From Candidatus Omnitrophota bacterium (GTDB lineage Bacteria; Omnitrophota; Gorgyraeia; Zapsychrales; Zapsychraceae), in assembly GCA_035292445.1 (NCBI GenBank), contig DATDQB010000003.1:9692-73691 (forward strand): a stretch of DNA of 64,000 nucleotides, given 5' to 3'. The notes under the pieces were generated by a model. That model did no database searches, was not told where the DNA came from, and was given only the letters and a program-made list of their open reading frames with translations. A program made the translations under genes and the position numbers. How positions within the stretch are numbered: position 1 is the stretch's first letter; every line of letters starts with the position of its first letter. This document shows, piece after piece, positions 1-64,000 of the stretch.

Positions 1-940
1 GCTGGTTCTGCAGGCGGATGATGGCCTCCCTTGATGTCAGCGCGTGGATGGTGCCCATGCAGTATTTGCCGATGTTGCAGGCGGTGATCATGTCCTTGGC
101 TTCTTCCCCGCGCACCTCCCCGACGATAATGCGCTCGGGCCTCATGCGCAGGCTGTTTTTGACCAGATCCGCCAGCGACACCTGCTCATCGCTTTCCAGG
201 CGAGAACAGCTTTCTTCCAAAAACGTGTTCAGCTCGAGGGTATCTTCGATGACGACCATCCGGTCCGTCTCCGGGATAAAACCAAACAAAGCGTTCAATA
301 AAGTCGTCTTGCCCACGCCCGGGCCGCCGGCGATGATGATGTTGGCCGGGCGTATCGACATCCCTTCGATATACAGCCACAGCTGGGCAGCGACATCGTA
401 CGTCATGGTTCCCTGGTGGATCAAATCAAGGATGCTCAGCGGAGACATCTTGGCCTTGGTGATCGTCAACTGGGGCCCGAACGGCGAAAAAGCGATATTG
501 ACCCGCCCTTCAAGGTTCGGCAATTCCAAATTCATCAGTTTCTGCCGGGCCTTGCGCCCCGAAAACAGCAATAATTTGCTGATAAACAGATCAAGCTCGT
601 GGCTGCTTCTAAAGCGTTTCCCTGTTGACACGTACCCTTTTTGGGCATGATGCATGTAAATGGGGTTCAAGTGATTAATAATGATATCCTCCACGCTGAA
701 ATCGCATAAAACATCCGTGACAATGCCGTAGGAAAGGAAATCCTTGATGAATTTCAGGCACTCCTCGGGGGTGCTGAAGCGGTCCTTAAAGTGCTTGAAC
801 TCTCCCCGGCGCAGCACCTCGGACAAGGCGGAATCGACAAACTCCTCCCGTTCTTTCTGCGGCTGCAGGAGATTCAATTTCCCGTGCAGCTCATCGATCA
901 AGCGAAACTCCAGATCCATTAAATCTTTTTCTTGGTCCAT
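1..940 (-). CDS. CpaF/TadA/FlaI-type (type II/IV secretion family) ATPase, C-terminus runs off window edge
   Basis: Reverse-strand translation from the ATG at complement 940 gives MDQEKDLMDLEF...IIIAGGPGVGKTTLLNALFGFIPETDRMVVIEDTLEL...RIIVGEVRGEEA. This contains a Walker A (GPGVGKTT) and the Asp/Glu box typical of TadA/CpaF secretion ATPases. The frame has no stop inside the window, so it is absent from the ORF track. Confidence 0.8.
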   Translation of the reverse strand, partial: MDQEKDLMDLEFRLIDELHGKLNLLQPQKEREEFVDSALSEVLRRGEFKHFKDRFSTPEECLKFIKDFLSYGIVTDVLCDFSVEDIIINHLNPIYMHHAQKGYVSTGKRFRSSHELDLFISKLLLFSGRKARQKLMNLELPNLEGRVNIAFSPFGPQLTITKAKMSPLSILDLIHQGTMTYDVAAQLWLYIEGMSIRPANIIIAGGPGVGKTTLLNALFGFIPETDRMVVIEDTLELNTFLEESCSRLESDEQVSLADLVKNSLRMRPERIIVGEVRGEEAKDMITACNIGKYCMGTIHALTSREAIIRLQNQ

Positions 941-1020
941 AAGGGGATCGTCCTATGAATTGCTAATTTATCACTCCTGAAGGTGCTTGTAAACCCAAAT
1001 AGCTGTTTGTTTTTGCGCCT

Positions 1021-3657
1021 CTACGGCGCGGTGATGACCGTAACGGCCTTGCTAAAATCCAAATATGTCCTGGCGAGGCGTTGGATGTCTTCGGGCGTAA
1101 CGGCGCCGATCTTCTTTTCATAATTCTTATGCTCTTCATACCCCAGCCCGTAAAGCTCATCCAGGCCGGATGTGAAAGACAGCGCGTCGTTGGTTTCCAA
1201 GCCCGCCTTAAAATTCCCTTTCAAATACGTTTTGATGTCCTCCACCTCTTGAAGCGGGGCGAGCTCTTCCTGAAGCAGGCGGATCTCTTTTCGAATGATC
1301 TGTTCGATCGTTTCAACCGCTTCTTTCTCGGTCAACACATAAAAGGCGATCAATCCCGTGTCCAGACCCGGCATCTGGTAATCCCCCATCGTATACGCCT
1401 TGCCCAATTCTTCGCGGATGCTGTTGAAAAGCCTGCCGCTGAAGGAAGAGCCCATGTAGGTCCCCAGCACCTCCAGGCCGTAACGGTCCGGATGGTACAT
1501 ATCGACGCCGTGAAACCCGATCATCACCAACGCCTGCTCCTTGTTGAGCTGCACAGCGATGCGCTTGGGCTCGCGGATGAGTTCTTCTTCGTGCTTTTCA
1601 AAAACAACGTCTTTTCGTTTAAGGCTTCCCAGGAATGATCTCAGCTGGGCCAATACCTCCGGCGGATCGATATCGCCAAAGACACTGACCACCATATTGT
1701 TGGGGACGGCCCAATCGCTATAATAGGCCGCGATATCCTTTTGCTCGATAAGCACGAGCGTTTCGTTTGTCCCAAGACTATCCATACGATAGGGATGCTT
1801 TTCAAAAAGGTTCTTTCTCAGCGCAAAGCTTGTCAGGGGGAAAATGTTTTCATCCCGCTGGCGGATGGCTTTGAGCATGTCTTCTTTCTTCCTTTTGATC
1901 TCATCCGCAGGAAAAACCGGCTGTGTGATAATTTTGCCCAGCAGATCAAGGGCTGTCTTGGTGTCCTGCGACAACAGGCTCATGGAAAGGCCGAAACTGT
2001 TGTTGCCGGCGTAAGCGCTCAGATCGATCCCCAAGCCTTCGGTCATCTCTTCGATCTGTTGGGACGATAGCGACTTGGTCCCCTTGGTCCACACATGCGC
2101 CATCAATTGCGACACGCCGTTTATCGATGGCGGTTCTTTGATGAGCCCGCCTTTGAACATGACCCGCACCGATACCAACGGGAACGTCGCGTCTTTCCTT
2201 AACAAAATGCTGATGCCGTTATCCAGGGTGACTTTTTGTATCTCTTCCTGGGCAGCCTCCGGTTGCGGCAACGGCGTTTCATCTTGCTGGCCCGCCGGCT
2301 TCAACACGGTGACGCTCAAACGCTCGGGGCGAAGATAGGCGCGGGCCACCCGCTGGATGTCTTGTGTTTTGACCTTTTTGATTTCCTCAACGTATTTCTG
2401 CGAAAAAGTATAATCCCCCGCGAACGTTTCATCAACGGCCTGATGCCAGGCGACGCTGGAGGCCTTTTGGTTGCCCTTAATGTAATCGCTCAACACTTGC
2501 CGCTGCGCCTTCTCCAGTTCGGCCTTGGTGACGCCTTTGGATTTAAGAGTATCGACCTCCTGCCAAACGGTCGTTTCGATTTCCTTCACGTTCTTCGTTT
2601 CGCACAGGGCTTCGACTTCGAACAACCCCGGATCAACCGGCGTGTAGTTGCTGGCGTACACGGAATAGGCGATGCCTTTTTCTTTATACAATTTCTGATA
2701 AAGCCGCGAGCTTTCGCCCTGGCCCATAACAACCGCCAGCACATCCAGCGCGTACATATCTTCGTTCAAGAGGCTCACCCCCTGAAACGCCATGGACAGC
2801 CGCGCCAGGTCCGTTGGATACTCTTCCTCAAAACGCCGCGCGCTGATCTGCGGCGGCTCCTGCGGCACAATATCCAACACGAAAGGCTGCCGGGGAATGC
2901 TGTTTAATTTTTCGATGATCTTACCCTTGATCTCTTCGGTCTTGATATTTCCGGCAACGGAAAGAATGATATTATTGGGGGCGTAATGCTGTTTGTAATA
3001 CTGCCACAGCTCCTCGCGGGTGATCCGGCCGAAGAGATCCTCGTAACCGATAACAGGATGGCGGTAGGTGTGCTTGAGGTAACTGTTTTGAAAGGCGAGC
3101 CGGCCCAGCCACGAGTCCGGATTGTCCTTGTGCAGGCGCATCTCGGCAAAAATGACGTCCCTTTCCTTTTCCACTTCTTGAGGGTCGATCGGCGCGTTGA
3201 ATAACATACCGGTGAGCGTATCCAATGCCATTTCAAAATGGTCGTTGGGGACATTGACCGTGTAAATGGTGAAATCCTGGCCTGTGGAAGCGTTGATGTT
3301 TCCGCCTACGGCCTGGACTTTAGCAGCCAATGCGCCGCCGGGCTGGCCGTGGGCCCCCTGAAAGAGCATATGTTCGAGAAAATGAGAAATGCCGCTGCCG
3401 ACGAACTCCCCTTCCCTGGCAGAGCCGGTGCGCACGAGCCCGTACACGGAAACCATGGGGCTCGTTGGCATCTCGCTTATGAGGACGACCAACCCGTTGT
3501 CGAGAACGAACCGCTGCGAAGGGCCAGCGGCCCAAAGTGACGAGACAAAGGCGCCGCCTACAAAGATAAAAGCCAATAACGCGCTCGTTAAGAAGCGCTT
3601 ATTGCTTTTTCTTTTTATGATATTCTTCCAGAAGTTTTCTGATGTCGGTTTCGGCAT
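1021..3657 (-). CDS. secreted M16 (pitrilysin/insulinase) family zinc peptidase, tandem M16 units
   Basis: 878 aa. N-terminal signal/TM (LLAFIFVGGAFVSSLWAAG). Inverted zinc motif HFLEHMLFQG (HxxEH) with downstream E. Length is consistent with a duplicated M16 active/inactive half pair. Confidence 0.85.
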   Translation of the reverse strand: MPKPTSENFWKNIIKRKSNKRFLTSALLAFIFVGGAFVSSLWAAGPSQRFVLDNGLVVLISEMPTSPMVSVYGLVRTGSAREGEFVGSGISHFLEHMLFQGAHGQPGGALAAKVQAVGGNINASTGQDFTIYTVNVPNDHFEMALDTLTGMLFNAPIDPQEVEKERDVIFAEMRLHKDNPDSWLGRLAFQNSYLKHTYRHPVIGYEDLFGRITREELWQYYKQHYAPNNIILSVAGNIKTEEIKGKIIEKLNSIPRQPFVLDIVPQEPPQISARRFEEEYPTDLARLSMAFQGVSLLNEDMYALDVLAVVMGQGESSRLYQKLYKEKGIAYSVYASNYTPVDPGLFEVEALCETKNVKEIETTVWQEVDTLKSKGVTKAELEKAQRQVLSDYIKGNQKASSVAWHQAVDETFAGDYTFSQKYVEEIKKVKTQDIQRVARAYLRPERLSVTVLKPAGQQDETPLPQPEAAQEEIQKVTLDNGISILLRKDATFPLVSVRVMFKGGLIKEPPSINGVSQLMAHVWTKGTKSLSSQQIEEMTEGLGIDLSAYAGNNSFGLSMSLLSQDTKTALDLLGKIITQPVFPADEIKRKKEDMLKAIRQRDENIFPLTSFALRKNLFEKHPYRMDSLGTNETLVLIEQKDIAAYYSDWAVPNNMVVSVFGDIDPPEVLAQLRSFLGSLKRKDVVFEKHEEELIREPKRIAVQLNKEQALVMIGFHGVDMYHPDRYGLEVLGTYMGSSFSGRLFNSIREELGKAYTMGDYQMPGLDTGLIAFYVLTEKEAVETIEQIIRKEIRLLQEELAPLQEVEDIKTYLKGNFKAGLETNDALSFTSGLDELYGLGYEEHKNYEKKIGAVTPEDIQRLARTYLDFSKAVTVITAP

Positions 3658-4132
3658 TGCGGGCGATCTGGGAACAGATAAAAATCAACAATGAAAACGG
3701 CCACACATCCTCCGGGCCGGCAATGAGCCCGGTCTTGACGTTTTCTTTCTGCTGCAACAGGCTTTCATAATGCTTGATGGCCGTTGAAAGTTTTCCCCCG
3801 TAGACTTCCAGCGAAACGGTGCGGTTGTCGTAACGGAATGACGGCACGCTCACCCCCCGCACCAACAAAAAATTCATCATGGTATTTTCGTTGAACGCCA
3901 ATTCCTCGAATTCAAATCCTTTGAACTGCGGGTTGTTCGGCGGCACGATCAACGTCGGCTTCTCCACAACAACTTCTCCTTGGCGGACCACCGTATCCCC
4001 CATGTTAACGCTGGACTCTGACAAAAGGATATACGGGACATAGGTCGCCCCGGTCGTCATCAACGCCTGCACGCGGGCACGGATGATCTCCGTATTTCTT
4101 AACGCCTTTTCCCAAGCTTGTTCGATGCTCAT
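3599..4132 (-). CDS. hypothetical protein
   Basis: 177-aa ORF. Its 3' end overlaps the annotated start of the M16 gene by 59 bp. No recognisable motif. Confidence 0.4.
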   Translation of the reverse strand: MSIEQAWEKALRNTEIIRARVQALMTTGATYVPYILLSESSVNMGDTVVRQGEVVVEKPTLIVPPNNPQFKGFEFEELAFNENTMMNFLLVRGVSVPSFRYDNRTVSLEVYGGKLSTAIKHYESLLQQKENVKTGLIAGPEDVWPFSLLIFICSQIARNAETDIRKLLEEYHKKKKQ

Positions 4133-4235
4133 GGTTTAACTTTTAATGGCGTTCTGCTTCGCCAAACAGCTTTCGCGTTTGGCTTCGCAGAACGTTCTTC
4201 GAAGCCCCGAGCGAAAGCATCGGGGCGAAGAAGAA

Positions 4236-4322
4236 CGGAGAGGGTGAGATTCGAACTCACGAGCCACTTGCGTAGCCACACGCCTTCCAAGCGTGCTCTT
4301 TCAACCGCTCAGACACCTCTCC
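4236..4322 (-). tRNA. tRNA-Ser (anticodon GGA)
   Basis: The reverse complement folds as a cloverleaf: GGAGAGGTGTCTGAGCGGTTGAAAGAGCACGCTTGGAAGGCGTGTGGCTACGCAAGTGGCTCGTGAGTTCGAATCTCACCCTCTCCG. Acceptor pair GGAGAGG/CCTCTCC, anticodon loop TTGGAAG, long variable arm, T-loop GTTCGAATC. No encoded CCA. Confidence 0.85.
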
Positions 4323-4593
4323 TTACAATATTTTTGAATTTAGAAAAAGGAGAGGTTGTCCCCGCTTCCTAAAATTATTTATTAGATAAACGGGGGCACC
4401 TCTCCCTATATATTTAATATTAATACTAAATGCCCCACCAGACCTAACACTATACCATAAATTCTTGTAACTGCAACCATTCTACACAGTTAACCATATT
4501 TTTAAATGCGCCCTCATTTGCCATTTTCCCGAATCTACGTTGTGAACAAATTTTTATTATTCTCACTTACACTTATCTTATTTATGAACTAAA

Positions 4594-6243
4594 ATGATTT
4601 TTATGAGATACGCCAAGCCCCTTCCGCTCATTCTTATCGCCTCTTTACTGCTTAAATTATTCTACTGGTGGGAACTGACCCTTAATCCCCTGCCGAAAAT
4701 TGCCATTATTGATGAAACCTACGACCAATCCCGTTTCTATCAAGCGGCCATAGGAATATTGTCCGGTGACTGGCTGGCCTCCAGCGCCAACTGGTTCTCC
4801 CCCGTTTATTCTTATTTTATCGCCCTGATTTTAAAAATAACAGGGGCCGATTTCTATCATGTCTTATTGGTCCAAACACTTATTGGCTGGATAGGCATCA
4901 TCCTTATCTACAAAAGCGTTCAAATTCTTTTTAAAGACGCCCGGCTGGCTCTGCTGAGCGCTTGTCTTTTTGCGTTTTACGCTCCCTTTACTTTTTATGA
5001 AGGCATCCTCAACAGGGACATTCTCATCACCTACGGGTATTTATTCAGTTTTTATGCCGCTCTAAAAACGATTGAAAATAAAAAATCAATTTGGTTAGTG
5101 ATGGCTGCCTTTTCTTTAGGGTTAACCATGGTCCTGCGCGGGCATGTTTTACCGCTTCTGCTCGGTATTTATCTGCCCCATAGCATGGGTGGATCCTGGT
5201 CACAAAAATGTCGCCACATCATTCTTTTTGTGCTTATCTTCACCCTGACACTTGCGCCTTTCTGGTTACGCGATCAATTATTGAGCAAAAAAACTTCTGT
5301 ATCTTCTCAAGGTTTTTCTGTCTTTTGGGTTGGCAACACCTATGAGTCGTCGGGCCTTGACGTGTATCGCACGCCTTTAAGAGAATCCTTGACGCAAGAA
5401 ACTGAAGAGAACCTGTTTAAAGCGGTTAAGATCTTCATCCGGGAGATCAAAAAACACCCCCGGGAATACCAATACCTTTATCTGCGTAAATTCTACATGC
5501 TCTTTAACAGTTACGAGATCCCGGCTAACATGAGCTTTGATCAGGCTAACGAGAATTCAAGAATATTAAGATTTTTCATTATTAACGCTTCCTTCGTTCT
5601 GCCCCTGGCGTTATTGGGTATGTTTTTATGTTGGGCCAAAAGAAAAGAATGTGCCCTCCTTTATCTGTTTACCGTAATTTTACTTCTGGGCGTAGTTCTA
5701 TTCCACGTTCAAGCCAGATATCGCTTACCGGCCATCCCCTATCTGATCATTTTTGCAGCATATAGCTTGTCTTGGCTATTGCGAACCATCTATCAACGCC
5801 GGATCCTCTTATGCGCCGGCGGATTGTGCTTGTGGTCATTGTTTTCCGCTTTTACCTCGCCGGCCGATGAATTTATCAAGAGATGTTTCATCTCCCACAT
5901 CAGGCCATCCGATTACTTAAACCTGGCTATCGCCTACTATTTTGAATACAGTAGCAACCAAAACCTGCTTAATAACGAAAAAAAAGATTTTATTTTGCAA
6001 AAAGTCTCTGTCAATCTGGAGCAGGCAATCAAATATTGGCCCGCCCAAGATAAAAAATTCATATCCGAAATCTCGACCATGCTCGGTGATATTTATTGGA
6101 TACGGGGAAAACGAAAAGAAGCATTAGCGACCTTTGAAAAAGCGCTGTTACTTAATCCCAACAGCGCTGACTTAAGGCGCTCCGTTGAATTCATGAAAGG
6201 ATTCGGAGTTCTCCCTGATAAAAAAATTAACGTTACGCTGTGA
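4594..6243 (+). CDS. GT-C fold membrane glycosyltransferase (PMT_2/ArnT, GT39/GT83-like) with C-terminal TPR
   Basis: 549 aa. More than 10 predicted TM helices with an early lumenal loop DE-type motif (IIDETYD). C-terminal soluble TPR-like segment (ATFEKALLLNPNSADLRR). Confidence 0.65.
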   Translation: MIFMRYAKPLPLILIASLLLKLFYWWELTLNPLPKIAIIDETYDQSRFYQAAIGILSGDWLASSANWFSPVYSYFIALILKITGADFYHVLLVQTLIGWIGIILIYKSVQILFKDARLALLSACLFAFYAPFTFYEGILNRDILITYGYLFSFYAALKTIENKKSIWLVMAAFSLGLTMVLRGHVLPLLLGIYLPHSMGGSWSQKCRHIILFVLIFTLTLAPFWLRDQLLSKKTSVSSQGFSVFWVGNTYESSGLDVYRTPLRESLTQETEENLFKAVKIFIREIKKHPREYQYLYLRKFYMLFNSYEIPANMSFDQANENSRILRFFIINASFVLPLALLGMFLCWAKRKECALLYLFTVILLLGVVLFHVQARYRLPAIPYLIIFAAYSLSWLLRTIYQRRILLCAGGLCLWSLFSAFTSPADEFIKRCFISHIRPSDYLNLAIAYYFEYSSNQNLLNNEKKDFILQKVSVNLEQAIKYWPAQDKKFISEISTMLGDIYWIRGKRKEALATFEKALLLNPNSADLRRSVEFMKGFGVLPDKKINVTL

Positions 6244-6255
6244 TACGCAAAGAAA

Positions 6256-6921
6256 TCATTTCTTGGTGAACACAACGACGTTCAGATGGGGGAATTCGCA
6301 GTGCCAATCCAACCACTTGGCGACCCAAAGGAATGTTTGCTGCCGAAAGAAACAGATGTGCGTCGGCTCTTTAAGATACCACCAATTCGAAAAAGGCTCT
6401 TTCTCCTGCCAAACCTCGGTCATGACGGCGATCGTGCCTCCCGCCCTTAAGAGGCGCTCCCATAAAATAAAACTTTCCCGGGGGAAACGTAAATGTTCGA
6501 GGACCTCCGTGCAGGTGATAAAATCGTATTGGCGTTCCAGTAATTTTTTCTCCGGAAAATAAAACGGGTCATAATCAAAGACCCTCAACCCTTCTTTTTT
6601 TAAGATGGCACTGACCGTCGGCCCTGGCCCGCAGCCGAAATCGAGGCCCTCCCATCCCGGCTTGAGCCGCCACAGCAAGGGGCCGGTCAGCTTTGATAAA
6701 AATTTGACATACGCTTCATCATCAGGACTGTTCTCATGAAGGTCATATCTTTCCTTTTCCCGCGCCGGGTCCAAATGAAAAGGACTCGGCACGAAGATCA
6801 AGAAGCAACGTGGGCAATGGTAATAATCTTTTTTTACACCTCCGGAGGGTTTCACCACGGCGTAAAGAGAAATTTCATCGTTTTGACATAATGGGCATTG
6901 TTGCGCCTGTGTTACGGTCAT
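6256..6921 (-). CDS. class I SAM-dependent methyltransferase with N-terminal CxxC zinc ribbon
   Basis: Motif I LDFGCGPG. Acidic motif II region (VFDYD). N-terminal CPLC...CPRC. 4-bp overlap with the downstream TPR/GT-C gene. Confidence 0.8.
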   Translation of the reverse strand: MTVTQAQQCPLCQNDEISLYAVVKPSGGVKKDYYHCPRCFLIFVPSPFHLDPAREKERYDLHENSPDDEAYVKFLSKLTGPLLWRLKPGWEGLDFGCGPGPTVSAILKKEGLRVFDYDPFYFPEKKLLERQYDFITCTEVLEHLRFPRESFILWERLLRAGGTIAVMTEVWQEKEPFSNWWYLKEPTHICFFRQQTFLWVAKWLDWHCEFPHLNVVVFTKK

Positions 6922-8792
6922 TTATTCAATTCCTCAACATACCCCGGGTCCGCCTGGTAGCCCAGATCAAGGGCTTTTTGAAGATAATGCCTGGCTTGAT
7001 TGATATCGTCCAACTTGTAATAAGAATAAGACAAATTATAATACGCGGCGGCAAAATGAGGATCGAGCGCAACCGCTGACTTGAAATCCCTGATGGCGAT
7101 CGTGAATTCTCCGAGAGTATTATATGTCGCCCCGCGGTTGTTGTACGCCTTGGCATAGTTGGGGTCGAAGAAAACAGCTTTCGTAAAATCTTCCAGGGCT
7201 TCTTCGGTCTTCCCCAAGAACAAATAAACTGTTCCCCGCTCATTATAACTTTCCGGATGGCTGGGATTCATTTCGAGCGCTTTGTTCAAGTCGTTTAACG
7301 CTCTTGTGTACTCTTTCATTTTGGCGTATTGCGTCCCGCGGTTGTGGTAAGCGTTGAAATAATACGGGTCCAGATCCAGCGCTTTGTTGAAATCCTGGAG
7401 CGCCTTGAGATGCTGCCCCAGCCGCATATAAGAAACGCCGCGGTTGTTGAACGCTTCGCTGTTGTCGGGCGCCAGCAAGAACACTTTCTCGTATTGCGCG
7501 ATCGCTTTTTCGTATTCTCCCTGCTGCGCGTACGCCACACCGAGATTCAAATTCGGATTGACCATCCGCGGTGATTTCTGGACGTTATCCGACCAGAATG
7601 TGACAGGGTCCGACCAGGTCTTGTTGCGCTGATAGGTCAAAAACGACAAAACCAATACCGCCAGGCCCACCAGAAAAATAGCGACTTTCCTGTTAAAGGT
7701 AAAAACCACGGCGCTTAGGGCCAGAAAAATGCCGATGGACGGCAGGTACGTGCGGTGCTCGAAAATGACATGGCCGATGACGATGGCGCTGGACTCGATC
7801 GAAAGAGTGATGAAAAACCACAGCAACCCAAAGCCGATCAGCCGATTGAATTTCAGCATCCCGATGGCAAAGGCCAGCAGAAAACACACCATCAACATGC
7901 TGAAAGCGGTCTCGGGCTCCTGCAGGCTGGTGGACATCGGATAATCATAAATAAAATTCTGCTTCAAAGGGAACACCAACAATTTTAAATATGTCAGGAT
8001 GACGCGAAACTGCGTCAAAAAGTAAGTCATGGGCGTCAGGATATCCCCGATATGGGAACTTGATGGCCGCTCAACGGAGAAAAGCCCGGCCACGTTAAAA
8101 GAATAGTACGCGGGAATAGAAAGCGCGATGGCAACAGGAACGGCCCAAAGCAGCCATTTCCTCCGCTTTGTTCCGGGAAAAAATATTTGATCATACACGA
8201 TGATCATGACCGGTAGCGTGAGGGCGATCTGCTTGCTTAAGACAGCTCCGGCACAGCCAAGGAATACGCCCAATAGATACCCCCATTGCTTCTTGAGCCG
8301 AAACGCGGCGTAGAAACACAGCGTCAACACGTAAAAAAGCGTTGCCAAGGACGTAAAACGCTGGCAAATGTAGGTAACGGATTGGGTCGCCAGCGGATGT
8401 ACCAGGAACAATAACGCGGCGGCGAATGAGGCCGCAGGCGCATGGCGGGCGATCGCTTTCTCGCGCAAGAGCGGAGATCGCATCGTCAGATAAGCGAACC
8501 ACCACACCAGGCCGGCATTAAGGATATGGATCGCCACGTTGACAACGTGATAGCCAAAGACATCCAACTGGTAGAAATGGTAGTTGAGCGCGAAGCTTAA
8601 GAAAGGAATGAACCGAAGCGGCGCGTAGCTTCCCCAGAAAATGGTGCTGATATTATCGAGATGCTTAAGGGACGGGTTGCGGACGATATAATAGATATCG
8701 TCGAAAACAAACGGGCTGTGGAAGGCGTTGGAATAAACGGCCACCCCCAGCCCCAGGAGGATAAAAATTTTTAAGGGCGTTGCCCATCTCAT
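6918..8792 (-). CDS. TMTC-like (DUF1736/PMT_2) membrane protein O-mannosyltransferase-type GT-C with about 7 C-terminal TPR repeats
   Basis: 624 aa. N-terminal motif FVFDDIYYIVRNP...YHVVNVAIHILNAGLVWW is shared with the paralogs at 20218 and 22551. Multiple TM helices. C-terminal TPR units (NLGVAYAQQGEYEKAIAQYEKVFLLAPDNSEAFNNRG...). Confidence 0.75.
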   Translation of the reverse strand: MRWATPLKIFILLGLGVAVYSNAFHSPFVFDDIYYIVRNPSLKHLDNISTIFWGSYAPLRFIPFLSFALNYHFYQLDVFGYHVVNVAIHILNAGLVWWFAYLTMRSPLLREKAIARHAPAASFAAALLFLVHPLATQSVTYICQRFTSLATLFYVLTLCFYAAFRLKKQWGYLLGVFLGCAGAVLSKQIALTLPVMIIVYDQIFFPGTKRRKWLLWAVPVAIALSIPAYYSFNVAGLFSVERPSSSHIGDILTPMTYFLTQFRVILTYLKLLVFPLKQNFIYDYPMSTSLQEPETAFSMLMVCFLLAFAIGMLKFNRLIGFGLLWFFITLSIESSAIVIGHVIFEHRTYLPSIGIFLALSAVVFTFNRKVAIFLVGLAVLVLSFLTYQRNKTWSDPVTFWSDNVQKSPRMVNPNLNLGVAYAQQGEYEKAIAQYEKVFLLAPDNSEAFNNRGVSYMRLGQHLKALQDFNKALDLDPYYFNAYHNRGTQYAKMKEYTRALNDLNKALEMNPSHPESYNERGTVYLFLGKTEEALEDFTKAVFFDPNYAKAYNNRGATYNTLGEFTIAIRDFKSAVALDPHFAAAYYNLSYSYYKLDDINQARHYLQKALDLGYQADPGYVEELNK

Positions 8793-8793
8793 C

Positions 8794-18634: not shown

Positions 18635-20212
18635 CTAAGGCCCCAAATCATAAACAAGCGCCGCGGCATTGCGCGCCTTTGTGCTTGGGCCTGCTTTGCC
18701 TTCCCTGTCAAGATAGGCTGGTATGAACTCCGGTAGGCGCAACCGCGGATGGCTATAGACGAGCCACGTCCTTTTGTTCTCCCCGAACACCCCGCGCCCG
18801 CTCAGATAATGCTTCGTAAAGTCTTCCGTTGACGCCGATGTCGCGTAGCAGCCGCGCTCGTCAAATGACACGCTCATCGGCCACAGGTAGATATAAGGGC
18901 CCCGGGCATCATGAAAAACCTCATCGGAAAACTTGATCAAACGGGCCTCCGGCTCTTTCCACCCGAAATAACAGTGATAATAAACATAGCCGTACTGGGC
19001 CGAATCATTGATGTAAAGGCTGTCCTGCGGCTGTTTTTGCCCCTTCAAGACCGCCATGACGCTGCGGATATCTTCCTTGCTTTGCTGATGAGAGATGTAA
19101 CCCAAGGCTGAGCGCAGCGGATAAAAGAGCAGAAGTACGGCCGTTACAGCAGCCAACAGCGGCCGCACGGCCGGGGACTGAAATTGCCAAAATTGAAAAG
19201 CCCCCTGCACTAGCAAACACAAGGTGAGCGGCATCAGAAAAAGGAGCATCCGGCTTTCAAAAGGATACAGCCGCATTGCAGACAAAAAGAACATCAAAAC
19301 AACGGGCGCTGCCAAAAATAACGTCATCCGTTCCTTTTTGCTGACCGCTGTTGCCAAGCCCACGATAATAAAGAAAACACCAAGGCCTGCCGGCAGCCCA
19401 AGACCCTCGCGGAAGAACCCTTCTGTTTGGGCGGCGATCCATCCGGCGTTTTCCATCAACCCATTTTGTAAAGGCGCGAAACTCCCGTGCCAATATCGCA
19501 AAAGCCCCTCGTCCTGCAGGAAATACCGAAGGGACAATTTAAAATAGCTGATAAAAGCCAGGGCCCAGAAAGATAACATCAATGCCAGCCAACGGGCCTT
19601 GCGCCCCTCGCCGCTTCGAAGGTAAAAAATAAAAGAAAGCCCGCCCCAGGACATCAGCACAACAATGCCGATAAAAGAAAAATAAATGCCGGCAACCCCG
19701 ACCAGCGTCAGCGCGAGCAAGCGCCGCCAGCTGAAAAAAACCTTCTCGATGTTTAAAAACAACAAAAGAAAGCCCAGCGCCACCATGCAATCGAGCGAAA
19801 ACGGCTTAAGTTGGTTGGCATATTGGATCGGCATCGGGGCAAAGCTGAACAAGGCTAGCGCCAGCACATCCCAGGGGTAAATAAAAAATTTTTGCGTGAC
19901 GCGGGCGAACAGCCACAACGAAGCGAGAGCGCTCGCCAGAGGAAGCAGCCTCAACACCATCTCATGGGGGCCGAGGAAAGATACCAACGCCTTCTGCGCC
20001 CAAAGAAAACCGGCCGGATAAGCGTGCATTTTCCCAAAATCGGAGCCGCCCCTTTGGATCATTTCCCCCATGGAAAGTGAGATCAGTTTGTAGGCGGTTG
20101 CCGCCTCGTCCAGCCACAGCGGGTGGTTCGCAAAGTATTCCTGAAGACGGAAAAAAACGCCCAGCAAAATTATTCCCCAGACGGATGCGTTCTTCAGGGT
20201 ATTTTTGGCCAT
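18635..20212 (-). CDS. GT-C fold membrane glycosyltransferase (ArnT/PMT-like), paralog of the 8794 gene
   Basis: 525 aa, more than 10 TM. First loop motif LWLDEA (DE motif of GT39/GT83). C-terminal soluble domain. Confidence 0.6.
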   Translation of the reverse strand: MAKNTLKNASVWGIILLGVFFRLQEYFANHPLWLDEAATAYKLISLSMGEMIQRGGSDFGKMHAYPAGFLWAQKALVSFLGPHEMVLRLLPLASALASLWLFARVTQKFFIYPWDVLALALFSFAPMPIQYANQLKPFSLDCMVALGFLLLFLNIEKVFFSWRRLLALTLVGVAGIYFSFIGIVVLMSWGGLSFIFYLRSGEGRKARWLALMLSFWALAFISYFKLSLRYFLQDEGLLRYWHGSFAPLQNGLMENAGWIAAQTEGFFREGLGLPAGLGVFFIIVGLATAVSKKERMTLFLAAPVVLMFFLSAMRLYPFESRMLLFLMPLTLCLLVQGAFQFWQFQSPAVRPLLAAVTAVLLLFYPLRSALGYISHQQSKEDIRSVMAVLKGQKQPQDSLYINDSAQYGYVYYHCYFGWKEPEARLIKFSDEVFHDARGPYIYLWPMSVSFDERGCYATSASTEDFTKHYLSGRGVFGENKRTWLVYSHPRLRLPEFIPAYLDREGKAGPSTKARNAAALVYDLGP

Positions 20213-20217
20213 AAAAA

Positions 20218-22554
20218 TTATTTCTGCTGTTGCGCCCTCTCGAATTCGAGGAGGTAAAAGGCGTCAACGAGATGCCCCAATTCTTTGGCTTTATTGATGT
20301 CTGCCCAGGCAGAATTGTATTCTTTAAGCTCGTACTCAACGAGCGACCTTAGGAAATAAACTTCCGCCAGGCCCGTATCGAGCAAAAGGGCCATATCATA
20401 ATCATCTTTGGCCTTTTTATAAACTTTTAGCCGGTAATACAGTTTGCCGCGCTCGGTGTAGGCCTGCGCCAGCTTGGGGTTTATTTCAATGATCTTGCTG
20501 AAATCAAGCAAGGCGGCATGAAAATCTTCCCGGAGCATCAGTGTGAGCACCCGGTGGCTAAGGGCCTCAAAATGATTGGGGCGCAAATCAAGCACTTTAT
20601 TGAAATCAGACAAAGCCTCAGGGTGCTTGTTCATCTGCTGGTAAATTTCTCCCCGGGTTAAAAGCGCATTGATATGCCCCGGTTCAACCTGGAGGATGGA
20701 CGTAAAGTCCAATAACGCGAGATCTTTTTTATCGAGAATCAAGTAGGTCAAGGCGCGGTTATAAAAGGCATCCACATAACGCCTGTTGATCTCAATGGCC
20801 TTGCTAAAATCCTGCAAGGCCGCCTCAAATTGCTTTCCTCGCAAATAAATGGTCCCGCGGTTGCTGTAGGCTTGGTAAGAGCCCGGCTCCACCTCAATGG
20901 CTTTATTGAAATCGTCGAGAGCAAGCTGCATCAGGCCCTTTTGCCCGTAGCATATCCCTCTGTTGCTATAGGCGCCCATCATCTGGGTATTGAGCTCAAT
21001 GGCTTTGCTGAAATCTTTGATGGCCTGATCGCAATCATTGCTTTTTTGGTAGAGCGTGCCCCGCGTGGCATACAGAAAAGACTGCTGGGGGTGCGCCTCG
21101 ATCGCCTTGTTTAAATCGTTAAAGGCCATGTCCCCTTTCCCCATGTCTATATAGATGTTTGCCCGGTTATTCAAAACATGAAGGTATCCGGGGTTGAGCA
21201 TAAGCGCTTTATTGAAATACTGTAGCGCGCGTTCGTTGTCTTTTTTCTTCATGTATTCATAGCCTAAGTTATAATAAGGTCGCGGATTGAGCGGCGCTTT
21301 CTCAATAGCATCTTTCCACAATACGATTGGGTCCTGCCACACTTTATTACGTTGATAGGTTAAAATCATAAGAATGCAACCAATGATGCCGATCACGGCT
21401 AAAAAAAAATTTTTATTTTTGATAAGCTCGTAAACCGTAAAAACGGCGGAAATGCTCAATCCCGCAAGCGGCAAATACGCGCGGTGCTCAAAAATCACGT
21501 GGCGGATGGGGATGACGCTTGATTCGACGAGGCTGGTCAAAAAGAAGAAATATATGCCAAAGGAGACCAAAGGATGGCGACGGTGCACTTTGGCGCCGAA
21601 AGCCAGCAACAATAAAAGAAAAGCCGCGCTGGCAAACGTTTGCCCTTCAAAAAAACCCCGCGAAACGGGCATATAATGGTCGATGGTCTGCCCGATCGGA
21701 AGAAAGAACAGGCTGATATATTTCACCAGCACGCGAAACTGCGTACAAAGGTAAGTGTACGCGTTGATGTCCCCGGGAATATAATTGCCCGGCTCCAGCG
21801 TGACGAAAAAGACCTGCCTGAAATTAAAACGGTAAAGCGCCGGGACGATCAGCGCCAACAGGATAATGGCCGGCACCGCCACCTTCATCCACCGCCGGCG
21901 CTCCTTAGAATCGGGAACGAACATCCATTCCGCCATAAGGATACAAAACGGCAGCGTGAAGGCTATTTGTTTAGTGAACATGGCCAATAAAGCGCTCATC
22001 AAAGACGCAACCAACACAACGATCCGCAGGTAAGGCTTAAGGCCGCCGAGCCGGGCCTTAAGGTAAAGGCAAACGCTCAATAGGTAAAAAAGCGTCGCTA
22101 GCGACGCGAAACGCTGCATGATATAGGTCACGGCCTGGGTCTGTAACGGATGGGCCAAAAAAATGAGCGCGGCACAAAAGGCCAATGCCTCGCCATGTTG
22201 TTTCAACGGTTGAACCGTGCTCTTGGGTGAGCTTAACAGCAGCCGGGTGAGCCACCACAGGAGAATGGCATTCATAAGGTGGATCCCTACGTTGACAACA
22301 TGATAACCCAACACCTCCAAGCCGTGCAAATGGTAATTGATGGCAAAGGTCAAATAACCGATGACCCGAAAGAGCCCGTAAGCCTCAATGATCCCGCTTA
22401 GATCGGGAAAGTTCCTTATGGTCGGATTTTCCACGATGTAAGGCTCGTCATCGAACTGAAAAGGCACGTTAAAGCTGTTGGAATATATCGCGAGGCCTAT
22501 CAGCGCCAAAAGGCCAGCCGGGAAAATAAGCTTTGGTCTCAAATTGATCTTCAT
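20218..22554 (-). CDS. TMTC-like GT-C membrane protein with long C-terminal TPR array (about 10 repeats)
   Basis: 778 aa. N-terminal FQFDDEPYIVENP...YHVVNVGIHLMNAILLWW is paralogous to the 6918 and 22551 genes. Many TPR units (AYSNRGICYGQKG..., YNLGYEYMKKKDNERALQYF...). Confidence 0.75.
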   Translation of the reverse strand: MKINLRPKLIFPAGLLALIGLAIYSNSFNVPFQFDDEPYIVENPTIRNFPDLSGIIEAYGLFRVIGYLTFAINYHLHGLEVLGYHVVNVGIHLMNAILLWWLTRLLLSSPKSTVQPLKQHGEALAFCAALIFLAHPLQTQAVTYIMQRFASLATLFYLLSVCLYLKARLGGLKPYLRIVVLVASLMSALLAMFTKQIAFTLPFCILMAEWMFVPDSKERRRWMKVAVPAIILLALIVPALYRFNFRQVFFVTLEPGNYIPGDINAYTYLCTQFRVLVKYISLFFLPIGQTIDHYMPVSRGFFEGQTFASAAFLLLLLAFGAKVHRRHPLVSFGIYFFFLTSLVESSVIPIRHVIFEHRAYLPLAGLSISAVFTVYELIKNKNFFLAVIGIIGCILMILTYQRNKVWQDPIVLWKDAIEKAPLNPRPYYNLGYEYMKKKDNERALQYFNKALMLNPGYLHVLNNRANIYIDMGKGDMAFNDLNKAIEAHPQQSFLYATRGTLYQKSNDCDQAIKDFSKAIELNTQMMGAYSNRGICYGQKGLMQLALDDFNKAIEVEPGSYQAYSNRGTIYLRGKQFEAALQDFSKAIEINRRYVDAFYNRALTYLILDKKDLALLDFTSILQVEPGHINALLTRGEIYQQMNKHPEALSDFNKVLDLRPNHFEALSHRVLTLMLREDFHAALLDFSKIIEINPKLAQAYTERGKLYYRLKVYKKAKDDYDMALLLDTGLAEVYFLRSLVEYELKEYNSAWADINKAKELGHLVDAFYLLEFERAQQQK

Positions 22555-24572
22555 TGAGCTGCTCCCGCCGTCTTCATTTCCCTTGCCTTGGAAAGGTTCT
22601 TGATGGCGCTCACATAATCCGGCTTGATCTGCAGGATCCGCACAAACATCGCTTCGGCCTTTTCATATTGCCCGTGTTTCCCATAGATCACGCCTAAAAC
22701 ATTCATCGCGTCGAGATTATTCGGGTCCTGCGATAAAACGTTCTCCAGATAAACCTTGGCCAACTCCTCATTGCCCTCCTCATAAAGAAGAAGCCCCAGG
22801 TTATTGTTGGCCTCAATATAATCCGGCTCAAGAAGAAGCGCCTGCTCATAATATTCCCGCGCCTTCGGCCGGTCGTTCAAGCGGAAATGAAGAAACCCTA
22901 AATTGTTCATCGCCTCGATGTATTGCGGGTCGAGGGAGAGCGCCTGCTCATAATATTTTTTAGCCTCCTCAAGATCGCCTTCCTCCAAAAGGACATTGGC
23001 CAGGTTGTTCAGGGCCTCTTTATTGGTGGCCCTCGCTTCAATGGCCTGCCTGTACAACTCTTTGGCCTCCTGCGCCTTTCCGTCATAGTACATCGCCAAG
23101 CCCTGGTTATTCAACGTCTCGCTGTCAAAAACGCTTTTATCCATTGTTTGTTGCATAAGGCTCATGGCCTCCTGGTCGCGGCCCATCTCCTGCGTAACGC
23201 GAACAAGATTGGAAAGGGCTTCGGGATTCGCCGCCTTCATCGCCAGCGCTTTCTTGAAATAAAGCTCGGCTTCCTGCCAATTTCCTTTTTCGGCGTATAT
23301 CGCGCCCAAATTATTGTACGCCTGGACAAAACTGGGGTTAAGCCGGATGATGCGCTGATAAAAAGCGACCGGCTCGCCCCAAACGAGGCTCTGAGCGGCC
23401 GTCAGAACACCGTATATAACGGCCAAGACAACCACCAGTGCGCCGGCCATATGTTTCAAAGGCGCCGATATACCGACGATCATGAGAGAAACTCCCAGGT
23501 AAAAACCGATGGATGCCGTATAAAGCCAGTGCTCGGCCATGTACGCGTTCATGGGGTATATGTTCGCAACCGGTAAAAGCGCGGCCAGAAACCAGGCGCA
23601 GGCAAAAAAAACCGTGCGGCGGCCGCGCCAATATATTGCGCCTAAACAAAGCATCCCGAGGATAACCAACCCTGCCCAGGCCCTAAGGTCCGCAAACGTA
23701 AAGACCATGAGCCCGTAGCCCATGTGCAGATCCTGCGGCCACAGTAGAAGCCTCGCATATTCGAATAACGCGACAAAAGATCCTGGCAAACGATCCATGA
23801 GCGTTGTTTTGACGGCCCCTGAAACCTCGTCGCCGAAACGCCCGGCAGCGTAGACGATAGCCAATAATCCGACGGGAATAAGCCCCTCCCAGGAAGACCT
23901 CTTTTCATGGGCAAGATGGATAAGGACCAGTAACGCAGGCGCGATCACCGCGTATTCTTTGGATAAAAGCGCGGCCGCAACAAAAACGCAGGCGCCGGCC
24001 AACAAACGTTTCTTGCCCCGCACCAGGTATCTTTCATAGCATAGGCACGAGAGAAGTATGAACAGCGCGACCAATAGATCCGCCCGGGAGGAAATGTAAA
24101 CAACGCTTTCCGTCTGGATGGGATGAATAAGGAAAAATAACGCCGTCAAAAAAGAAACGGCCCGTTGGGCAAACAGCGCATCGATAAGGAAGAATAATGC
24201 TATCCCCGTTGCCGCATGAAGAAGGATGTTGCTTAAATGAAAACCAAAAGGATTAAGGCCCCACAACCGCGCGTCAAACTTGTAGCTTAACATCTGCAGC
24301 GGCCGGTAAAAGCTCTCTTCGCTCCCGCCCAACACATTGCGCTGGAAAATTGGCGCCAGATTGCCCGGCGACTTGATGAGCTCATTGTTGACGATGAGCC
24401 CGTGATCGTCCCAGATAAAGGGGCTGAAAAGCGCTTTGGCGTAAATTAATAAAGTTGCCCCCACCAATAGGGAACACGCCAAGGCCTTGGAAGAAAGGAA
24501 CCGGAAAGGCAAGTTAGGTTGGATGGGTTTCATAAGAATGTCGGATCCTGCTTCGCTAAATTGCTTTCGCAT
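22551..24572 (-). CDS. TMTC-like GT-C membrane protein with C-terminal TPR array
   Basis: 673 aa. FIWDDHGLIVNNELIKSP...FHLSNILLHAATGIALFFL N-terminal domain, TM helices and TPRs. ATGA start/stop overlap with the upstream paralog points to an operon. Confidence 0.75.
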   Translation of the reverse strand: MRKQFSEAGSDILMKPIQPNLPFRFLSSKALACSLLVGATLLIYAKALFSPFIWDDHGLIVNNELIKSPGNLAPIFQRNVLGGSEESFYRPLQMLSYKFDARLWGLNPFGFHLSNILLHAATGIALFFLIDALFAQRAVSFLTALFFLIHPIQTESVVYISSRADLLVALFILLSCLCYERYLVRGKKRLLAGACVFVAAALLSKEYAVIAPALLVLIHLAHEKRSSWEGLIPVGLLAIVYAAGRFGDEVSGAVKTTLMDRLPGSFVALFEYARLLLWPQDLHMGYGLMVFTFADLRAWAGLVILGMLCLGAIYWRGRRTVFFACAWFLAALLPVANIYPMNAYMAEHWLYTASIGFYLGVSLMIVGISAPLKHMAGALVVVLAVIYGVLTAAQSLVWGEPVAFYQRIIRLNPSFVQAYNNLGAIYAEKGNWQEAELYFKKALAMKAANPEALSNLVRVTQEMGRDQEAMSLMQQTMDKSVFDSETLNNQGLAMYYDGKAQEAKELYRQAIEARATNKEALNNLANVLLEEGDLEEAKKYYEQALSLDPQYIEAMNNLGFLHFRLNDRPKAREYYEQALLLEPDYIEANNNLGLLLYEEGNEELAKVYLENVLSQDPNNLDAMNVLGVIYGKHGQYEKAEAMFVRILQIKPDYVSAIKNLSKAREMKTAGAAQ

Positions 24573-24590
24573 TTAGCTACGCAGGACAAC

Positions 24591-24679
24591 AGGCTTCGTT
24601 ATCTAAAATTTCGCCAGAACTACGCCTGACTTTCGGCGTAGCCAGGCGTAGTTCAACGCGAAAGCTGTTGAACGAAGCC
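24591..24679. terminator. nested perfect inverted repeats downstream of tRNA-Ser(CGA)
   Basis: gaactacgcctg-N14-caggcgtagttc (12-bp arms) is nested inside ggcttcgtt...aacgaagcc. This is the likely tRNA terminator/processing structure. Confidence 0.4.
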
Positions 24680-24767
24680 TGGCGGAGAGGCTGGGATTTG
24701 AACCCAGGAGGCCTTTCGACCTAACGCTTTTCGAGAGCGTCGCTTTCAACCACTCAGCCACCTCTCC
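24680..24767 (-). tRNA. tRNA-Ser (anticodon CGA), CCA encoded
   Basis: Reverse complement: GGAGAGGTGGCTGAGTGGTTGAAAGCGACGCTCTCGAAAAGCGTTAGGTCGAAAGGCCTCCTGGGTTCAAATCCCAGCCTCTCCGCCA. Anticodon loop CTCGAAA. Long variable arm. Confidence 0.85.
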
Positions 24768-24836
24768 AGAAATTTTCTTCGAAAATTTTTGGATCTCGAG
24801 CCCCGCCAAAGGCGGGGCGAGAAATCTCAAACTTTG
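24768..24836. promoter_or_regulatory. conserved twin-hairpin element (AT-rich palindrome + GC hairpin GGATCTCGAGCCCCGCC-AAAG-GCGGGGCGAG) upstream of tRNA-Ser; also the terminator of the upstream gene
   Basis: A near-identical 41-nt copy lies at 27908-27949 upstream of tRNA-Ser(TGA). The AT palindrome differs in sequence but keeps its pairing (aaattttc/gaaaattt versus ataaatttg/caaatttat). Confidence 0.55.
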
Positions 24837-25588
24837 GTTCTTACCCACCCCGTATAGGCCTTCAGTTGCTCGATGTCATCGGGGCGGAAGATCTCATAAA
24901 TTTTAACCAAAGGAACGTGGCTGTCCAGCAGTTTCTTGATGAAGGCGTTCCTAAGCCGCTCGTCTTTGAAATCACTCCATTTAAGCAGCTTGAAACGCTC
25001 ATCCAGCATGGCCTCACCGATCAGGTATCTCAAAACCAGCTGCTCTTTGCTGTTGGCGACCCGTTGGTATTCCCGCAGCTCTTTTTCCGCCATCACCGCC
25101 GGAGCCTTGAGGGCGAGCGCTTTGACATGAAGCAGCGGATTGTCGTTCAGGTAAGACTTCTTGATGGCAAAATCCAACACGCACTGCAGAAGGAACAGTT
25201 GAAAATTAACCTCCGGTGGACCCTCCCCTTTTTCTCTTAAGCAATCGCGGTATTGTTCGGCCACGTTGGGGGTTATACGAGAGAGTTTTGTTTCGCGGGG
25301 CAGCTTTTCCTTTAAGAATTTCCCGAAGCGTTCGATGGCCTTTTTAAAATGCTCGAATGTGGCCGGCGGATGATTCCTTTGGGCTTCTTGCAGGAACTGG
25401 TTGAAAAAGATGCCGATATCCTGGTCAGGGATGACGTTGCTCATCGCCCCTTGCGGCAGGGAGCTTTCAATTTCCAAGAGGAGTTTTTGGGCGCGTTCTT
25501 TATCCTTGCCGGCGTATTTCTCAAACAGCAAGCCGTTGCCGTAAAACTGGACAAAATATTCATCGCCTCGTTTAATTATTTTTGCCAT
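24827..25588 (-). CDS. hypothetical protein with a segment resembling a tyrosine-recombinase N-terminal core-binding (SAM-like) domain; no catalytic domain
   Basis: ITPNVAEQYRDCLREKGEGPPEVNFQLFLLQCVLDFAIKKSYLNDNPLL resembles an integrase N-terminal domain. The R..HxxR..Y catalytic residues are not found. 253 aa. Confidence 0.4.
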   Translation of the reverse strand: MAKIIKRGDEYFVQFYGNGLLFEKYAGKDKERAQKLLLEIESSLPQGAMSNVIPDQDIGIFFNQFLQEAQRNHPPATFEHFKKAIERFGKFLKEKLPRETKLSRITPNVAEQYRDCLREKGEGPPEVNFQLFLLQCVLDFAIKKSYLNDNPLLHVKALALKAPAVMAEKELREYQRVANSKEQLVLRYLIGEAMLDERFKLLKWSDFKDERLRNAFIKKLLDSHVPLVKIYEIFRPDDIEQLKAYTGWVRTKV

Positions 25589-25623
25589 TTTTCATCCAAT
25601 GAATCAAGAGGTAGCGCGGATAT

Positions 25624-27105
25624 TTAGGAGAGAGGGACTTTTTGTCCTTCAAGAACTTCGATAAAGGCTTCCACCAAATCCTGGTCAAGCTCGTTTCTCA
25701 TGCTGCGCAGGATATCGCACGCCGCGTCTTTGGTAAAACGGTTGCGGTACGCGCGGTCCGTTGTCAGCGCGTCAAAGATATCGGCGATCTCAAGGATGCG
25801 CACCAAGGGTGAGATCTCATCGCCTTTTAAGCTGTCCGGATAACCGCTCCCATCGAGCTTTTCATGATGGTGGCGGATCAGGTCACACAGGTTATGTAAC
25901 GAACGTACCGGCTTGATGATGCTTTCGCCGATCTCGGTATGGCGTTTCATCAGATCCTTTTCCTGTTCGGTCAACTTGCCTTCTTTATTCAGCACCTCAT
26001 CGGGGATGCCGATCTTCCCGATGTCATGAAGGCGGGCAGCATCGCGCAGCGATTTGATATCCTCTTCGTCCAAGCCCAGCTTCTCTCCCATCATGACGCA
26101 GTATTTGGCCACGCGGTCCAGATGCCCGCGGGAATATTTGTCTTTGGCGTCAATGGCCAAGGCGAGCGCCGTGATGGTCTCAAAATAAGTCTTCTCGATG
26201 TCTTTATTGAGCTGCGCGTTCTGGATGGCGATCGCCGTCTGGCTGGCCAGGTTAAAGAGGAGGTTTTTTTCTTCTTCGTCAAACCGGCCGTGGTCTTTAC
26301 GGCCGCTCACCAAAATCACGCCGAGCACCTCGTCTTTGGTCACCATGGGCGCGCATATCAATGGCGGTTCAAACAGATGCGGCGCCTCATCGGCCTCCGA
26401 CAAATCGGAAATAGCCTGCTCCATGATGAGCGGCTGCTTGATGGAGATGACGGTATGAATCGTCGTGCCCTTTTCCAGCTTAAGGCGGATATCCTCATTG
26501 GGCTTTAATTTGACGCCGTAGACCGTCTTGACGTACAGCTCGTTTTTATCCTTGAGCATCAGCACTCCGACGTTACCGTTTAAGGCGTCGGTGACGGTCT
26601 CCACGATCAGATCAAGGAACGAATCGATGTTCTCCAGCGACGTCATGCCCTGGCCGACCTTGCTCAATACGGAATGGAGCGTCCTTTTGGCGAGCTCAAG
26701 GCTGCGGACGTTCTCATCCATGCGCTTGGTGATGATCTTGAACGCCTCGGCGAGGACATTGAGTTCGTTTTTTTCTTTCGTCAGCTCCTCGATCTCGCTG
26801 GGGCTTAAAGACTCCTCCATCAGCTCCCGGTTGGTCAGGATCAGATTGACCAGCTTGACCAATGCGGAGCGCATCGTAAAATACCCAAGGATGACGCCCA
26901 GGACCACGAAGATCATCGTTAAATTGAAATTCTCCTCAGAGATGGTGATCTGGCCGTAATCGCGCAGCTGCACATAGAAATAATACAGGACGACAGTGGG
27001 GATAAACGACATGAGCAAAAACAGGATGGAAAACTTCCTTAAGAGGGATGCGTTCTCAATGGACCCAACGACACGGCGTTTATGGATTTTTTTCTTTTTC
27101 TTCAT
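25624..27105 (-). CDS. membrane-anchored GAF + HD-GYP domain c-di-GMP phosphodiesterase
   Basis: HD motif RLHDIGKIGIP. HHEKLDGSGYP (HD-GYP signature). Upstream GAF-like region. N-terminal TM. Confidence 0.85.
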   Translation of the reverse strand: MKKKKKIHKRRVVGSIENASLLRKFSILFLLMSFIPTVVLYYFYVQLRDYGQITISEENFNLTMIFVVLGVILGYFTMRSALVKLVNLILTNRELMEESLSPSEIEELTKEKNELNVLAEAFKIITKRMDENVRSLELAKRTLHSVLSKVGQGMTSLENIDSFLDLIVETVTDALNGNVGVLMLKDKNELYVKTVYGVKLKPNEDIRLKLEKGTTIHTVISIKQPLIMEQAISDLSEADEAPHLFEPPLICAPMVTKDEVLGVILVSGRKDHGRFDEEEKNLLFNLASQTAIAIQNAQLNKDIEKTYFETITALALAIDAKDKYSRGHLDRVAKYCVMMGEKLGLDEEDIKSLRDAARLHDIGKIGIPDEVLNKEGKLTEQEKDLMKRHTEIGESIIKPVRSLHNLCDLIRHHHEKLDGSGYPDSLKGDEISPLVRILEIADIFDALTTDRAYRNRFTKDAACDILRSMRNELDQDLVEAFIEVLEGQKVPLS

Positions 27106-27193
27106 GAAAGTTTCCTGTGCGTGGACACTGCCTTAAATTATATAACCGTTGCCTGAAACAAGCTAATCATAATCTGAAAATTTTTCCCGCTCG

Positions 27194-27790
27194 TCACTTC
27201 TTCGTCAAGTTTCCGGCAACATAACCCGCCCTTGCCGTCCAGATTTCCCTGAGTTTCTGTGCCGCCAGGACCAAGGCTGGGTCCCATTGAAAGACAAAAC
27301 GAGGATCATGATTCGCTTTGTAAAACACGCCCAAAACCGTCAACTTGAACTCTTCAGACAAAAATTGCCAAAAAACCTCTTCCAATTGGGGGGATTTTCC
27401 GGGGCTCTTGACATATTCATCCGTATATTCCAGATGATAAAAGGTCGCCCCAAGGCCGCGGACATGCCCCTGGCTTTCCTCGATGCGCTCCAGCAGACTG
27501 GCCGGCGTGCGGTTTGCCTCCAAAACCGCGATGGCTTCATCGATCGCTTGATTTTGTTGCTGCCCCCTCAACGCCTGGAAATAAAACTGGAACTCCGGGT
27601 CCTCCCTCATCGTATCGACCATGCGGCGGATATCCGCGGAGGTGTAATCGGCCGGGGATCGGTACCTTTGGATGGCTTCCAAAAGAGGGTCTTTCTTCTT
27701 AAACGGCTGCGCCATCAAAAACAGCCCCGCGATGACAACGAACGTGACGGTCGCCGCGATGATGATGATTTTGTTCTTGAGCTCGATCAT
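27194..27790 (-). CDS. hypothetical N-terminally membrane-anchored protein
   Basis: 198 aa. Single N-terminal TM (IIIIAATVTFVVIAGLFLMA). No recognised motif. The start lies 10 nt downstream of the tRNA-Ser(TGA) 3' end. Confidence 0.5.
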   Translation of the reverse strand: MIELKNKIIIIAATVTFVVIAGLFLMAQPFKKKDPLLEAIQRYRSPADYTSADIRRMVDTMREDPEFQFYFQALRGQQQNQAIDEAIAVLEANRTPASLLERIEESQGHVRGLGATFYHLEYTDEYVKSPGKSPQLEEVFWQFLSEEFKLTVLGVFYKANHDPRFVFQWDPALVLAAQKLREIWTARAGYVAGNLTKK

Positions 27791-27799
27791 ACAAAATAA

Positions 27800-27884
27800 C
27801 GGAGGAGTAGGGATTCGAACCCCAGATGCCTCGCGGCATAACGGTTTTCAAGACCGCCGCATTCAACCACTCTGCCACTCCTCC
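27800..27884 (-). tRNA. tRNA-Ser (anticodon TGA)
   Basis: Reverse complement: GGAGGAGTGGCAGAGTGGTTGAATGCGGCGGTCTTGAAAACCGTTATGCCGCGAGGCATCTGGGGTTCGAATCCCTACTCCTCCG. Anticodon loop CTTGAAA. Long variable arm. No encoded CCA. Confidence 0.85.
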
Positions 27885-27952
27885 ATAAATTTGCGGAGCA
27901 AATTTATGGATCTCGAGCCCCGCCAAAAGCGGGGCGAGAGATCTCAAACATG
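27885..27952. promoter_or_regulatory. second copy of the twin-hairpin element (ATAAATTTG-CGGAG-CAAATTTAT palindrome + GGATCTCGAGCCCCGCC-AAAA-GCGGGGCGAG hairpin)
   Basis: 40/42 nt identical to 24791-24833. The GC hairpin overlaps the TGA stop of the GIY-YIG gene, just as copy 1 overlaps the stop of the 24827 gene. Confidence 0.55.
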
Positions 27953-28195
27953 CTCCATTAAAGCTAATTTCTTAAATCGCGAGTATTTCTTAATCTGTCG
28001 CTCTCTTTTTCTAGCATCAGTATAACTTCCGCTAACTTCTACATACTTGAGCTGTACCGGCCTACGAAACTTCGTATACCGACAAGCCCTACCTTGATTA
28101 TGTAACTCCACACGTTTATTAACATCCTGAGCGATTCCAATATACAAATCTTTCGTACGGCATTCAATGATGTAAACCGACCATTGATTATCCAT
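27944..28195 (-). CDS. GIY-YIG nuclease family protein (small, UPF0213/YhbQ-like)
   Basis: 83 aa. WSVYIIECRTKDLYIGIAQDVNKRVELHNQG carries the GIY...YIG...R...N motifs. Confidence 0.75.
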   Translation of the reverse strand: MDNQWSVYIIECRTKDLYIGIAQDVNKRVELHNQGRACRYTKFRRPVQLKYVEVSGSYTDARKRERQIKKYSRFKKLALMEHV

Positions 28196-28265
28196 AGCTT
28201 TTTAAGAGTTCTCGTCGCTTCGCTAAGGCTCGCTCCTCGAACTCATTTTTCGCTTCGCGAAAAAT

Positions 28266-28285
28266 GACCGCTCAGCCACCTCTCC
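28266..28285 (-). pseudogene. tRNA-Ser 5' fragment (about 20 nt, GGAGAGGTGGCTGAGCGGTC) followed by an 11-bp perfect hairpin
   Basis: 19/20 match to the 5' ends of the tRNA-Ser genes at 24767 and 4322. There is no T-arm or acceptor 3' half. The adjacent hairpin is tcatttttcgcg-aag-cgaaaaatga. Confidence 0.5.
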
Positions 28286-28292
28286 TTGAATA

Positions 28293-29027
28293 TTATTTTC
28301 CAAGGCTTAAGCGTTCAGCCAGGATCTTAGGTAAATTGGCCTGATAAATCTTCTCCTGCGCCGTTGTAATGTCGTAACGAACCCTTCGAATCTCGACCAA
28401 AGATTTATCGGTATCATAGATCGCGCAACAGGCGGCGGGATTGCCATCGCGAGGCTGGCCAACGCTGCCAATATTGATGATGTATTTTCCTTTTTTTTTA
28501 AGCTTGACCTCTGGCTCGATAATGGCATCAACCGTATCAAATTGCGTAAAAATGATGGGGCGATGAGAATGGCCGATAAAACAGAGCTGTTGTTGAAAGC
28601 ACTTGAAATTCACATGAGCATCATCAATGTCTGAAATATATCCCCATTCTTTGGGGGCCACCGGGTTGGCATGAACGGCGAGGAAATATTTATTTTCAAA
28701 GACCATCTTCATCCCGGCCAGAAAATCAAAATCTTCCTTTTCCAATTGCCGCTTGGTCCATTCGATGGAAGCTTTGGCATGCGCATTAAAAAGAGCTGTG
28801 TCCGTCAAGCCGCAGGCCGCATGGTCATGATTACCGGCGAGGCACTGGCAATCATAACGTTTGATCAATTCTTTCAGCTCACGAACACACCGCACGGGAT
28901 CAGCGCCATAGCCGACAATATCGCCGAGAAACACATATTGATCCACGCGCTCCTTGTTGAACTCCTCGATGACGGCTGAAAATGCTTCCCAATTGGCGTG
29001 CACATCAGAAAATAATCCGAATTTCAT
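28293..29027 (-). CDS. calcineurin-like metallophosphoesterase
   Basis: D-x-H (FSDVHAN), GDIVGYGADP, GNHD and GHSH motifs. 244 aa. Confidence 0.8.
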   Translation of the reverse strand: MKFGLFSDVHANWEAFSAVIEEFNKERVDQYVFLGDIVGYGADPVRCVRELKELIKRYDCQCLAGNHDHAACGLTDTALFNAHAKASIEWTKRQLEKEDFDFLAGMKMVFENKYFLAVHANPVAPKEWGYISDIDDAHVNFKCFQQQLCFIGHSHRPIIFTQFDTVDAIIEPEVKLKKKGKYIINIGSVGQPRDGNPAACCAIYDTDKSLVEIRRVRYDITTAQEKIYQANLPKILAERLSLGK

Positions 29028-29029
29028 AT

Positions 29030-29404
29030 TTATTTCTTGCGCAAAGCCTTCTCAATAGCAGAGATCAAATCCTCTGCCCCGTAAGGTTTTGGTATATACC
29101 CGCTGGCTTTAATGCCCGGCTCGTTCATGGCCACCTCTTCCAGACCGGAGCCGGTGACAATGATTATAGGGATATCCTTCGTCTGCTTATTTTGATTAAG
29201 CTGTTTACAAACCTCATAGCCGTATTCTCCAGGTAAGATCAGATCCAACAGGATGACATCGGGGATAACCTCTTCGGCTTTTTTAATGCCGTCAAAACCA
29301 TTGCTGGCGATATGGACTTCGTAACCGGCTTGGGTCAACAAAGACTCGTTCAAACGCGTTGTCGAACGGTCATCATCTATCGATAAAACTTTTATTTTAG
29401 CCAT
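29030..29404 (-). CDS. single-domain response regulator (CheY-like receiver)
   Basis: VLSIDDD...DVILLDLILPGEYG...IIVTG...K. 124 aa. Confidence 0.85.
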   Translation of the reverse strand: MAKIKVLSIDDDRSTTRLNESLLTQAGYEVHIASNGFDGIKKAEEVIPDVILLDLILPGEYGYEVCKQLNQNKQTKDIPIIIVTGSGLEEVAMNEPGIKASGYIPKPYGAEDLISAIEKALRKK

Positions 29405-29424
29405 AGTTGCCCGGCCTCCTTTGA

Positions 29425-29919
29425 TTATTCACTTTGATTTTGGGCGGTGAATTTCAGCACATACCGTTGCAGGTCTTTATATAAGATCACTTCGTCTTGC
29501 CTGATCTCGACAACAATAAACCCTGAAATCTGGTCGCCTTTTTTAAGGAATTGGTCATTGATAATGGCTGTCGGCGTGTCCTTTTCCCACCCCAAGCCGG
29601 ATAACACCAAATCAGAGAACGATAGCGCGGTCAATTGAGGCTCTAACTTCTTGAAAGGATCTTTCACAAAAGCAATGTCCCTTTTTTCATTTCTTAATCT
29701 TATCTTATCGACAACATCAGCAAGATCAAACAGCTGGCCGTCCCCTGTTTGAGCCTCATTCGCCTTAGTTGCCGCAGCGCTCCTTGCCGTGCTTTCCTTG
29801 CGCTTACCGGCCTTGGCGTCTTGATCTTTATCCTTATCGGAGTTCGGCAGATATATGAGCACGGCGACGATCGCCATGCCGCCCATCACCATGCTGATCA
29901 TTTTTTCACGTTTAGTCAT
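29425..29919 (-). CDS. PilP-like pilus assembly protein
   Basis: 164 aa. N-terminal TM. C-terminal AIINDQFLKKGDQISGFIVVEIRQDEVIL matches the PilP/GspC beta-domain motif. Sits directly after PilO. Confidence 0.5.
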   Translation of the reverse strand: MTKREKMISMVMGGMAIVAVLIYLPNSDKDKDQDAKAGKRKESTARSAAATKANEAQTGDGQLFDLADVVDKIRLRNEKRDIAFVKDPFKKLEPQLTALSFSDLVLSGLGWEKDTPTAIINDQFLKKGDQISGFIVVEIRQDEVILYKDLQRYVLKFTAQNQSE

Positions 29920-30524
29920 CTTATTGTCTCTATTTCAGTTGTCAGCAGTTCATCGGGATCATGATAAGCAAAGACGTATACCGGCACTAAATGCACATCC
30001 AATAACGGATAAATAAGCGGGTCTTTATTGATCGTGACTTCATAAATGGCCATCATGGCGGAGTTGTTTTCTAGCCGGCGGATGAACTCCGCAAGCGCTT
30101 TATAATCCCCTTTGCAGCGTATCTCTATTCGCTGCAACTCATATTTCCCTTGGACCTCAGCTTCTAAAGGCCTGATCGAAAGCACCTCGATATTGTTGGC
30201 GCCGGCCAGGTCTTCGATCTCCAAGGAAATAAGCGGCAGGTTCTTTTCCTGGGAGACTTTTGTTTGTACGGCGCTGATCTCCTTCTTGAGGATATCCACC
30301 CCTTCGCTCATGGCGCGTTCTTTATCTTGGTACGTCTTTTTCAAGCGCTCATTACCGATCGAAGTCTGGGTCCTGGCGGCCGAGGTCAGGCGCATTTTCT
30401 GCCTGTACTGGTATATTTTCCTTATGCCGGGGAAGAAATCGAACAAAGTAAATAACACCAGGACGACCAGCATTCCCAAAAGCTCCATCCTGATAATGAA
30501 TTTAAGGTCAAACCCTTGTTTCAT
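29916..30524 (-). CDS. PilO-like type IV pilus assembly protein
   Basis: 202 aa. N-terminal TM, coiled coil, C-terminal ferredoxin-like part. Position PilM-PilN-PilO. Confidence 0.6.
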   Translation of the reverse strand: MKQGFDLKFIIRMELLGMLVVLVLFTLFDFFPGIRKIYQYRQKMRLTSAARTQTSIGNERLKKTYQDKERAMSEGVDILKKEISAVQTKVSQEKNLPLISLEIEDLAGANNIEVLSIRPLEAEVQGKYELQRIEIRCKGDYKALAEFIRRLENNSAMMAIYEVTINKDPLIYPLLDVHLVPVYVFAYHDPDELLTTEIETIR

Positions 30525-30545
30525 GGTTTCACGCGCCTTTATGCG

Positions 30546-31088
30546 TTAATTGAATTTACAGACGATCTTAAAGTCGACCATATCGCTTTTATTCTCGCTT
30601 TTTTCCACGGAAGACAGTTCAAGCCCTTTAAAATAAGGCATCTTTTTAAGTTCCAACATGTATTCGCTCACCAGCCGCGAATTAAAAGAGTTGCCGTTGA
30701 TGCCGCAGAGGCCTTCATCGCTATTGATGGAAATATCCTGGAGCCAGACCTTGTCCGCGCTCACATTCCCGATGGACAATAAGATGTCGTCGTAAGAATA
30801 GCGTTTCGAGAGCATCTCGATGAGCGGCCCTTCTGTCTTATAAAGCTGCTTCTGCTCGGCTTCCAACCTACTGATCGTGCCTTTGAGTTTGGCGAGGCTT
30901 GTGTCCTCTTTAACAGCCGCCGGCCCATCGGCCACCTTCTTCATTTGATTGATCATCACCGTTAAGCCGGCATGGATGAGGAGTGCCAAGACGCAAGTGG
31001 CAACAGCGGACGCCAAGACCGAAGCGCCTATTAATTTAAGCTGGTCTTCTTTTTGGATATCTTCCGGAATTAAATTAATTTGCCACAT
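30546..31088 (-). CDS. PilN-like type IV pilus assembly protein
   Basis: 180 aa. N-terminal INLIP motif (MWQINLIPEDI), single TM, periplasmic domain. Confidence 0.65.
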   Translation of the reverse strand: MWQINLIPEDIQKEDQLKLIGASVLASAVATCVLALLIHAGLTVMINQMKKVADGPAAVKEDTSLAKLKGTISRLEAEQKQLYKTEGPLIEMLSKRYSYDDILLSIGNVSADKVWLQDISINSDEGLCGINGNSFNSRLVSEYMLELKKMPYFKGLELSSVEKSENKSDMVDFKIVCKFN

Positions 31089-31108
31089 ATATTCCCCGTT
31101 ATGAGAAG

Positions 31109-32278
31109 TTACCTTTTTACAGGCGCCTTTAACGCTGCGCCGATCGCGGCGCTCATCATCGAGGCATGTTCTTGAATAAAGGGCGTTTTTATTGTTTCCT
31201 GATCCACCACAAGTCCGGATAAGGGATTGGCTATCTCAAAAGTAGCGCCTAAATTTTCGGATAAATACCGGTCAAGCCCTTTAAGCTTGGCCCCGCCGCC
31301 GCATAAAATAATTTTTTCAATATTCTCCATCAGGAAATCCCGCTCGCAATAGGCAAAGCATTTGTGGATCTGTGCTATCAGATCATCCAACACCGGCTCT
31401 AAATGCACATTGATGTTCTGCTGGCTTTGCGAGGCCGGCTCTTGCGACGAATACAGCGAGCTGTTCCTTTTGGTCCTTTCAGCCTGCTCTCTCTCCATTT
31501 GAAGCCCTTTAGAAATGGCTTCGCTGAAGTGATCTCCCGCGAGCTCAAAATTCCTGACAAACTTTAACTGCGCCCCGCGGAATATGAGGACCGTTGTGGA
31601 ATGCGCCCCCATATCAATGACCGGCAAGATATGTTCCGGCCCCTTTGAATACAAGCCGACCAGTCGTTTAGCGACTGAAAAAAATGAAACATCCATGACA
31701 TTCGGCGCCAGGTTAACTTCCTTGAGGATCGAAAGGTATTTATAGATCATGGCCTTCTTGGCCGCCACGATAAAAAAGTCCATTTGATCGCTTTCAGCGG
31801 AAGAAGACTGGATCGGCTGGTAATCGACAATGGCCTCATCAATGGAAAAAGGGATATATTTTTCAGCTTGTTGCCTGATGGCGACGTTCACTTGTTCCTC
31901 GCTGATCTTGGGGATCCTGATCTGCCGGGAATACAAAGAGCTGTCGGAGATCGTAAGGTTGACCCTCTTGGCTTGAATATTATGCTCTTTCCACAATGCG
32001 CTCAGCGATTGGATGATGGCCGCGTCGTTGACTTCCCCTGAAGGGGCGGCCAGCAATTTGGAGATCTCTTTGTAGCCGAGCTTTATCAATTGCGCGCCCT
32101 GTTTTGTTTCTTGGACCTGGGCCACTTTGATCGAATGCGTCCCTATATCCAGGCCAACCCTTCCCAATCCTCCGAATAGAAAGTAATCCTCCAGGCCCTG
32201 CTCGATGTCGCTCAAATGGTCCAGCACCCTGAAAGGATTCAAATAATAAACCATTTTATTGATATCGAGGGATTTCAT
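31109..32278 (-). CDS. PilM-like actin-fold pilus assembly ATPase
   Basis: GLDIGTHSIKVAQV... matches the PilM N-terminus. The track ORF extends to 32350 using a TTG start that overlaps the upstream kinase. The first ATG (MKSLDINK, complement 32278) is preferred. Confidence 0.75.
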   Translation of the reverse strand: MKSLDINKMVYYLNPFRVLDHLSDIEQGLEDYFLFGGLGRVGLDIGTHSIKVAQVQETKQGAQLIKLGYKEISKLLAAPSGEVNDAAIIQSLSALWKEHNIQAKRVNLTISDSSLYSRQIRIPKISEEQVNVAIRQQAEKYIPFSIDEAIVDYQPIQSSSAESDQMDFFIVAAKKAMIYKYLSILKEVNLAPNVMDVSFFSVAKRLVGLYSKGPEHILPVIDMGAHSTTVLIFRGAQLKFVRNFELAGDHFSEAISKGLQMEREQAERTKRNSSLYSSQEPASQSQQNINVHLEPVLDDLIAQIHKCFAYCERDFLMENIEKIILCGGGAKLKGLDRYLSENLGATFEIANPLSGLVVDQETIKTPFIQEHASMMSAAIGAALKAPVKR

Positions 32279-32297
32279 CTTAAGCTTAAGTTTCCTG

Positions 32298-33998
32298 TCA
32301 TTTGGGCGGTTCCTGATAAATGGGCAATCTGATCGTAAACGTTGTCCCAACGCCCACCGCGCTATCTACCAGTATTTGGCCTTGATGTTTATCGACAATA
32401 TCCTTGCTGATCGCTAACCCCAGCCCTGTGCCTTTTCCTTCCGGTTTGGTCGTATATAATGGTTTAAATATCTCCACGAATTTATCTTTGGGAATGCCGT
32501 GGCCGGTATCCTTAAAGAGGACATCGACCCATTTCCCCTCACTGGCACAGCTGGTGATATCCAAACTGCCGCCTTTGACCTCCATCGCATCCATGGCATT
32601 GATGATCATGTTCAAATATACCTGCTGAAGCTGGCTGGCGTCCGCTTTTACTTTGGGCAAATCCTCTTTAAGGCGCTTGGAGATATGGACCTTTGTCTTG
32701 GACATATGGAATTGGGCGATAATAAGCGCCGCGTCAACGGATTTATTGACATTGGTCGGCAGCATTTCCACTTCTTTGCGCCGCGCGAAAGCCAATAAAT
32801 TCTTAACGATGTTCTGGCAATGCTTGACCTTATCTTTAACCAGCACCTCGTATTCCAGGCACTGTTTAACATCCGCTTCTTCCAGTTTGCCTTTTTGCAA
32901 CAGTTCTTCCGTCATCTCGTTGCACATCGAGATCCCGTGAAGTGGGTTATTGATCTCATGCACCATCCCGCTCGCTAAAAGCCCGAGCGCCGAAAGCTTG
33001 GCGGCTTCAACCAGCTGATTTTGTTGATCGAACAATTCTTTGTTTGCCTTCCTTAGATTATCGAACAGCTTGGCGTTTTCAATGGCGATAGAAGCTTGAT
33101 TGCAGATCGCCGTTAATAATTCAAGGTCCTCTTTGGCAAAGCCCAAGATCCGGTCCTTGGTGTCGACGTGAATAATGCCTAAGATCTGCCCCTTGGCTTT
33201 TAAGGGCACGCACAACGTTGAGCGGATGCCATGATGGATAACGCTTTGGGCCTCCATAAAACGGTTGTCCCCTTTGGCATCCGAGGTCAGGATCGACTCC
33301 CCTGTATTTAAAACATGGTTGGCGATCGTGCGTGAAAAAGCGACATCCGTTTTTTCGCCTAAGCCTTCCCTATTATGCACGTATTGCGGGAACATCTCTC
33401 CCGTCGTTTCATCGATCAAAAGGATAAAACTGCGGTCCGCCTTTAAAACATCCAAAATGATCTTTAAGATCCGGTTTAAGAGGTCTCCCAGTTTCAACAC
33501 AGAGCCGATCTCATGGCTGATGGTATAAAGTGTCTTTAATTTCTGATAAGCCTTTTGGGTGCTTTCTGCATCCGTTTTATTTAAAGATTCCTCCAGCGGC
33601 AAAACGGCCTCGGCGGGAATTTTCAGCTCAACCGTTAAGCCTTCGGCGGCCAGTTGGTCGACCTTTATGTTCTTATCTGTTTTTTCCTCTTCATCCCAGT
33701 TGATCGATGCGTCTTCGGAAGCAAATTCGAGTACGGTGTCGCCCACTTTGATCTTATCCCCGTAATGAAGCGCCTGCTGCTTGACTTCCTTATCGTTGAC
33801 CTTCGTCCCGTTCACGGAGCCGAGGTCTTCGAGGAAATAATGGTCGTTTTTAACGACGATCTTGGCGTGGTTACGGGAGACCCTTCGGTCCGATAAGACA
33901 ATTTGATTGGATTCGTTGCGGCCGATAGAAATGCCCTGGTCCTGGATGTTAAAAATTTGCCCTTTTTCTTTGCCTAATTTAATGATGAGCCTTGCCAT
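32298..33998 (-). CDS. cytoplasmic FHA-GAF sensor histidine kinase
   Basis: N-terminal FHA (GRNESNQIVLSDRRVSRNHAKI...GSVNGTKVN). GAF. HisKA H-box (MVHEINNPLHGI). HATPase_c G-boxes (DTGHGIP, GTGLGLAISKDIV). No TM. Confidence 0.85.
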   Translation of the reverse strand: MARLIIKLGKEKGQIFNIQDQGISIGRNESNQIVLSDRRVSRNHAKIVVKNDHYFLEDLGSVNGTKVNDKEVKQQALHYGDKIKVGDTVLEFASEDASINWDEEEKTDKNIKVDQLAAEGLTVELKIPAEAVLPLEESLNKTDAESTQKAYQKLKTLYTISHEIGSVLKLGDLLNRILKIILDVLKADRSFILLIDETTGEMFPQYVHNREGLGEKTDVAFSRTIANHVLNTGESILTSDAKGDNRFMEAQSVIHHGIRSTLCVPLKAKGQILGIIHVDTKDRILGFAKEDLELLTAICNQASIAIENAKLFDNLRKANKELFDQQNQLVEAAKLSALGLLASGMVHEINNPLHGISMCNEMTEELLQKGKLEEADVKQCLEYEVLVKDKVKHCQNIVKNLLAFARRKEVEMLPTNVNKSVDAALIIAQFHMSKTKVHISKRLKEDLPKVKADASQLQQVYLNMIINAMDAMEVKGGSLDITSCASEGKWVDVLFKDTGHGIPKDKFVEIFKPLYTTKPEGKGTGLGLAISKDIVDKHQGQILVDSAVGVGTTFTIRLPIYQEPPK

Positions 33999-34007
33999 TT
34001 TAAATGA

Positions 34008-35375
34008 CTACCATCCCCTGATCGTCTTCACGTGCTCATGAGCCTCATCAGCCATCGGCCCGCTTGTTTGGTATCTTAACAAATCTTGCCAAGCTTCCAA
34101 AGCTAAATTTTCTTGATTAAGCGCTTCATACGCCAACGCTAAATCCCTGTAATAGGGTGCGTAATCAGGCCTTAAGGCAATGGCTTCTTTGAACTCTCCC
34201 GCCGCTTCATCCATTCGCCCATTGCGGGAATACTGCAGGCCTTGCCCGTGATGCTCATCGGCTTTGGCCAGTTTTTGAAAATGCACCTCGGCCTCGTGAA
34301 GCACGTCTCCCTGGCTTCCGTCAGCCATTTCACCAGGCCCACTATTTTCCTCATCGATATAAGTCAGGCTTTCGGACCGATTTAAAAATGACATGATTTT
34401 TCCTTTTGACACATAAGCAACGGTGACCACGATTAGCAATAACACAAAGACGAAAAATTTTTTGGATTTCTTCTTTTGAGGCCTCGTGGAAATAAAATCG
34501 TCTTTAACGCTGGCCTTCGGCCCCTTGGAAGCACTGGCCTGCACGGCAGCCCGTTCAACAAAGTCGGGGCCTTTAAACTTCTTGATATCTTCAACAATCT
34601 CCTCGGCTTTCTGGTAGCGCTCCGCCACATTCTTGGCCATGGCTTTATGGACGATCCTTTCCAGCGCCTCGGGCACATCGGCTCGTAAGCTCCGTAAGGA
34701 AGGGATCGGCTCATTCTTATGTTTCAACAGAACGGCCTGGATCGACTCCCCTTGAAACGGGGGCCGGCCGATCAGCATCTCAAATAACGTAACCCCCAAG
34801 GAGTAGAGGTCCGTCCTGGTATCGATATCCGAATCGCTGACTTGTTCCGGCGACATATATTCGGCGGTGCCGACAGCCGCCCCCTGCATGGTCACCCGGG
34901 TGACATTGGGGATCTGGACAAGCCCAAAGTCCATCACTTTGACGCCCCCATCATCCTTGACAATAATATTATCCGGCTTGATGTCACGGTGGCTCATGCC
35001 TTCCTCCGCATGGGCAAACCCCAGCGCCCTGGCCACTTGAACAGTAACCCTTAAGGCCTCATCGATGGCCAGCGCACCCTTATTTTTTATCAATGTCTTT
35101 AGGTTTTCCCCTTCCACATATTCCATGGCAAAAAAATGCTGCCCCTGCGCCGAGCCGAACTCATACGCCTCTACAATATTCGGGTGTTTTAGCCGCACCA
35201 TCGCCGCTGCCTCGCGATTGAAGCGCTCGACCATAGAACGGTCCACCAAACTGGGGGGAAGAACTTTGATGGCCACTTCTTTCTGCGTGGCCGGATCAAG
35301 GCCTTTGTAGACGATCCCCATGCCCCCTTTGCCGATCTCTCTTAGAATCTTATATTTTCCGATCTGTTTTTCCAT
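34008..35375 (-). CDS. Hanks-type Ser/Thr protein kinase with TM segment and C-terminal TPR
   Basis: GKGGMGIVYKG (P-loop), AIK, HRDIKPDNII, DFGL, SPEQ. TM (FFVFVLLLIVVTVAYV). C-terminal TPR-like repeats. Confidence 0.9.
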   Translation of the reverse strand: MEKQIGKYKILREIGKGGMGIVYKGLDPATQKEVAIKVLPPSLVDRSMVERFNREAAAMVRLKHPNIVEAYEFGSAQGQHFFAMEYVEGENLKTLIKNKGALAIDEALRVTVQVARALGFAHAEEGMSHRDIKPDNIIVKDDGGVKVMDFGLVQIPNVTRVTMQGAAVGTAEYMSPEQVSDSDIDTRTDLYSLGVTLFEMLIGRPPFQGESIQAVLLKHKNEPIPSLRSLRADVPEALERIVHKAMAKNVAERYQKAEEIVEDIKKFKGPDFVERAAVQASASKGPKASVKDDFISTRPQKKKSKKFFVFVLLLIVVTVAYVSKGKIMSFLNRSESLTYIDEENSGPGEMADGSQGDVLHEAEVHFQKLAKADEHHGQGLQYSRNGRMDEAAGEFKEAIALRPDYAPYYRDLALAYEALNQENLALEAWQDLLRYQTSGPMADEAHEHVKTIRGW

Positions 35376-35381
35376 AGGACT

Positions 35382-36500
35382 CTACCAATGCCCTTTCCAT
35401 GAATCGATCCGTACAGGCAAGGCGTTCGGCGAGAAATAAGGTGGGTCCAGCTCTCTGTCAAAATCGATCGTCAGGCCCATACCATTAACGTTATTTAGAA
35501 CGATGTTCCCGCCGGCAACCAGCGCCCCGTCATCTATATCAAAACTGAATATAACATTGCTGAGAGAAAAGTCCGTCCCCGCATAAATGAGGCCGTCAAT
35601 ATTAGCGTTCTGGATGGTATCGATAGTGACCGCTTGCGCCGCGATAATAGGCGGAATGGTTTCCCCCGCAACAACAGTGCCCGTAATGGTCAATAAAGAC
35701 ATGCCTGTCAGCGTTAGGTTGCCATTGACGATCAACGCCCCATTCAAGTTAAAACCGGCCAAAGTAATGGAACAATCCCCATTGATATAATAAACACCCG
35801 CTGGGGGAAAAGGGCTCACAAAAGAAGCACAATCCGCCAACGCTGTCCCGGCGACGCTCATGTAACCGGCTATGCCCAGATCCGGGATAGGGATCACTAG
35901 CGTAATGACATTGCCGGACACATCGTCATCGGATACATTCAAGTTGCTCAAACTGATGATACTCCCCCGGGCGATCACGTCCCCATCCGGGTCGCCGTTC
36001 GCCGACCCGATTACATTGATATTCCCGCCTGCCTGCATGGCCCCGCGCCAGGGGCTGGTGGTAACTTCGGCAACGATCGTCCTTTCGGCCATCCCCATGG
36101 TCCCAGTAGCGGTCAGCGTTCCAATGACGCTTGTCCCGGGCGCCTGATACGTGACAGAATGATCAATGTCCGCGTCAAGGTCGAGATCGCCGCTGCCAAT
36201 GGAGCCGATCGTCCCATCGCCGTCCTCGTCATTATTCCAAACGATCTCAGCCAACGCGCGCTCGATCCCGGCTTCGGCAAAATAAAATGCCTTGGCGACC
36301 TTTAACTGGTTGTCATTCATCCTGATCTCGCTACGGGCAATAAATAATAGGCCGGCACCCATCGTGAAGAAAAGCATCATGATCGACAACGCCAACACAT
36401 AAACAGCCCCTGCTTGTCTTTTCAGTTTCTTACAGAATCGGCATTCTTCCAAGAAATTCTTTGAAAATTTCAGCATAATATCTTTTAAATGGCCGCCCAT
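35382..36500 (-). CDS. PilX/GspK-like large minor pilin with C-terminal G-x-x-D-G repeat (beta-helix-like) domain
   Basis: RQAGAVYVLALSIMMLFFTMGAGLLFIARSEIRMNDNQLKVAKAFYFAEAGIERAL matches the PilX_N signature. C-terminus is rich in GD/NG repeats. 372 aa. Confidence 0.55.
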   Translation of the reverse strand: MGGHLKDIMLKFSKNFLEECRFCKKLKRQAGAVYVLALSIMMLFFTMGAGLLFIARSEIRMNDNQLKVAKAFYFAEAGIERALAEIVWNNDEDGDGTIGSIGSGDLDLDADIDHSVTYQAPGTSVIGTLTATGTMGMAERTIVAEVTTSPWRGAMQAGGNINVIGSANGDPDGDVIARGSIISLSNLNVSDDDVSGNVITLVIPIPDLGIAGYMSVAGTALADCASFVSPFPPAGVYYINGDCSITLAGFNLNGALIVNGNLTLTGMSLLTITGTVVAGETIPPIIAAQAVTIDTIQNANIDGLIYAGTDFSLSNVIFSFDIDDGALVAGGNIVLNNVNGMGLTIDFDRELDPPYFSPNALPVRIDSWKGHW

Positions 36501-36510
36501 AACCTTAAGC

Positions 36511-37098
36511 TCAATTGCGAAATGTGACGAACGAGACCAAATTTAGCGCGTCTCCGCTATTGTCCTGGAATTCTAGCCCGACCTCTACCGCCACCGCCAT
36601 ATCAGCCGTATCGCCGACCACTAAAGCCGTTAAAATCCCGGCTGACCTTTTATAACCCGTGCTGCGAAATAGCGTGGCGTCAATGGGATCAACATTGCCG
36701 ATCAATGTCCCACCCACCACAGCTCCCGCGCCCCCATCGATCGCTCTTTGGATATACTGGCGGCCTGCGGAAACACTCCGGCCATATTGGATGGTCTCTA
36801 CATCGTCATCATTATCAACTAATTTTCTTGTGCTGAATTGCAACACATTATTCCCAAATACAGTGCCCCTTTCAGCATACCTTAGTTCCGATACGATCCT
36901 TCCCATGGTCACGCGGGCATGCTGGGCCAACTCGTTGTCTTTGCTGATGGAGTCCATGGCTTTCGTCCCCGCCTTGAATACGGAGGTCAAGACCGTAAAG
37001 ATAACCGCCGTTAATGTGGCGGCCATGACGGCTTCAATGAGGGTAAAGGCCCTCTTTGAGCTCTTCCTACTAAAAATATGCTTTGATATACGCGCCAT
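36511..37098 (-). CDS. minor pseudopilin (PilW/GspJ-like) with prepilin N-terminal motif
   Basis: KRAFTLIEAVMAATLTAVIFTVL is a class III signal / N-methylation motif. 195 aa. Confidence 0.6.
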   Translation of the reverse strand: MARISKHIFSRKSSKRAFTLIEAVMAATLTAVIFTVLTSVFKAGTKAMDSISKDNELAQHARVTMGRIVSELRYAERGTVFGNNVLQFSTRKLVDNDDDVETIQYGRSVSAGRQYIQRAIDGGAGAVVGGTLIGNVDPIDATLFRSTGYKRSAGILTALVVGDTADMAVAVEVGLEFQDNSGDALNLVSFVTFRN

Positions 37099-37099
37099 G

Positions 37100-37468
37100 T
37101 TAATTATTCGCCTTTAAAGTGATTATCGTCTCTGCTTGCAAGTTGCCAAACGAGTTGTTCCAGCTTACGCCCACTTCGATCCTTTTAAGGTTCGGGTTTC
37201 CCAAAAAAGGCGCCGTCTGCGTAACGCCTAACGTATATTGGGGGAAGCCAGAATATTGAAAACCGGCCTGATTGACATTTGTGGCAAAATTGGCCGGCTT
37301 GATCTCTTCAAGCTTTCTCGTAAGAAGATTGTAGGCCTCGGTTTTCTGCCTGTTTTGCCGGCTGATCCGGATGCCTACCGTGTACATCCCCAGAATGGAA
37401 ACAAAGGCCACCCCGACTATCACCATCGCAGCCATAACCTCAACAAGCGTAAAACCGCCCCTTTTCAT
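37100..37468 (-). CDS. minor pseudopilin (PilV/GspI-like)
   Basis: RGGFTLVEVMAAMVIVGVAF prepilin motif. 122 aa. Confidence 0.65.
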   Translation of the reverse strand: MKRGGFTLVEVMAAMVIVGVAFVSILGMYTVGIRISRQNRQKTEAYNLLTRKLEEIKPANFATNVNQAGFQYSGFPQYTLGVTQTAPFLGNPNLKRIEVGVSWNNSFGNLQAETIITLKANN

Positions 37469-37953
37469 AGGATCTCCACTTTGCCCGTGGTCGAAGCGAC
37501 ATTAATTTGAATGGTATCACCCCGCTGGTCGATCAACTCGATGTTGCCACTATCCGTCGGCGTTCCGAAATGGTCAAAATCGATCGTATGGGTCCCGGCC
37601 ACTGTAAAATCGGTAAAGTTAATGAACACCCCGTTCTCTACGGAGAAAGTGCCAATTGGGACAAAACCGCCGTTGCTGCTGGCGTCATAGCTGATGGTGT
37701 AGTTGTCGTTTATCACATCAAAGAATATTTTATGGATGCGCTGCTTGGTGATAGCGGCTTGCTGGGTGTAAACAATCTTTTCTTTGACTTTACGCGCCTC
37801 CATCAGGAGCTTATTCTGATGGACCATGCTGAAGAGCCTGGGGCCGATGACCAAGCTTATGAGGCTGAGGATGCCCAAAAGCATGATCAATTCAAGTAAA
37901 GTAAATCCTGCCCGAGGTATTCTGGAATAATGATGTGGGCTCGCCTTACTCAT
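37465..37953 (-). CDS. minor pseudopilin (FimT/GspH-like)
   Basis: RAGFTLLELIMLLGILSLISLVI prepilin motif. 162 aa. Confidence 0.65.
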   Translation of the reverse strand: MSKASPHHYSRIPRAGFTLLELIMLLGILSLISLVIGPRLFSMVHQNKLLMEARKVKEKIVYTQQAAITKQRIHKIFFDVINDNYTISYDASSNGGFVPIGTFSVENGVFINFTDFTVAGTHTIDFDHFGTPTDSGNIELIDQRGDTIQINVASTTGKVEIL

Positions 37954-38362
37954 CCGCTTCTATTTCTTTTTTCGTTTTGTGCTGCGGGATAAGAGCTGAC
38001 ATCAAGTTAATGGCTTTGATCATAATGGTGGTACTGCACGGTTTCGTTAAATAGTGGTCGGCCTCGAGCGAAAACCCCTTGTGCATATTGCCCAATTCCC
38101 CTTCACCGGAAACGATGATCACCGGCTGCCATTTTTCAGAAGGAGGGTTTTCTCTCAACTGCTTTAAGACCTCAAAACCGTGCATGCGGGGCATATTCAG
38201 GTCCAACAGGATAATATCCGGAGATTCGCTCTGGATCTTCTGCCAGGCCTCTTCGCCGTCTTTGGCCGGGACGACATCAAAGCCTTCTTCGCCGATCTTC
38301 TTGACCATGATCTTCAAAATATCCGAATCATCGTCCGCGATGAGAACTTTAATTTTCTCCAT
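37946..38362 (-). CDS. single-domain response regulator (CheY-like receiver)
   Basis: VLIADDD...DIILLDLNMPRMHG...IIVSG...K. 138 aa. Confidence 0.85.
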   Translation of the reverse strand: MEKIKVLIADDDSDILKIMVKKIGEEGFDVVPAKDGEEAWQKIQSESPDIILLDLNMPRMHGFEVLKQLRENPPSEKWQPVIIVSGEGELGNMHKGFSLEADHYLTKPCSTTIMIKAINLMSALIPQHKTKKEIEADE

Positions 38363-38422
38363 AATAGGACTCTCTTATTAAATTGCTGCGTTTAAAGTCG
38401 TTGACGTTAGGAAAATATTCGA

Positions 38423-38869
38423 TTACCAATCAGCAAATGGGCTATCCCCCGAGGCAACGCACGGAGCGCCACAGCCTGCCATATCAAGGTTCACTCGAAC
38501 ATCCCCTGTACCAGCGATATAGACCCATCCGCCGGCGTTTGAAAAGGCGCCGACTGCGGCATTGCTTTCTGTTATCCCTTCTTCAGGAACGACCCTTAGA
38601 TAGATCTCGCCTGTTACAGGAGCCGCTACGGTCAAGGCGTTCAACGTAAGAGGCAATATGGCTTCTTGGACCCTGAATACTTCAATGGTAGAACGAAGGG
38701 TCTCCAAGTTGGTTTTTGTTGTCGAGACTCTGGCCGCATCGCCTTGACCGGCAAAACGGGGGATAATAATGGCTGCCAGAAGCCCTAAGATCACAATGAC
38801 CATGATGAGTTCTACCAGCGTAAAACCCTTGGCCGGACGCAACTGGTTACTTTTTAATAATGGTTGCAT
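38423..38869 (-). CDS. type IV major pilin (PilA/GspG-like) with C-terminal Cys pair
   Basis: AKGFTLVELIMVIVILGLLAAIIIPRF is a classic class III leader plus hydrophobic helix. C-terminal CGAPC disulfide loop. 148 aa. RBS AAAGGTGATAAC precedes the ATG. Confidence 0.8.
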   Translation of the reverse strand: MQPLLKSNQLRPAKGFTLVELIMVIVILGLLAAIIIPRFAGQGDAARVSTTKTNLETLRSTIEVFRVQEAILPLTLNALTVAAPVTGEIYLRVVPEEGITESNAAVGAFSNAGGWVYIAGTGDVRVNLDMAGCGAPCVASGDSPFADW

Positions 38870-38972
38870 GTTATCACCTTTCTTTTATTACTATTGTTTT
38901 GTTAACTTTGTTGGGGATTATTTCATAAATGGTCTAACAATCTGCCTGAAAAAACAACCACCTCCTTTTAAG

Positions 38973-40190
38973 TTACATATGAAGCCCTTCCATAATATCG
39001 GTTAAAGGTAAAAATATGGATAACGAAATGAAACCGACGATCACGGTCATAAAGACAATAAGGACAGGCTCAATGATTTTGGTAAAATTCTTGATAGCCG
39101 TATCCACTTCCCGGTCATAAAACTCGGAAACCTTCACCAAAATATTTTCTAGGGTCCCCGTTTCCTCGCCGACATGGATCATATTGACCACCATATCCGG
39201 GAAAACACCGGTTTCGGCCAAAGGCTGGGCAATGGATTTCCCTTCCCCAACACGGGCGGCCACGTCTTTTAAAGCTTTGATCACGACCTTATTGTCAAGC
39301 GTATCCGTAACGACCTCTAATGTCGTAAGAATCGGGATCCCCGCCGCCACCAAAACGGATAAAATTTGCGTAAATTGCGAAGCGGTCGTCTTCTTGATCA
39401 ATTCCCCGAACGCGGGCAAACTAAGGCATAATTTATCAAATTGATAACGCCCGTTTTCCGTATGAATGTAGCTTCGAAGGAAAATAAGGGTCATCCCTAT
39501 GGCGATAATGAAAAAATACCAATACTCCCGAAGCAACGCCCCCAACCCCAACAAGAACTCTGTTGAGGCAGGGATCGTGGCGCCGATATCTTCGAAGACC
39601 TGGGAAAACCGCGGCAACACAAAAGTCACCAGGAAAATAACGGCTCCCATACAGATGATCAGTAAAATGACCGGATAGGCTAGCGCGGATTTGATCCTCT
39701 CCCTGACCACAGACTGGGCCTCGTAAAAAATAGCCAATCTTCGTAACAGCTCGTCCAGCACTCCCCCCACTTCCCCGGCGTTGACCATTTGGATATATAA
39801 TTTAGAAAATACGTGCGGGTGCTCTTTCAAGGACTCCGAGAATGAGCGCCCCTCTTCAACTTTATGATGGATTTCAACCAGCGCTTTTTTCAGCGTTTCG
39901 TTGGTGGTTTGGTTAATGATGATGCGCAGGCTCTTAAGAAGGGGCAATCCGGCATTGAGCATGGTATAAAGCTGCCAGCTTAGGATAGAGATGTCCGTAA
40001 ATTTTACCTTTTTCTTGAAAGAAAAAAATCCGGGGGCCATCACGCCCGAGATTTTCTTTTCCGAGAACTCGATGACAAAATACCCCCTCGCATCAAGCTT
40101 TTTGCGCAGGTCTTTGCTGTCTTCGGCGATCAGCTCGCCTTCAATGACTTTCCCATATTTATCCCGGACCCTGTATAAGTACCGTTGCAT
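38973..40190 (-). CDS. PilC/GspF inner-membrane platform protein
   Basis: 405 aa. Duplicated GspF domain with three TM helices. Conserved NAGEVGG-type region. Confidence 0.9.
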   Translation of the reverse strand: MQRYLYRVRDKYGKVIEGELIAEDSKDLRKKLDARGYFVIEFSEKKISGVMAPGFFSFKKKVKFTDISILSWQLYTMLNAGLPLLKSLRIIINQTTNETLKKALVEIHHKVEEGRSFSESLKEHPHVFSKLYIQMVNAGEVGGVLDELLRRLAIFYEAQSVVRERIKSALAYPVILLIICMGAVIFLVTFVLPRFSQVFEDIGATIPASTEFLLGLGALLREYWYFFIIAIGMTLIFLRSYIHTENGRYQFDKLCLSLPAFGELIKKTTASQFTQILSVLVAAGIPILTTLEVVTDTLDNKVVIKALKDVAARVGEGKSIAQPLAETGVFPDMVVNMIHVGEETGTLENILVKVSEFYDREVDTAIKNFTKIIEPVLIVFMTVIVGFISLSIFLPLTDIMEGLHM

Positions 40191-40201
40191 AAAATGATCC
40201 C

Positions 40202-41917
40202 CTATTCAGCTTCGATAAAGGTCACTTTGTTGACCTCTTCAAGCGTTGTGAGACCTTGTAAAGCCTTTTCCATGCCATCTTCCCACAATAATTTCATGCC
40301 GGCCTTTCGGGCGGCTTCCTGGATCTCATCGCTGGATTTCCCGGCCTGAATAACGCTGCGCAGCTCCTTGTTCAAGACCATCAGTTCAAAAATACCGATG
40401 CGGCCGTAATAACCCGTTTTACCGCAGGCATCGCAGCCCTTTCCCCGGTAAAAGGTATATGTCTTTGTAGCGTCCTCTAATCTTGCGCGTTTCAGTTCCT
40501 CCGGCGTTGGTTGGTAACTCTCCTTGCATTTGGGGCAGATCATACGGACTAACCGCTGGGCCAATATGCCGCAGACCGAGGAAATGACAAGATAAAGAGG
40601 GATCCCCATATCCACCAAACGGACAATGGAGCTGGCGGCATCGTTGGTGTGAAGGGTGCTGAAGACCAGATGCCCCGTCAATGCGGCACGGACGGCGATA
40701 TCCGCTGTCTCGGTATCCCGCATCTCCCCCACCATGATCACGTCCGGGTCCTGGCGCAAAATGGACCTTAATCCTTTGGCAAAGGTGACCCCCGCTTTGA
40801 CATTGACAGCGATCTGGTTCACTCCTTTGATCTCGTATTCCACCGGCTCTTCGATCGTAATGATGTTCTTATCCGCCGTATTGATGGTTTGCAGGGCCAA
40901 ATAAAGGGTGGTCGATTTCCCGCTTCCCGTCGGGCCGGTCACCAGGACAATGCCAAAGGGACGTTCGATCAATTCCCTGAATTTCGTGTATACATCATCG
41001 CCAAAACCGGAATTTTTAAGGTCTTTAAGAATGACGCTCGGGTCCAGCAGGCGCATGACCACCGTTTCGCCGTAAGTTGTCGGGACCGTGGAAACGCGCA
41101 CATCCACTTCTTTTTCCTCCACGTTCATCTTAAACCGGCCGTCCTGGGGGGTCCGCTTGATCGAGATGTCGATGCCCGCCATGATCTTGATCCTCGAGAT
41201 AATGATCTCCTGAAGATGTTTAGGCGGCGTCATCGCCTCCCGCAAACCGCCATCGACGCGGTAACGGACCCGCAAAACCTCTTCTTCCGGCTCGATATGG
41301 ATATCGCTGGCCCGGGCTTTCACCGCCTCGGTGATCATCGTATTGACCATTTTGATGATGGGCGCCTGGTCCGTTTCGATGATCTGTTCTTTGGGCTCTA
41401 CCTTTTTAACTTTTGTCTGGCGTTTCGACTCGATCCGGTCAGCCTCTTGGGCCATGCTGGTAACCGCTTGATGCAGGCGTTCTTTGCCATGATAAAATTT
41501 GTCGATCGCCCTGAGGATCTCCTCTTTTCGGCATAAAACAACCTCGATCTTTGATTTAGCCATCCCCTCGATATCATCGATGGCGAAAACATCAAAAGGA
41601 TCGGCCATCGCGACCTGTAAGGTATCCCCTTCTTTGGAAAGAGGCATCACCATATATTGCCGGCAGTGGTTTTCCGGGATCAATTTGATCACGCCGGGAT
41701 CAAGGATAAGGCTGGATAATTCCCTGGCGACCGGAACATGAAGGCATTCGCTCATAAAATGGATCAATTTTTCCTCGGTAATAAAACCCATATCCACCAG
41801 GACCTGCCTCAGGACCATTTTTGTTTCTTGATGTTTCTTGAGGGCGACGTCAAACTGCTCCTGGGTGATGAGCCCCTCTTCCACTAATCGTTCGCCTAAT
41901 CGGATTCTTTTGTACAT
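40202..41917 (-). CDS. PilB/GspE type IV pilus assembly ATPase
   Basis: N-terminal GspE_N domain. Walker A VTGPTGSGKSTTLY. Asp box, Walker B, His box. Tetracysteine CPKC...CDAC motif. 571 aa. Confidence 0.9.
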   Translation of the reverse strand: MYKRIRLGERLVEEGLITQEQFDVALKKHQETKMVLRQVLVDMGFITEEKLIHFMSECLHVPVARELSSLILDPGVIKLIPENHCRQYMVMPLSKEGDTLQVAMADPFDVFAIDDIEGMAKSKIEVVLCRKEEILRAIDKFYHGKERLHQAVTSMAQEADRIESKRQTKVKKVEPKEQIIETDQAPIIKMVNTMITEAVKARASDIHIEPEEEVLRVRYRVDGGLREAMTPPKHLQEIIISRIKIMAGIDISIKRTPQDGRFKMNVEEKEVDVRVSTVPTTYGETVVMRLLDPSVILKDLKNSGFGDDVYTKFRELIERPFGIVLVTGPTGSGKSTTLYLALQTINTADKNIITIEEPVEYEIKGVNQIAVNVKAGVTFAKGLRSILRQDPDVIMVGEMRDTETADIAVRAALTGHLVFSTLHTNDAASSIVRLVDMGIPLYLVISSVCGILAQRLVRMICPKCKESYQPTPEELKRARLEDATKTYTFYRGKGCDACGKTGYYGRIGIFELMVLNKELRSVIQAGKSSDEIQEAARKAGMKLLWEDGMEKALQGLTTLEEVNKVTFIEAE

Positions 41918-41940
41918 GGATAAAGCCTAATTTACCTAGC

Positions 41941-42309
41941 TCATTGAAGGGTTGTTTCAATGCATTTGATCAATAATTTTGTCTTGAGCGGCTTGACTAA
42001 ATAATACTCCGCCCCCAGATGGATGCCTTTTTGAATATCCTCTTCCAAACCCATCCCCGTCAACATAACAACGGGGATCGTTTGCGTTTCCTTGTTTTTC
42101 TTCATCTCACCCAACACCTCATAACCGCTTATTTTGGGCAGCATGATGTCCAGGATCACTAGATCAGGCTTTTTCTGCTGCATAAGCCTTAAGCCTTCTT
42201 CGCCATCAAGGGCCGTGGCCACCGAGTAACCGAGCTTGCCCAGTTCGCTCTGCAGTATTTTGTTCAAGTCCTTATCGTCATCAATGATCAGAATTTCTTT
42301 TCTTTTCAT
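41941..42309 (-). CDS. single-domain response regulator (CheY-like receiver)
   Basis: ILIIDDD...DLVILDIMLPKISG...VMLTG...K. 122 aa. Confidence 0.85.
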   Translation of the reverse strand: MKRKEILIIDDDKDLNKILQSELGKLGYSVATALDGEEGLRLMQQKKPDLVILDIMLPKISGYEVLGEMKKNKETQTIPVVMLTGMGLEEDIQKGIHLGAEYYLVKPLKTKLLIKCIETTLQ

Positions 42310-42399
42310 TGCATTCTCCCTAGTTTACTTATAATTATATTTCTATTATATAAGAAATCTATTTATTAAAAACGGTTTTTATAAAAATCGCATTTTTCC

Positions 42400-42435
42400 A
42401 ATAAAAAAAGGCAAGACCGAAACGCCTTACCTTAT
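42400..42435 (-). terminator. rho-independent terminator downstream of the 42461 receiver gene
   Basis: On the minus strand: AAGGCGTTTCGGTCTTGCCTTTTTTTATT. A GC stem followed by a T7 tract. Confidence 0.5.
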
Positions 42436-42460
42436 CCAACAACCGCCCCCTTGTTAGCCA

Positions 42461-42838
42461 CTAGGCAATGGTCTTTATCTTATCCATTAACTCCTTGAAA
42501 TTAAATGGTTTACCGATAGCCGGGTAAAAGCGATCCCCAACCTTGATCTTGGTGGCCGTTTCCTCTTCATCTTCAACAACGATGCCAGAAAGAAAAATTA
42601 CCGGGATATCCCTGGTGGATTGGTACTCCTGGAGCGTGCGCACGCAATCGGCCCCGTCAATATCGCCCAAAACAATGTCCATTAAAATGACATCGGGCAT
42701 GAAATCTTTGGCCTTTTTAAGCACCTCTTGCCCTTCGCTAAGGGTGCTGACATTAAAGCCTTCCGATTTTAACTTATGGGACAACAATTCAGAAATGTCT
42801 TTGTTATCGTCAACGATCAGGATTTTTCTTACGCCCAT
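42461..42838 (-). CDS. single-domain response regulator (CheY-like receiver)
   Basis: ILIVDDN...DVILMDIVLGDIDG...IFLSG...K. 125 aa. Confidence 0.85.
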   Translation of the reverse strand: MGVRKILIVDDNKDISELLSHKLKSEGFNVSTLSEGQEVLKKAKDFMPDVILMDIVLGDIDGADCVRTLQEYQSTRDIPVIFLSGIVVEDEEETATKIKVGDRFYPAIGKPFNFKELMDKIKTIA

Positions 42839-42888
42839 GTTAATCTCCTTTTATGGCAAACGCCACCCACCACTAATTTTTACTCCAA

Positions 42889-43491
42889 TTAAAAGGAAAA
42901 AGCCCTCTCAAAAGACAGCCTATAAATATTTTCGGCCGTGGTCTTAACCCCAGTGATGAACTTGAAAAAGCTCCACTTGTCAAAGACCAAATCAAAGAGC
43001 AAGACCGTCAGGCAGATCACCGCCACGAAAACGAGGCTCATCCAAAAAAAGTATGTCGGCTTGATCGGCGTCTTCTCCTCTTCCTGCATTTCCTGGGCGG
43101 TGAGCAGGATATGCATGGCAAAGGCAAAACCGACGAAGAACATGTAATAAGGGCTCACGTTGCTGGCGCCCAATAACGTTTTCGTCACATAGAACAAAAG
43201 CAGGACGATCGTCAGGTAGAACGGGACCAGCCGGGAAATGAGCCTGTCCGCCGGCTGCAGGAAAGACATCAGGCCTTGCATCATGCGCTGGCCGAAATCA
43301 TAGACGCCCCAGAACTGGTACAAAAACAAGAACGTCACCAGAAAGCCGAAGATCCCCCACCGGAAGAACTCCGCATAGCTGGCGGGATAGGTGGTCAAGT
43401 GGCTTTCAAAAGCGACGAAGGTGGCGATCACGATGGGGAGCATCAGGACCGCCAGGAAAAACTTAAGCATCGTTAATATGAAATCGCCCAT
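42889..43491 (-). CDS. hypothetical polytopic membrane protein
   Basis: 200 aa, about 5 TM helices. No motif recognised. Confidence 0.5.
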   Translation of the reverse strand: MGDFILTMLKFFLAVLMLPIVIATFVAFESHLTTYPASYAEFFRWGIFGFLVTFLFLYQFWGVYDFGQRMMQGLMSFLQPADRLISRLVPFYLTIVLLLFYVTKTLLGASNVSPYYMFFVGFAFAMHILLTAQEMQEEEKTPIKPTYFFWMSLVFVAVICLTVLLFDLVFDKWSFFKFITGVKTTAENIYRLSFERAFSF

Positions 43492-43502
43492 AATAATCTC
43501 CT

Positions 43503-44786
43503 TTATGAAAACGATTGTTTAGAAATCTTTGTTAACCCATCCATGTACGGGCGCAACGCCTCAGGGATAGCAACCTCCCCTTCCTTGGTCTGGTTGTTTT
43601 CCAAAAGAGCGGCCACGGTGCGCGGAAGAGCGACGCCGGAGCCGTTTAACGTGTGGACGAACCCCGTTCCCTTAGTTGCCTTGCCCTTAAAACGGATGTT
43701 CGCCCGGCGGGCCTGGAAATTCTCAAAATTGGAACAGCTGGAGGCCTCCAGCCATTTGTCAAGCCCGGCGGCGTAAACTTCGATGTCATAGCATTTGGCC
43801 GCCGCGAAGCTCAGATCCCCGCTCGCCAACTGCAACACGCGGTAGGGGATGTTCAGGAGTTGAAAGATCTTTTCAGCGTTTTTGACGAGGGCTTCCAGCT
43901 CCTCGTAAGAATTTTCGGGTGTTGTAAATTTGACCATCTCCACTTTATCGAACTGGTGAACGCGGATAAGGCCCTTGGTGTCCTTGCCGTAGGAGCCTGC
44001 TTCCCGGCGGAAACACGGCGTGTACGCCGTATAATAAATGGGCAGGTCTTCCTCTTTGAGGATCTCATCGCGGTGGATGTTGGTGACCGGCACCTCGGCG
44101 GTGGGGATCAAGAACAGATCCTCCTCCTTCAGCCTGTACATGTCCGCTTCCATCTTGGGCAGCTGCCCCGTCCCGGTCATGGCGTCGCGGTTGACCAGTA
44201 CCGGCGGGGAGATCTCCTTATAACCGTGCTCTTTGGTGTGCACATCCAGCATGAAATTAATGAGCGCCCGCTCCAGCCGGGCGCCGAGGCCTTTGAACAA
44301 AATAAAATTGCTGCCCGAGATCTTGGTGCAACGCTTAAAGTCCACGATGTCCAATTTTTCGACCAGGTCCAGATGCGTCAGCGGCTTAAAATTGAATTTT
44401 GGCTTCTCGCCCCAGCTGCGCACGGTCGTATTTTTTTCAGCACCGCCGGAGGCCACGCTCTCATGCGGCAGGTTGGGGATGCCGATCAACAGCTCATCCA
44501 GTTCGTGCCGCAGGGATTTGGCTTTGGGCTCAAGTTCGTCTATTTGCGCGGCGATGGCCTTCATGGCAATGATCTTTTCCTTGGCGTCCTTTTTCGCTTT
44601 AAGGAGTGCTGCGATATCGTCGTTGGCCGCGTTCTGCCGGGCTTTTAAGTCATCGCATTTTTGCTGAATGGCCCGGCGGGACTGGTCTTTCTCATAAATC
44701 AAGTCCAGATCCGCCTTGAAATTTTTCTTGAGCAATCCCTCACGGACGGCTTTGCGGTTATCCCGGATCAGTTGAATGTCGAACAT
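43503..44786 (-). CDS. serS: seryl-tRNA synthetase
   Basis: 427 aa. N-terminal coiled-coil arm. Class II motifs, motif 2 FRREAGS-like (CFRREAGSYGKDTKGLIRVHQFDKVE) and motif 3 (GSGVALPRTVAALLE). Confidence 0.9.
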   Translation of the reverse strand: MFDIQLIRDNRKAVREGLLKKNFKADLDLIYEKDQSRRAIQQKCDDLKARQNAANDDIAALLKAKKDAKEKIIAMKAIAAQIDELEPKAKSLRHELDELLIGIPNLPHESVASGGAEKNTTVRSWGEKPKFNFKPLTHLDLVEKLDIVDFKRCTKISGSNFILFKGLGARLERALINFMLDVHTKEHGYKEISPPVLVNRDAMTGTGQLPKMEADMYRLKEEDLFLIPTAEVPVTNIHRDEILKEEDLPIYYTAYTPCFRREAGSYGKDTKGLIRVHQFDKVEMVKFTTPENSYEELEALVKNAEKIFQLLNIPYRVLQLASGDLSFAAAKCYDIEVYAAGLDKWLEASSCSNFENFQARRANIRFKGKATKGTGFVHTLNGSGVALPRTVAALLENNQTKEGEVAIPEALRPYMDGLTKISKQSFS

Positions 44787-44807
44787 GGGGTATTTTTTAG
44801 CGCGGTT

Positions 44808-45233
44808 TTAATCGGCCCTGAAATGCTCCTGCAGGACCTGCTGGATCTGTGTAGCCAGCACCTTAGGGTTTATGGGCTTGCACATAAAATTCTCGGCATC
44901 CAACGAAAAACATTCCACCAAATTGGACGGCGAATCAACGCCGGTCAGAAAAATGACGGGGATATCTTTGGTCGCCTCGTTCTCTTTGATCTGCCGGCAC
45001 ATGGCGACCCCGTCCATTATCGGCATGTTGCAGTCGGAAAGGATCAGATCCGGCTTGTGGGAGAGCGCTTTGATATAGCCTTCGGCCCCGTTCTCTGCCG
45101 TCATCACCCGGCAGCCCAGGTCCTTCAAGGCGTGCACGATGATCTTGCGGTCGACTTCGTTGTCATCGACCACCAAAATGATGCGGTCCTTGAAGGTTGG
45201 TGCGTCTTTTTTCCCGAACAAATTATTTAACAT
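44808..45233 (-). CDS. single-domain response regulator (CheY-like receiver)
   Basis: ILVVDDN...DLILSDCNMPIMDG...IFLTG...K. 141 aa. Confidence 0.85.
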   Translation of the reverse strand: MLNNLFGKKDAPTFKDRIILVVDDNEVDRKIIVHALKDLGCRVMTAENGAEGYIKALSHKPDLILSDCNMPIMDGVAMCRQIKENEATKDIPVIFLTGVDSPSNLVECFSLDAENFMCKPINPKVLATQIQQVLQEHFRAD

Positions 45234-45336
45234 ATTAGTATATCTATAAGTATTGAATAATACATTAATTTATAGCACAGCCCCTCTATAAAATCAAAAC
45301 ACTTTCCTTCTTTCTTGATGAAACGCCTTGGCGGGA

Positions 45337-46440
45337 TTAAGCCTTTTCGAGGCCTTTGAACTTGAGCTCTTGGATCAAGGCGGGGTCGAATCTTTCGCAG
45401 GAAGCCTGCCCGAACATTTTCAGGAAACGCCCTAAAGACTTGTCCTTGGCGATGACAAGGTGGTACTTTTTCTTCTTGGTCAGGGCTTTCCAGAAAACAG
45501 ACCATTTTTTGTTAAAGGGAAAAAATTTGACGTCCGAAATTTCATGGACATTGGCTTCCTTAAATATTTTTTCGCGTTCCGGGGCCGCCCCCTTCACCCA
45601 CATCGAGATAAAATGGCCCTCACGCCCAAGCAGTACGGCGCGCTCCAGCGCCTCCAGCAACTCCTCGTGGCTGTCAACCACCCAAGCGAGGCGCAAACTT
45701 CTGCCCCATTTCTTCAGGTAAGCGTCCCGGGATTTTTTGAACAATACCTCTTGGCCCTTGCCCAGTTGGTCCGATGAGCCGTGCAGCGCATGCCAGACGT
45801 AGGCGCGTTTGGCCACCCCCAGCCGGAACCCCGCCTTATAGACCCGACGGGAATAATCGGAATCCTCGAAAAACATGGGGGCGAATTCCGGCGAGAATCC
45901 GCCGATCCTTTCGATGAGCGCGCGGCGGGCTACCATGCAAAAGCCGATGCAAAAAGGCATGTCGACAAAGGAGCCTTTGGCAAAGGTGCGCTTCAAGCGC
46001 TCGCTCAACTCATCGATCGATTCCCCCTTTTGCGGCATCCTGTTCAAGTTATTGCTGTTGGGGTTCAACAGCCCCACGTCCGGATTTTCTTTGAAAGCCC
46101 AGATGACCTCATCCAGCCAGCCGCGGGTGAAGACAACATCGTTATTGCAAAAGCACACGTACGGGGCGTCGCTCACCGCGAGCCCCTGGTTCATGGCGGG
46201 CCCGTAGCCTTTGTTATCGTTGTTAAGGATGATGATGAATTTATGCTCGCCCGTATCGCGCAGGGTGCTCAAGAATTCCCGCGTGCCGTCCCCGCTGCCG
46301 TTGTCGATAAAAATCACGCGCGAGGGCGTCTGCGTTTGGGCCAGGAAGCTTTTGACGAACCTTTGCGTATGGTCGATCTTGTTGAACGTCGGGACGATGA
46401 TGTCGCAGAGGGTTTTCGGGATCTGTTTTTCTTCTTCCAT
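45337..46440 (-). CDS. family 2 glycosyltransferase
   Basis: IVPTFNK...IFIDNGSGDGT...DNDVVF matches GT-A DxD-type motifs. 367 aa. Confidence 0.8.
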   Translation of the reverse strand: MEEEKQIPKTLCDIIVPTFNKIDHTQRFVKSFLAQTQTPSRVIFIDNGSGDGTREFLSTLRDTGEHKFIIILNNDNKGYGPAMNQGLAVSDAPYVCFCNNDVVFTRGWLDEVIWAFKENPDVGLLNPNSNNLNRMPQKGESIDELSERLKRTFAKGSFVDMPFCIGFCMVARRALIERIGGFSPEFAPMFFEDSDYSRRVYKAGFRLGVAKRAYVWHALHGSSDQLGKGQEVLFKKSRDAYLKKWGRSLRLAWVVDSHEELLEALERAVLLGREGHFISMWVKGAAPEREKIFKEANVHEISDVKFFPFNKKWSVFWKALTKKKKYHLVIAKDKSLGRFLKMFGQASCERFDPALIQELKFKGLEKA

Positions 46441-47924
46441 TATTTTTTGGCCTTTGCCTTAATGATCCAGAACGTCGGTTTGATAAAGGGGTTTTTCTCG
46501 GCTGATGCAAAAATCTTGAACTTTAAAGCGAACTCATAGTAGAGGATGCGAAGCGGCGTTGGGATATCTTCAACCCTAGCATAACGCTTTTCGCAAAATT
46601 GCACAATCTTTTTGCGCAGATTTTCCTTGGCGTAGCGCGAGAAAAGCCGCAGCCTTTTATAAAGCCATTTATGGTACGTCATTTTCTGTGAATAGGCCTC
46701 GGCCCCCTCAAACCCTTGGACCAGCTCAAGAAGTTCCTTAAGGGTCAGCTCCTTGACGTGAAAAGGGGTATGGACCTTTTTGCCTTTGCAGGTGGTCTCG
46801 ATGTTGGGCGTGGAAAGGATCAGCAATCCGCCGGGCTTTAACACGCGGCGCACTTCATCCAAGAATTCTTTCTGGAAAGCGACGTGCTCGATGGTCTCAA
46901 AAGAAACGACCGCGTCAAAATGGTTCGATGGGAAGCGCAGCTCCTTGATGTCCATGACCTCGTAATGGATGTTGGCGCCGGCATAGCGTTCACTGGCGTA
47001 GCTAATCGTTTCGGGGCTGATGTCGATGCCGTGGACCTGCTTGGCTGTTTGAGCCAGCATCTTTGAGCCGTAGCCGGCCCCGCAGGAAGCATCCAACACA
47101 TTCATCCCCTTGACGAATTGGCTGGCGAATTTGTAGCGCTCGATATGTTCCTGGTACGTTTCATCGGTCTCTTTCAAGACCGCTGGGACAAGCCGCTCCC
47201 CCGTGAACTCCAAATGCTTCGCTGTGATGGGCCTCTTCTCGATAAGGCCGATGCCGGCCCAGCTCTGGTTCCAGTCCTTGACGATCTCGCGATGCACATA
47301 AGAATTTTTAATGTCCTGCCAAAATTCCTCGACGTGGCAGTCCGGGTGCTTACAGGGGACAATGTCCTGCAGCGCGATGATCCCGTCGGGAGCAAGGAGA
47401 GCTCCGTACATCTCGAAATCCTGCTTGACGCCTTCATAGGTATGGTCCCCATCGATAAAAATAAAATCGGCAAGGCGGCCGTTCAAAAGCGAACGGACCT
47501 TCTCGAAGGTCTCCTTATCATGCGAGCTGGCGCGTATCAAATGTATCTTCTGCCCCCTTAGGCCTATGCGCTTGAAGATGGGGATCTTGTGCGCGGGGTA
47601 TGAGTTGCCGAATTCGCCCCCGGGAAGATCGACGGAAATGATGGTCGCCCTTTTGTCGGCCGTGCGTGAATAAACGAAGAGCATCCCCCCGCTGCGGCCC
47701 GTGCCGATCTCAACGATCGTTTGCGGGCGTCTTTTTTGAAGGACCTTGGCCAGGCCCACGACTTCCTCTTTGACCTGCCCCGGCTTGAACAATTCCCAGC
47801 AGTCATCGTAGATAAAATCGGCCAAGACTTGCGCCGGGCTGTTGCGCTTGACCCCTCTCATCTTAAGAAGCCCTGCGTAATAATAAAAATAACGGAACGT
47901 CCGTTGGAGCGGGTTTGTTTTCAT
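46440..47924 (-). CDS. two-domain SAM-dependent methyltransferase (CmcI/TylF-like + Methyltransf_11-like)
   Basis: IVEIGTGRSGG...FIDGDHTYEGV (first domain). VLDASCGAGYGS...DAVVSFETIEHV (second domain). 494 aa. Confidence 0.75.
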   Translation of the reverse strand: MKTNPLQRTFRYFYYYAGLLKMRGVKRNSPAQVLADFIYDDCWELFKPGQVKEEVVGLAKVLQKRRPQTIVEIGTGRSGGMLFVYSRTADKRATIISVDLPGGEFGNSYPAHKIPIFKRIGLRGQKIHLIRASSHDKETFEKVRSLLNGRLADFIFIDGDHTYEGVKQDFEMYGALLAPDGIIALQDIVPCKHPDCHVEEFWQDIKNSYVHREIVKDWNQSWAGIGLIEKRPITAKHLEFTGERLVPAVLKETDETYQEHIERYKFASQFVKGMNVLDASCGAGYGSKMLAQTAKQVHGIDISPETISYASERYAGANIHYEVMDIKELRFPSNHFDAVVSFETIEHVAFQKEFLDEVRRVLKPGGLLILSTPNIETTCKGKKVHTPFHVKELTLKELLELVQGFEGAEAYSQKMTYHKWLYKRLRLFSRYAKENLRKKIVQFCEKRYARVEDIPTPLRILYYEFALKFKIFASAEKNPFIKPTFWIIKAKAKK

Positions 47925-47925
47925 A

Positions 47926-49170
47926 TCAATCTTCTTTCACGATTCCCTGACGTTGCGCGAGAATCCCTTGGAAAGCCGGGCTGCGGACGATCACATCGGC
48001 CACGATCTTGTTTCCCTCCGGCGTCATGTGGCCGTCCCAGTCAAAAAAATATTGTTTCTTCGGCGCGGCCAAGAACGCGTCCAGGGTATTGATAAAAGGG
48101 ATGTCGTTGGCTTTGGCAAATGCCTCCACCATCTCAAAGGGCAGCCGGTCGCTGTATTGCTTGCCTGCCTCGAAGCCCCACGTTACCCGCCCTTCATTCC
48201 ACTGGTCTTCCCCGACGTAAATGCCGTGCGGGTACATGACCAGGGCCATCGGGATGCCGCGCTCCTCAAGGAGTTGTTTGATCTCAAGCAGGTATTTGCC
48301 CGTGCGCGCGAATTGCTGGCGGATGAGCCGCTCGCGCGTTTTTCCGCGCATCATGAGAAACCCGTCATATTCCAAAAGGACACTGTCAGGATACGCGCCT
48401 TCTTCGGCGTTGACGATGACGGCCTTGGCCCGCTTTTCCTCCTGCTTGACGCGGATGTAGCCCATTAACCCCAACAACCGCAGCTTCTCCCACGAGGTGA
48501 GGACCTTCTGGTCGATATATTTGCAGAAAGCGCTGTAAAAAGCGAGCGTGCGCCAGAGGCTGCGTTTGCCGTTAAGGTAGGTGGTATCAAAAAATTTGAC
48601 CTGGCCGTTCTCATCAAAAACGGCGTAACGCTCCTGCCGCCAGTCGTCCTGGATGTCCGTCATGTCCAAAAGAAGCAGCACCACATCGGGCCCATACTTA
48701 AAATGGATGTTCCTGAAATTGACCACATGCCTTAAGGGAGAGGCGTGACCGATGCCGGCGTTGACGACTTCAGTGTTGAGGCCTTGTTGTTTCAGGTTTT
48801 CTTCGATCAAATAGGGAATGGTCTCATTGTCCTGGGAGCCCACGCCAAAGGTGAAAGAATCGCCGACGGCAAAGACCCGCAGCTTCCCTTCTTCCTTGGG
48901 CATGGCGAAATCGGCCCCGCGGTAACCGTAGCGGTTGATATGGGCGGTGTAGCTGAACTCCCCGTGCTTGCTGGACCTGTTCTCCAGGACCGAATTGGGC
49001 TTGAAAAGATATTCCTGGCTGAGTTGGGTGGTGCGGGATAAGGGGTTGGGCGCCCCGCGGAAAATGCGGAACATCACCTCGCCGATGATGAAAAACAAAA
49101 ATAGGAACAACATCAGCGCTGCGACGCTGAAAATGGCCTTTTTCAATGGCGAGATCTGTTGTGCGGGCAT
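47926..49170 (-). CDS. SGNH/GDSL-family hydrolase with N-terminal TM anchor
   Basis: VFAVGDSFTFGVG (GDS block I) and a later DxxH-like region. 414 aa. Confidence 0.55.
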   Translation of the reverse strand: MPAQQISPLKKAIFSVAALMLFLFLFFIIGEVMFRIFRGAPNPLSRTTQLSQEYLFKPNSVLENRSSKHGEFSYTAHINRYGYRGADFAMPKEEGKLRVFAVGDSFTFGVGSQDNETIPYLIEENLKQQGLNTEVVNAGIGHASPLRHVVNFRNIHFKYGPDVVLLLLDMTDIQDDWRQERYAVFDENGQVKFFDTTYLNGKRSLWRTLAFYSAFCKYIDQKVLTSWEKLRLLGLMGYIRVKQEEKRAKAVIVNAEEGAYPDSVLLEYDGFLMMRGKTRERLIRQQFARTGKYLLEIKQLLEERGIPMALVMYPHGIYVGEDQWNEGRVTWGFEAGKQYSDRLPFEMVEAFAKANDIPFINTLDAFLAAPKKQYFFDWDGHMTPEGNKIVADVIVRSPAFQGILAQRQGIVKED

Positions 49171-49233
49171 ACGCTTCCCTTCCTTCGACGGTTGTGTATA
49201 TTAGCATACCGAAGGAAAGGAAACGAGAAATTT

Positions 49234-49884
49234 TTAGATTTGCCGGCCCGGCCTTCTTCTTATCAGGGCCAAAGCGCCCAACAGTAAGCAAGACAAACTC
49301 GATGGCTCCGGCACCGTCGAAGGGGCCAAAGATCTCCCATCAATGCTTTTCCCGGGCGAAAACAACGCGCCGTTGGCTTGGGCGAGGCTTGAATGCAAAA
49401 CGAAATTTCCTGTTGCTTCGGGGAAGCGGACGATCGAACGGTCCTGGTTGGCCAAGTTGCCGTAAGTTATTTGGTCAATGACCTGGTTGTTCAGATCGGA
49501 TAATGTGACCGTTTCCAGAGTATTATTCAAACTAAGCCCGCCCGTTGAGGCCAATTGCCAGTTGATGCCCGGCAGATTCGGCGATCCTCCGCCAAAGACA
49601 ACCAAAAATTGATAAGGGCTTAAGAACGTATTGGCGGGAAAAACGTGGCGGGTTGAAACCGCATCTTTCAAGGTCCAACCGGAAAGATTGACGGATTGAT
49701 CAGTGAAATTAAGAATTTCTAAAAATTCATCGTCCGTTTGTGACCGGACGCCGTCCCCATTGGCATCACCCGCTAAACCTGCCGCCGGATCGGCGAAGAT
49801 TTCGTTAATGACAACAAACGCCTGCGCCCTTGGCGCAACAACTAAAAGAACAAACAACAAAACCAACATAATCCTTCCTCGCAT
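49234..49884 (-). CDS. lamin-tail-domain (LTD) protein with C-terminal PEP-CTERM sorting signal
   Basis: Signal peptide. VINEIFADP...DEFLEILNFTDQSVNLSGWTLKD (LTD). C-terminal VPEPSSLSCLLLGALALIRRRPGR (PEP motif + TM + basic tail). Confidence 0.7.
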   Translation of the reverse strand: MRGRIMLVLLFVLLVVAPRAQAFVVINEIFADPAAGLAGDANGDGVRSQTDDEFLEILNFTDQSVNLSGWTLKDAVSTRHVFPANTFLSPYQFLVVFGGGSPNLPGINWQLASTGGLSLNNTLETVTLSDLNNQVIDQITYGNLANQDRSIVRFPEATGNFVLHSSLAQANGALFSPGKSIDGRSLAPSTVPEPSSLSCLLLGALALIRRRPGRQI

Positions 49885-49931
49885 CGTAACCCTCCCTTTT
49901 GCAGTGTTTCAGTTAATAATGTATTCAACCC

Positions 49932-50279
49932 TTAAAAAATAATACCCAAATGAATCGCCAGCGCTTTCTCCACGAATTTTATTTTATTTTCAGGTAAGAC
50001 GGCCAATTGTTTTAAGAGCCTGGCCTTGTCAATCGTTCTGATCTGCTGGCACTTGATCTTTGAATCTTTCACGAGGCCGACTTCAGATTTGCCTAACGCC
50101 ACTTCATACGGCTGGACCCTTTTTCCCGGATCCGTGATCGGCAACACGGTAACCGTTAAAGCGAACTCGTTGCTAATGTCGTTAGAAATGATGCAGGCAG
50201 GACGTTTTTTCTTGATTTCAGCGCCTATGGCCGGTTCAAAATCGACAAGCCATATCTGGCCGCGTTTGGGATAGCTCAT
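49932..50279 (-). CDS. type II toxin, PemK/MazF family endoribonuclease
   Basis: RGQIWLVDFEPAIGAEIKKKRPACIIS...VLPIT matches the MazF/PemK fold signature. 115 aa. Confidence 0.85.
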   Translation of the reverse strand: MSYPKRGQIWLVDFEPAIGAEIKKKRPACIISNDISNEFALTVTVLPITDPGKRVQPYEVALGKSEVGLVKDSKIKCQQIRTIDKARLLKQLAVLPENKIKFVEKALAIHLGIIF

Positions 50280-50509
50280 TATTCAATCCCATCCCCGACC
50301 GTGCAGTCCCACTCCGCTGCCACCTCTTTATCCTCTTCAGCGGAAGCCTTATATCCTTCGATCAATTCGGCCTTTAACTTCTTCATTTCGTCATTACGCA
50401 TCTTTTCCCTCACCGCTTCCGCGATGAAACGGCTTTTATTGGGCACCTTCTGCAATTGTTTGACAACCTCTTCCGGCATAGTGATATTGAGTCTAACCAT
50501 GGGCTCCAC
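50279..50509 (-). CDS. ribbon-helix-helix (CopG/MazE-like) antitoxin
   Basis: 76 aa. N-terminal RLNITMPEEVVKQLQK beta-strand/helix. 1-nt overlap with the toxin gene. Confidence 0.7.
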   Translation of the reverse strand: MEPMVRLNITMPEEVVKQLQKVPNKSRFIAEAVREKMRNDEMKKLKAELIEGYKASAEEDKEVAAEWDCTVGDGIE

Positions 50510-50521
50510 CTCCTGTATGAA

Positions 50522-50546
50522 ATATACACTATTTAGTGTGTATAAT
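50522..50546. promoter_or_regulatory. palindromic operator candidate upstream of the TA operon
   Basis: TATACACTA-TT-TAGTGTGTATA inverted repeat, 13 nt upstream of the antitoxin start. Confidence 0.4.
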
Positions 50547-51057
50547 CAATACAGAAGTTAAATTCGCCAGACGTGTGGTGAATTTCTTACCTCCCGCAGC
50601 CGCATCTTCCGCCATATTGGCGCCTAAGCTGCCTGATTTGCTTCGGCACGCTTTGGTAATGCCGGATCACGATCCTGTTGGACACGACCACCGCCAACTG
50701 ATGATCATCTCCCGCAGTTGAAGAATTTCTTTGGCTAAGGCCCATCAAACTTAGCTGATAATTCCGGTTATTGATGTCAAGGAACGTTTGAGCTTCGGCG
50801 TTTACAGTCATAGTGATCATTAACAGTATTAAAACAAGAACCGGTCTGATCTCATATCAACTCCTTTCAATCTTTCTGACCATCGCAACCTGCTCCCCCA
50901 TGCAGTCCTATCTCTATCAAAATGTGGCTGGCGTATTTCTTTTTTCTCCTCTATAAAGAATCTTTTGATATGAGCATAAGACAATACATCCATATAAAAA
51001 ATGAAATACCCAAAATTCGTAGGACCGGGTACCCATTTCATCAATAGCCACAATAAC

Positions 51058-51561
51058 TTACGAGTAAAATGCCTCATAATATGAATCTAAAAATAAAAGA
51101 CCTGCTACGGATTCTTCATTTCCCCGATACACTCTTGCGCTGCTATAACGATATTCATCAGCTCTTTGGACGATCTTTGCCTTAACAGGATTTTCATGGA
51201 CATATTCTAGACACTCAAAGAAATACTTCTCCCGTTCGATTACCCGACTTTTAAAACGGCTCTGCCATAAATGCCCTGCATAATTGTATTTCTTTCGATA
51301 GCGAATAGAATACGCTAATGCTAAAGCATGTATAATGCGTGATATGCTGTGTTTCTGAACCGTCTCCAATATCATATGGTAATGATTATCCATTAAACAT
51401 ATGGCATAAACTTTAAATAAAAACCTCGCTCGATAATGATCGAGCAGACTGAGAAAGAGCTCTTTATCTTCATCATCTTTAAAAACCTCCGAACGATTGT
51501 TTCCCCGGTTATACACGTGATAAATAGCGCTTACATAAAACTCTCTGCGTAATCTTCCCAT
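51058..51561 (-). mobile_element. HUH Y1 transposase, REP-associated (RayT)/IS200-IS605 TnpA-like, copy A
   Basis: 167 aa. YHVYNRGNNRSEVF...CLMDNHYHMILET (HuH)...WQSRFKS. Confidence 0.75.
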
Positions 51562-51570
51562 GCCGTATCA

Positions 51571-51626
51571 CTTCCCTCACAATTCATTCTAATCCTTATA
51601 CTTATTGGTACCCGGTCTTGCATATC
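51571..51626. repeat. 56-bp direct repeat copy 1 upstream of RayT-A
   Basis: cttccctcacaattcattctaatccttatacttattggtacccggtcttgcatatc. 55/56 identical to 52419-52474. The motif gaccgggtacc also occurs inverted at 51024-51034, downstream of the gene. Confidence 0.75.
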
Positions 51627-51686
51627 CTCATTGTATCGTCATCATAAAAAGAAAAAGAAGGGGACAGGACACTCCCAGGGGACACC

Positions 51687-52295
51687 TTATCTCCTTTTTC
51701 TTCTTTCAAAAAACTGGAACTTGAAAAATGCTGATCCAATGATACTACCGCTCTCAAAATCCTCCTGAATAAGATCATCTAAAATTCCCTTTCGTCTAAT
51801 AGACTCTATATCCCCATATTCATCCACCAATTCATCGGAAATACCTTGATGACAAACGCGGTGCGAACTATATGGCCAATCTTCATTTTTCTTAACCATC
51901 TCTGCCTTCACAGGATTTGCCTCAATATATTGACCACACGCTAATAAATACTCTTCGTTCTCAATTAATAAACTTTTATACCGCTCACGCCATATTGGCC
52001 CACTCAATCGATATTTTGTATGAAATATGCTTGTATAACGACTTTTCACTCTTGCTAAACTTTTTGAAAATTCGACAACGTTCGGTATTTCGACAGCCAA
52101 ATGAAAATGTGTTTGCATTAGGCAGTAATGAAAGATCCGAAATCCACTTTTTCGCTTTTCAATGAGCAATTCCCTTTTAAATGCCTCAAAATCTTCTCTA
52201 TCTTTAAAGACTTTTAACTTCCGTATCGACCGTGATATCACGTGAGAATAACATCCGCCATACAACAACTCCGTTCTTGCCACCCTCGCGCACAT
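51687..52295 (-). mobile_element. HUH Y1 transposase RayT/IS200-like, copy B (diverged paralog)
   Basis: 202 aa. YSHVISRSIRKLKVF...CLMQTHFHLAVE (HuH)...WRERYKS. Confidence 0.7.
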
Positions 52296-52418
52296 CGCAT
52301 TGTTCCTTTCGCATAACCTGTCCCTCTAGAGTGTCCTGTCCCCTTCCCTTCTTCCCTTTCCCTTCTATTCCCTACATCTGCCCTGTCCACTGCCGGTGGA
52401 CTGTCCCCTTCCCCTTCA

Positions 52419-52474
52419 CTTCCCTCACAATTCATTCTAATCCTTATACTTATTGGTACCCGGTCTTGTATATC
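52419..52474. repeat. 56-bp direct repeat copy 2 upstream of RayT-B
   Basis: See copy 1. An inverted GGGGACAGGACAC motif pair also occurs (51661-51675 and 52326-52345). Confidence 0.75.
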
Positions 52475-52481
52475 TTTCCCT

Positions 52482-52778
52482 TTATATCAACTTAAGAATA
52501 ATAAAAGAAAAATATGTCAAAAGAATTGCAAAAATAAAACATGAAAGCATTGTGGACTTGACCCATCTAAATACAACATAGGCTAACAATTGGTACTGTA
52601 TGAAATATAAAAAACTCACTGAGTAAACATGATTTAAATCAATCAATGTGAGAGGCATACCTAAAAAACCTAAGCTGAATAGAACTCCCTCCCCTCCATT
52701 TCCCCCATAGAGTAAAATTATCAAAATACCAAATATAAGACTTCCTGCTGAAATAATCGAGGCAATAATTTTATTCAT
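52482..52778 (-). CDS. small hydrophobic protein (possible orphan immunity protein)
   Basis: 98 aa, 3 TM. Lies in an approx. 30% GC island downstream of the RHS toxin. Confidence 0.4.
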   Translation of the reverse strand: MNKIIASIISAGSLIFGILIILLYGGNGGEGVLFSLGFLGMPLTLIDLNHVYSVSFLYFIQYQLLAYVVFRWVKSTMLSCFIFAILLTYFSFIILKLI

Positions 52779-52806
52779 ATTTCTTTGTTATTTCCTCTAG
52801 TTGTAC

Positions 52807-53205
52807 TTAATATTTTTTAATGCGTGTCAATAAAACACATGACAAAAGAATTAATCCTACGGCTAATATTACGGGCAACTTAAATTCTTCTTTTGGAAAA
52901 TGCGATATATTTCTTTCATAATACAGATAAAGCCCCCCTATAAAAAAACTTATTCCAATTATTAGAGATAACCCACAAACAGTTTGCGCCGTAGATATTT
53001 TGCGCCTAATTAAGAAGTATATAAAATAAAGAATGATGGATATTTCTAAAATAAAACCCAATATATTAATTCCTGGTAGAGGAAAAATAAACGCCAGAAG
53101 ACAGGAATTCATAATGATTAAAATAACCATCGAAATGATTACAAGATAATTTTCTTTATTAGTGGGCACTCTATTATCCTCTTTAAGGAATTGAACTCGC
53201 TGCAA
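52807..53205 (-). CDS. small hydrophobic protein (possible orphan immunity protein)
   Basis: 132 aa, 4 TM. AT-rich. Confidence 0.4.
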   Translation of the reverse strand: MQRVQFLKEDNRVPTNKENYLVIISMVILIIMNSCLLAFIFPLPGINILGFILEISIILYFIYFLIRRKISTAQTVCGLSLIIGISFFIGGLYLYYERNISHFPKEEFKLPVILAVGLILLSCVLLTRIKKY

Positions 53206-53749
53206 TATAGATATTAATAAAATCCTGATTCTTACCTAATTCCATGTCCGGTTCTAAAACAGTAATCCGTAACTTAATATTATCTAAATACTTGCCTTGA
53301 TAAGGTATCTCAAACGTATCAAGTACTATCCATTTATAATAATCCGTATCATACCCATCTTCAAAATAACTACCCCAAGCTTTAAAAGCGGAAATTGTTT
53401 TCTCGCTCAAAATTTGAGCGTCAACCAAAAATTCAAGCTTAAATTTTCCATTGAACTTATGTTTGGTAGATAATACCTTTTTTTCAAATTCTAAACCGAA
53501 ATCATACAAACCCTTATACTTTGCATTAAGATTGAGCGTCTTGCTAAAACCCTTCTCAAGAAAATTCAACTTTTCTTTTACAATTGGATCATAGAAACCA
53601 TCTGGCGGATTAATTTTATTTATCATATACTTTACACCTCTAATATTATCGGATAGATAATTGTTATAAACAAAAACAACTAGAATTCCGAAAAAGACTA
53701 ACAAAAATAATATGATAAAAAAAAACAATTTACTTTTTCGAATGTGCAT
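53183..53749 (-). CDS. candidate cognate immunity protein for the RHS C-terminal toxin
   Basis: 188 aa. N-terminal TM. Overlaps the RHS stop by 20 bp. AT-rich codon usage unlike the core genome. Confidence 0.45.
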   Translation of the reverse strand: MHIRKSKLFFFIILFLLVFFGILVVFVYNNYLSDNIRGVKYMINKINPPDGFYDPIVKEKLNFLEKGFSKTLNLNAKYKGLYDFGLEFEKKVLSTKHKFNGKFKLEFLVDAQILSEKTISAFKAWGSYFEDGYDTDYYKWIVLDTFEIPYQGKYLDNIKLRITVLEPDMELGKNQDFINIYIAASSIP

Positions 53750-56700
53750 TTTCTTTCCCCATTTTATTTATAACTTTTTTATATTCATTCCTTAACGCCT
53801 CGGCGAAATCTTGACAATTATGGTGGTTTAAACCGCATAATTCGTATTTATTTGGTTTCCATATTGGCTCACTTTTAACCATATCAAAAGCCTCTCTCAT
53901 TGTATCGTCATCATAATGTTTACTTTCATATACATACCCAAGCCCAGTAGGATCTTCGGAAAAAATCCCAACTGTTCCATTGTAGCCTATATTTTGGCCA
54001 GAACCATCTTCAAAAAATCCATGTTCATGGAAAGGTTCGTGATTAATTCTATCTAAAATTTCAGTAGGCTTTCCGGGTTTAAACCATTTAGTAGAAGCGA
54101 GAGGCCTTCTACCAAATACAAACAGTCCAAAAGGATCACTCCAATTTATTGGACTATTCTCAACATATATATATAAATTCATTGAATCTAAGTAACCTAA
54201 CGGATCAGGCGTAAGCCAGCGGCCTACCTGCGGGTCATAATACCTAGCTCCAAAATAATACAATCCAGCCCTGGAATCAAACTCTTTTGTGCTAAAAAGA
54301 TATCGGTTAGTATCCCCGCTGGTTTGGGGATTTATCAGATTACCGAAGGCATCATAACTGTAGTTATTCGCGGCCGTTCCCGTGAGAGCGGCGACAGAGC
54401 CTAAATCGTCGTAATGATAATACTGGACAACAGGCGTGTTATTGCTCGTATGGCTTTGCGCAATCAGCCCTGCGATGCCGCCGGGAAAACCTATCGCTCT
54501 CGTATATGTCTTGAAACTGCCTGAATCATCCCTTTCCACCAGAATATTTGAACCGTCGTATAAATAGTCCGTGGCCAGTGCATTGCCTGTTGCCGCGTTA
54601 TCATTCAGCACAACCTGCGTTCGCAGCCCTTCCCCATTATAGATCAAACGATCCGTCTGTGTACCGGAAATATCGGGAATATTCTCATAGGTTAACCGGT
54701 TGAGCCTATTCTCAAAATCATAAGCATAGCTTGTTTGTCTCGGCGATGGATCGCTTGGGGCCGAAGAAACAATTTTATTTATTCGATTGCCGTTATTGTC
54801 GTAGGTATAAACCGCCTGCACAGGGAACACGGATGTTCCCACGCTGATCGTCCCATTCCATCCTGTCAACCGGTTGGCAGCATCATTGGAATAATTATTG
54901 ACCAAAGACACAGCGAGGGCCGGATTAGCGGTTTTTCCATAACCGGCATTGGTCATGCTCGTCAAAACTGAAGACGGCATGTTCAGATAGTCTGCGCTCC
55001 AGAAGCCTCCCAGCGTTGTATCTTTTCTCCAAGTTAAACGGTTGCCCACAGGATCATAAGTGTAAATGTTGCTATAGATGGTTGATGAGCCAGTTTGCTT
55101 CGTTTCATTTAACAATTGATTCTGCGTATCGTAGGTATAAATTGTCCATGAGCCGTCGGCAAATATCTTTTGCTTGACCATTCCCGCAATGTCATAGACA
55201 TTAGTGTAGGAGGAAATTACTGTCGCTCCATTTTGGATTACGGCTGACAAAACCCTGTTTAACGAGTCGTAGGTATAATTCTCCACAACGCCGTTAGGGC
55301 TTGTCATCGAAAGGAGATTTGAGTTGGCATCGTATTCATAGGACGTTATTCCATTTTGATCCTGTACCGAAGCCAAACGATTTAAGGCGTCATATGTATT
55401 GGTTACTGTGCGGCCGTTTTGATCAAGAGTGGTCAAACGGTTACCTTCACCGTCGTACACATAATTAATGGTATTGTTAGTTCCAGGACTTTTTTTAGTT
55501 AATAATCGATCTAATGCATCATAAGTGTAAGTCGTCACTCCCGTGGAATCGGTCATCGACGTCATGCGGCCCAAAGCATCGTAGACATTGGTGACCTGCG
55601 AATTGTCGGGATAAGTAGTTTTTGTTAAACGATTTAAAGCATCATAGGTATAGCTCGTCGTTTCGCCATTGGCATCTTTTCCGGTTAAAACATTTCCAAC
55701 CGGATCATAAGTAAAGGTTGTTAACAAGTTTAACGCGTTGGTTTGGGTCAAAACCCTGCCATTAGGATCATACGTATACGTTGTCGCATGCTCATTGGCA
55801 TCGGTAAGGGTCCGCAGGCGGCCTTCGGTATCATAATTAAATTGAGTTATCCCATCTTTGGGATCCTCAATTTGCGAAAGCCGCTCGAAAGCATCATAGG
55901 TTTTTATTAAGACATTTCCCCTTTGATCGGTCACGCTGATCTGATTTCCAAAAGCATCATACGCATAGGAAACCCTTGAGCCATCGGCAAAGGTCGTTTT
56001 AAGAAGCCTGTTTAACTTATCGTGTTCATAAGAGGTGGTGTTATTTAAAGCATCCGTTTCTGAGACGATATTGTCATCAACACCATAGCTGAAAGGGAAA
56101 AAACTAACGGTAACTGTAATCGGCGAAGACGTTGTCGATAAACCACTAACATCGGTCGCCACAGCCGTCAAATTGTGAGTTCCAGCCGGCACATTAATCC
56201 AAGAATACGTAAACGCTTCAAAAGTGCTGGTCACCCTTCCCAATAATGTGGAGCCGTTGTAAAAATCAACATAGCTGATCGTTCCATAATCTTCTCTAGC
56301 GATCGCTGTAATATTAACAGATCCTGTTGTAAAGCCGCTTTGATTGGAAGGGCTTTCAACGGAAACTTCCGGTAAACCATGAATCATAACCACAACGGGG
56401 CTGGATGTTGCCGAAGTGCCAAAAGCATCCGTGGCCACAGCGGTTAAGGAATAGATACCCACTGGAGCATTTGTGATCGTATACGTATATGGAGCTGTAG
56501 TACTTGTCCCTAATAGTGTTGACCCATTATAGAAGGATACGCTGGTGATAGTCCCGTTTATTTCACTTGCACTTGCCGTAATTGTTAAGTCTGCCCCTAC
56601 CGTAAAGCTGCTGTTACTGGCAGGACTTGTTATTTCAACCATCGGTAGACCGGCAACGGTCAATGAGGCCGCTGCGCTGGTTACGCTCCCTGCCGAATTG

Positions 56701-64000: not shown

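Follow-up and report, generated by a model that had tools for sequence, protein, structure and literature searches.

Two copies of a twin hairpin, R1-R2, lie directly upstream of two different tRNA-Ser genes on the minus strand of the window (the whole 64,000-nt stretch of DNA analysed, from Candidatus Omnitrophota bacterium). With moderate confidence, R1-R2 is read as the right end of a homing-type cassette that carries a GIY-YIG nuclease gene and is specific for tRNA-Ser genes. The full cassette consists of a 15-33 nt copy of the tRNA-Ser 5' end, the hairpins L1 and L2, the GIY-YIG ORF, R1, R2 and an intact tRNA-Ser gene. It looks like a selfish element that inserts itself at tRNA genes and leaves them intact. 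The cassette was sought in Rfam and in the literature, and no family or paper describing it was found. The features of the window are listed in Table 1.

Table 1 Features at the two R1-R2 copies of the window
Feature	Position	Strand	Description
Left boundary of cassette A	28268..28285	-	18-nt copy of the tRNA-Ser 5' end, GGAGAGGTGGCTGAGCGG
Hairpin L1	28243..28267	-	Predicted fold, TCATTTTTCGC-GAA-GCGAAAAATGA
Hairpin L2	28206..28244	-	Predicted fold, GAGTTC-GA-...-GA-GAACTC; 10 nt upstream of the GIY-YIG start codon
GIY-YIG nuclease gene	27944..28195	-	83 aa, stand-alone, Slx1/UPF0213-like type
R1 copy A	27907..27949	-	6-bp outer stem, 2x2 UC/UC internal loop, 8-bp G+C inner stem
R2 copy A	27886..27906	-	ATAAATTTG-CTCCG-CAAATTTAT; ends at tRNA position -1
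tRNA-Ser(TGA)	27799..27885	-	Intact, directly after cassette A; ARAGORN; Rfam tRNA model 58.6 bits
R1 copy B	24790..24832	-	Solo module; no GIY-YIG gene, L1, L2 or tRNA fragment
R2 copy B	24768..24789	-	AAATTTTC-GAA-GAAAATTT
tRNA-Ser(CGA)	24680..24767	-	Intact; ARAGORN; Rfam tRNA model 61.1 bits
Structured region 3' of tRNA-Ser(CGA)	24545..24682	-	Two long hairpins; within the ~300-nt segment

The twin hairpin and cassette A in the window

R1 is a 43-nt hairpin, and its two copies are identical at 41/43 positions when a 39-nt core, GAGATYTCTCGCCCCGCYTTTGGCGGGGCTCGAGATCCA, is compared together with its GTTT prefix. This agrees with the identity of about 95% given in the original prediction, which placed the element at the right two sites and was off by one base for copy B. 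The window has exactly two occurrences of the core, both on the minus strand (24790-24828 and 27907-27945), and 0/100 shuffles contained even one match. On the 3' side of each R1 lies R2, an AT-rich palindrome, followed directly by the tRNA 5' end, as first described. R2 was also correctly said to differ in sequence and to keep its pairing: the copies are 64% identical, and each has 8-10 contiguous Watson-Crick pairs (10 in copy A, reached by 0/2000 shuffles; eight in copy B, P = 0.0015). The joint fold of R1 and R2 in copy A has an energy of -32.1 kcal/mol (z = -6.3). One recent transfer of the module as a whole does not account for identities of 95% in R1 but 64% in R2, a point against the cassette reading. 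The two tRNAs are 73% identical, more than the 65% originally estimated. A search at the third tRNA-Ser gene of the window (GGA, 4236-4322) revealed no copy of the module. In an Rfam 15 search of the window, the tRNA model was the sole match; sub-threshold sX4 and plastid matches overlap the tRNAs themselves.

Both upstream ORFs, a 253-aa gene at copy B and the GIY-YIG gene at copy A, terminate at the TGA within GTTTGAGAT, in line with the original prediction. R1 copy B provides the 253-aa gene with its last codon and stop, and R1 copy A holds the stop of the GIY-YIG gene. The original prediction missed the left end, with its tRNA 5' fragment and the hairpins L1 and L2, and the link of copy A to the gene upstream of it. 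Here, the GIY-YIG gene is the cassette's own gene and no unrelated neighbour, because the ORF enters or ends at R1 in all eight GIY-YIG homologue loci examined in other Omnitrophota genomes; their right end is as in the window. The C-terminal KDLS(S) of the protein is encoded by the R1 5' arm. Most homologues have their stop at a TGA that lies within the inner stem of R1. In the closest homologue (P0002), the ORF continues through the GTTTGAGAT stretch, ending ...MKQVSDLSPQAQ, with Ser where the window protein stops, and the stop codon within GTTTGAGAT is a lineage-specific point change.

The 83-aa protein matches the Pfam GIY-YIG profile (PF01541) with E = 5.6e-16, covering 76/78 profile positions. 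Its best solved relatives are 1zg2 (E = 2.9e-9) and 1ywl (E = 6.8e-6), both UPF0213. The 36 homologues share 60-81% identity with it, and all named ones are from Omnitrophota. Among 14 homologues, Y8, Y18, R28, N33 and E65 show no or almost no variation, and they fit the catalytic set. The protein comprises the catalytic domain only, with no separate DNA-binding domain of the I-TevI/Seg type. No transposase of a known class (DDE, HUH, serine or tyrosine) is encoded, the GIY-YIG nuclease being the only ORF.

Cassette A spans 27886-28285. The first 15 nt of its left tRNA fragment match the 5' end of tRNA-Ser(CGA) exactly (24753-24767) and differ from the adjacent tRNA-Ser(TGA) at three positions. 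Hairpin L2 resembles an inverted, degenerate counterpart of R1. The R1 covariance model matches L2 (11-16 bits) solely on the opposite strand, and reverse-complementing the R1 arms gives the L2 arms, GAYCTCGAG...GACGAGAGRTCT. The inverted alignment of left and right ends outscores the direct one in 6/8 cassettes. Elsewhere, L2 reads CCTCGAGGAGCnnnGCGACGAGAGGYC, and in 5/7 cassettes GAGAGG lies 8 nt upstream of the ATG; this motif is absent from L2 of the window.

Cassettes and covariation across Omnitrophota loci

The original prediction had suggested looking for further copies and for their position relative to tRNAs. Twelve were found in nine other Omnitrophota loci, giving 14 distinct R1-R2 modules with the two of the window. 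All 14 abut the 5' end of a tRNA-Ser gene, with R2 ending 0-2 nt before tRNA +1, and the downstream anticodons are GGA, GCT, CGA and TGA. Across 596 Gb of genomes and a metagenome set, the exact G+C-type R1 turns up extremely rarely.

A tRNA 5' fragment lies left of the GIY-YIG gene in 6/8 homologue loci (L016, L018, L022, L023, L026 and L027) and left of an ORF-less copy in L024; its length varies (15, 18, 31 and 33 nt). It is followed by an L1-type hairpin, TCATT...AATGA with a variable inner stem, in L016, L018 (twice), L022, L023 and L024. Decayed copies are present as well: ORF-less derivatives at L018 2150-2280 and L024 ~1830-1960 retain both ends, and L024 has a disrupted tRNA-Ser copy beside the intact one. 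Tandem or nested copies occur in L022, L024 and L016. Solo R1-R2 modules, namely copy B of the window, L010 and L022 2366-2430, are not accompanied by a GIY-YIG gene, and the complete tRNA-Ser(CGA) gene in L016 has no module. Across the examined loci, tRNA-Ser genes with the cassette and others without it are represented, as are ORF-less and nested copies.

Both hairpins owe their maintenance to compensatory change. In R1, 92.9% of cells are paired across the 14 copies, and 7/13 pairs have changed on both sides. The proposed covariation check gave R1 a score of 0.394 against 0.165 for shuffles, with 0/500 shuffles reaching the observed value and slid controls at <= 0.097. The inner stems of R1 are wholly different between loci (GCCCCGC, GTCAC, ATCACGC, GTCCCGTC, GTTGC and GACTCGTAA). 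In 13/14 copies of R2, a run of 7-12 contiguous pairs is anchored at both ends (P <= 0.006 for each copy). Among the non-Watson-Crick pairs of true stems, five are G.U when read in the tRNA sense and one, from a degenerate copy, is A.C, which favours selection on the sense RNA.

The position of promoters fits transcription of cassette and tRNA together. In L010, a near-consensus promoter lies 30-40 nt upstream of R1. In other loci, promoter-like sites are found upstream of the whole array and none between cassette and tRNA. R1-R2 most likely belongs to the pre-tRNA-Ser leader, as the original prediction had allowed.

The proposed homing-type cassette and alternative readings

The comparison of loci establishes the architecture, the tRNA-Ser specificity, the covariation, the decayed and nested copies and a presence/absence difference between genomes; from it we infer a target for the nuclease, homing, co-transcription and RNA roles for the hairpins. 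The nuclease would cut cassette-free tRNA-Ser genes near the 5' part. A filled locus would then serve as the template for repair of the break, the tRNA 5' fragment providing the left homology arm and the tRNA body the right one. Repair with these two arms would copy the cassette and keep a complete tRNA. The promoter ahead of the array would drive joint transcription of cassette and tRNA. L2 contains a likely ribosome-binding site, and its sequestration there may restrain translation. The RNase P cut at tRNA +1 would free the tRNA and leave a nuclease mRNA ending in R1-R2, where the hairpins could shield it from 3' exonucleases.

The tRNA 5' fragments at the left end, the ORF-less, tandem and nested copies and the disrupted tRNA in L024 are hallmarks of a selfish element. 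Evidence of movement comes from the left fragment of cassette A, which matches the CGA tRNA, and from the protein identities, which track neither locus nor anticodon type. Moreover, copy B sits in a ~300-nt tRNA-Ser(CGA) segment that is missing at that site in two related genomes (L030 and L032). In both, the orthologue of the 253-aa gene directly adjoins a TPR gene, with no tRNA between them. Long vertical inheritance is nevertheless also compatible with the TadA-tRNA-Ser(GGA) locus, where the cassette is present in 4/4 genomes seen.

Several points count against the homing-type reading. The protein lacks a DNA-binding domain like the one to which I-TevI and Seg enzymes owe their site specificity. 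Since the intact downstream tRNA keeps any target within the tRNA, the immunity of filled sites is unexplained. A left fragment of 15-18 nt is short for a homology arm, and its length is variable. The lack of GAGAGG in the window L2 is a further point. Finally, simple recombination between direct repeats cannot yield the solo modules; these may mean that R1-R2 is, or has turned into, an independent leader element of tRNA-Ser.

One alternative, unlikely overall, is that R1-R2 is a native, functional leader motif of the pre-tRNA-Ser of Omnitrophota, such as a processing or regulatory structure, beside which GIY-YIG genes merely settle or hitch-hike. The module would then be conserved for the benefit of the tRNA, not of the nuclease gene. 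The solo modules, the separate promoter of L010, the strict tRNA-Ser specificity with +1 abutted in every copy, and covariation with G.U pairs in the tRNA sense all fit such a role. However, the module is missing at Ser-GGA of the window and at the complete Ser-CGA in L016, and the exact G+C-type R1 is extremely rare in the genomes and metagenomes searched. Furthermore, every GIY-YIG locus has its nuclease ORF physically joined to R1, the other end of the gene bears L2 as an apparently inverted R1 copy, and ORF-less copies retain both ends.

A true DNA transposon is a distinctly unlikely reading. L1-L2 and R1-R2 would be its terminal inverted repeats, extruding as hairpins or cruciforms to be cut by the Slx1-like, structure-specific GIY-YIG nuclease as transposase, and the duplicated tRNA 5' end would be a target-site duplication. 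Such an element would be a new class of prokaryotic DNA transposon that inserts at the 5' part of tRNA-Ser genes; the host gene would survive through the duplicated 5' end, and tRNA-Ser could be carried to new sites. We know of no GIY-YIG transposase in prokaryotes. The order of parts is suggestive, as apparently inverted twin hairpins flank the ORF between direct repeats of tRNA nt 1-15, and so are the MITE-like ORF-less derivatives with both ends and the tRNA-Ser unit at a chromosomal site that is new in comparison with L030 and L032. The protein also falls in the Slx1-like branch; its members in eukaryotes act as structure-specific endonucleases (PMC1564403). On the other hand, the left end and the reverse-complemented right end share a modest inverted-repeat similarity (z 1.5-6.7; 9-12 nt in each arm), part of which is due to both hairpins being palindromic. 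The varying length of the duplication is unlike a fixed staggered cut, the left fragment in the window mismatches its adjacent tRNA, and the G.U pattern indicates RNA rather than duplex DNA.

As one of two options, the original prediction named a mobile or copied terminator-promoter cassette. A copied, probably mobile unit stands; the view that R1 acts as terminator of the upstream gene, with the AT-rich R2 as tRNA promoter, is very improbable. R1 is indeed a strong G+C hairpin at the ORF end, and R2 has a terminal T-run. However, R1 is followed by CCA and an A-run instead of a U-tract, and R2, with its AT-rich stem, does not have enough G-C pairs. None of the modules contained or adjoined a called terminator-like site, and a scan inside R1 and R2 of the window, L010, L018 and L026 gave no sigma-70-like site; therefore, the reading fails. 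In addition, R2 ends too close to tRNA +1 to leave space for a -10 element and a start, and in L010, where the promoter precedes R1, the adjacent gene is divergent, leaving nothing to terminate. Chance similarity or a recent segmental duplication in this genome, with no wider meaning, has a negligible probability: there are just two copies in 64 kb, but the shuffles gave no match, the tRNAs differ, the 60-nt flanks on both sides are only ~46% identical (the background level), and the module is present in other Omnitrophota genomes. The original prediction had likewise regarded a duplication including flanks as unlikely.

Known systems and the tRNA-Ser(CGA) segment

The homing-type cassette is reminiscent of SegB of phage T4, a free-standing GIY-YIG homing endonuclease encoded in a tRNA gene cluster, which recognises a conserved tRNA motif, so that many tRNA genes are potential targets (PMC2330249). 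Several homing endonuclease genes, segB included, are regulated by hairpins that sequester the ribosome-binding site (PMC2988022), much as L2 appears to do. Both the T-even phage genes and the cassette are small, selfish GIY-YIG genes located between genes and associated with tRNAs. SegB-type genes spread by break repair with co-conversion of the flanks, as is proposed here for the cassette. In contrast to SegB, the cassette resides in a bacterial chromosome, is specific for tRNA-Ser, abuts tRNA +1, and has structured, apparently inverted twin-hairpin ends and a tRNA 5' copy. Its protein is a catalytic domain of ~85 aa from the Slx1/UPF0213 branch with no DNA-binding domain.

The prokaryotic Slx1-like family is mostly inherited vertically and has a predicted role in DNA repair (PMC1564403). 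Unlike for the cassette, no tRNA-Ser association and no hairpin-bounded cassette are reported for this family in PMC1564403. Its stand-alone UPF0213 members, 1zg2 and 1ywl, are the solved structures with the best sequence matches and have the minimal single-domain size in common with the cassette protein.

The Correia elements of Neisseria are MITE-like, short units bounded by inverted repeats, which form RNA hairpins, are co-transcribed with neighbouring genes and affect transcript processing. The cassette is likewise a short unit, apparently bounded by inverted repeats and predicted to fold as RNA hairpins, and has non-autonomous copies. Its copy number, however, is very low, its insertion is strictly 5' of tRNA-Ser, and its autonomous form encodes a GIY-YIG nuclease, whereas MITEs depend on a DDE transposase. 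Islands and prophages with a tyrosine integrase insert at a tRNA gene, rebuild the gene from the element's partial copy and leave a fragment at the far end. In these islands, the tRNA 3' part is duplicated and the element lies downstream; in the cassette, the 5' part is duplicated, the element lies upstream and there is no integrase.

A tyrosine-integrase tRNA element was considered for copy B and rejected, since the neighbouring 253-aa protein has no catalytic domain and it is the 5' end of the tRNA that is duplicated. This protein has a Phage_int_SAM_5 match only (residues 61-152, a SAM-like N-terminal domain); its scores with the XerC/D models are far below the cut-offs, and no integrase catalytic domain was detected. 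Its orthologues are of equal length and terminate at the same point of the alignment, but their last residue differs; they occupy a locus that is conserved without the tRNA. On the other side of tRNA-Ser(CGA), the structured region at its 3' end folds with -74.6 kcal/mol (z = -9.0). A homologue of the second hairpin of this region, with changes that are compensatory, lies at 4151-4193 on the 3' side of tRNA-Ser(GGA).

The twin-hairpin module and its two settings in the window

The 39-nt core of the conserved hairpin (R1), GAGATYTCTCGCCCCGCYTTTGGCGGGGCTCGAGATCCA, occurs exactly twice on the minus strand of the window and was matched in 0/100 dinucleotide-preserving shuffles. With their common GTTT prefix, the two R1 copies agree at 41 of 43 positions. 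Two adjacent hairpins are predicted in both copies (fold z = -4.3 and -6.3). R1 consists of an outer stem of 6 bp and a G+C inner stem of 8 bp, separated by a 2x2 UC/UC internal loop. The second hairpin, R2, is an AT-rich palindrome ending 0-2 nt ahead of position +1 of a tRNA-Ser gene. The original prediction of a near-identical hairpin before two tRNA-Ser genes is thereby confirmed, and the element exists where it had been placed, except that copy B was off by one base. The two tRNAs are 73% identical rather than about 65% as first estimated; identity is 64% for the AT-rich palindromes and about 46% for the 60-nt flanks. The third tRNA-Ser gene of the window, tRNA-Ser(GGA), has no module copy.

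Copy A is preceded by a gene at 27944-28195 (-) whose 83-aa product consists of a GIY-YIG catalytic domain alone (Pfam E = 5.6e-16). Among solved structures, the stand-alone UPF0213 proteins 1zg2 and 1ywl come closest to it; these are of the type assigned to the prokaryotic Slx1-like branch of the GIY-YIG superfamily (PMC1564403). No second GIY-YIG gene or remnant was found by tblastn of the window. Directly upstream of its start codon lies an 18-nt copy of a tRNA-Ser 5' end, GGAGAGGTGGCTGAGCGG, together with two hairpins, L1 and L2. The first 15 nt of this fragment are identical to tRNA-Ser(CGA) and show three mismatches to the adjoining tRNA-Ser(TGA).

The TGA within GTTTGAGAT is the stop codon of both upstream ORFs, as had been claimed; in copy A, the GIY-YIG ORF ends in GTT TGA. 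The closest GIY-YIG homologue, P0002, has Ser at the window's stop position. Since P0002 reads through the same stretch (...MKQVSDLSPQAQ), the stop shared by copies A and B is a lineage-specific feature of this R1 subtype.

Copy B follows a gene for a 253-aa protein which matches only the SAM-like N-terminal domain of integrases. Its orthologues are of equal length and 44-49% identical, and their C-termini align with that of the window protein. Two loci from related genomes, L030 and L032, keep the order HD-GYP gene, 253-aa gene, TPR/PMT gene, with 3-13 nt and no tRNA between the last two. By comparison with these loci, about 300 nt were added in the window, comprising R1, R2, tRNA-Ser(CGA) and two long 3' hairpins. 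At the left edge of this segment, GTTTGA takes the place of the final codon and stop in the 253-aa gene. Copy B has the appearance of an isolated right end that came from a copy A-like cassette. Two other readings were rejected. The 253-aa gene is not an integrase truncated by the element, as the orthologues share its length and C-terminal position and are syntenic without the tRNA. Nor is copy B a cassette with exchanged cargo, as no tRNA 5' fragment, L1 or L2 was found upstream of the 253-aa gene. The 253-aa family (252-263 aa) is conserved, has no recognisable catalytic domain and always follows an HD-GYP/GAF gene.

Coordinates of the cassette components and of neighbouring features in the window and in loci from other genomes or metagenomes
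Feature	Sequence	Position	Strand	Remark
tRNA-Ser(CGA)	window	24680-24767	-	ARAGORN and Rfam
tRNA-Ser(TGA)	window	27799-27885	-	ARAGORN and Rfam
tRNA-Ser(GGA)	window	4236-4322		
39-nt core, copy B	window	24790-24828	-	
39-nt core, copy A	window	27907-27945	-	
L2	window	28206-28244	-	upstream of GIY-YIG start
L1	window	28243-28267	-	upstream of GIY-YIG start
tRNA-Ser 5' fragment	window	28268-28285	-	18 nt
Gene for 253-aa protein	window	24827-25588	-	
Segment added relative to L030 and L032	window	roughly 24545-24832		
3' module, Ser-CGA	window	24545-24587	-	
3' module, Ser-GGA	window	4151-4193	-	
Long hairpin before a 3' module	window	24590-24682	-	
Hairpin with 9-nt tRNA copy	window	4349-4405	-	upstream of tRNA-Ser(GGA)
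Segment of atypical composition	window	50001-54000		
ORF-less copy	L018	2150-2280		both ends kept
ORF-less copy	L024	about 1830-1960		both ends kept
Insert in left tRNA fragment	L027	about 1395-1470		about 76 nt
Other small GIY-YIG gene	L024	2091-2348		inside tRNA-Ser copy
Other small GIY-YIG gene	L023	about 2950-3192		3' of tRNA-Ser
Other small GIY-YIG gene	L029	about 2000-2240		3' of tRNA-Ser

Cassettes at tRNA-Ser genes of other Omnitrophota

The suggested search for further copies was productive. Exact matches to the G+C-type hairpin are very rare: in 596 Gb of reference genomes there were four hits, and only one, an Omnitrophica MAG (L010), is a real further copy, in which the hairpin is followed by a different AT palindrome and then tRNA-Ser(GGA). 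The other three (L009, L011, L012) are chance matches in G+C-rich DNA. Three matches in metagenome contigs correspond to the window population, L010 again and L013, a chance match within an actinobacterial coding region. No match was found in viral contigs with the three patterns scanned.

The GIY-YIG protein led to more loci. It has 36 homologues (60-81% identity), and all named ones are from Omnitrophota. Genomic context was fetched for eight of them. All eight genes lie directly 5' of a tRNA-Ser gene, with CGA, GCT, GGA or TGA anticodons; in each, the ORF enters a hairpin of R1 architecture (GAYCTC-TC-inner stem-loop-TC-GAGRTCC), and an AT palindrome follows and abuts tRNA +1. The module thus precedes tRNA-Ser at all eight loci and at L010, and together with the window these yield 14 distinct modules.

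The cassette's left end is also recurrent. The tRNA-Ser 5' fragment measures 15 nt in L016, L018 (twice), L022, L023 and the second L024 copy, and 31-33 nt in L026 and L027. L1 (TCATT...AATGA) and then L2 (CCTCGAGGAGCnnnGCGACGAGAGGYC) come next, and GAGAGG stands 8 nt ahead of the ATG in five of seven cassettes. The left end is absent from the first gene of L024 and from L029. Several loci hold altered copies. L018 and L024 contain ORF-less copies, and in L022 a solo R1-R2 lies upstream of a full cassette. In L016 a truncated tRNA copy stands between the cassette and the intact tRNA. In L024 the T arm of a tRNA-Ser copy is broken by a small GIY-YIG gene of a different kind, with an intact tRNA right behind. 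GIY-YIG identities do not follow locus type: the Ser-TGA copy in L027, for example, shares 83-84% identity with the Ser-CGA copies, and the Ser-GGA copy in L024 resembles the Ser-CGA copies more than it does other Ser-GGA copies. A conserved cassette is tied to tRNA-Ser genes with four anticodons at several unrelated chromosomal positions, and it occurs in degenerate, tandem and nested copies, with one presence/absence difference between genomes.

Structure of the cassette and its possible expression and spread

The covariation analysis proposed for R1 gave a clear result. In the alignment of the 14 modules, 92.9% of cells are paired, and both sides have changed at 7 of 13 pairs. The covariation score was 0.394 against 0.165 for shuffles, none of 500 being as high. 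After the 3' partners were slid, 15-40% of cells remained paired and the score did not exceed 0.097. Inner-stem sequences are unrelated between loci, whereas those of the outer stem and internal loop are conserved, with outer-stem variants forming a UA -> UG -> CG series. Non-Watson-Crick pairs in true stems are G.U in the tRNA sense (five cases) and A.C once, in a degenerate copy. The G.U pattern is a mild argument for selection acting on the RNA of the sense strand. In 13 of 14 copies, R2 has 7-12 contiguous pairs anchored at its ends (each P <= 0.006 against shuffles).

A covariance model built from the 14 modules gave high scores (57-89 bits) for these copies only; scans of the 64-kb window and of the fetched loci added none. 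Its matches to L2 were weak (11-16 bits) and on the opposite strand only. When reverse-complemented, the R1 arms equal the L2 arms (GAYCTCGAG...GACGAGAGRTCT); the internal loop is GA/GA in L2 and UC/UC in R1. Alignment of the left end with the reverse-complemented right end gave z = 1.5-6.7, and the inverted orientation scored above the direct one in six of eight cassettes. On these values, an inverted-repeat relation between L2 and R1 is suggestive but not proven. At Rfam gathering and E-value thresholds only the tRNAs were recovered, and the cassette structures match no family. R1 shows no feature supporting a tRNA-like minihelix ending in CCA or a CRISPR-like repeat.

Homing is the most likely reading of the cassette. 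The nuclease would break cassette-free tRNA-Ser genes near their 5' part, and repair would copy the cassette from a filled locus, with homology arms supplied by the tRNA fragment on one side and the tRNA body on the other. Insertion would be close to neutral, as a complete tRNA with a processable leader would be regenerated. L2 may sequester the ribosome-binding site, by analogy with the hairpins described for segB, mobE and I-TevI (PMC2988022). RNase P cleavage at +1 would free the tRNA and leave a nuclease mRNA ending in R1-R2 without a single-stranded tail. Such an end would be expected to resist 3' exonucleases. Several points speak against homing: the protein has no DNA-binding domain, the immunity of filled sites is not accounted for, the left arm is short and of varying length, solo R1-R2 modules are hard to derive by simple recombination, and in the window R1 is 95% conserved and R2 only 64%.

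The solo modules support an alternative in which R1-R2 is a native pre-tRNA-Ser leader motif on which the nuclease gene hitch-hikes. This is unlikely: some tRNA-Ser genes have no module, the ORF is fused to R1 and an apparent inverted copy stands at the other end of the cassette. Even less probable is a true transposon whose hairpin ends are cut by a structure-specific nuclease of the Slx1-like type: the layout and MITE-like copies fit, but the length of the "duplication" varies and the G.U pattern does not fit. The terminator-promoter cassette put forward in the original prediction is not supported, as consensus scans revealed no sigma-70-like or terminator-like signal inside any module. Promoter-like sites were found upstream of whole arrays: TTGACG-17-TATAAT (11/12) in L010, about 30-40 nt ahead of R1 and with a divergent neighbouring gene; TTGACC-17-TACACT ahead of the tRNA fragment in L026, a sequence also visible in L016; and TTGACC-17-TAAACT ahead of the array in L018. 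This distribution fits one transcript covering cassette and tRNA. Chance and segmental duplication are refuted.

In its working the cassette most resembles free-standing GIY-YIG homing endonuclease genes, T4 segB in particular. This phage gene is located within a tRNA cluster, and its product recognises the T-psi-C motif conserved among tRNA genes (PMC2330249). The cassette is not a strict member of that family, as its protein lacks a DNA-binding domain and cleavage is only putative. In contrast to tRNA-integrating islands, which carry an integrase and duplicate the 3' part of the tRNA, it has no integrase and duplicates the 5' part. Classical TIR transposons are set apart by a transposase of known class and a target duplication of fixed length, neither of which the cassette has. 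The literature search found no paper on GIY-YIG cassettes at bacterial tRNA-Ser genes, and no Rfam family describes them. There is a modest chance that the cassette is something categorically new.

If homing is true, minimal nuclease genes would have a means of persisting in bacterial chromosomes that has not been described before. Across a phylum, the cassette would colonise all serine-tRNA isoacceptor genes and rebuild the tRNA as it does so, and its expression would exploit tRNA transcription and RNase P processing. This would account for the fragments of tRNA 5' ends, the broken copies of tRNA-Ser and the tRNA-Ser genes at new positions in Omnitrophota genomes, and give the large, obscure stand-alone Slx1/UPF0213 GIY-YIG family a concrete, testable role. 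Being compact (about 400 bp) and with a defined target, the cassette is directly testable as a site-specific nuclease system. It also yields a covariation-supported RNA motif absent from Rfam.

Other structures and genes near tRNA-Ser

A second conserved structured module lies 3' of two tRNA-Ser genes of the window (GUYCUGCG(A/U)AGC-YAAAYGCGAAAGC..UUURG-CGAAGCAGRAY). It folds with an outer stem of 7 bp and an inner stem, parted by a 3x3 internal loop and closed by a GAAA loop. Comparison of the Ser-CGA and Ser-GGA copies shows compensatory changes in the two stems, and another long hairpin lies ahead of each copy (z = -9.0 and -6.6). Several of these hairpins share the motif GCGAAGC (or GCGAAAGC), which is seen in loops or inner stems of both 3' modules and of 28206-28267 (-), and also in R2 of L022 and L026. 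GCGAAGC forms an unusually stable mini-hairpin in DNA. A long hairpin (GGAGAGGTGCCCCCG...CGGGGACAACCTCTCC) upstream of tRNA-Ser(GGA) begins with 9 nt copied from the tRNA 5' end (GGAGAGGTG) and is followed by TTTTT. It may be a terminator, or what is left of a decayed tRNA copy or of a cassette of another type. Elsewhere in the window, a segment with G+C of 0.33-0.42 (about 0.50 elsewhere) and a strongly negative GC skew of -0.22 to -0.27 may be foreign or otherwise atypical.

In L027, the left tRNA 5' fragment is split after nt 13 by a structured insert (TCCCAATTC...GACAAGGAC), which suggests yet another small element targeting the tRNA-Ser D-loop region. Small GIY-YIG genes about 30% identical to the window type are found in L023, L024 and L029; in L024, the intact tRNA-Ser(GGA) begins 8 nt after the gene. 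Given their positions 3' of or inside tRNA-Ser, the tRNA-Ser genes of the phylum seem to be hot spots for several GIY-YIG lineages. A TadA-like deaminase gene adjoins tRNA-Arg(ACG), the usual TadA substrate, and the tRNA-Ser/GIY-YIG locus in L018, L022 (1683-2337), L023, L027 and L028. In L018, a seryl-tRNA synthetase gene stands ahead of the tRNA-Ser array.

Follow-up and report, generated by a model that had tools for sequence, protein, structure and literature searches.

Introduction

Operons of type II secretion systems (T2SS) are usually headed by gspC-D, and in bacteria that bear type IVa pili (T4aP) it is common for pilQ, pilD and pilT to be scattered elsewhere in the genome. T4aP clusters have previously been reported across Omnitrophota in a TXSScan-based classification (PMC10066038), the giant proteins of these bacteria are reported to have T2SS/T4P genes as flanks (2026 preprint), and in Thermus the T4aP tip pilin is ComZ (PMC6561018). 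The present analysis concerns a 64-kb stretch of DNA (the window) from a metagenome-assembled genome of Candidatus Omnitrophota, an uncultured bacterium, in which gene calls were checked with Pfam and NCBIfam profile searches. It contains what we take, with moderate confidence, to be the principal operon for assembly of a type IVa-like pilus, with a dedicated signalling cassette fixed inside it, an arrangement that is conserved in at least 10 related loci and apparently undescribed so far.

Organization and conservation of the locus

The operon genes, like every feature located below, lie on the minus strand. Their order is the one listed in an initial annotation of this DNA, each of whose gene calls was reproduced by the Pfam/NCBIfam profiles, although the block begins with the receiver REC0 (44808-45233) and not, as had been stated, with serS (43503-44786). 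These two genes and a 200-aa membrane protein of about five TM segments without a Pfam match (42889-43491) had been counted in the block, but they are not conserved neighbours of the core and are outside the conserved unit. From the receiver REC2 to a metallophosphoesterase, 17 genes follow one another on one strand at spacings of -8 to +103 nt, the PilM overlap excepted. This 53-nt overlap is the product of an upstream TTG start; PilM orthologues measure 376-380 aa, and the true start probably lies downstream of the annotated TTG. All ORFs of the locus are intact and their catalytic motifs conserved.

The core is collinear in 10 further loci, at 44-58% identity for the histidine kinase (HK) and 59-64% for PilB. 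It runs from tandem or split receivers (REC) through PilB, PilC, the pilin, three minor pilins and a ComZ/PilX-like tip pilin (K) to a Ser/Thr kinase (STK), the FHA-GAF-HK, PilM, PilN, PilO, a PilP/GspC-HR-like protein, a further receiver and the metallophosphoesterase. The order K-STK-HK-PilM recurs in L001, L006, L009, L088, L090, L091 and L168 and in the fragments L089, L092 and L094; gene order is not absolute, since in L089 no minor pilins stand between pilin and STK. The slot of STK and HK between tip pilin and PilM is nonetheless constant in every locus recovered with an HK identity of at least 44% and is kept despite 40-55% sequence divergence, the orthologues being under clear constraint across ten loci; in the window the two genes are flanked by gaps of 6-10 nt. 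Given the collinearity of the core, the kinases belong integrally to the locus and are conserved with it. The proposal that the phospho-signalling genes are a genuine and fixed part of the operon, for which synteny in relatives had been named as the check, is supported. HK relatives with identities of 38% or less over the FHA-GAF part never adjoin pilus genes, and neither do full-length relatives at 42-45%.

The assembly machinery

The PilB-type extension ATPase (PilB/GspE; 40202-41917; T2SSE, 5.4e-140) carries an N-terminal MshEN domain (2.8e-20), the Walker A motif GPTGSGKST and a CPKC..CDAC motif. It scores 632.8 bits with the NCBIfam PilB model (cut-off 675.65) versus 625.6 bits with that for GspE (cut-off 630.25), and 57.2 bits with the c-di-GMP motif NF053729, above the curated cut-off of 38, so that c-di-GMP binding is predicted from the motif. 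Among PDB entries it matches over its full length Thermus PilF (540 bits), Geobacter PilB (488) and Myxococcus PilB (478), and with its C-terminal part only GspE (422-426); the MshE N-domain is matched at 4e-21, and the ATPase core scores equally against GspE and PilF fragments. The platform protein PilC/GspF (38973-40190; T2SSF in two stretches, 4.5e-62) gives profile scores of 374 bits for GspF (cut-off 424), 366 for Myxococcus PilC and 363 for Thermus PilC, its best PDB match being Myxococcus PilC at 300 bits. The actin-like cytoplasmic component PilM (31109-32350; PilM_2, 6.5e-52; TIGR01175, 183 bits against a cut-off of 133) matches Myxococcus PilM at 146 bits and Thermus PilM at 129 in the PDB. 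PilN (30546-31088; PilN, 1.9e-11) has a single TM segment, and its N-terminal motif INL[IL]P is kept in 8 loci. A PilO/GspM-like protein, also with one TM segment (29916-30524), matches PilO (2.2e-05), T2SSM_b (6e-05) and GspM_XpsM (2.6e-05). The fourth member of this set, which we read as a PilM-PilN-PilO-PilP alignment complex, is a 164-aa PilP/GspC-HR/GspB-like protein (29425-29919). It combines a TM anchor, a basic linker and a DPF motif with a beta domain at the C-terminus, and is assigned from weak orthologue matches (T2SSB in 6 of 6, T2SSC in 1 of 6) and from Foldseek. The C-terminal domain of its AF2 model (pLDDT about 90) has as top matches PilP (3jc8_P, 2y4y, 2ivw), GspB (4wfw), GspC-HR (3oss_C, 6hcg_e) and LspC, with TMt of 0.56-0.73 and rmsd of 2.3-3.4.

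The major prepilin (38423-38869; N_methyl, 4.1e-07) has a 15-aa leader, a G|FTLVEL motif, conserved as [G/A]FT[L/M]xE in 8 orthologues, and a mature part of 133 aa. It matches the GspG model with its N-terminal half only (56.7 bits; cut-off 88.85), and in Geobacter PilA, PulG and other pilins its profile matches just the N-terminal helix. A C-terminal Cys loop had been offered as an argument for T4aP; however, the window shares the CGAPC Cys pair with its closest relative, L088, alone; as 6 other orthologues lack the pair, it is not a family trait. Three minor prepilins, to which we ascribe a priming role, occupy the GspH/FimU position (37465-37953; AG|FTLLEL motif, weak ComGD, GspG and XpsH matches, and in L009 an orthologue matching GspH at 2.4e-4), the GspI/PilV position (37100-37468; N_methyl, 2e-06; weak N-terminal ComGE, PilV and GspI matches) and the GspJ/PilW position (36511-37098; N_methyl, 0.0011; Verru_Chthon cassette protein C, 4e-05; orthologues in 7 loci). 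Their prepilin nature stands, the N-methyl motif being present in 17 of 18 orthologues, while the FimT, PilV and PilW labels given initially follow solely from position and size (GspH is matched by 2 of the 18). The 372-aa tip pilin (35382-36500), an N-terminal hydrophobic helix followed by a beta-solenoid, has no Pfam match in the window copy; among its orthologues PilX_N is found in 3 of 6 (best 4.1e-06) and DUF7305 in 3 of 6, and the protein has 356 representative clusters at E<=1e-3. Its AF2 model (pLDDT 91.1) retrieves Thermus ComZ (6qvi; E 8.7e-07) and ice-binding beta-solenoids (4e-04) in Foldseek, so that of the original PilX/GspK-like call the PilX-like part is retained and made more precise as ComZ/PilX_N-like.

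The signalling genes

Both kinases described initially are present, a Hanks kinase in the membrane whose TPR domain faces outward and a soluble FHA-GAF-histidine kinase, and they adjoin each other in every related locus. The Hanks-type STK (34008-35375; Pkinase, 7e-53; TPR_11/TPR_2) consists of a cytoplasmic kinase domain with GKGGMG, K37, HRDIKPDN, DFG and SPE motifs, a single TM segment at 307-325 and an extracytoplasmic TPR domain; T159, T162 and T170 of its activation loop are invariant in 9 orthologues. The HK (32298-33998; FHA, 1.3e-19; GAF, 1.6e-18; HisKA, 7.6e-08; HATPase_c, 3.7e-24) has no TM segment and is therefore soluble. About 100 full-length orthologues exist; in 21 orthologues FHA residues G26, R27, S41, R42, H44 and N63, H347 of the H-box and the N, G1 and G2 boxes do not vary. 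The conserved unit ends with the gene for a calcineurin-like metallophosphoesterase (28293-29027; Metallophos_2, 9e-19; best PDB match the uncharacterised metallophosphoesterase 3rqz, 4.9e-40), found at the same position with 47-53% identity in L001, L006, L088 and L090; L168 has a 244-aa Metallophos gene there. Members of this family act on many substrates.

The count of five stand-alone receivers was correct. REC1 (42461-42838; Response_reg, 1.2e-20) has equivalents of DD, D57, S87 and K109 and an orthologue in L088 at 49% identity. It is separated by a terminator-like hairpin (42408-42433; consensus match only), a 10-bp stem and then the T-run TTTTTATT, from REC2 (41941-42309; Response_reg, 7.4e-29), with which the tightly packed operon begins; REC2 has canonical acceptor residues and lies 23 nt from PilB. 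REC1 and REC2 together correspond, in split form, to the tandem REC-REC gene of 245-291 aa that precedes PilB in L001, L006, L090, L091 and L168. REC3 (37946-38362; Response_reg, 7.4e-28), which follows the pilin, precedes the first minor pilin and overlaps the next gene by 8 nt, is lineage-specific: besides the window, L009 alone has a receiver at this position. The L009 receiver is fused in frame to a minor prepilin, a physical tie of receiver to pilin-processing site, and the L009 pilin block holds an extra HAMP-HK. REC4 (29030-29404; Response_reg, 1.5e-22) is conserved better than any other receiver here, at 46-60% identity and the same position in L001, L006, L009, L088, L090 and L168, with canonical acceptor residues. 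No output domain was found on the receivers scanned in ten loci, the only additions being a second REC or a coiled coil.

Discussion

That the filament is a pilus and not a secretion pseudopilus we infer from the machinery, which leans to T4aP because PilB matches Thermus PilF, Geobacter PilB and Myxococcus PilB in full-length architecture, PilM is separate from PilN and has its best matches in Myxococcus and Thermus, the 164-aa protein has the PilP/HR fold, and the tip pilin is ComZ-like. Against this stand an ATPase core equidistant from PilB and GspE and the failure to find PilT nearby; PilB, PilC and the pilin each score slightly below the curated cut-offs for T4aP as well as those for T2SS. 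A functional T2SS, with a short GspG-like pseudopilus, a secretin elsewhere, a large surface or secreted cargo and kinases gating secretion, is unlikely on our assessment; in its favour are the E-F-G-H-I-J-K order followed by L-like (PilM and PilN), M-like and C/B-like genes, a pilin whose best NCBIfam match is GspG, a PilO that matches T2SSM_b and GspM, a 164-aa protein that matches T2SSB/T2SSC and the GspB and GspC-HR folds besides PilP, and the same lack of a nearby PilT. A giant ORF directly downstream in L001, a 2024-aa subtilase and RHS proteins encoded in the window, and the 2026 preprint on T2SS/T4P genes flanking giant proteins speak for this reading too. Yet PilM and PilN are two genes with no GspL fusion, the GspC PDZ domain is absent, gspD is not adjacent, full-length PilB with its MshEN c-di-GMP domain fits PilF/PilB best, the domain inserted in the tip protein is ComZ-like and not GspK-like, the GspE, GspF and GspG scores are all below curated cut-offs, and Omnitrophota clusters were classed as T4aP in TXSScan-based work (PMC10066038).

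Secretin (PilQ/GspD), prepilin peptidase (PilD) and PilT, already reported missing from the block, were not found among the window ORFs of at least 120 aa that were scanned, nor just outside it, in about 7 kb to the left and 8.5 kb to the right, nor in the flanks of the related loci. This would suit a degenerate or incomplete pilus remnant of no current function, which is highly improbable in view of the intact ORFs, the conserved catalytic motifs, orthologues clearly constrained across ten loci and the scattering of pilQ, pilD and pilT that is common in T4aP bacteria. We propose instead that secretin and prepilin peptidase, like any retraction ATPase, are encoded elsewhere; the PilP/GspC-HR fold leads one to expect a secretin partner, and the prepilins need a peptidase absent from the locus, which makes the notion of a "self-contained" circuit doubtful. 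The signalling genes might also be passengers, merely co-transcribed and regulating other things such as envelope or exopolysaccharide functions, given that HK orthologues from other bacteria (42-45% identity) adjoin PqqD-ScmC-NTP_transf_5 and Wzz/GNVR genes and not pilus genes, that the former trio lies 3-5 kb downstream of the cluster in L006, and that receivers without output domains could serve any pathway. We think this improbable, for the STK/HK slot is constant across divergent loci and, in the window, tightly spaced, and the REC-prepilin fusion and extra HAMP-HK of L009 indicate repeated recruitment of signalling into the operon.

Most likely, then, the locus is a regulatory variant of T4aP in which a pThr-to-His-Asp relay acts post-translationally on the motor; in its favour, the catalytic and recognition residues of STK, FHA, HK and all receivers are intact. 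With its outward TPR domain the membrane Hanks kinase would sense a cue from the envelope or from contact, and it would autophosphorylate on the invariant activation-loop threonines; the soluble HK might dock on phospho-threonine through its FHA domain, take in a second, small-molecule input through GAF and phosphorylate the CheY-like receivers at the head (REC1/REC2, or tandem REC-REC elsewhere) and tail (REC4) of the operon. As the receivers have neither a DNA-binding nor an enzymatic domain, they are proposed to bind the motor (PilB, PilM or PilC) and in this way to switch extension on or off, and the terminal metallophosphoesterase may reset the system.

In comparison with known systems, the initial picture of a type IV filament assembly operon that mixes T2SS-like order, E-F-G-H-I-J-K-(L-M-C-like), with T4aP-like PilMNOP content is upheld. 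The suggested "novel type IV filament variant" is not borne out for the machine, whose PilB, PilC, PilM, PilN and PilP fold match ordinary T4aP parts, with best matches in Thermus and Myxococcus; the new part is the regulatory insert. Its control is indeed atypical, for unlike PilSR it has no sigma54/HTH response regulator and unlike Chp no CheA, CheW or MCP, and the proposed action of its receivers would resemble that of PilG/PilH-type or PixG-type receivers. Unlike textbook pilus loci, it has a Ser/Thr kinase of its own, together with an FHA-histidine kinase and a number of CheY-like receivers, at fixed positions.

Organization and conservation of the locus

The minus-strand gene map that the initial annotation proposed for 28293-45233 is reproduced by an ORF listing combined with Pfam and NCBIfam scans. 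Only its starting point must be moved: the first gene is not serS but a receiver, REC0 (44808-45233), followed by serS (43503-44786) and by a 200-aa polytopic membrane protein without a family match, and from there the stated order stands. A terminator-like hairpin (42433-42408) lies between two further receivers, REC1 and REC2. By Pfam and NCBIfam, REC2 precedes PilB/GspE, PilC/GspF, a prepilin, the receiver REC3, three small prepilins and a 372-aa protein, K372; then come a Hanks Ser/Thr kinase with TPR repeats (STK), an FHA-GAF-HisKA-HATPase kinase (HK), PilM, PilN, PilO, a 164-aa protein (P164), a last receiver (REC4) and a calcineurin-like metallophosphoesterase, all, like the preceding features, on the minus strand. 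The 17 genes from REC2 to the phosphoesterase are spaced by -8 to +103 nt, the one exception being a 53-nt overlap created by the upstream TTG start of PilM, and the original count of five stand-alone receivers is confirmed.

Neighbourhoods for comparison were drawn from exact-protein look-ups, from one GTDB genome match (L009, an Omnitrophota MAG) and from metagenomes scanned with only the FHA-GAF part of HK as query, and were compared with the window by tblastn. As a genome-scan query the full HK alignment retrieved generic histidine kinase motifs, L009 being the only true orthologue among the matches listed; the alignment limited to the FHA-GAF half gave a usable metagenome scan. The full gene order recurs in seven loci (L001, L006, L009, L088, L090, L091 and L168), and pieces of it in three more (L089, L092 and L094). 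Its front part runs REC(-REC), PilB, PilC, pilin, minor pilins and a protein of 340-390 aa (145 aa in L088), and its back part STK with TPR, HK, PilM, PilN, PilO, a protein of about 160 aa, one or two receivers and the metallophosphoesterase. Given identities to the window of 59-64% for PilB and 44-58% for HK (tblastn), these loci represent well-diverged lineages. None of the related loci has serS, a gene for the 200-aa membrane protein, REC0 or the downstream GIY-YIG gene, all of which therefore lie outside the conserved unit. In L089 (8118-9977) the STK directly follows the pilin gene, with none of the four genes for minor and tip pilins in between, and the minor-pilin block can thus be absent or moved. 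The regulator-bearing locus is clearly real and conserved; it is its function that we infer.

The assembly machinery

The best full-length PDB matches of the ATPase are T4aP extension ATPases (Thermus PilF, 540 bits; Geobacter PilB, 488; Myxococcus PilB, 478). GspE and EpsE align only to its C-terminal 390 residues, with scores (422-426) the same as those of PilF fragments covering that part (418-422), and against the curated NCBIfam models the protein falls just under both cut-offs, at 632.8 bits for PilB TIGR02538 (cut-off 675.65) and 625.6 for GspE (cut-off 630.25). Residues 1-145 form an MshEN domain, to which the N-domain of MshE (5htl) aligns over residues 4-142 (4e-21), and a c-di-GMP-binding motif lies within residues 6-57 (NF053729, 57.2 bits against a curated cut-off of 38). 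With this domain and motif together the ATPase belongs with those of MshE type, as a putative c-di-GMP binder. The PilC protein, with T2SSF in two stretches (4.5e-62) and Myxococcus PilC as top PDB match (300 bits), lies below equivalog cut-offs that are lineage-specific (GspF, 374 against 424) and supplies the platform protein of a T4aP system. PilM scores 183 against a cut-off of 133 for TIGR01175 and matches the Myxococcus and Thermus PilM; PilN (1.9e-11) carries at its N-terminus an INLIP motif kept in all loci compared; PilO (2.2e-05) gives weak matches to both PilO and GspM models. Every locus encodes PilM and PilN by an ORF each, and no single GspL-type protein as found in a T2SS is present there. 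The separate PilM, PilN and PilO plus PilP of a T4aP system are all represented, PilP by a protein assigned from an AF2 model and its Foldseek matches.

That protein, P164, has a TM anchor in place of a lipobox and a basic linker; its DPF motif is invariant, and its C-terminal part forms a beta domain. A word-indexed search retrieves only P164 itself and a profile search eight relatives; T2SSB matches are sub-threshold in all six orthologues, and its profile finds no meaningful match among PDB sequences. The identity came from fold comparison alone. In the AlphaFold model (pLDDT about 90 over residues 100-160) the top of a Foldseek search of the PDB consists solely of PilP, GspB and GspC-HR/LspC, with target-normalised TM-scores of 0.56-0.73 and rmsd of 2.3-3.4 A; the modelled protein has an HR-like fold and no PDZ domain. 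To our knowledge, the secretin N0 domain is the contact site of the HR fold in all characterised systems, and a secretin partner is therefore to be expected.

The major pilin has a 15-residue leader (KG/FTLVEL), a 133-residue mature part and an N_methyl match at 4.1e-07, and its motif is kept in eight orthologues; it thus bears a class III signal peptide of the T4aP kind, with G/A at -1, F at +1 and E at +5. Its N-terminus is GspG-like (56.7 bits against a cut-off of 88.85), and its Cys pair is not kept among orthologues. In a profile search of the PDB only the shared N-terminal helix aligned, so that GspG and PilA are inseparable as identities for this protein. For the three small prepilins, Pfam detects the class III motif in 17 of 18 orthologues but makes hardly any assignment to an H, I or J family, and these three identities derive from order and size only.

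K372 itself has no Pfam match; among six orthologues, three match PilX_N and three DUF7305. Its AF2 model (pLDDT 91) has a long N-terminal helix (4-88) and a beta-rich body forming a beta-solenoid, and Foldseek places the Thermus competence tip pilin ComZ at the top (E 8.7e-07), followed by FfIBP-type ice-binding beta-solenoids (4e-04), at low TM-scores of 0.2-0.33. As modelled, with a pilin-like N-terminal helix joined to a large beta-solenoid, K372 fits a ComZ-type tip pilin. The ComZ paper describes this same pair of resemblances for ComZ, and assigns comZ to a competence locus of five ORFs, the others being pilA1-pilA4 (PMC6561018). The K372 family comprises 356 representative clusters at E<=1e-3, and a distant member at 25% identity lies in a kinase-free minor-pilin block (L169).

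Missing components and the class of filament

The initial annotation had also recorded the absence of a secretin, a prepilin peptidase and PilT, and none was found among the scanned window ORFs, which were those of at least 120 aa. The secretin domain PF00263 (PilQ/GspD) is absent from the window ORFs, from the flanks and from the flanks of the related loci, a result at the level of the locus; Peptidase_A24 (PilD) has no match in any scanned sequence; and tblastn finds no second PilB-like ATPase in the window. Nor do the missing parts lie just outside the window, an outcome that the initial annotation had named as refuting its claim: none occurs within about 7 kb to the left or 8.5 kb to the right, or in the flanks of the related loci. 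Several candidates were rejected. To the immediate left of the window lies a T2SSE protein that is not PilT, since it is TadA/FlaI-like. Nor is the 200-aa membrane protein a concealed prepilin peptidase: it has no Pfam or NCBIfam match, no GxGD motif and no counterpart in the related loci. Also set aside as divergent secretins were two proteins without Pfam matches, of 525 and 541 aa; one proved to be polytopic and GT-C-like, and the sequence composition of the other appears propeller-like by eye. The T2SSE ATPase at the left edge (window 1-940, minus strand and running off the start; L007:8077-9438), 453 aa long and nearest to FlaI/TadA, is followed by a PAS histidine kinase, and could be part of another, Tad-like filament system.

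What, then, does the machinery build? A survey based on TXSScan found T4aP clusters in nearly all Omnitrophota (PMC10066038). On balance the locus is probably a T4aP-like pilus operon, a reading held with some reserve, and the alternative, a T2SS-like secretion role for the same machinery, appears rather unlikely. The secretion role draws on a T2SS-like order, E-F-G-H-I-J-K followed by L-, M- and C-like genes, on the GspG-like N-terminus of the pilin, on an ATPase core that ties with GspE, on the lack of a PilT nearby and on very large secreted-type proteins close by. It is opposed by the full-length PilB architecture of the ATPase, by PilM and PilN as separate genes, by the ComZ-like tip pilin predicted from the model and by a PilP-like protein without a PDZ domain; neither a GspD secretin nor a GspC with HR and PDZ domains is found in the operon, and the GspE, GspF and GspG models all remain under their curated cut-offs, GspE narrowly.

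The signalling cassette

All five receivers retain the acidic pocket, acceptor Asp, Thr/Ser and Lys of CheY (by comparison with a CheY reference sequence). STK possesses all Hanks motifs, a single TM helix (307-325) and some 130 C-terminal residues with TPR repeats; since the kinase domain and the TM helix precede it, the TPR domain is extracytoplasmic. Nine orthologues all keep the activation-loop threonines T159, T162 and T170, and the outward TPR segment is conserved as well. HK is identical to a protein of a Candidatus Omnitrophota MAG, in which the proteins next to it bear accessions HLF17517-HLF17573 and locus tags VI749_; it has no TM segment and about 100 full-length relatives at 41-70% identity. 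Both its reading and its catalytic parts are preserved: across 21 orthologues no variation occurs in the pThr-binding FHA residues G26, R27, S41, R42, H44 and N63, in H347 of the H-box or in the N, G1 and G2 boxes.

The receivers differ in their distribution. Elsewhere the place of REC1 and REC2 before PilB is taken by a single gene for a tandem REC-REC protein (245-291 aa), REC4 is the best kept (46-60% identity), and REC3, whose gene follows that of the pilin and precedes the first minor pilin, is confined to the window and L009. No receiver in any locus has a DNA-binding or enzymatic output domain; those of the related loci have only a second REC or a coiled coil. The metallophosphoesterase at the end of the operon is found at 47-53% identity in L001, L006, L088 and L090 (tblastn), a 244-aa Metallophos gene holds the same place in L168, and its nearest solved relative is an uncharacterised protein. 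No PP2C phosphatase is encoded at the locus, the calcineurin-like enzyme standing in that position. Likewise, an NtrC-type regulator with sigma54-activator and HTH domains, as in PilS-PilR, is absent, all five receivers of the region being single-domain, and no CheA, CheW or MCP of a Chp system occurs among the scanned window ORFs.

The HK region gives 1.2e-44 against the NCBIfam EspA model, far under its cut-off. Relatives at 42-45% full-length identity (L002-L005), or at 38% or less over the FHA-GAF half, are never found beside pilus genes. In L002, L004 and L005 they adjoin genes for PqqD, ScmC and NTP_transf_5, with a Wzz/GNVR-type protein alongside; the context of L003 is unrelated. The same PqqD-ScmC-NTP_transf_5 trio also lies a few kb downstream of the L006 pilus operon (L006:18629-20947). 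These neighbourhoods hint at a possible origin of a recruited HK.

L009 departs from the common layout in several respects. One ORF (L009:5861-6649) encodes a complete receiver (beginning MSKK) continuous in frame, through EKN/AFTLIEL, with a GspH-like minor pilin; either the receiver is a cytoplasmic prepilin leader that would be removed by prepilin peptidase, or the fusion stems from a MAG frameshift. In the window, REC3 and the minor prepilin at the GspH/FimU position overlap by 8 nt (37946-37953) in different frames. L009 also has an extra membrane kinase, HAMP-HisKA-HATPase, encoded after the pilin and ahead of the minor pilins (4047-5864), and a REC-HisKA-HATPase hybrid where the metallophosphoesterase would be (14687-15973). 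Near the window locus there is a GAF-HD-GYP protein and near that of L006 an HD_5 protein; the other related loci have neither.

Genomic surroundings

A 2024-aa protein with an S8 subtilase domain at its C-terminus is encoded at window 10881-16955, and in L001 (16372-21680) a giant ORF of more than 3700 aa begins right after the pilus operon; both are in line with reports that Omnitrophota giant genes adjoin T2SS/T4P genes. PMT_2/GT-C-like membrane glycosyltransferases and long TPR proteins occupy 4594-6243, 6918-8792, 8794-10338, 18635-20212 and 20218-24572, which suggests that envelope glycosylation is heavily represented around the locus, and a PEP-CTERM/LTD protein lies at 49234-49884. Further signalling genes encode a tandem REC-REC protein (17724-18512), a membrane GAF-HD-GYP protein (25624-27105) and a single receiver (63264-63623), and past the right edge (L008:10354-15925) there are two 7TM histidine kinases, an HD-GYP protein and a receiver.

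Three tRNA-Ser genes (GGA, CGA and UGA; 4236-4322, 24680-24767 and 27799-27885, two of the three reported at the Rfam gathering threshold) lie with serS within 40 kb. Beside tRNA-Ser(CGA) is a 253-aa ORF with only a SAM-like N-terminal phage-integrase domain (24827-25588), and beside tRNA-Ser(UGA), right downstream of the pilus operon, a small GIY-YIG protein (27944-28195); both are possible remnants of integrated elements. A low-GC stretch (50001-54000; 0.33-0.42 against about 0.50) contains two IS200-like Y1 transposase genes (51058-51561, 51687-52295) and adjoins two RHS-repeat/Ig-domain proteins (53730-57395, 57340-59535) and a small matchless protein (53183-53749).

A proposed relay and its implications

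The most economical reading of the signalling genes is a two-step relay. The receptor STK would report an envelope or contact signal; the FHA domain would recruit the soluble HK to phosphorylated STK or activate it there, with GAF adding a small-molecule input; HK would phosphorylate the CheY-like receivers; and these may bind motor components and so control filament extension, with c-di-GMP potentially working in parallel on the MshEN domain of PilB. Omnitrophota are thought to be epibionts, parasites or predators. In its fullest form the proposal is that this pilus operon wires a eukaryote-like STK to a His-Asp relay such that extension fires only on an envelope or host-contact cue sensed by the outward TPR domain, a T6SS-like threonine checkpoint feeding CheY-like receivers on the T4P motor, with the L009 receiver as a prepilin leader freed by the peptidase. 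As a whole this is speculative and unlikely to hold in every part. If it were true, the L009-type leader would represent a new coupling of pilin processing to signalling.

Control of T4P is known mainly from Proteobacteria, Myxococcus and cyanobacteria, in the form of PilSR, Chp, c-di-GMP through FimX/MshE, and Pix/Tax. The searched literature, in which few subscription journals are represented, yielded no account of a bacterial operon for type IV filaments where a Hanks kinase, an FHA-histidine kinase and receivers without output domains have fixed places. That combination inside the assembly operon appears to be what is new; Omnitrophota T4aP loci and embedded systems of the PilSR type are already known. 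The locus is of interest as a conserved arrangement specific to one candidate phylum, as a putative case from nature in which Ser/Thr and His-Asp signalling communicate directly and have a defined output machine, and as a candidate contact-sensing switch in ultra-small bacteria believed to depend on attachment to other cells. Its small soluble parts (the FHA-histidine kinase, the five receivers and the PilB N-domain) are testable in vitro without cultivation. More broadly, the coexistence of T2SS-like gene order and T4aP-like parts in a PVC-related phylum bears on the origin of the T2SS from T4aP.

Comparison with known systems

As a machine, the locus resembles the T4aP/competence pilus of Thermus thermophilus (PilF, PilC, PilA1-A4 with ComZ, PilMNOWQ). 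PilF, including its MshEN-type N-terminal domain, is the top PDB match of the ATPase, PilM is matched as well, and three small T2SS-like minor pilins are followed in both by a large tip pilin, a ComZ-like beta-solenoid in the model of K372. However, the Thermus genes are spread over several loci whereas the Omnitrophota genes form one operon, pilQ joins pilMNOW in Thermus whereas no secretin follows here, STK, FHA-HK and receivers are lacking from the Thermus loci, and K372 has 372 aa against some 500-520 residues in the ComZ structure. The pil cluster of Myxococcus xanthus (pilB-T-C-S-R-A ... pilMNOPQ) is likewise one large cluster with two-component genes among the structural genes, and PilB, PilC, PilM and PilP of entry 3jc8 are top or near-top structural matches of the locus proteins. 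Its regulators are of the PilS/PilR type, a sensor kinase and a sigma54 enhancer-binding regulator acting on pilA transcription; the Omnitrophota locus, in contrast, has no DNA-binding regulator, pilT or pilQ, and its kinase pair is STK and FHA-HK. With the canonical T2SS (gspC-D-E-F-G-H-I-J-K-L-M) it has in common the order E to K followed by L-, M- and C/B-like functions, the GspG-like pilin N-terminus, a GspM-like PilO and an HR-domain protein; unlike the T2SS it lacks gspD and a gspC with PDZ, divides the GspL role between PilM and PilN, misses the GspE, GspF and GspG cut-offs and, by the model, has a beta-solenoid in its tip protein where GspK has an alpha-domain.

The precedents for the signalling genes lie elsewhere. 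In the H1-T6SS of Pseudomonas aeruginosa, the threonine-phosphorylation pathway PpkA-Fha1-PppA gates assembly post-translationally. The likeness is that the gene cluster of an envelope-spanning nanomachine includes a membrane Hanks kinase whose sensor domain is periplasmic, together with an FHA protein as reader and a candidate phosphatase. At the present locus STK keeps its kinase motifs and the FHA domain its residues G, R, S, H and N, and no PP2C is present. The resemblance would be a functional analogy only: the T6SS is a different machine, its FHA protein serves as a scaffold and lacks a fused histidine kinase, its phosphatase is a PP2C rather than a calcineurin-like metallophosphoesterase, and it has no His-Asp branch. 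The Esp system of Myxococcus pairs EspA, an FHA-histidine kinase, with the Ser/Thr kinases PktA5 and PktB8, and so also sets an FHA-bearing histidine kinase alongside Hanks kinases; yet EspA, a hybrid kinase, also contains PAS domains and a receiver, controls developmental timing and is not found among pilus genes. The receivers of Chp (PilG and PilH, with ChpA) and of the cyanobacterial Pix/Tax systems steer T4aP extension and retraction by protein-protein contact and are, like those of the locus, single-domain and CheY-like; the difference is that the locus has no CheA, CheW, MCP or PATAN domain and that its kinase, which takes its inputs through FHA and GAF, is of the classical HisKA dimer type. 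Regulation of a type IV filament by Hanks-type kinases and an FHA protein is described for the Sulfolobus archaellum (ArnA, FHA; ArnB, vWA; the kinases ArnC and ArnD; PP2A) (PMC5300886, PMC5007285), the only such case documented in the searched literature. That network, however, is archaeal, acts mainly on archaellin expression, contains no histidine kinase or receivers and is not interleaved with assembly genes. The PpkA-Fha1-PppA, EspA/PktA5/PktB8, PilG/PilH and Arn networks are, by analogy, the closest functional precedents for a locus that belongs to the family of none of them.
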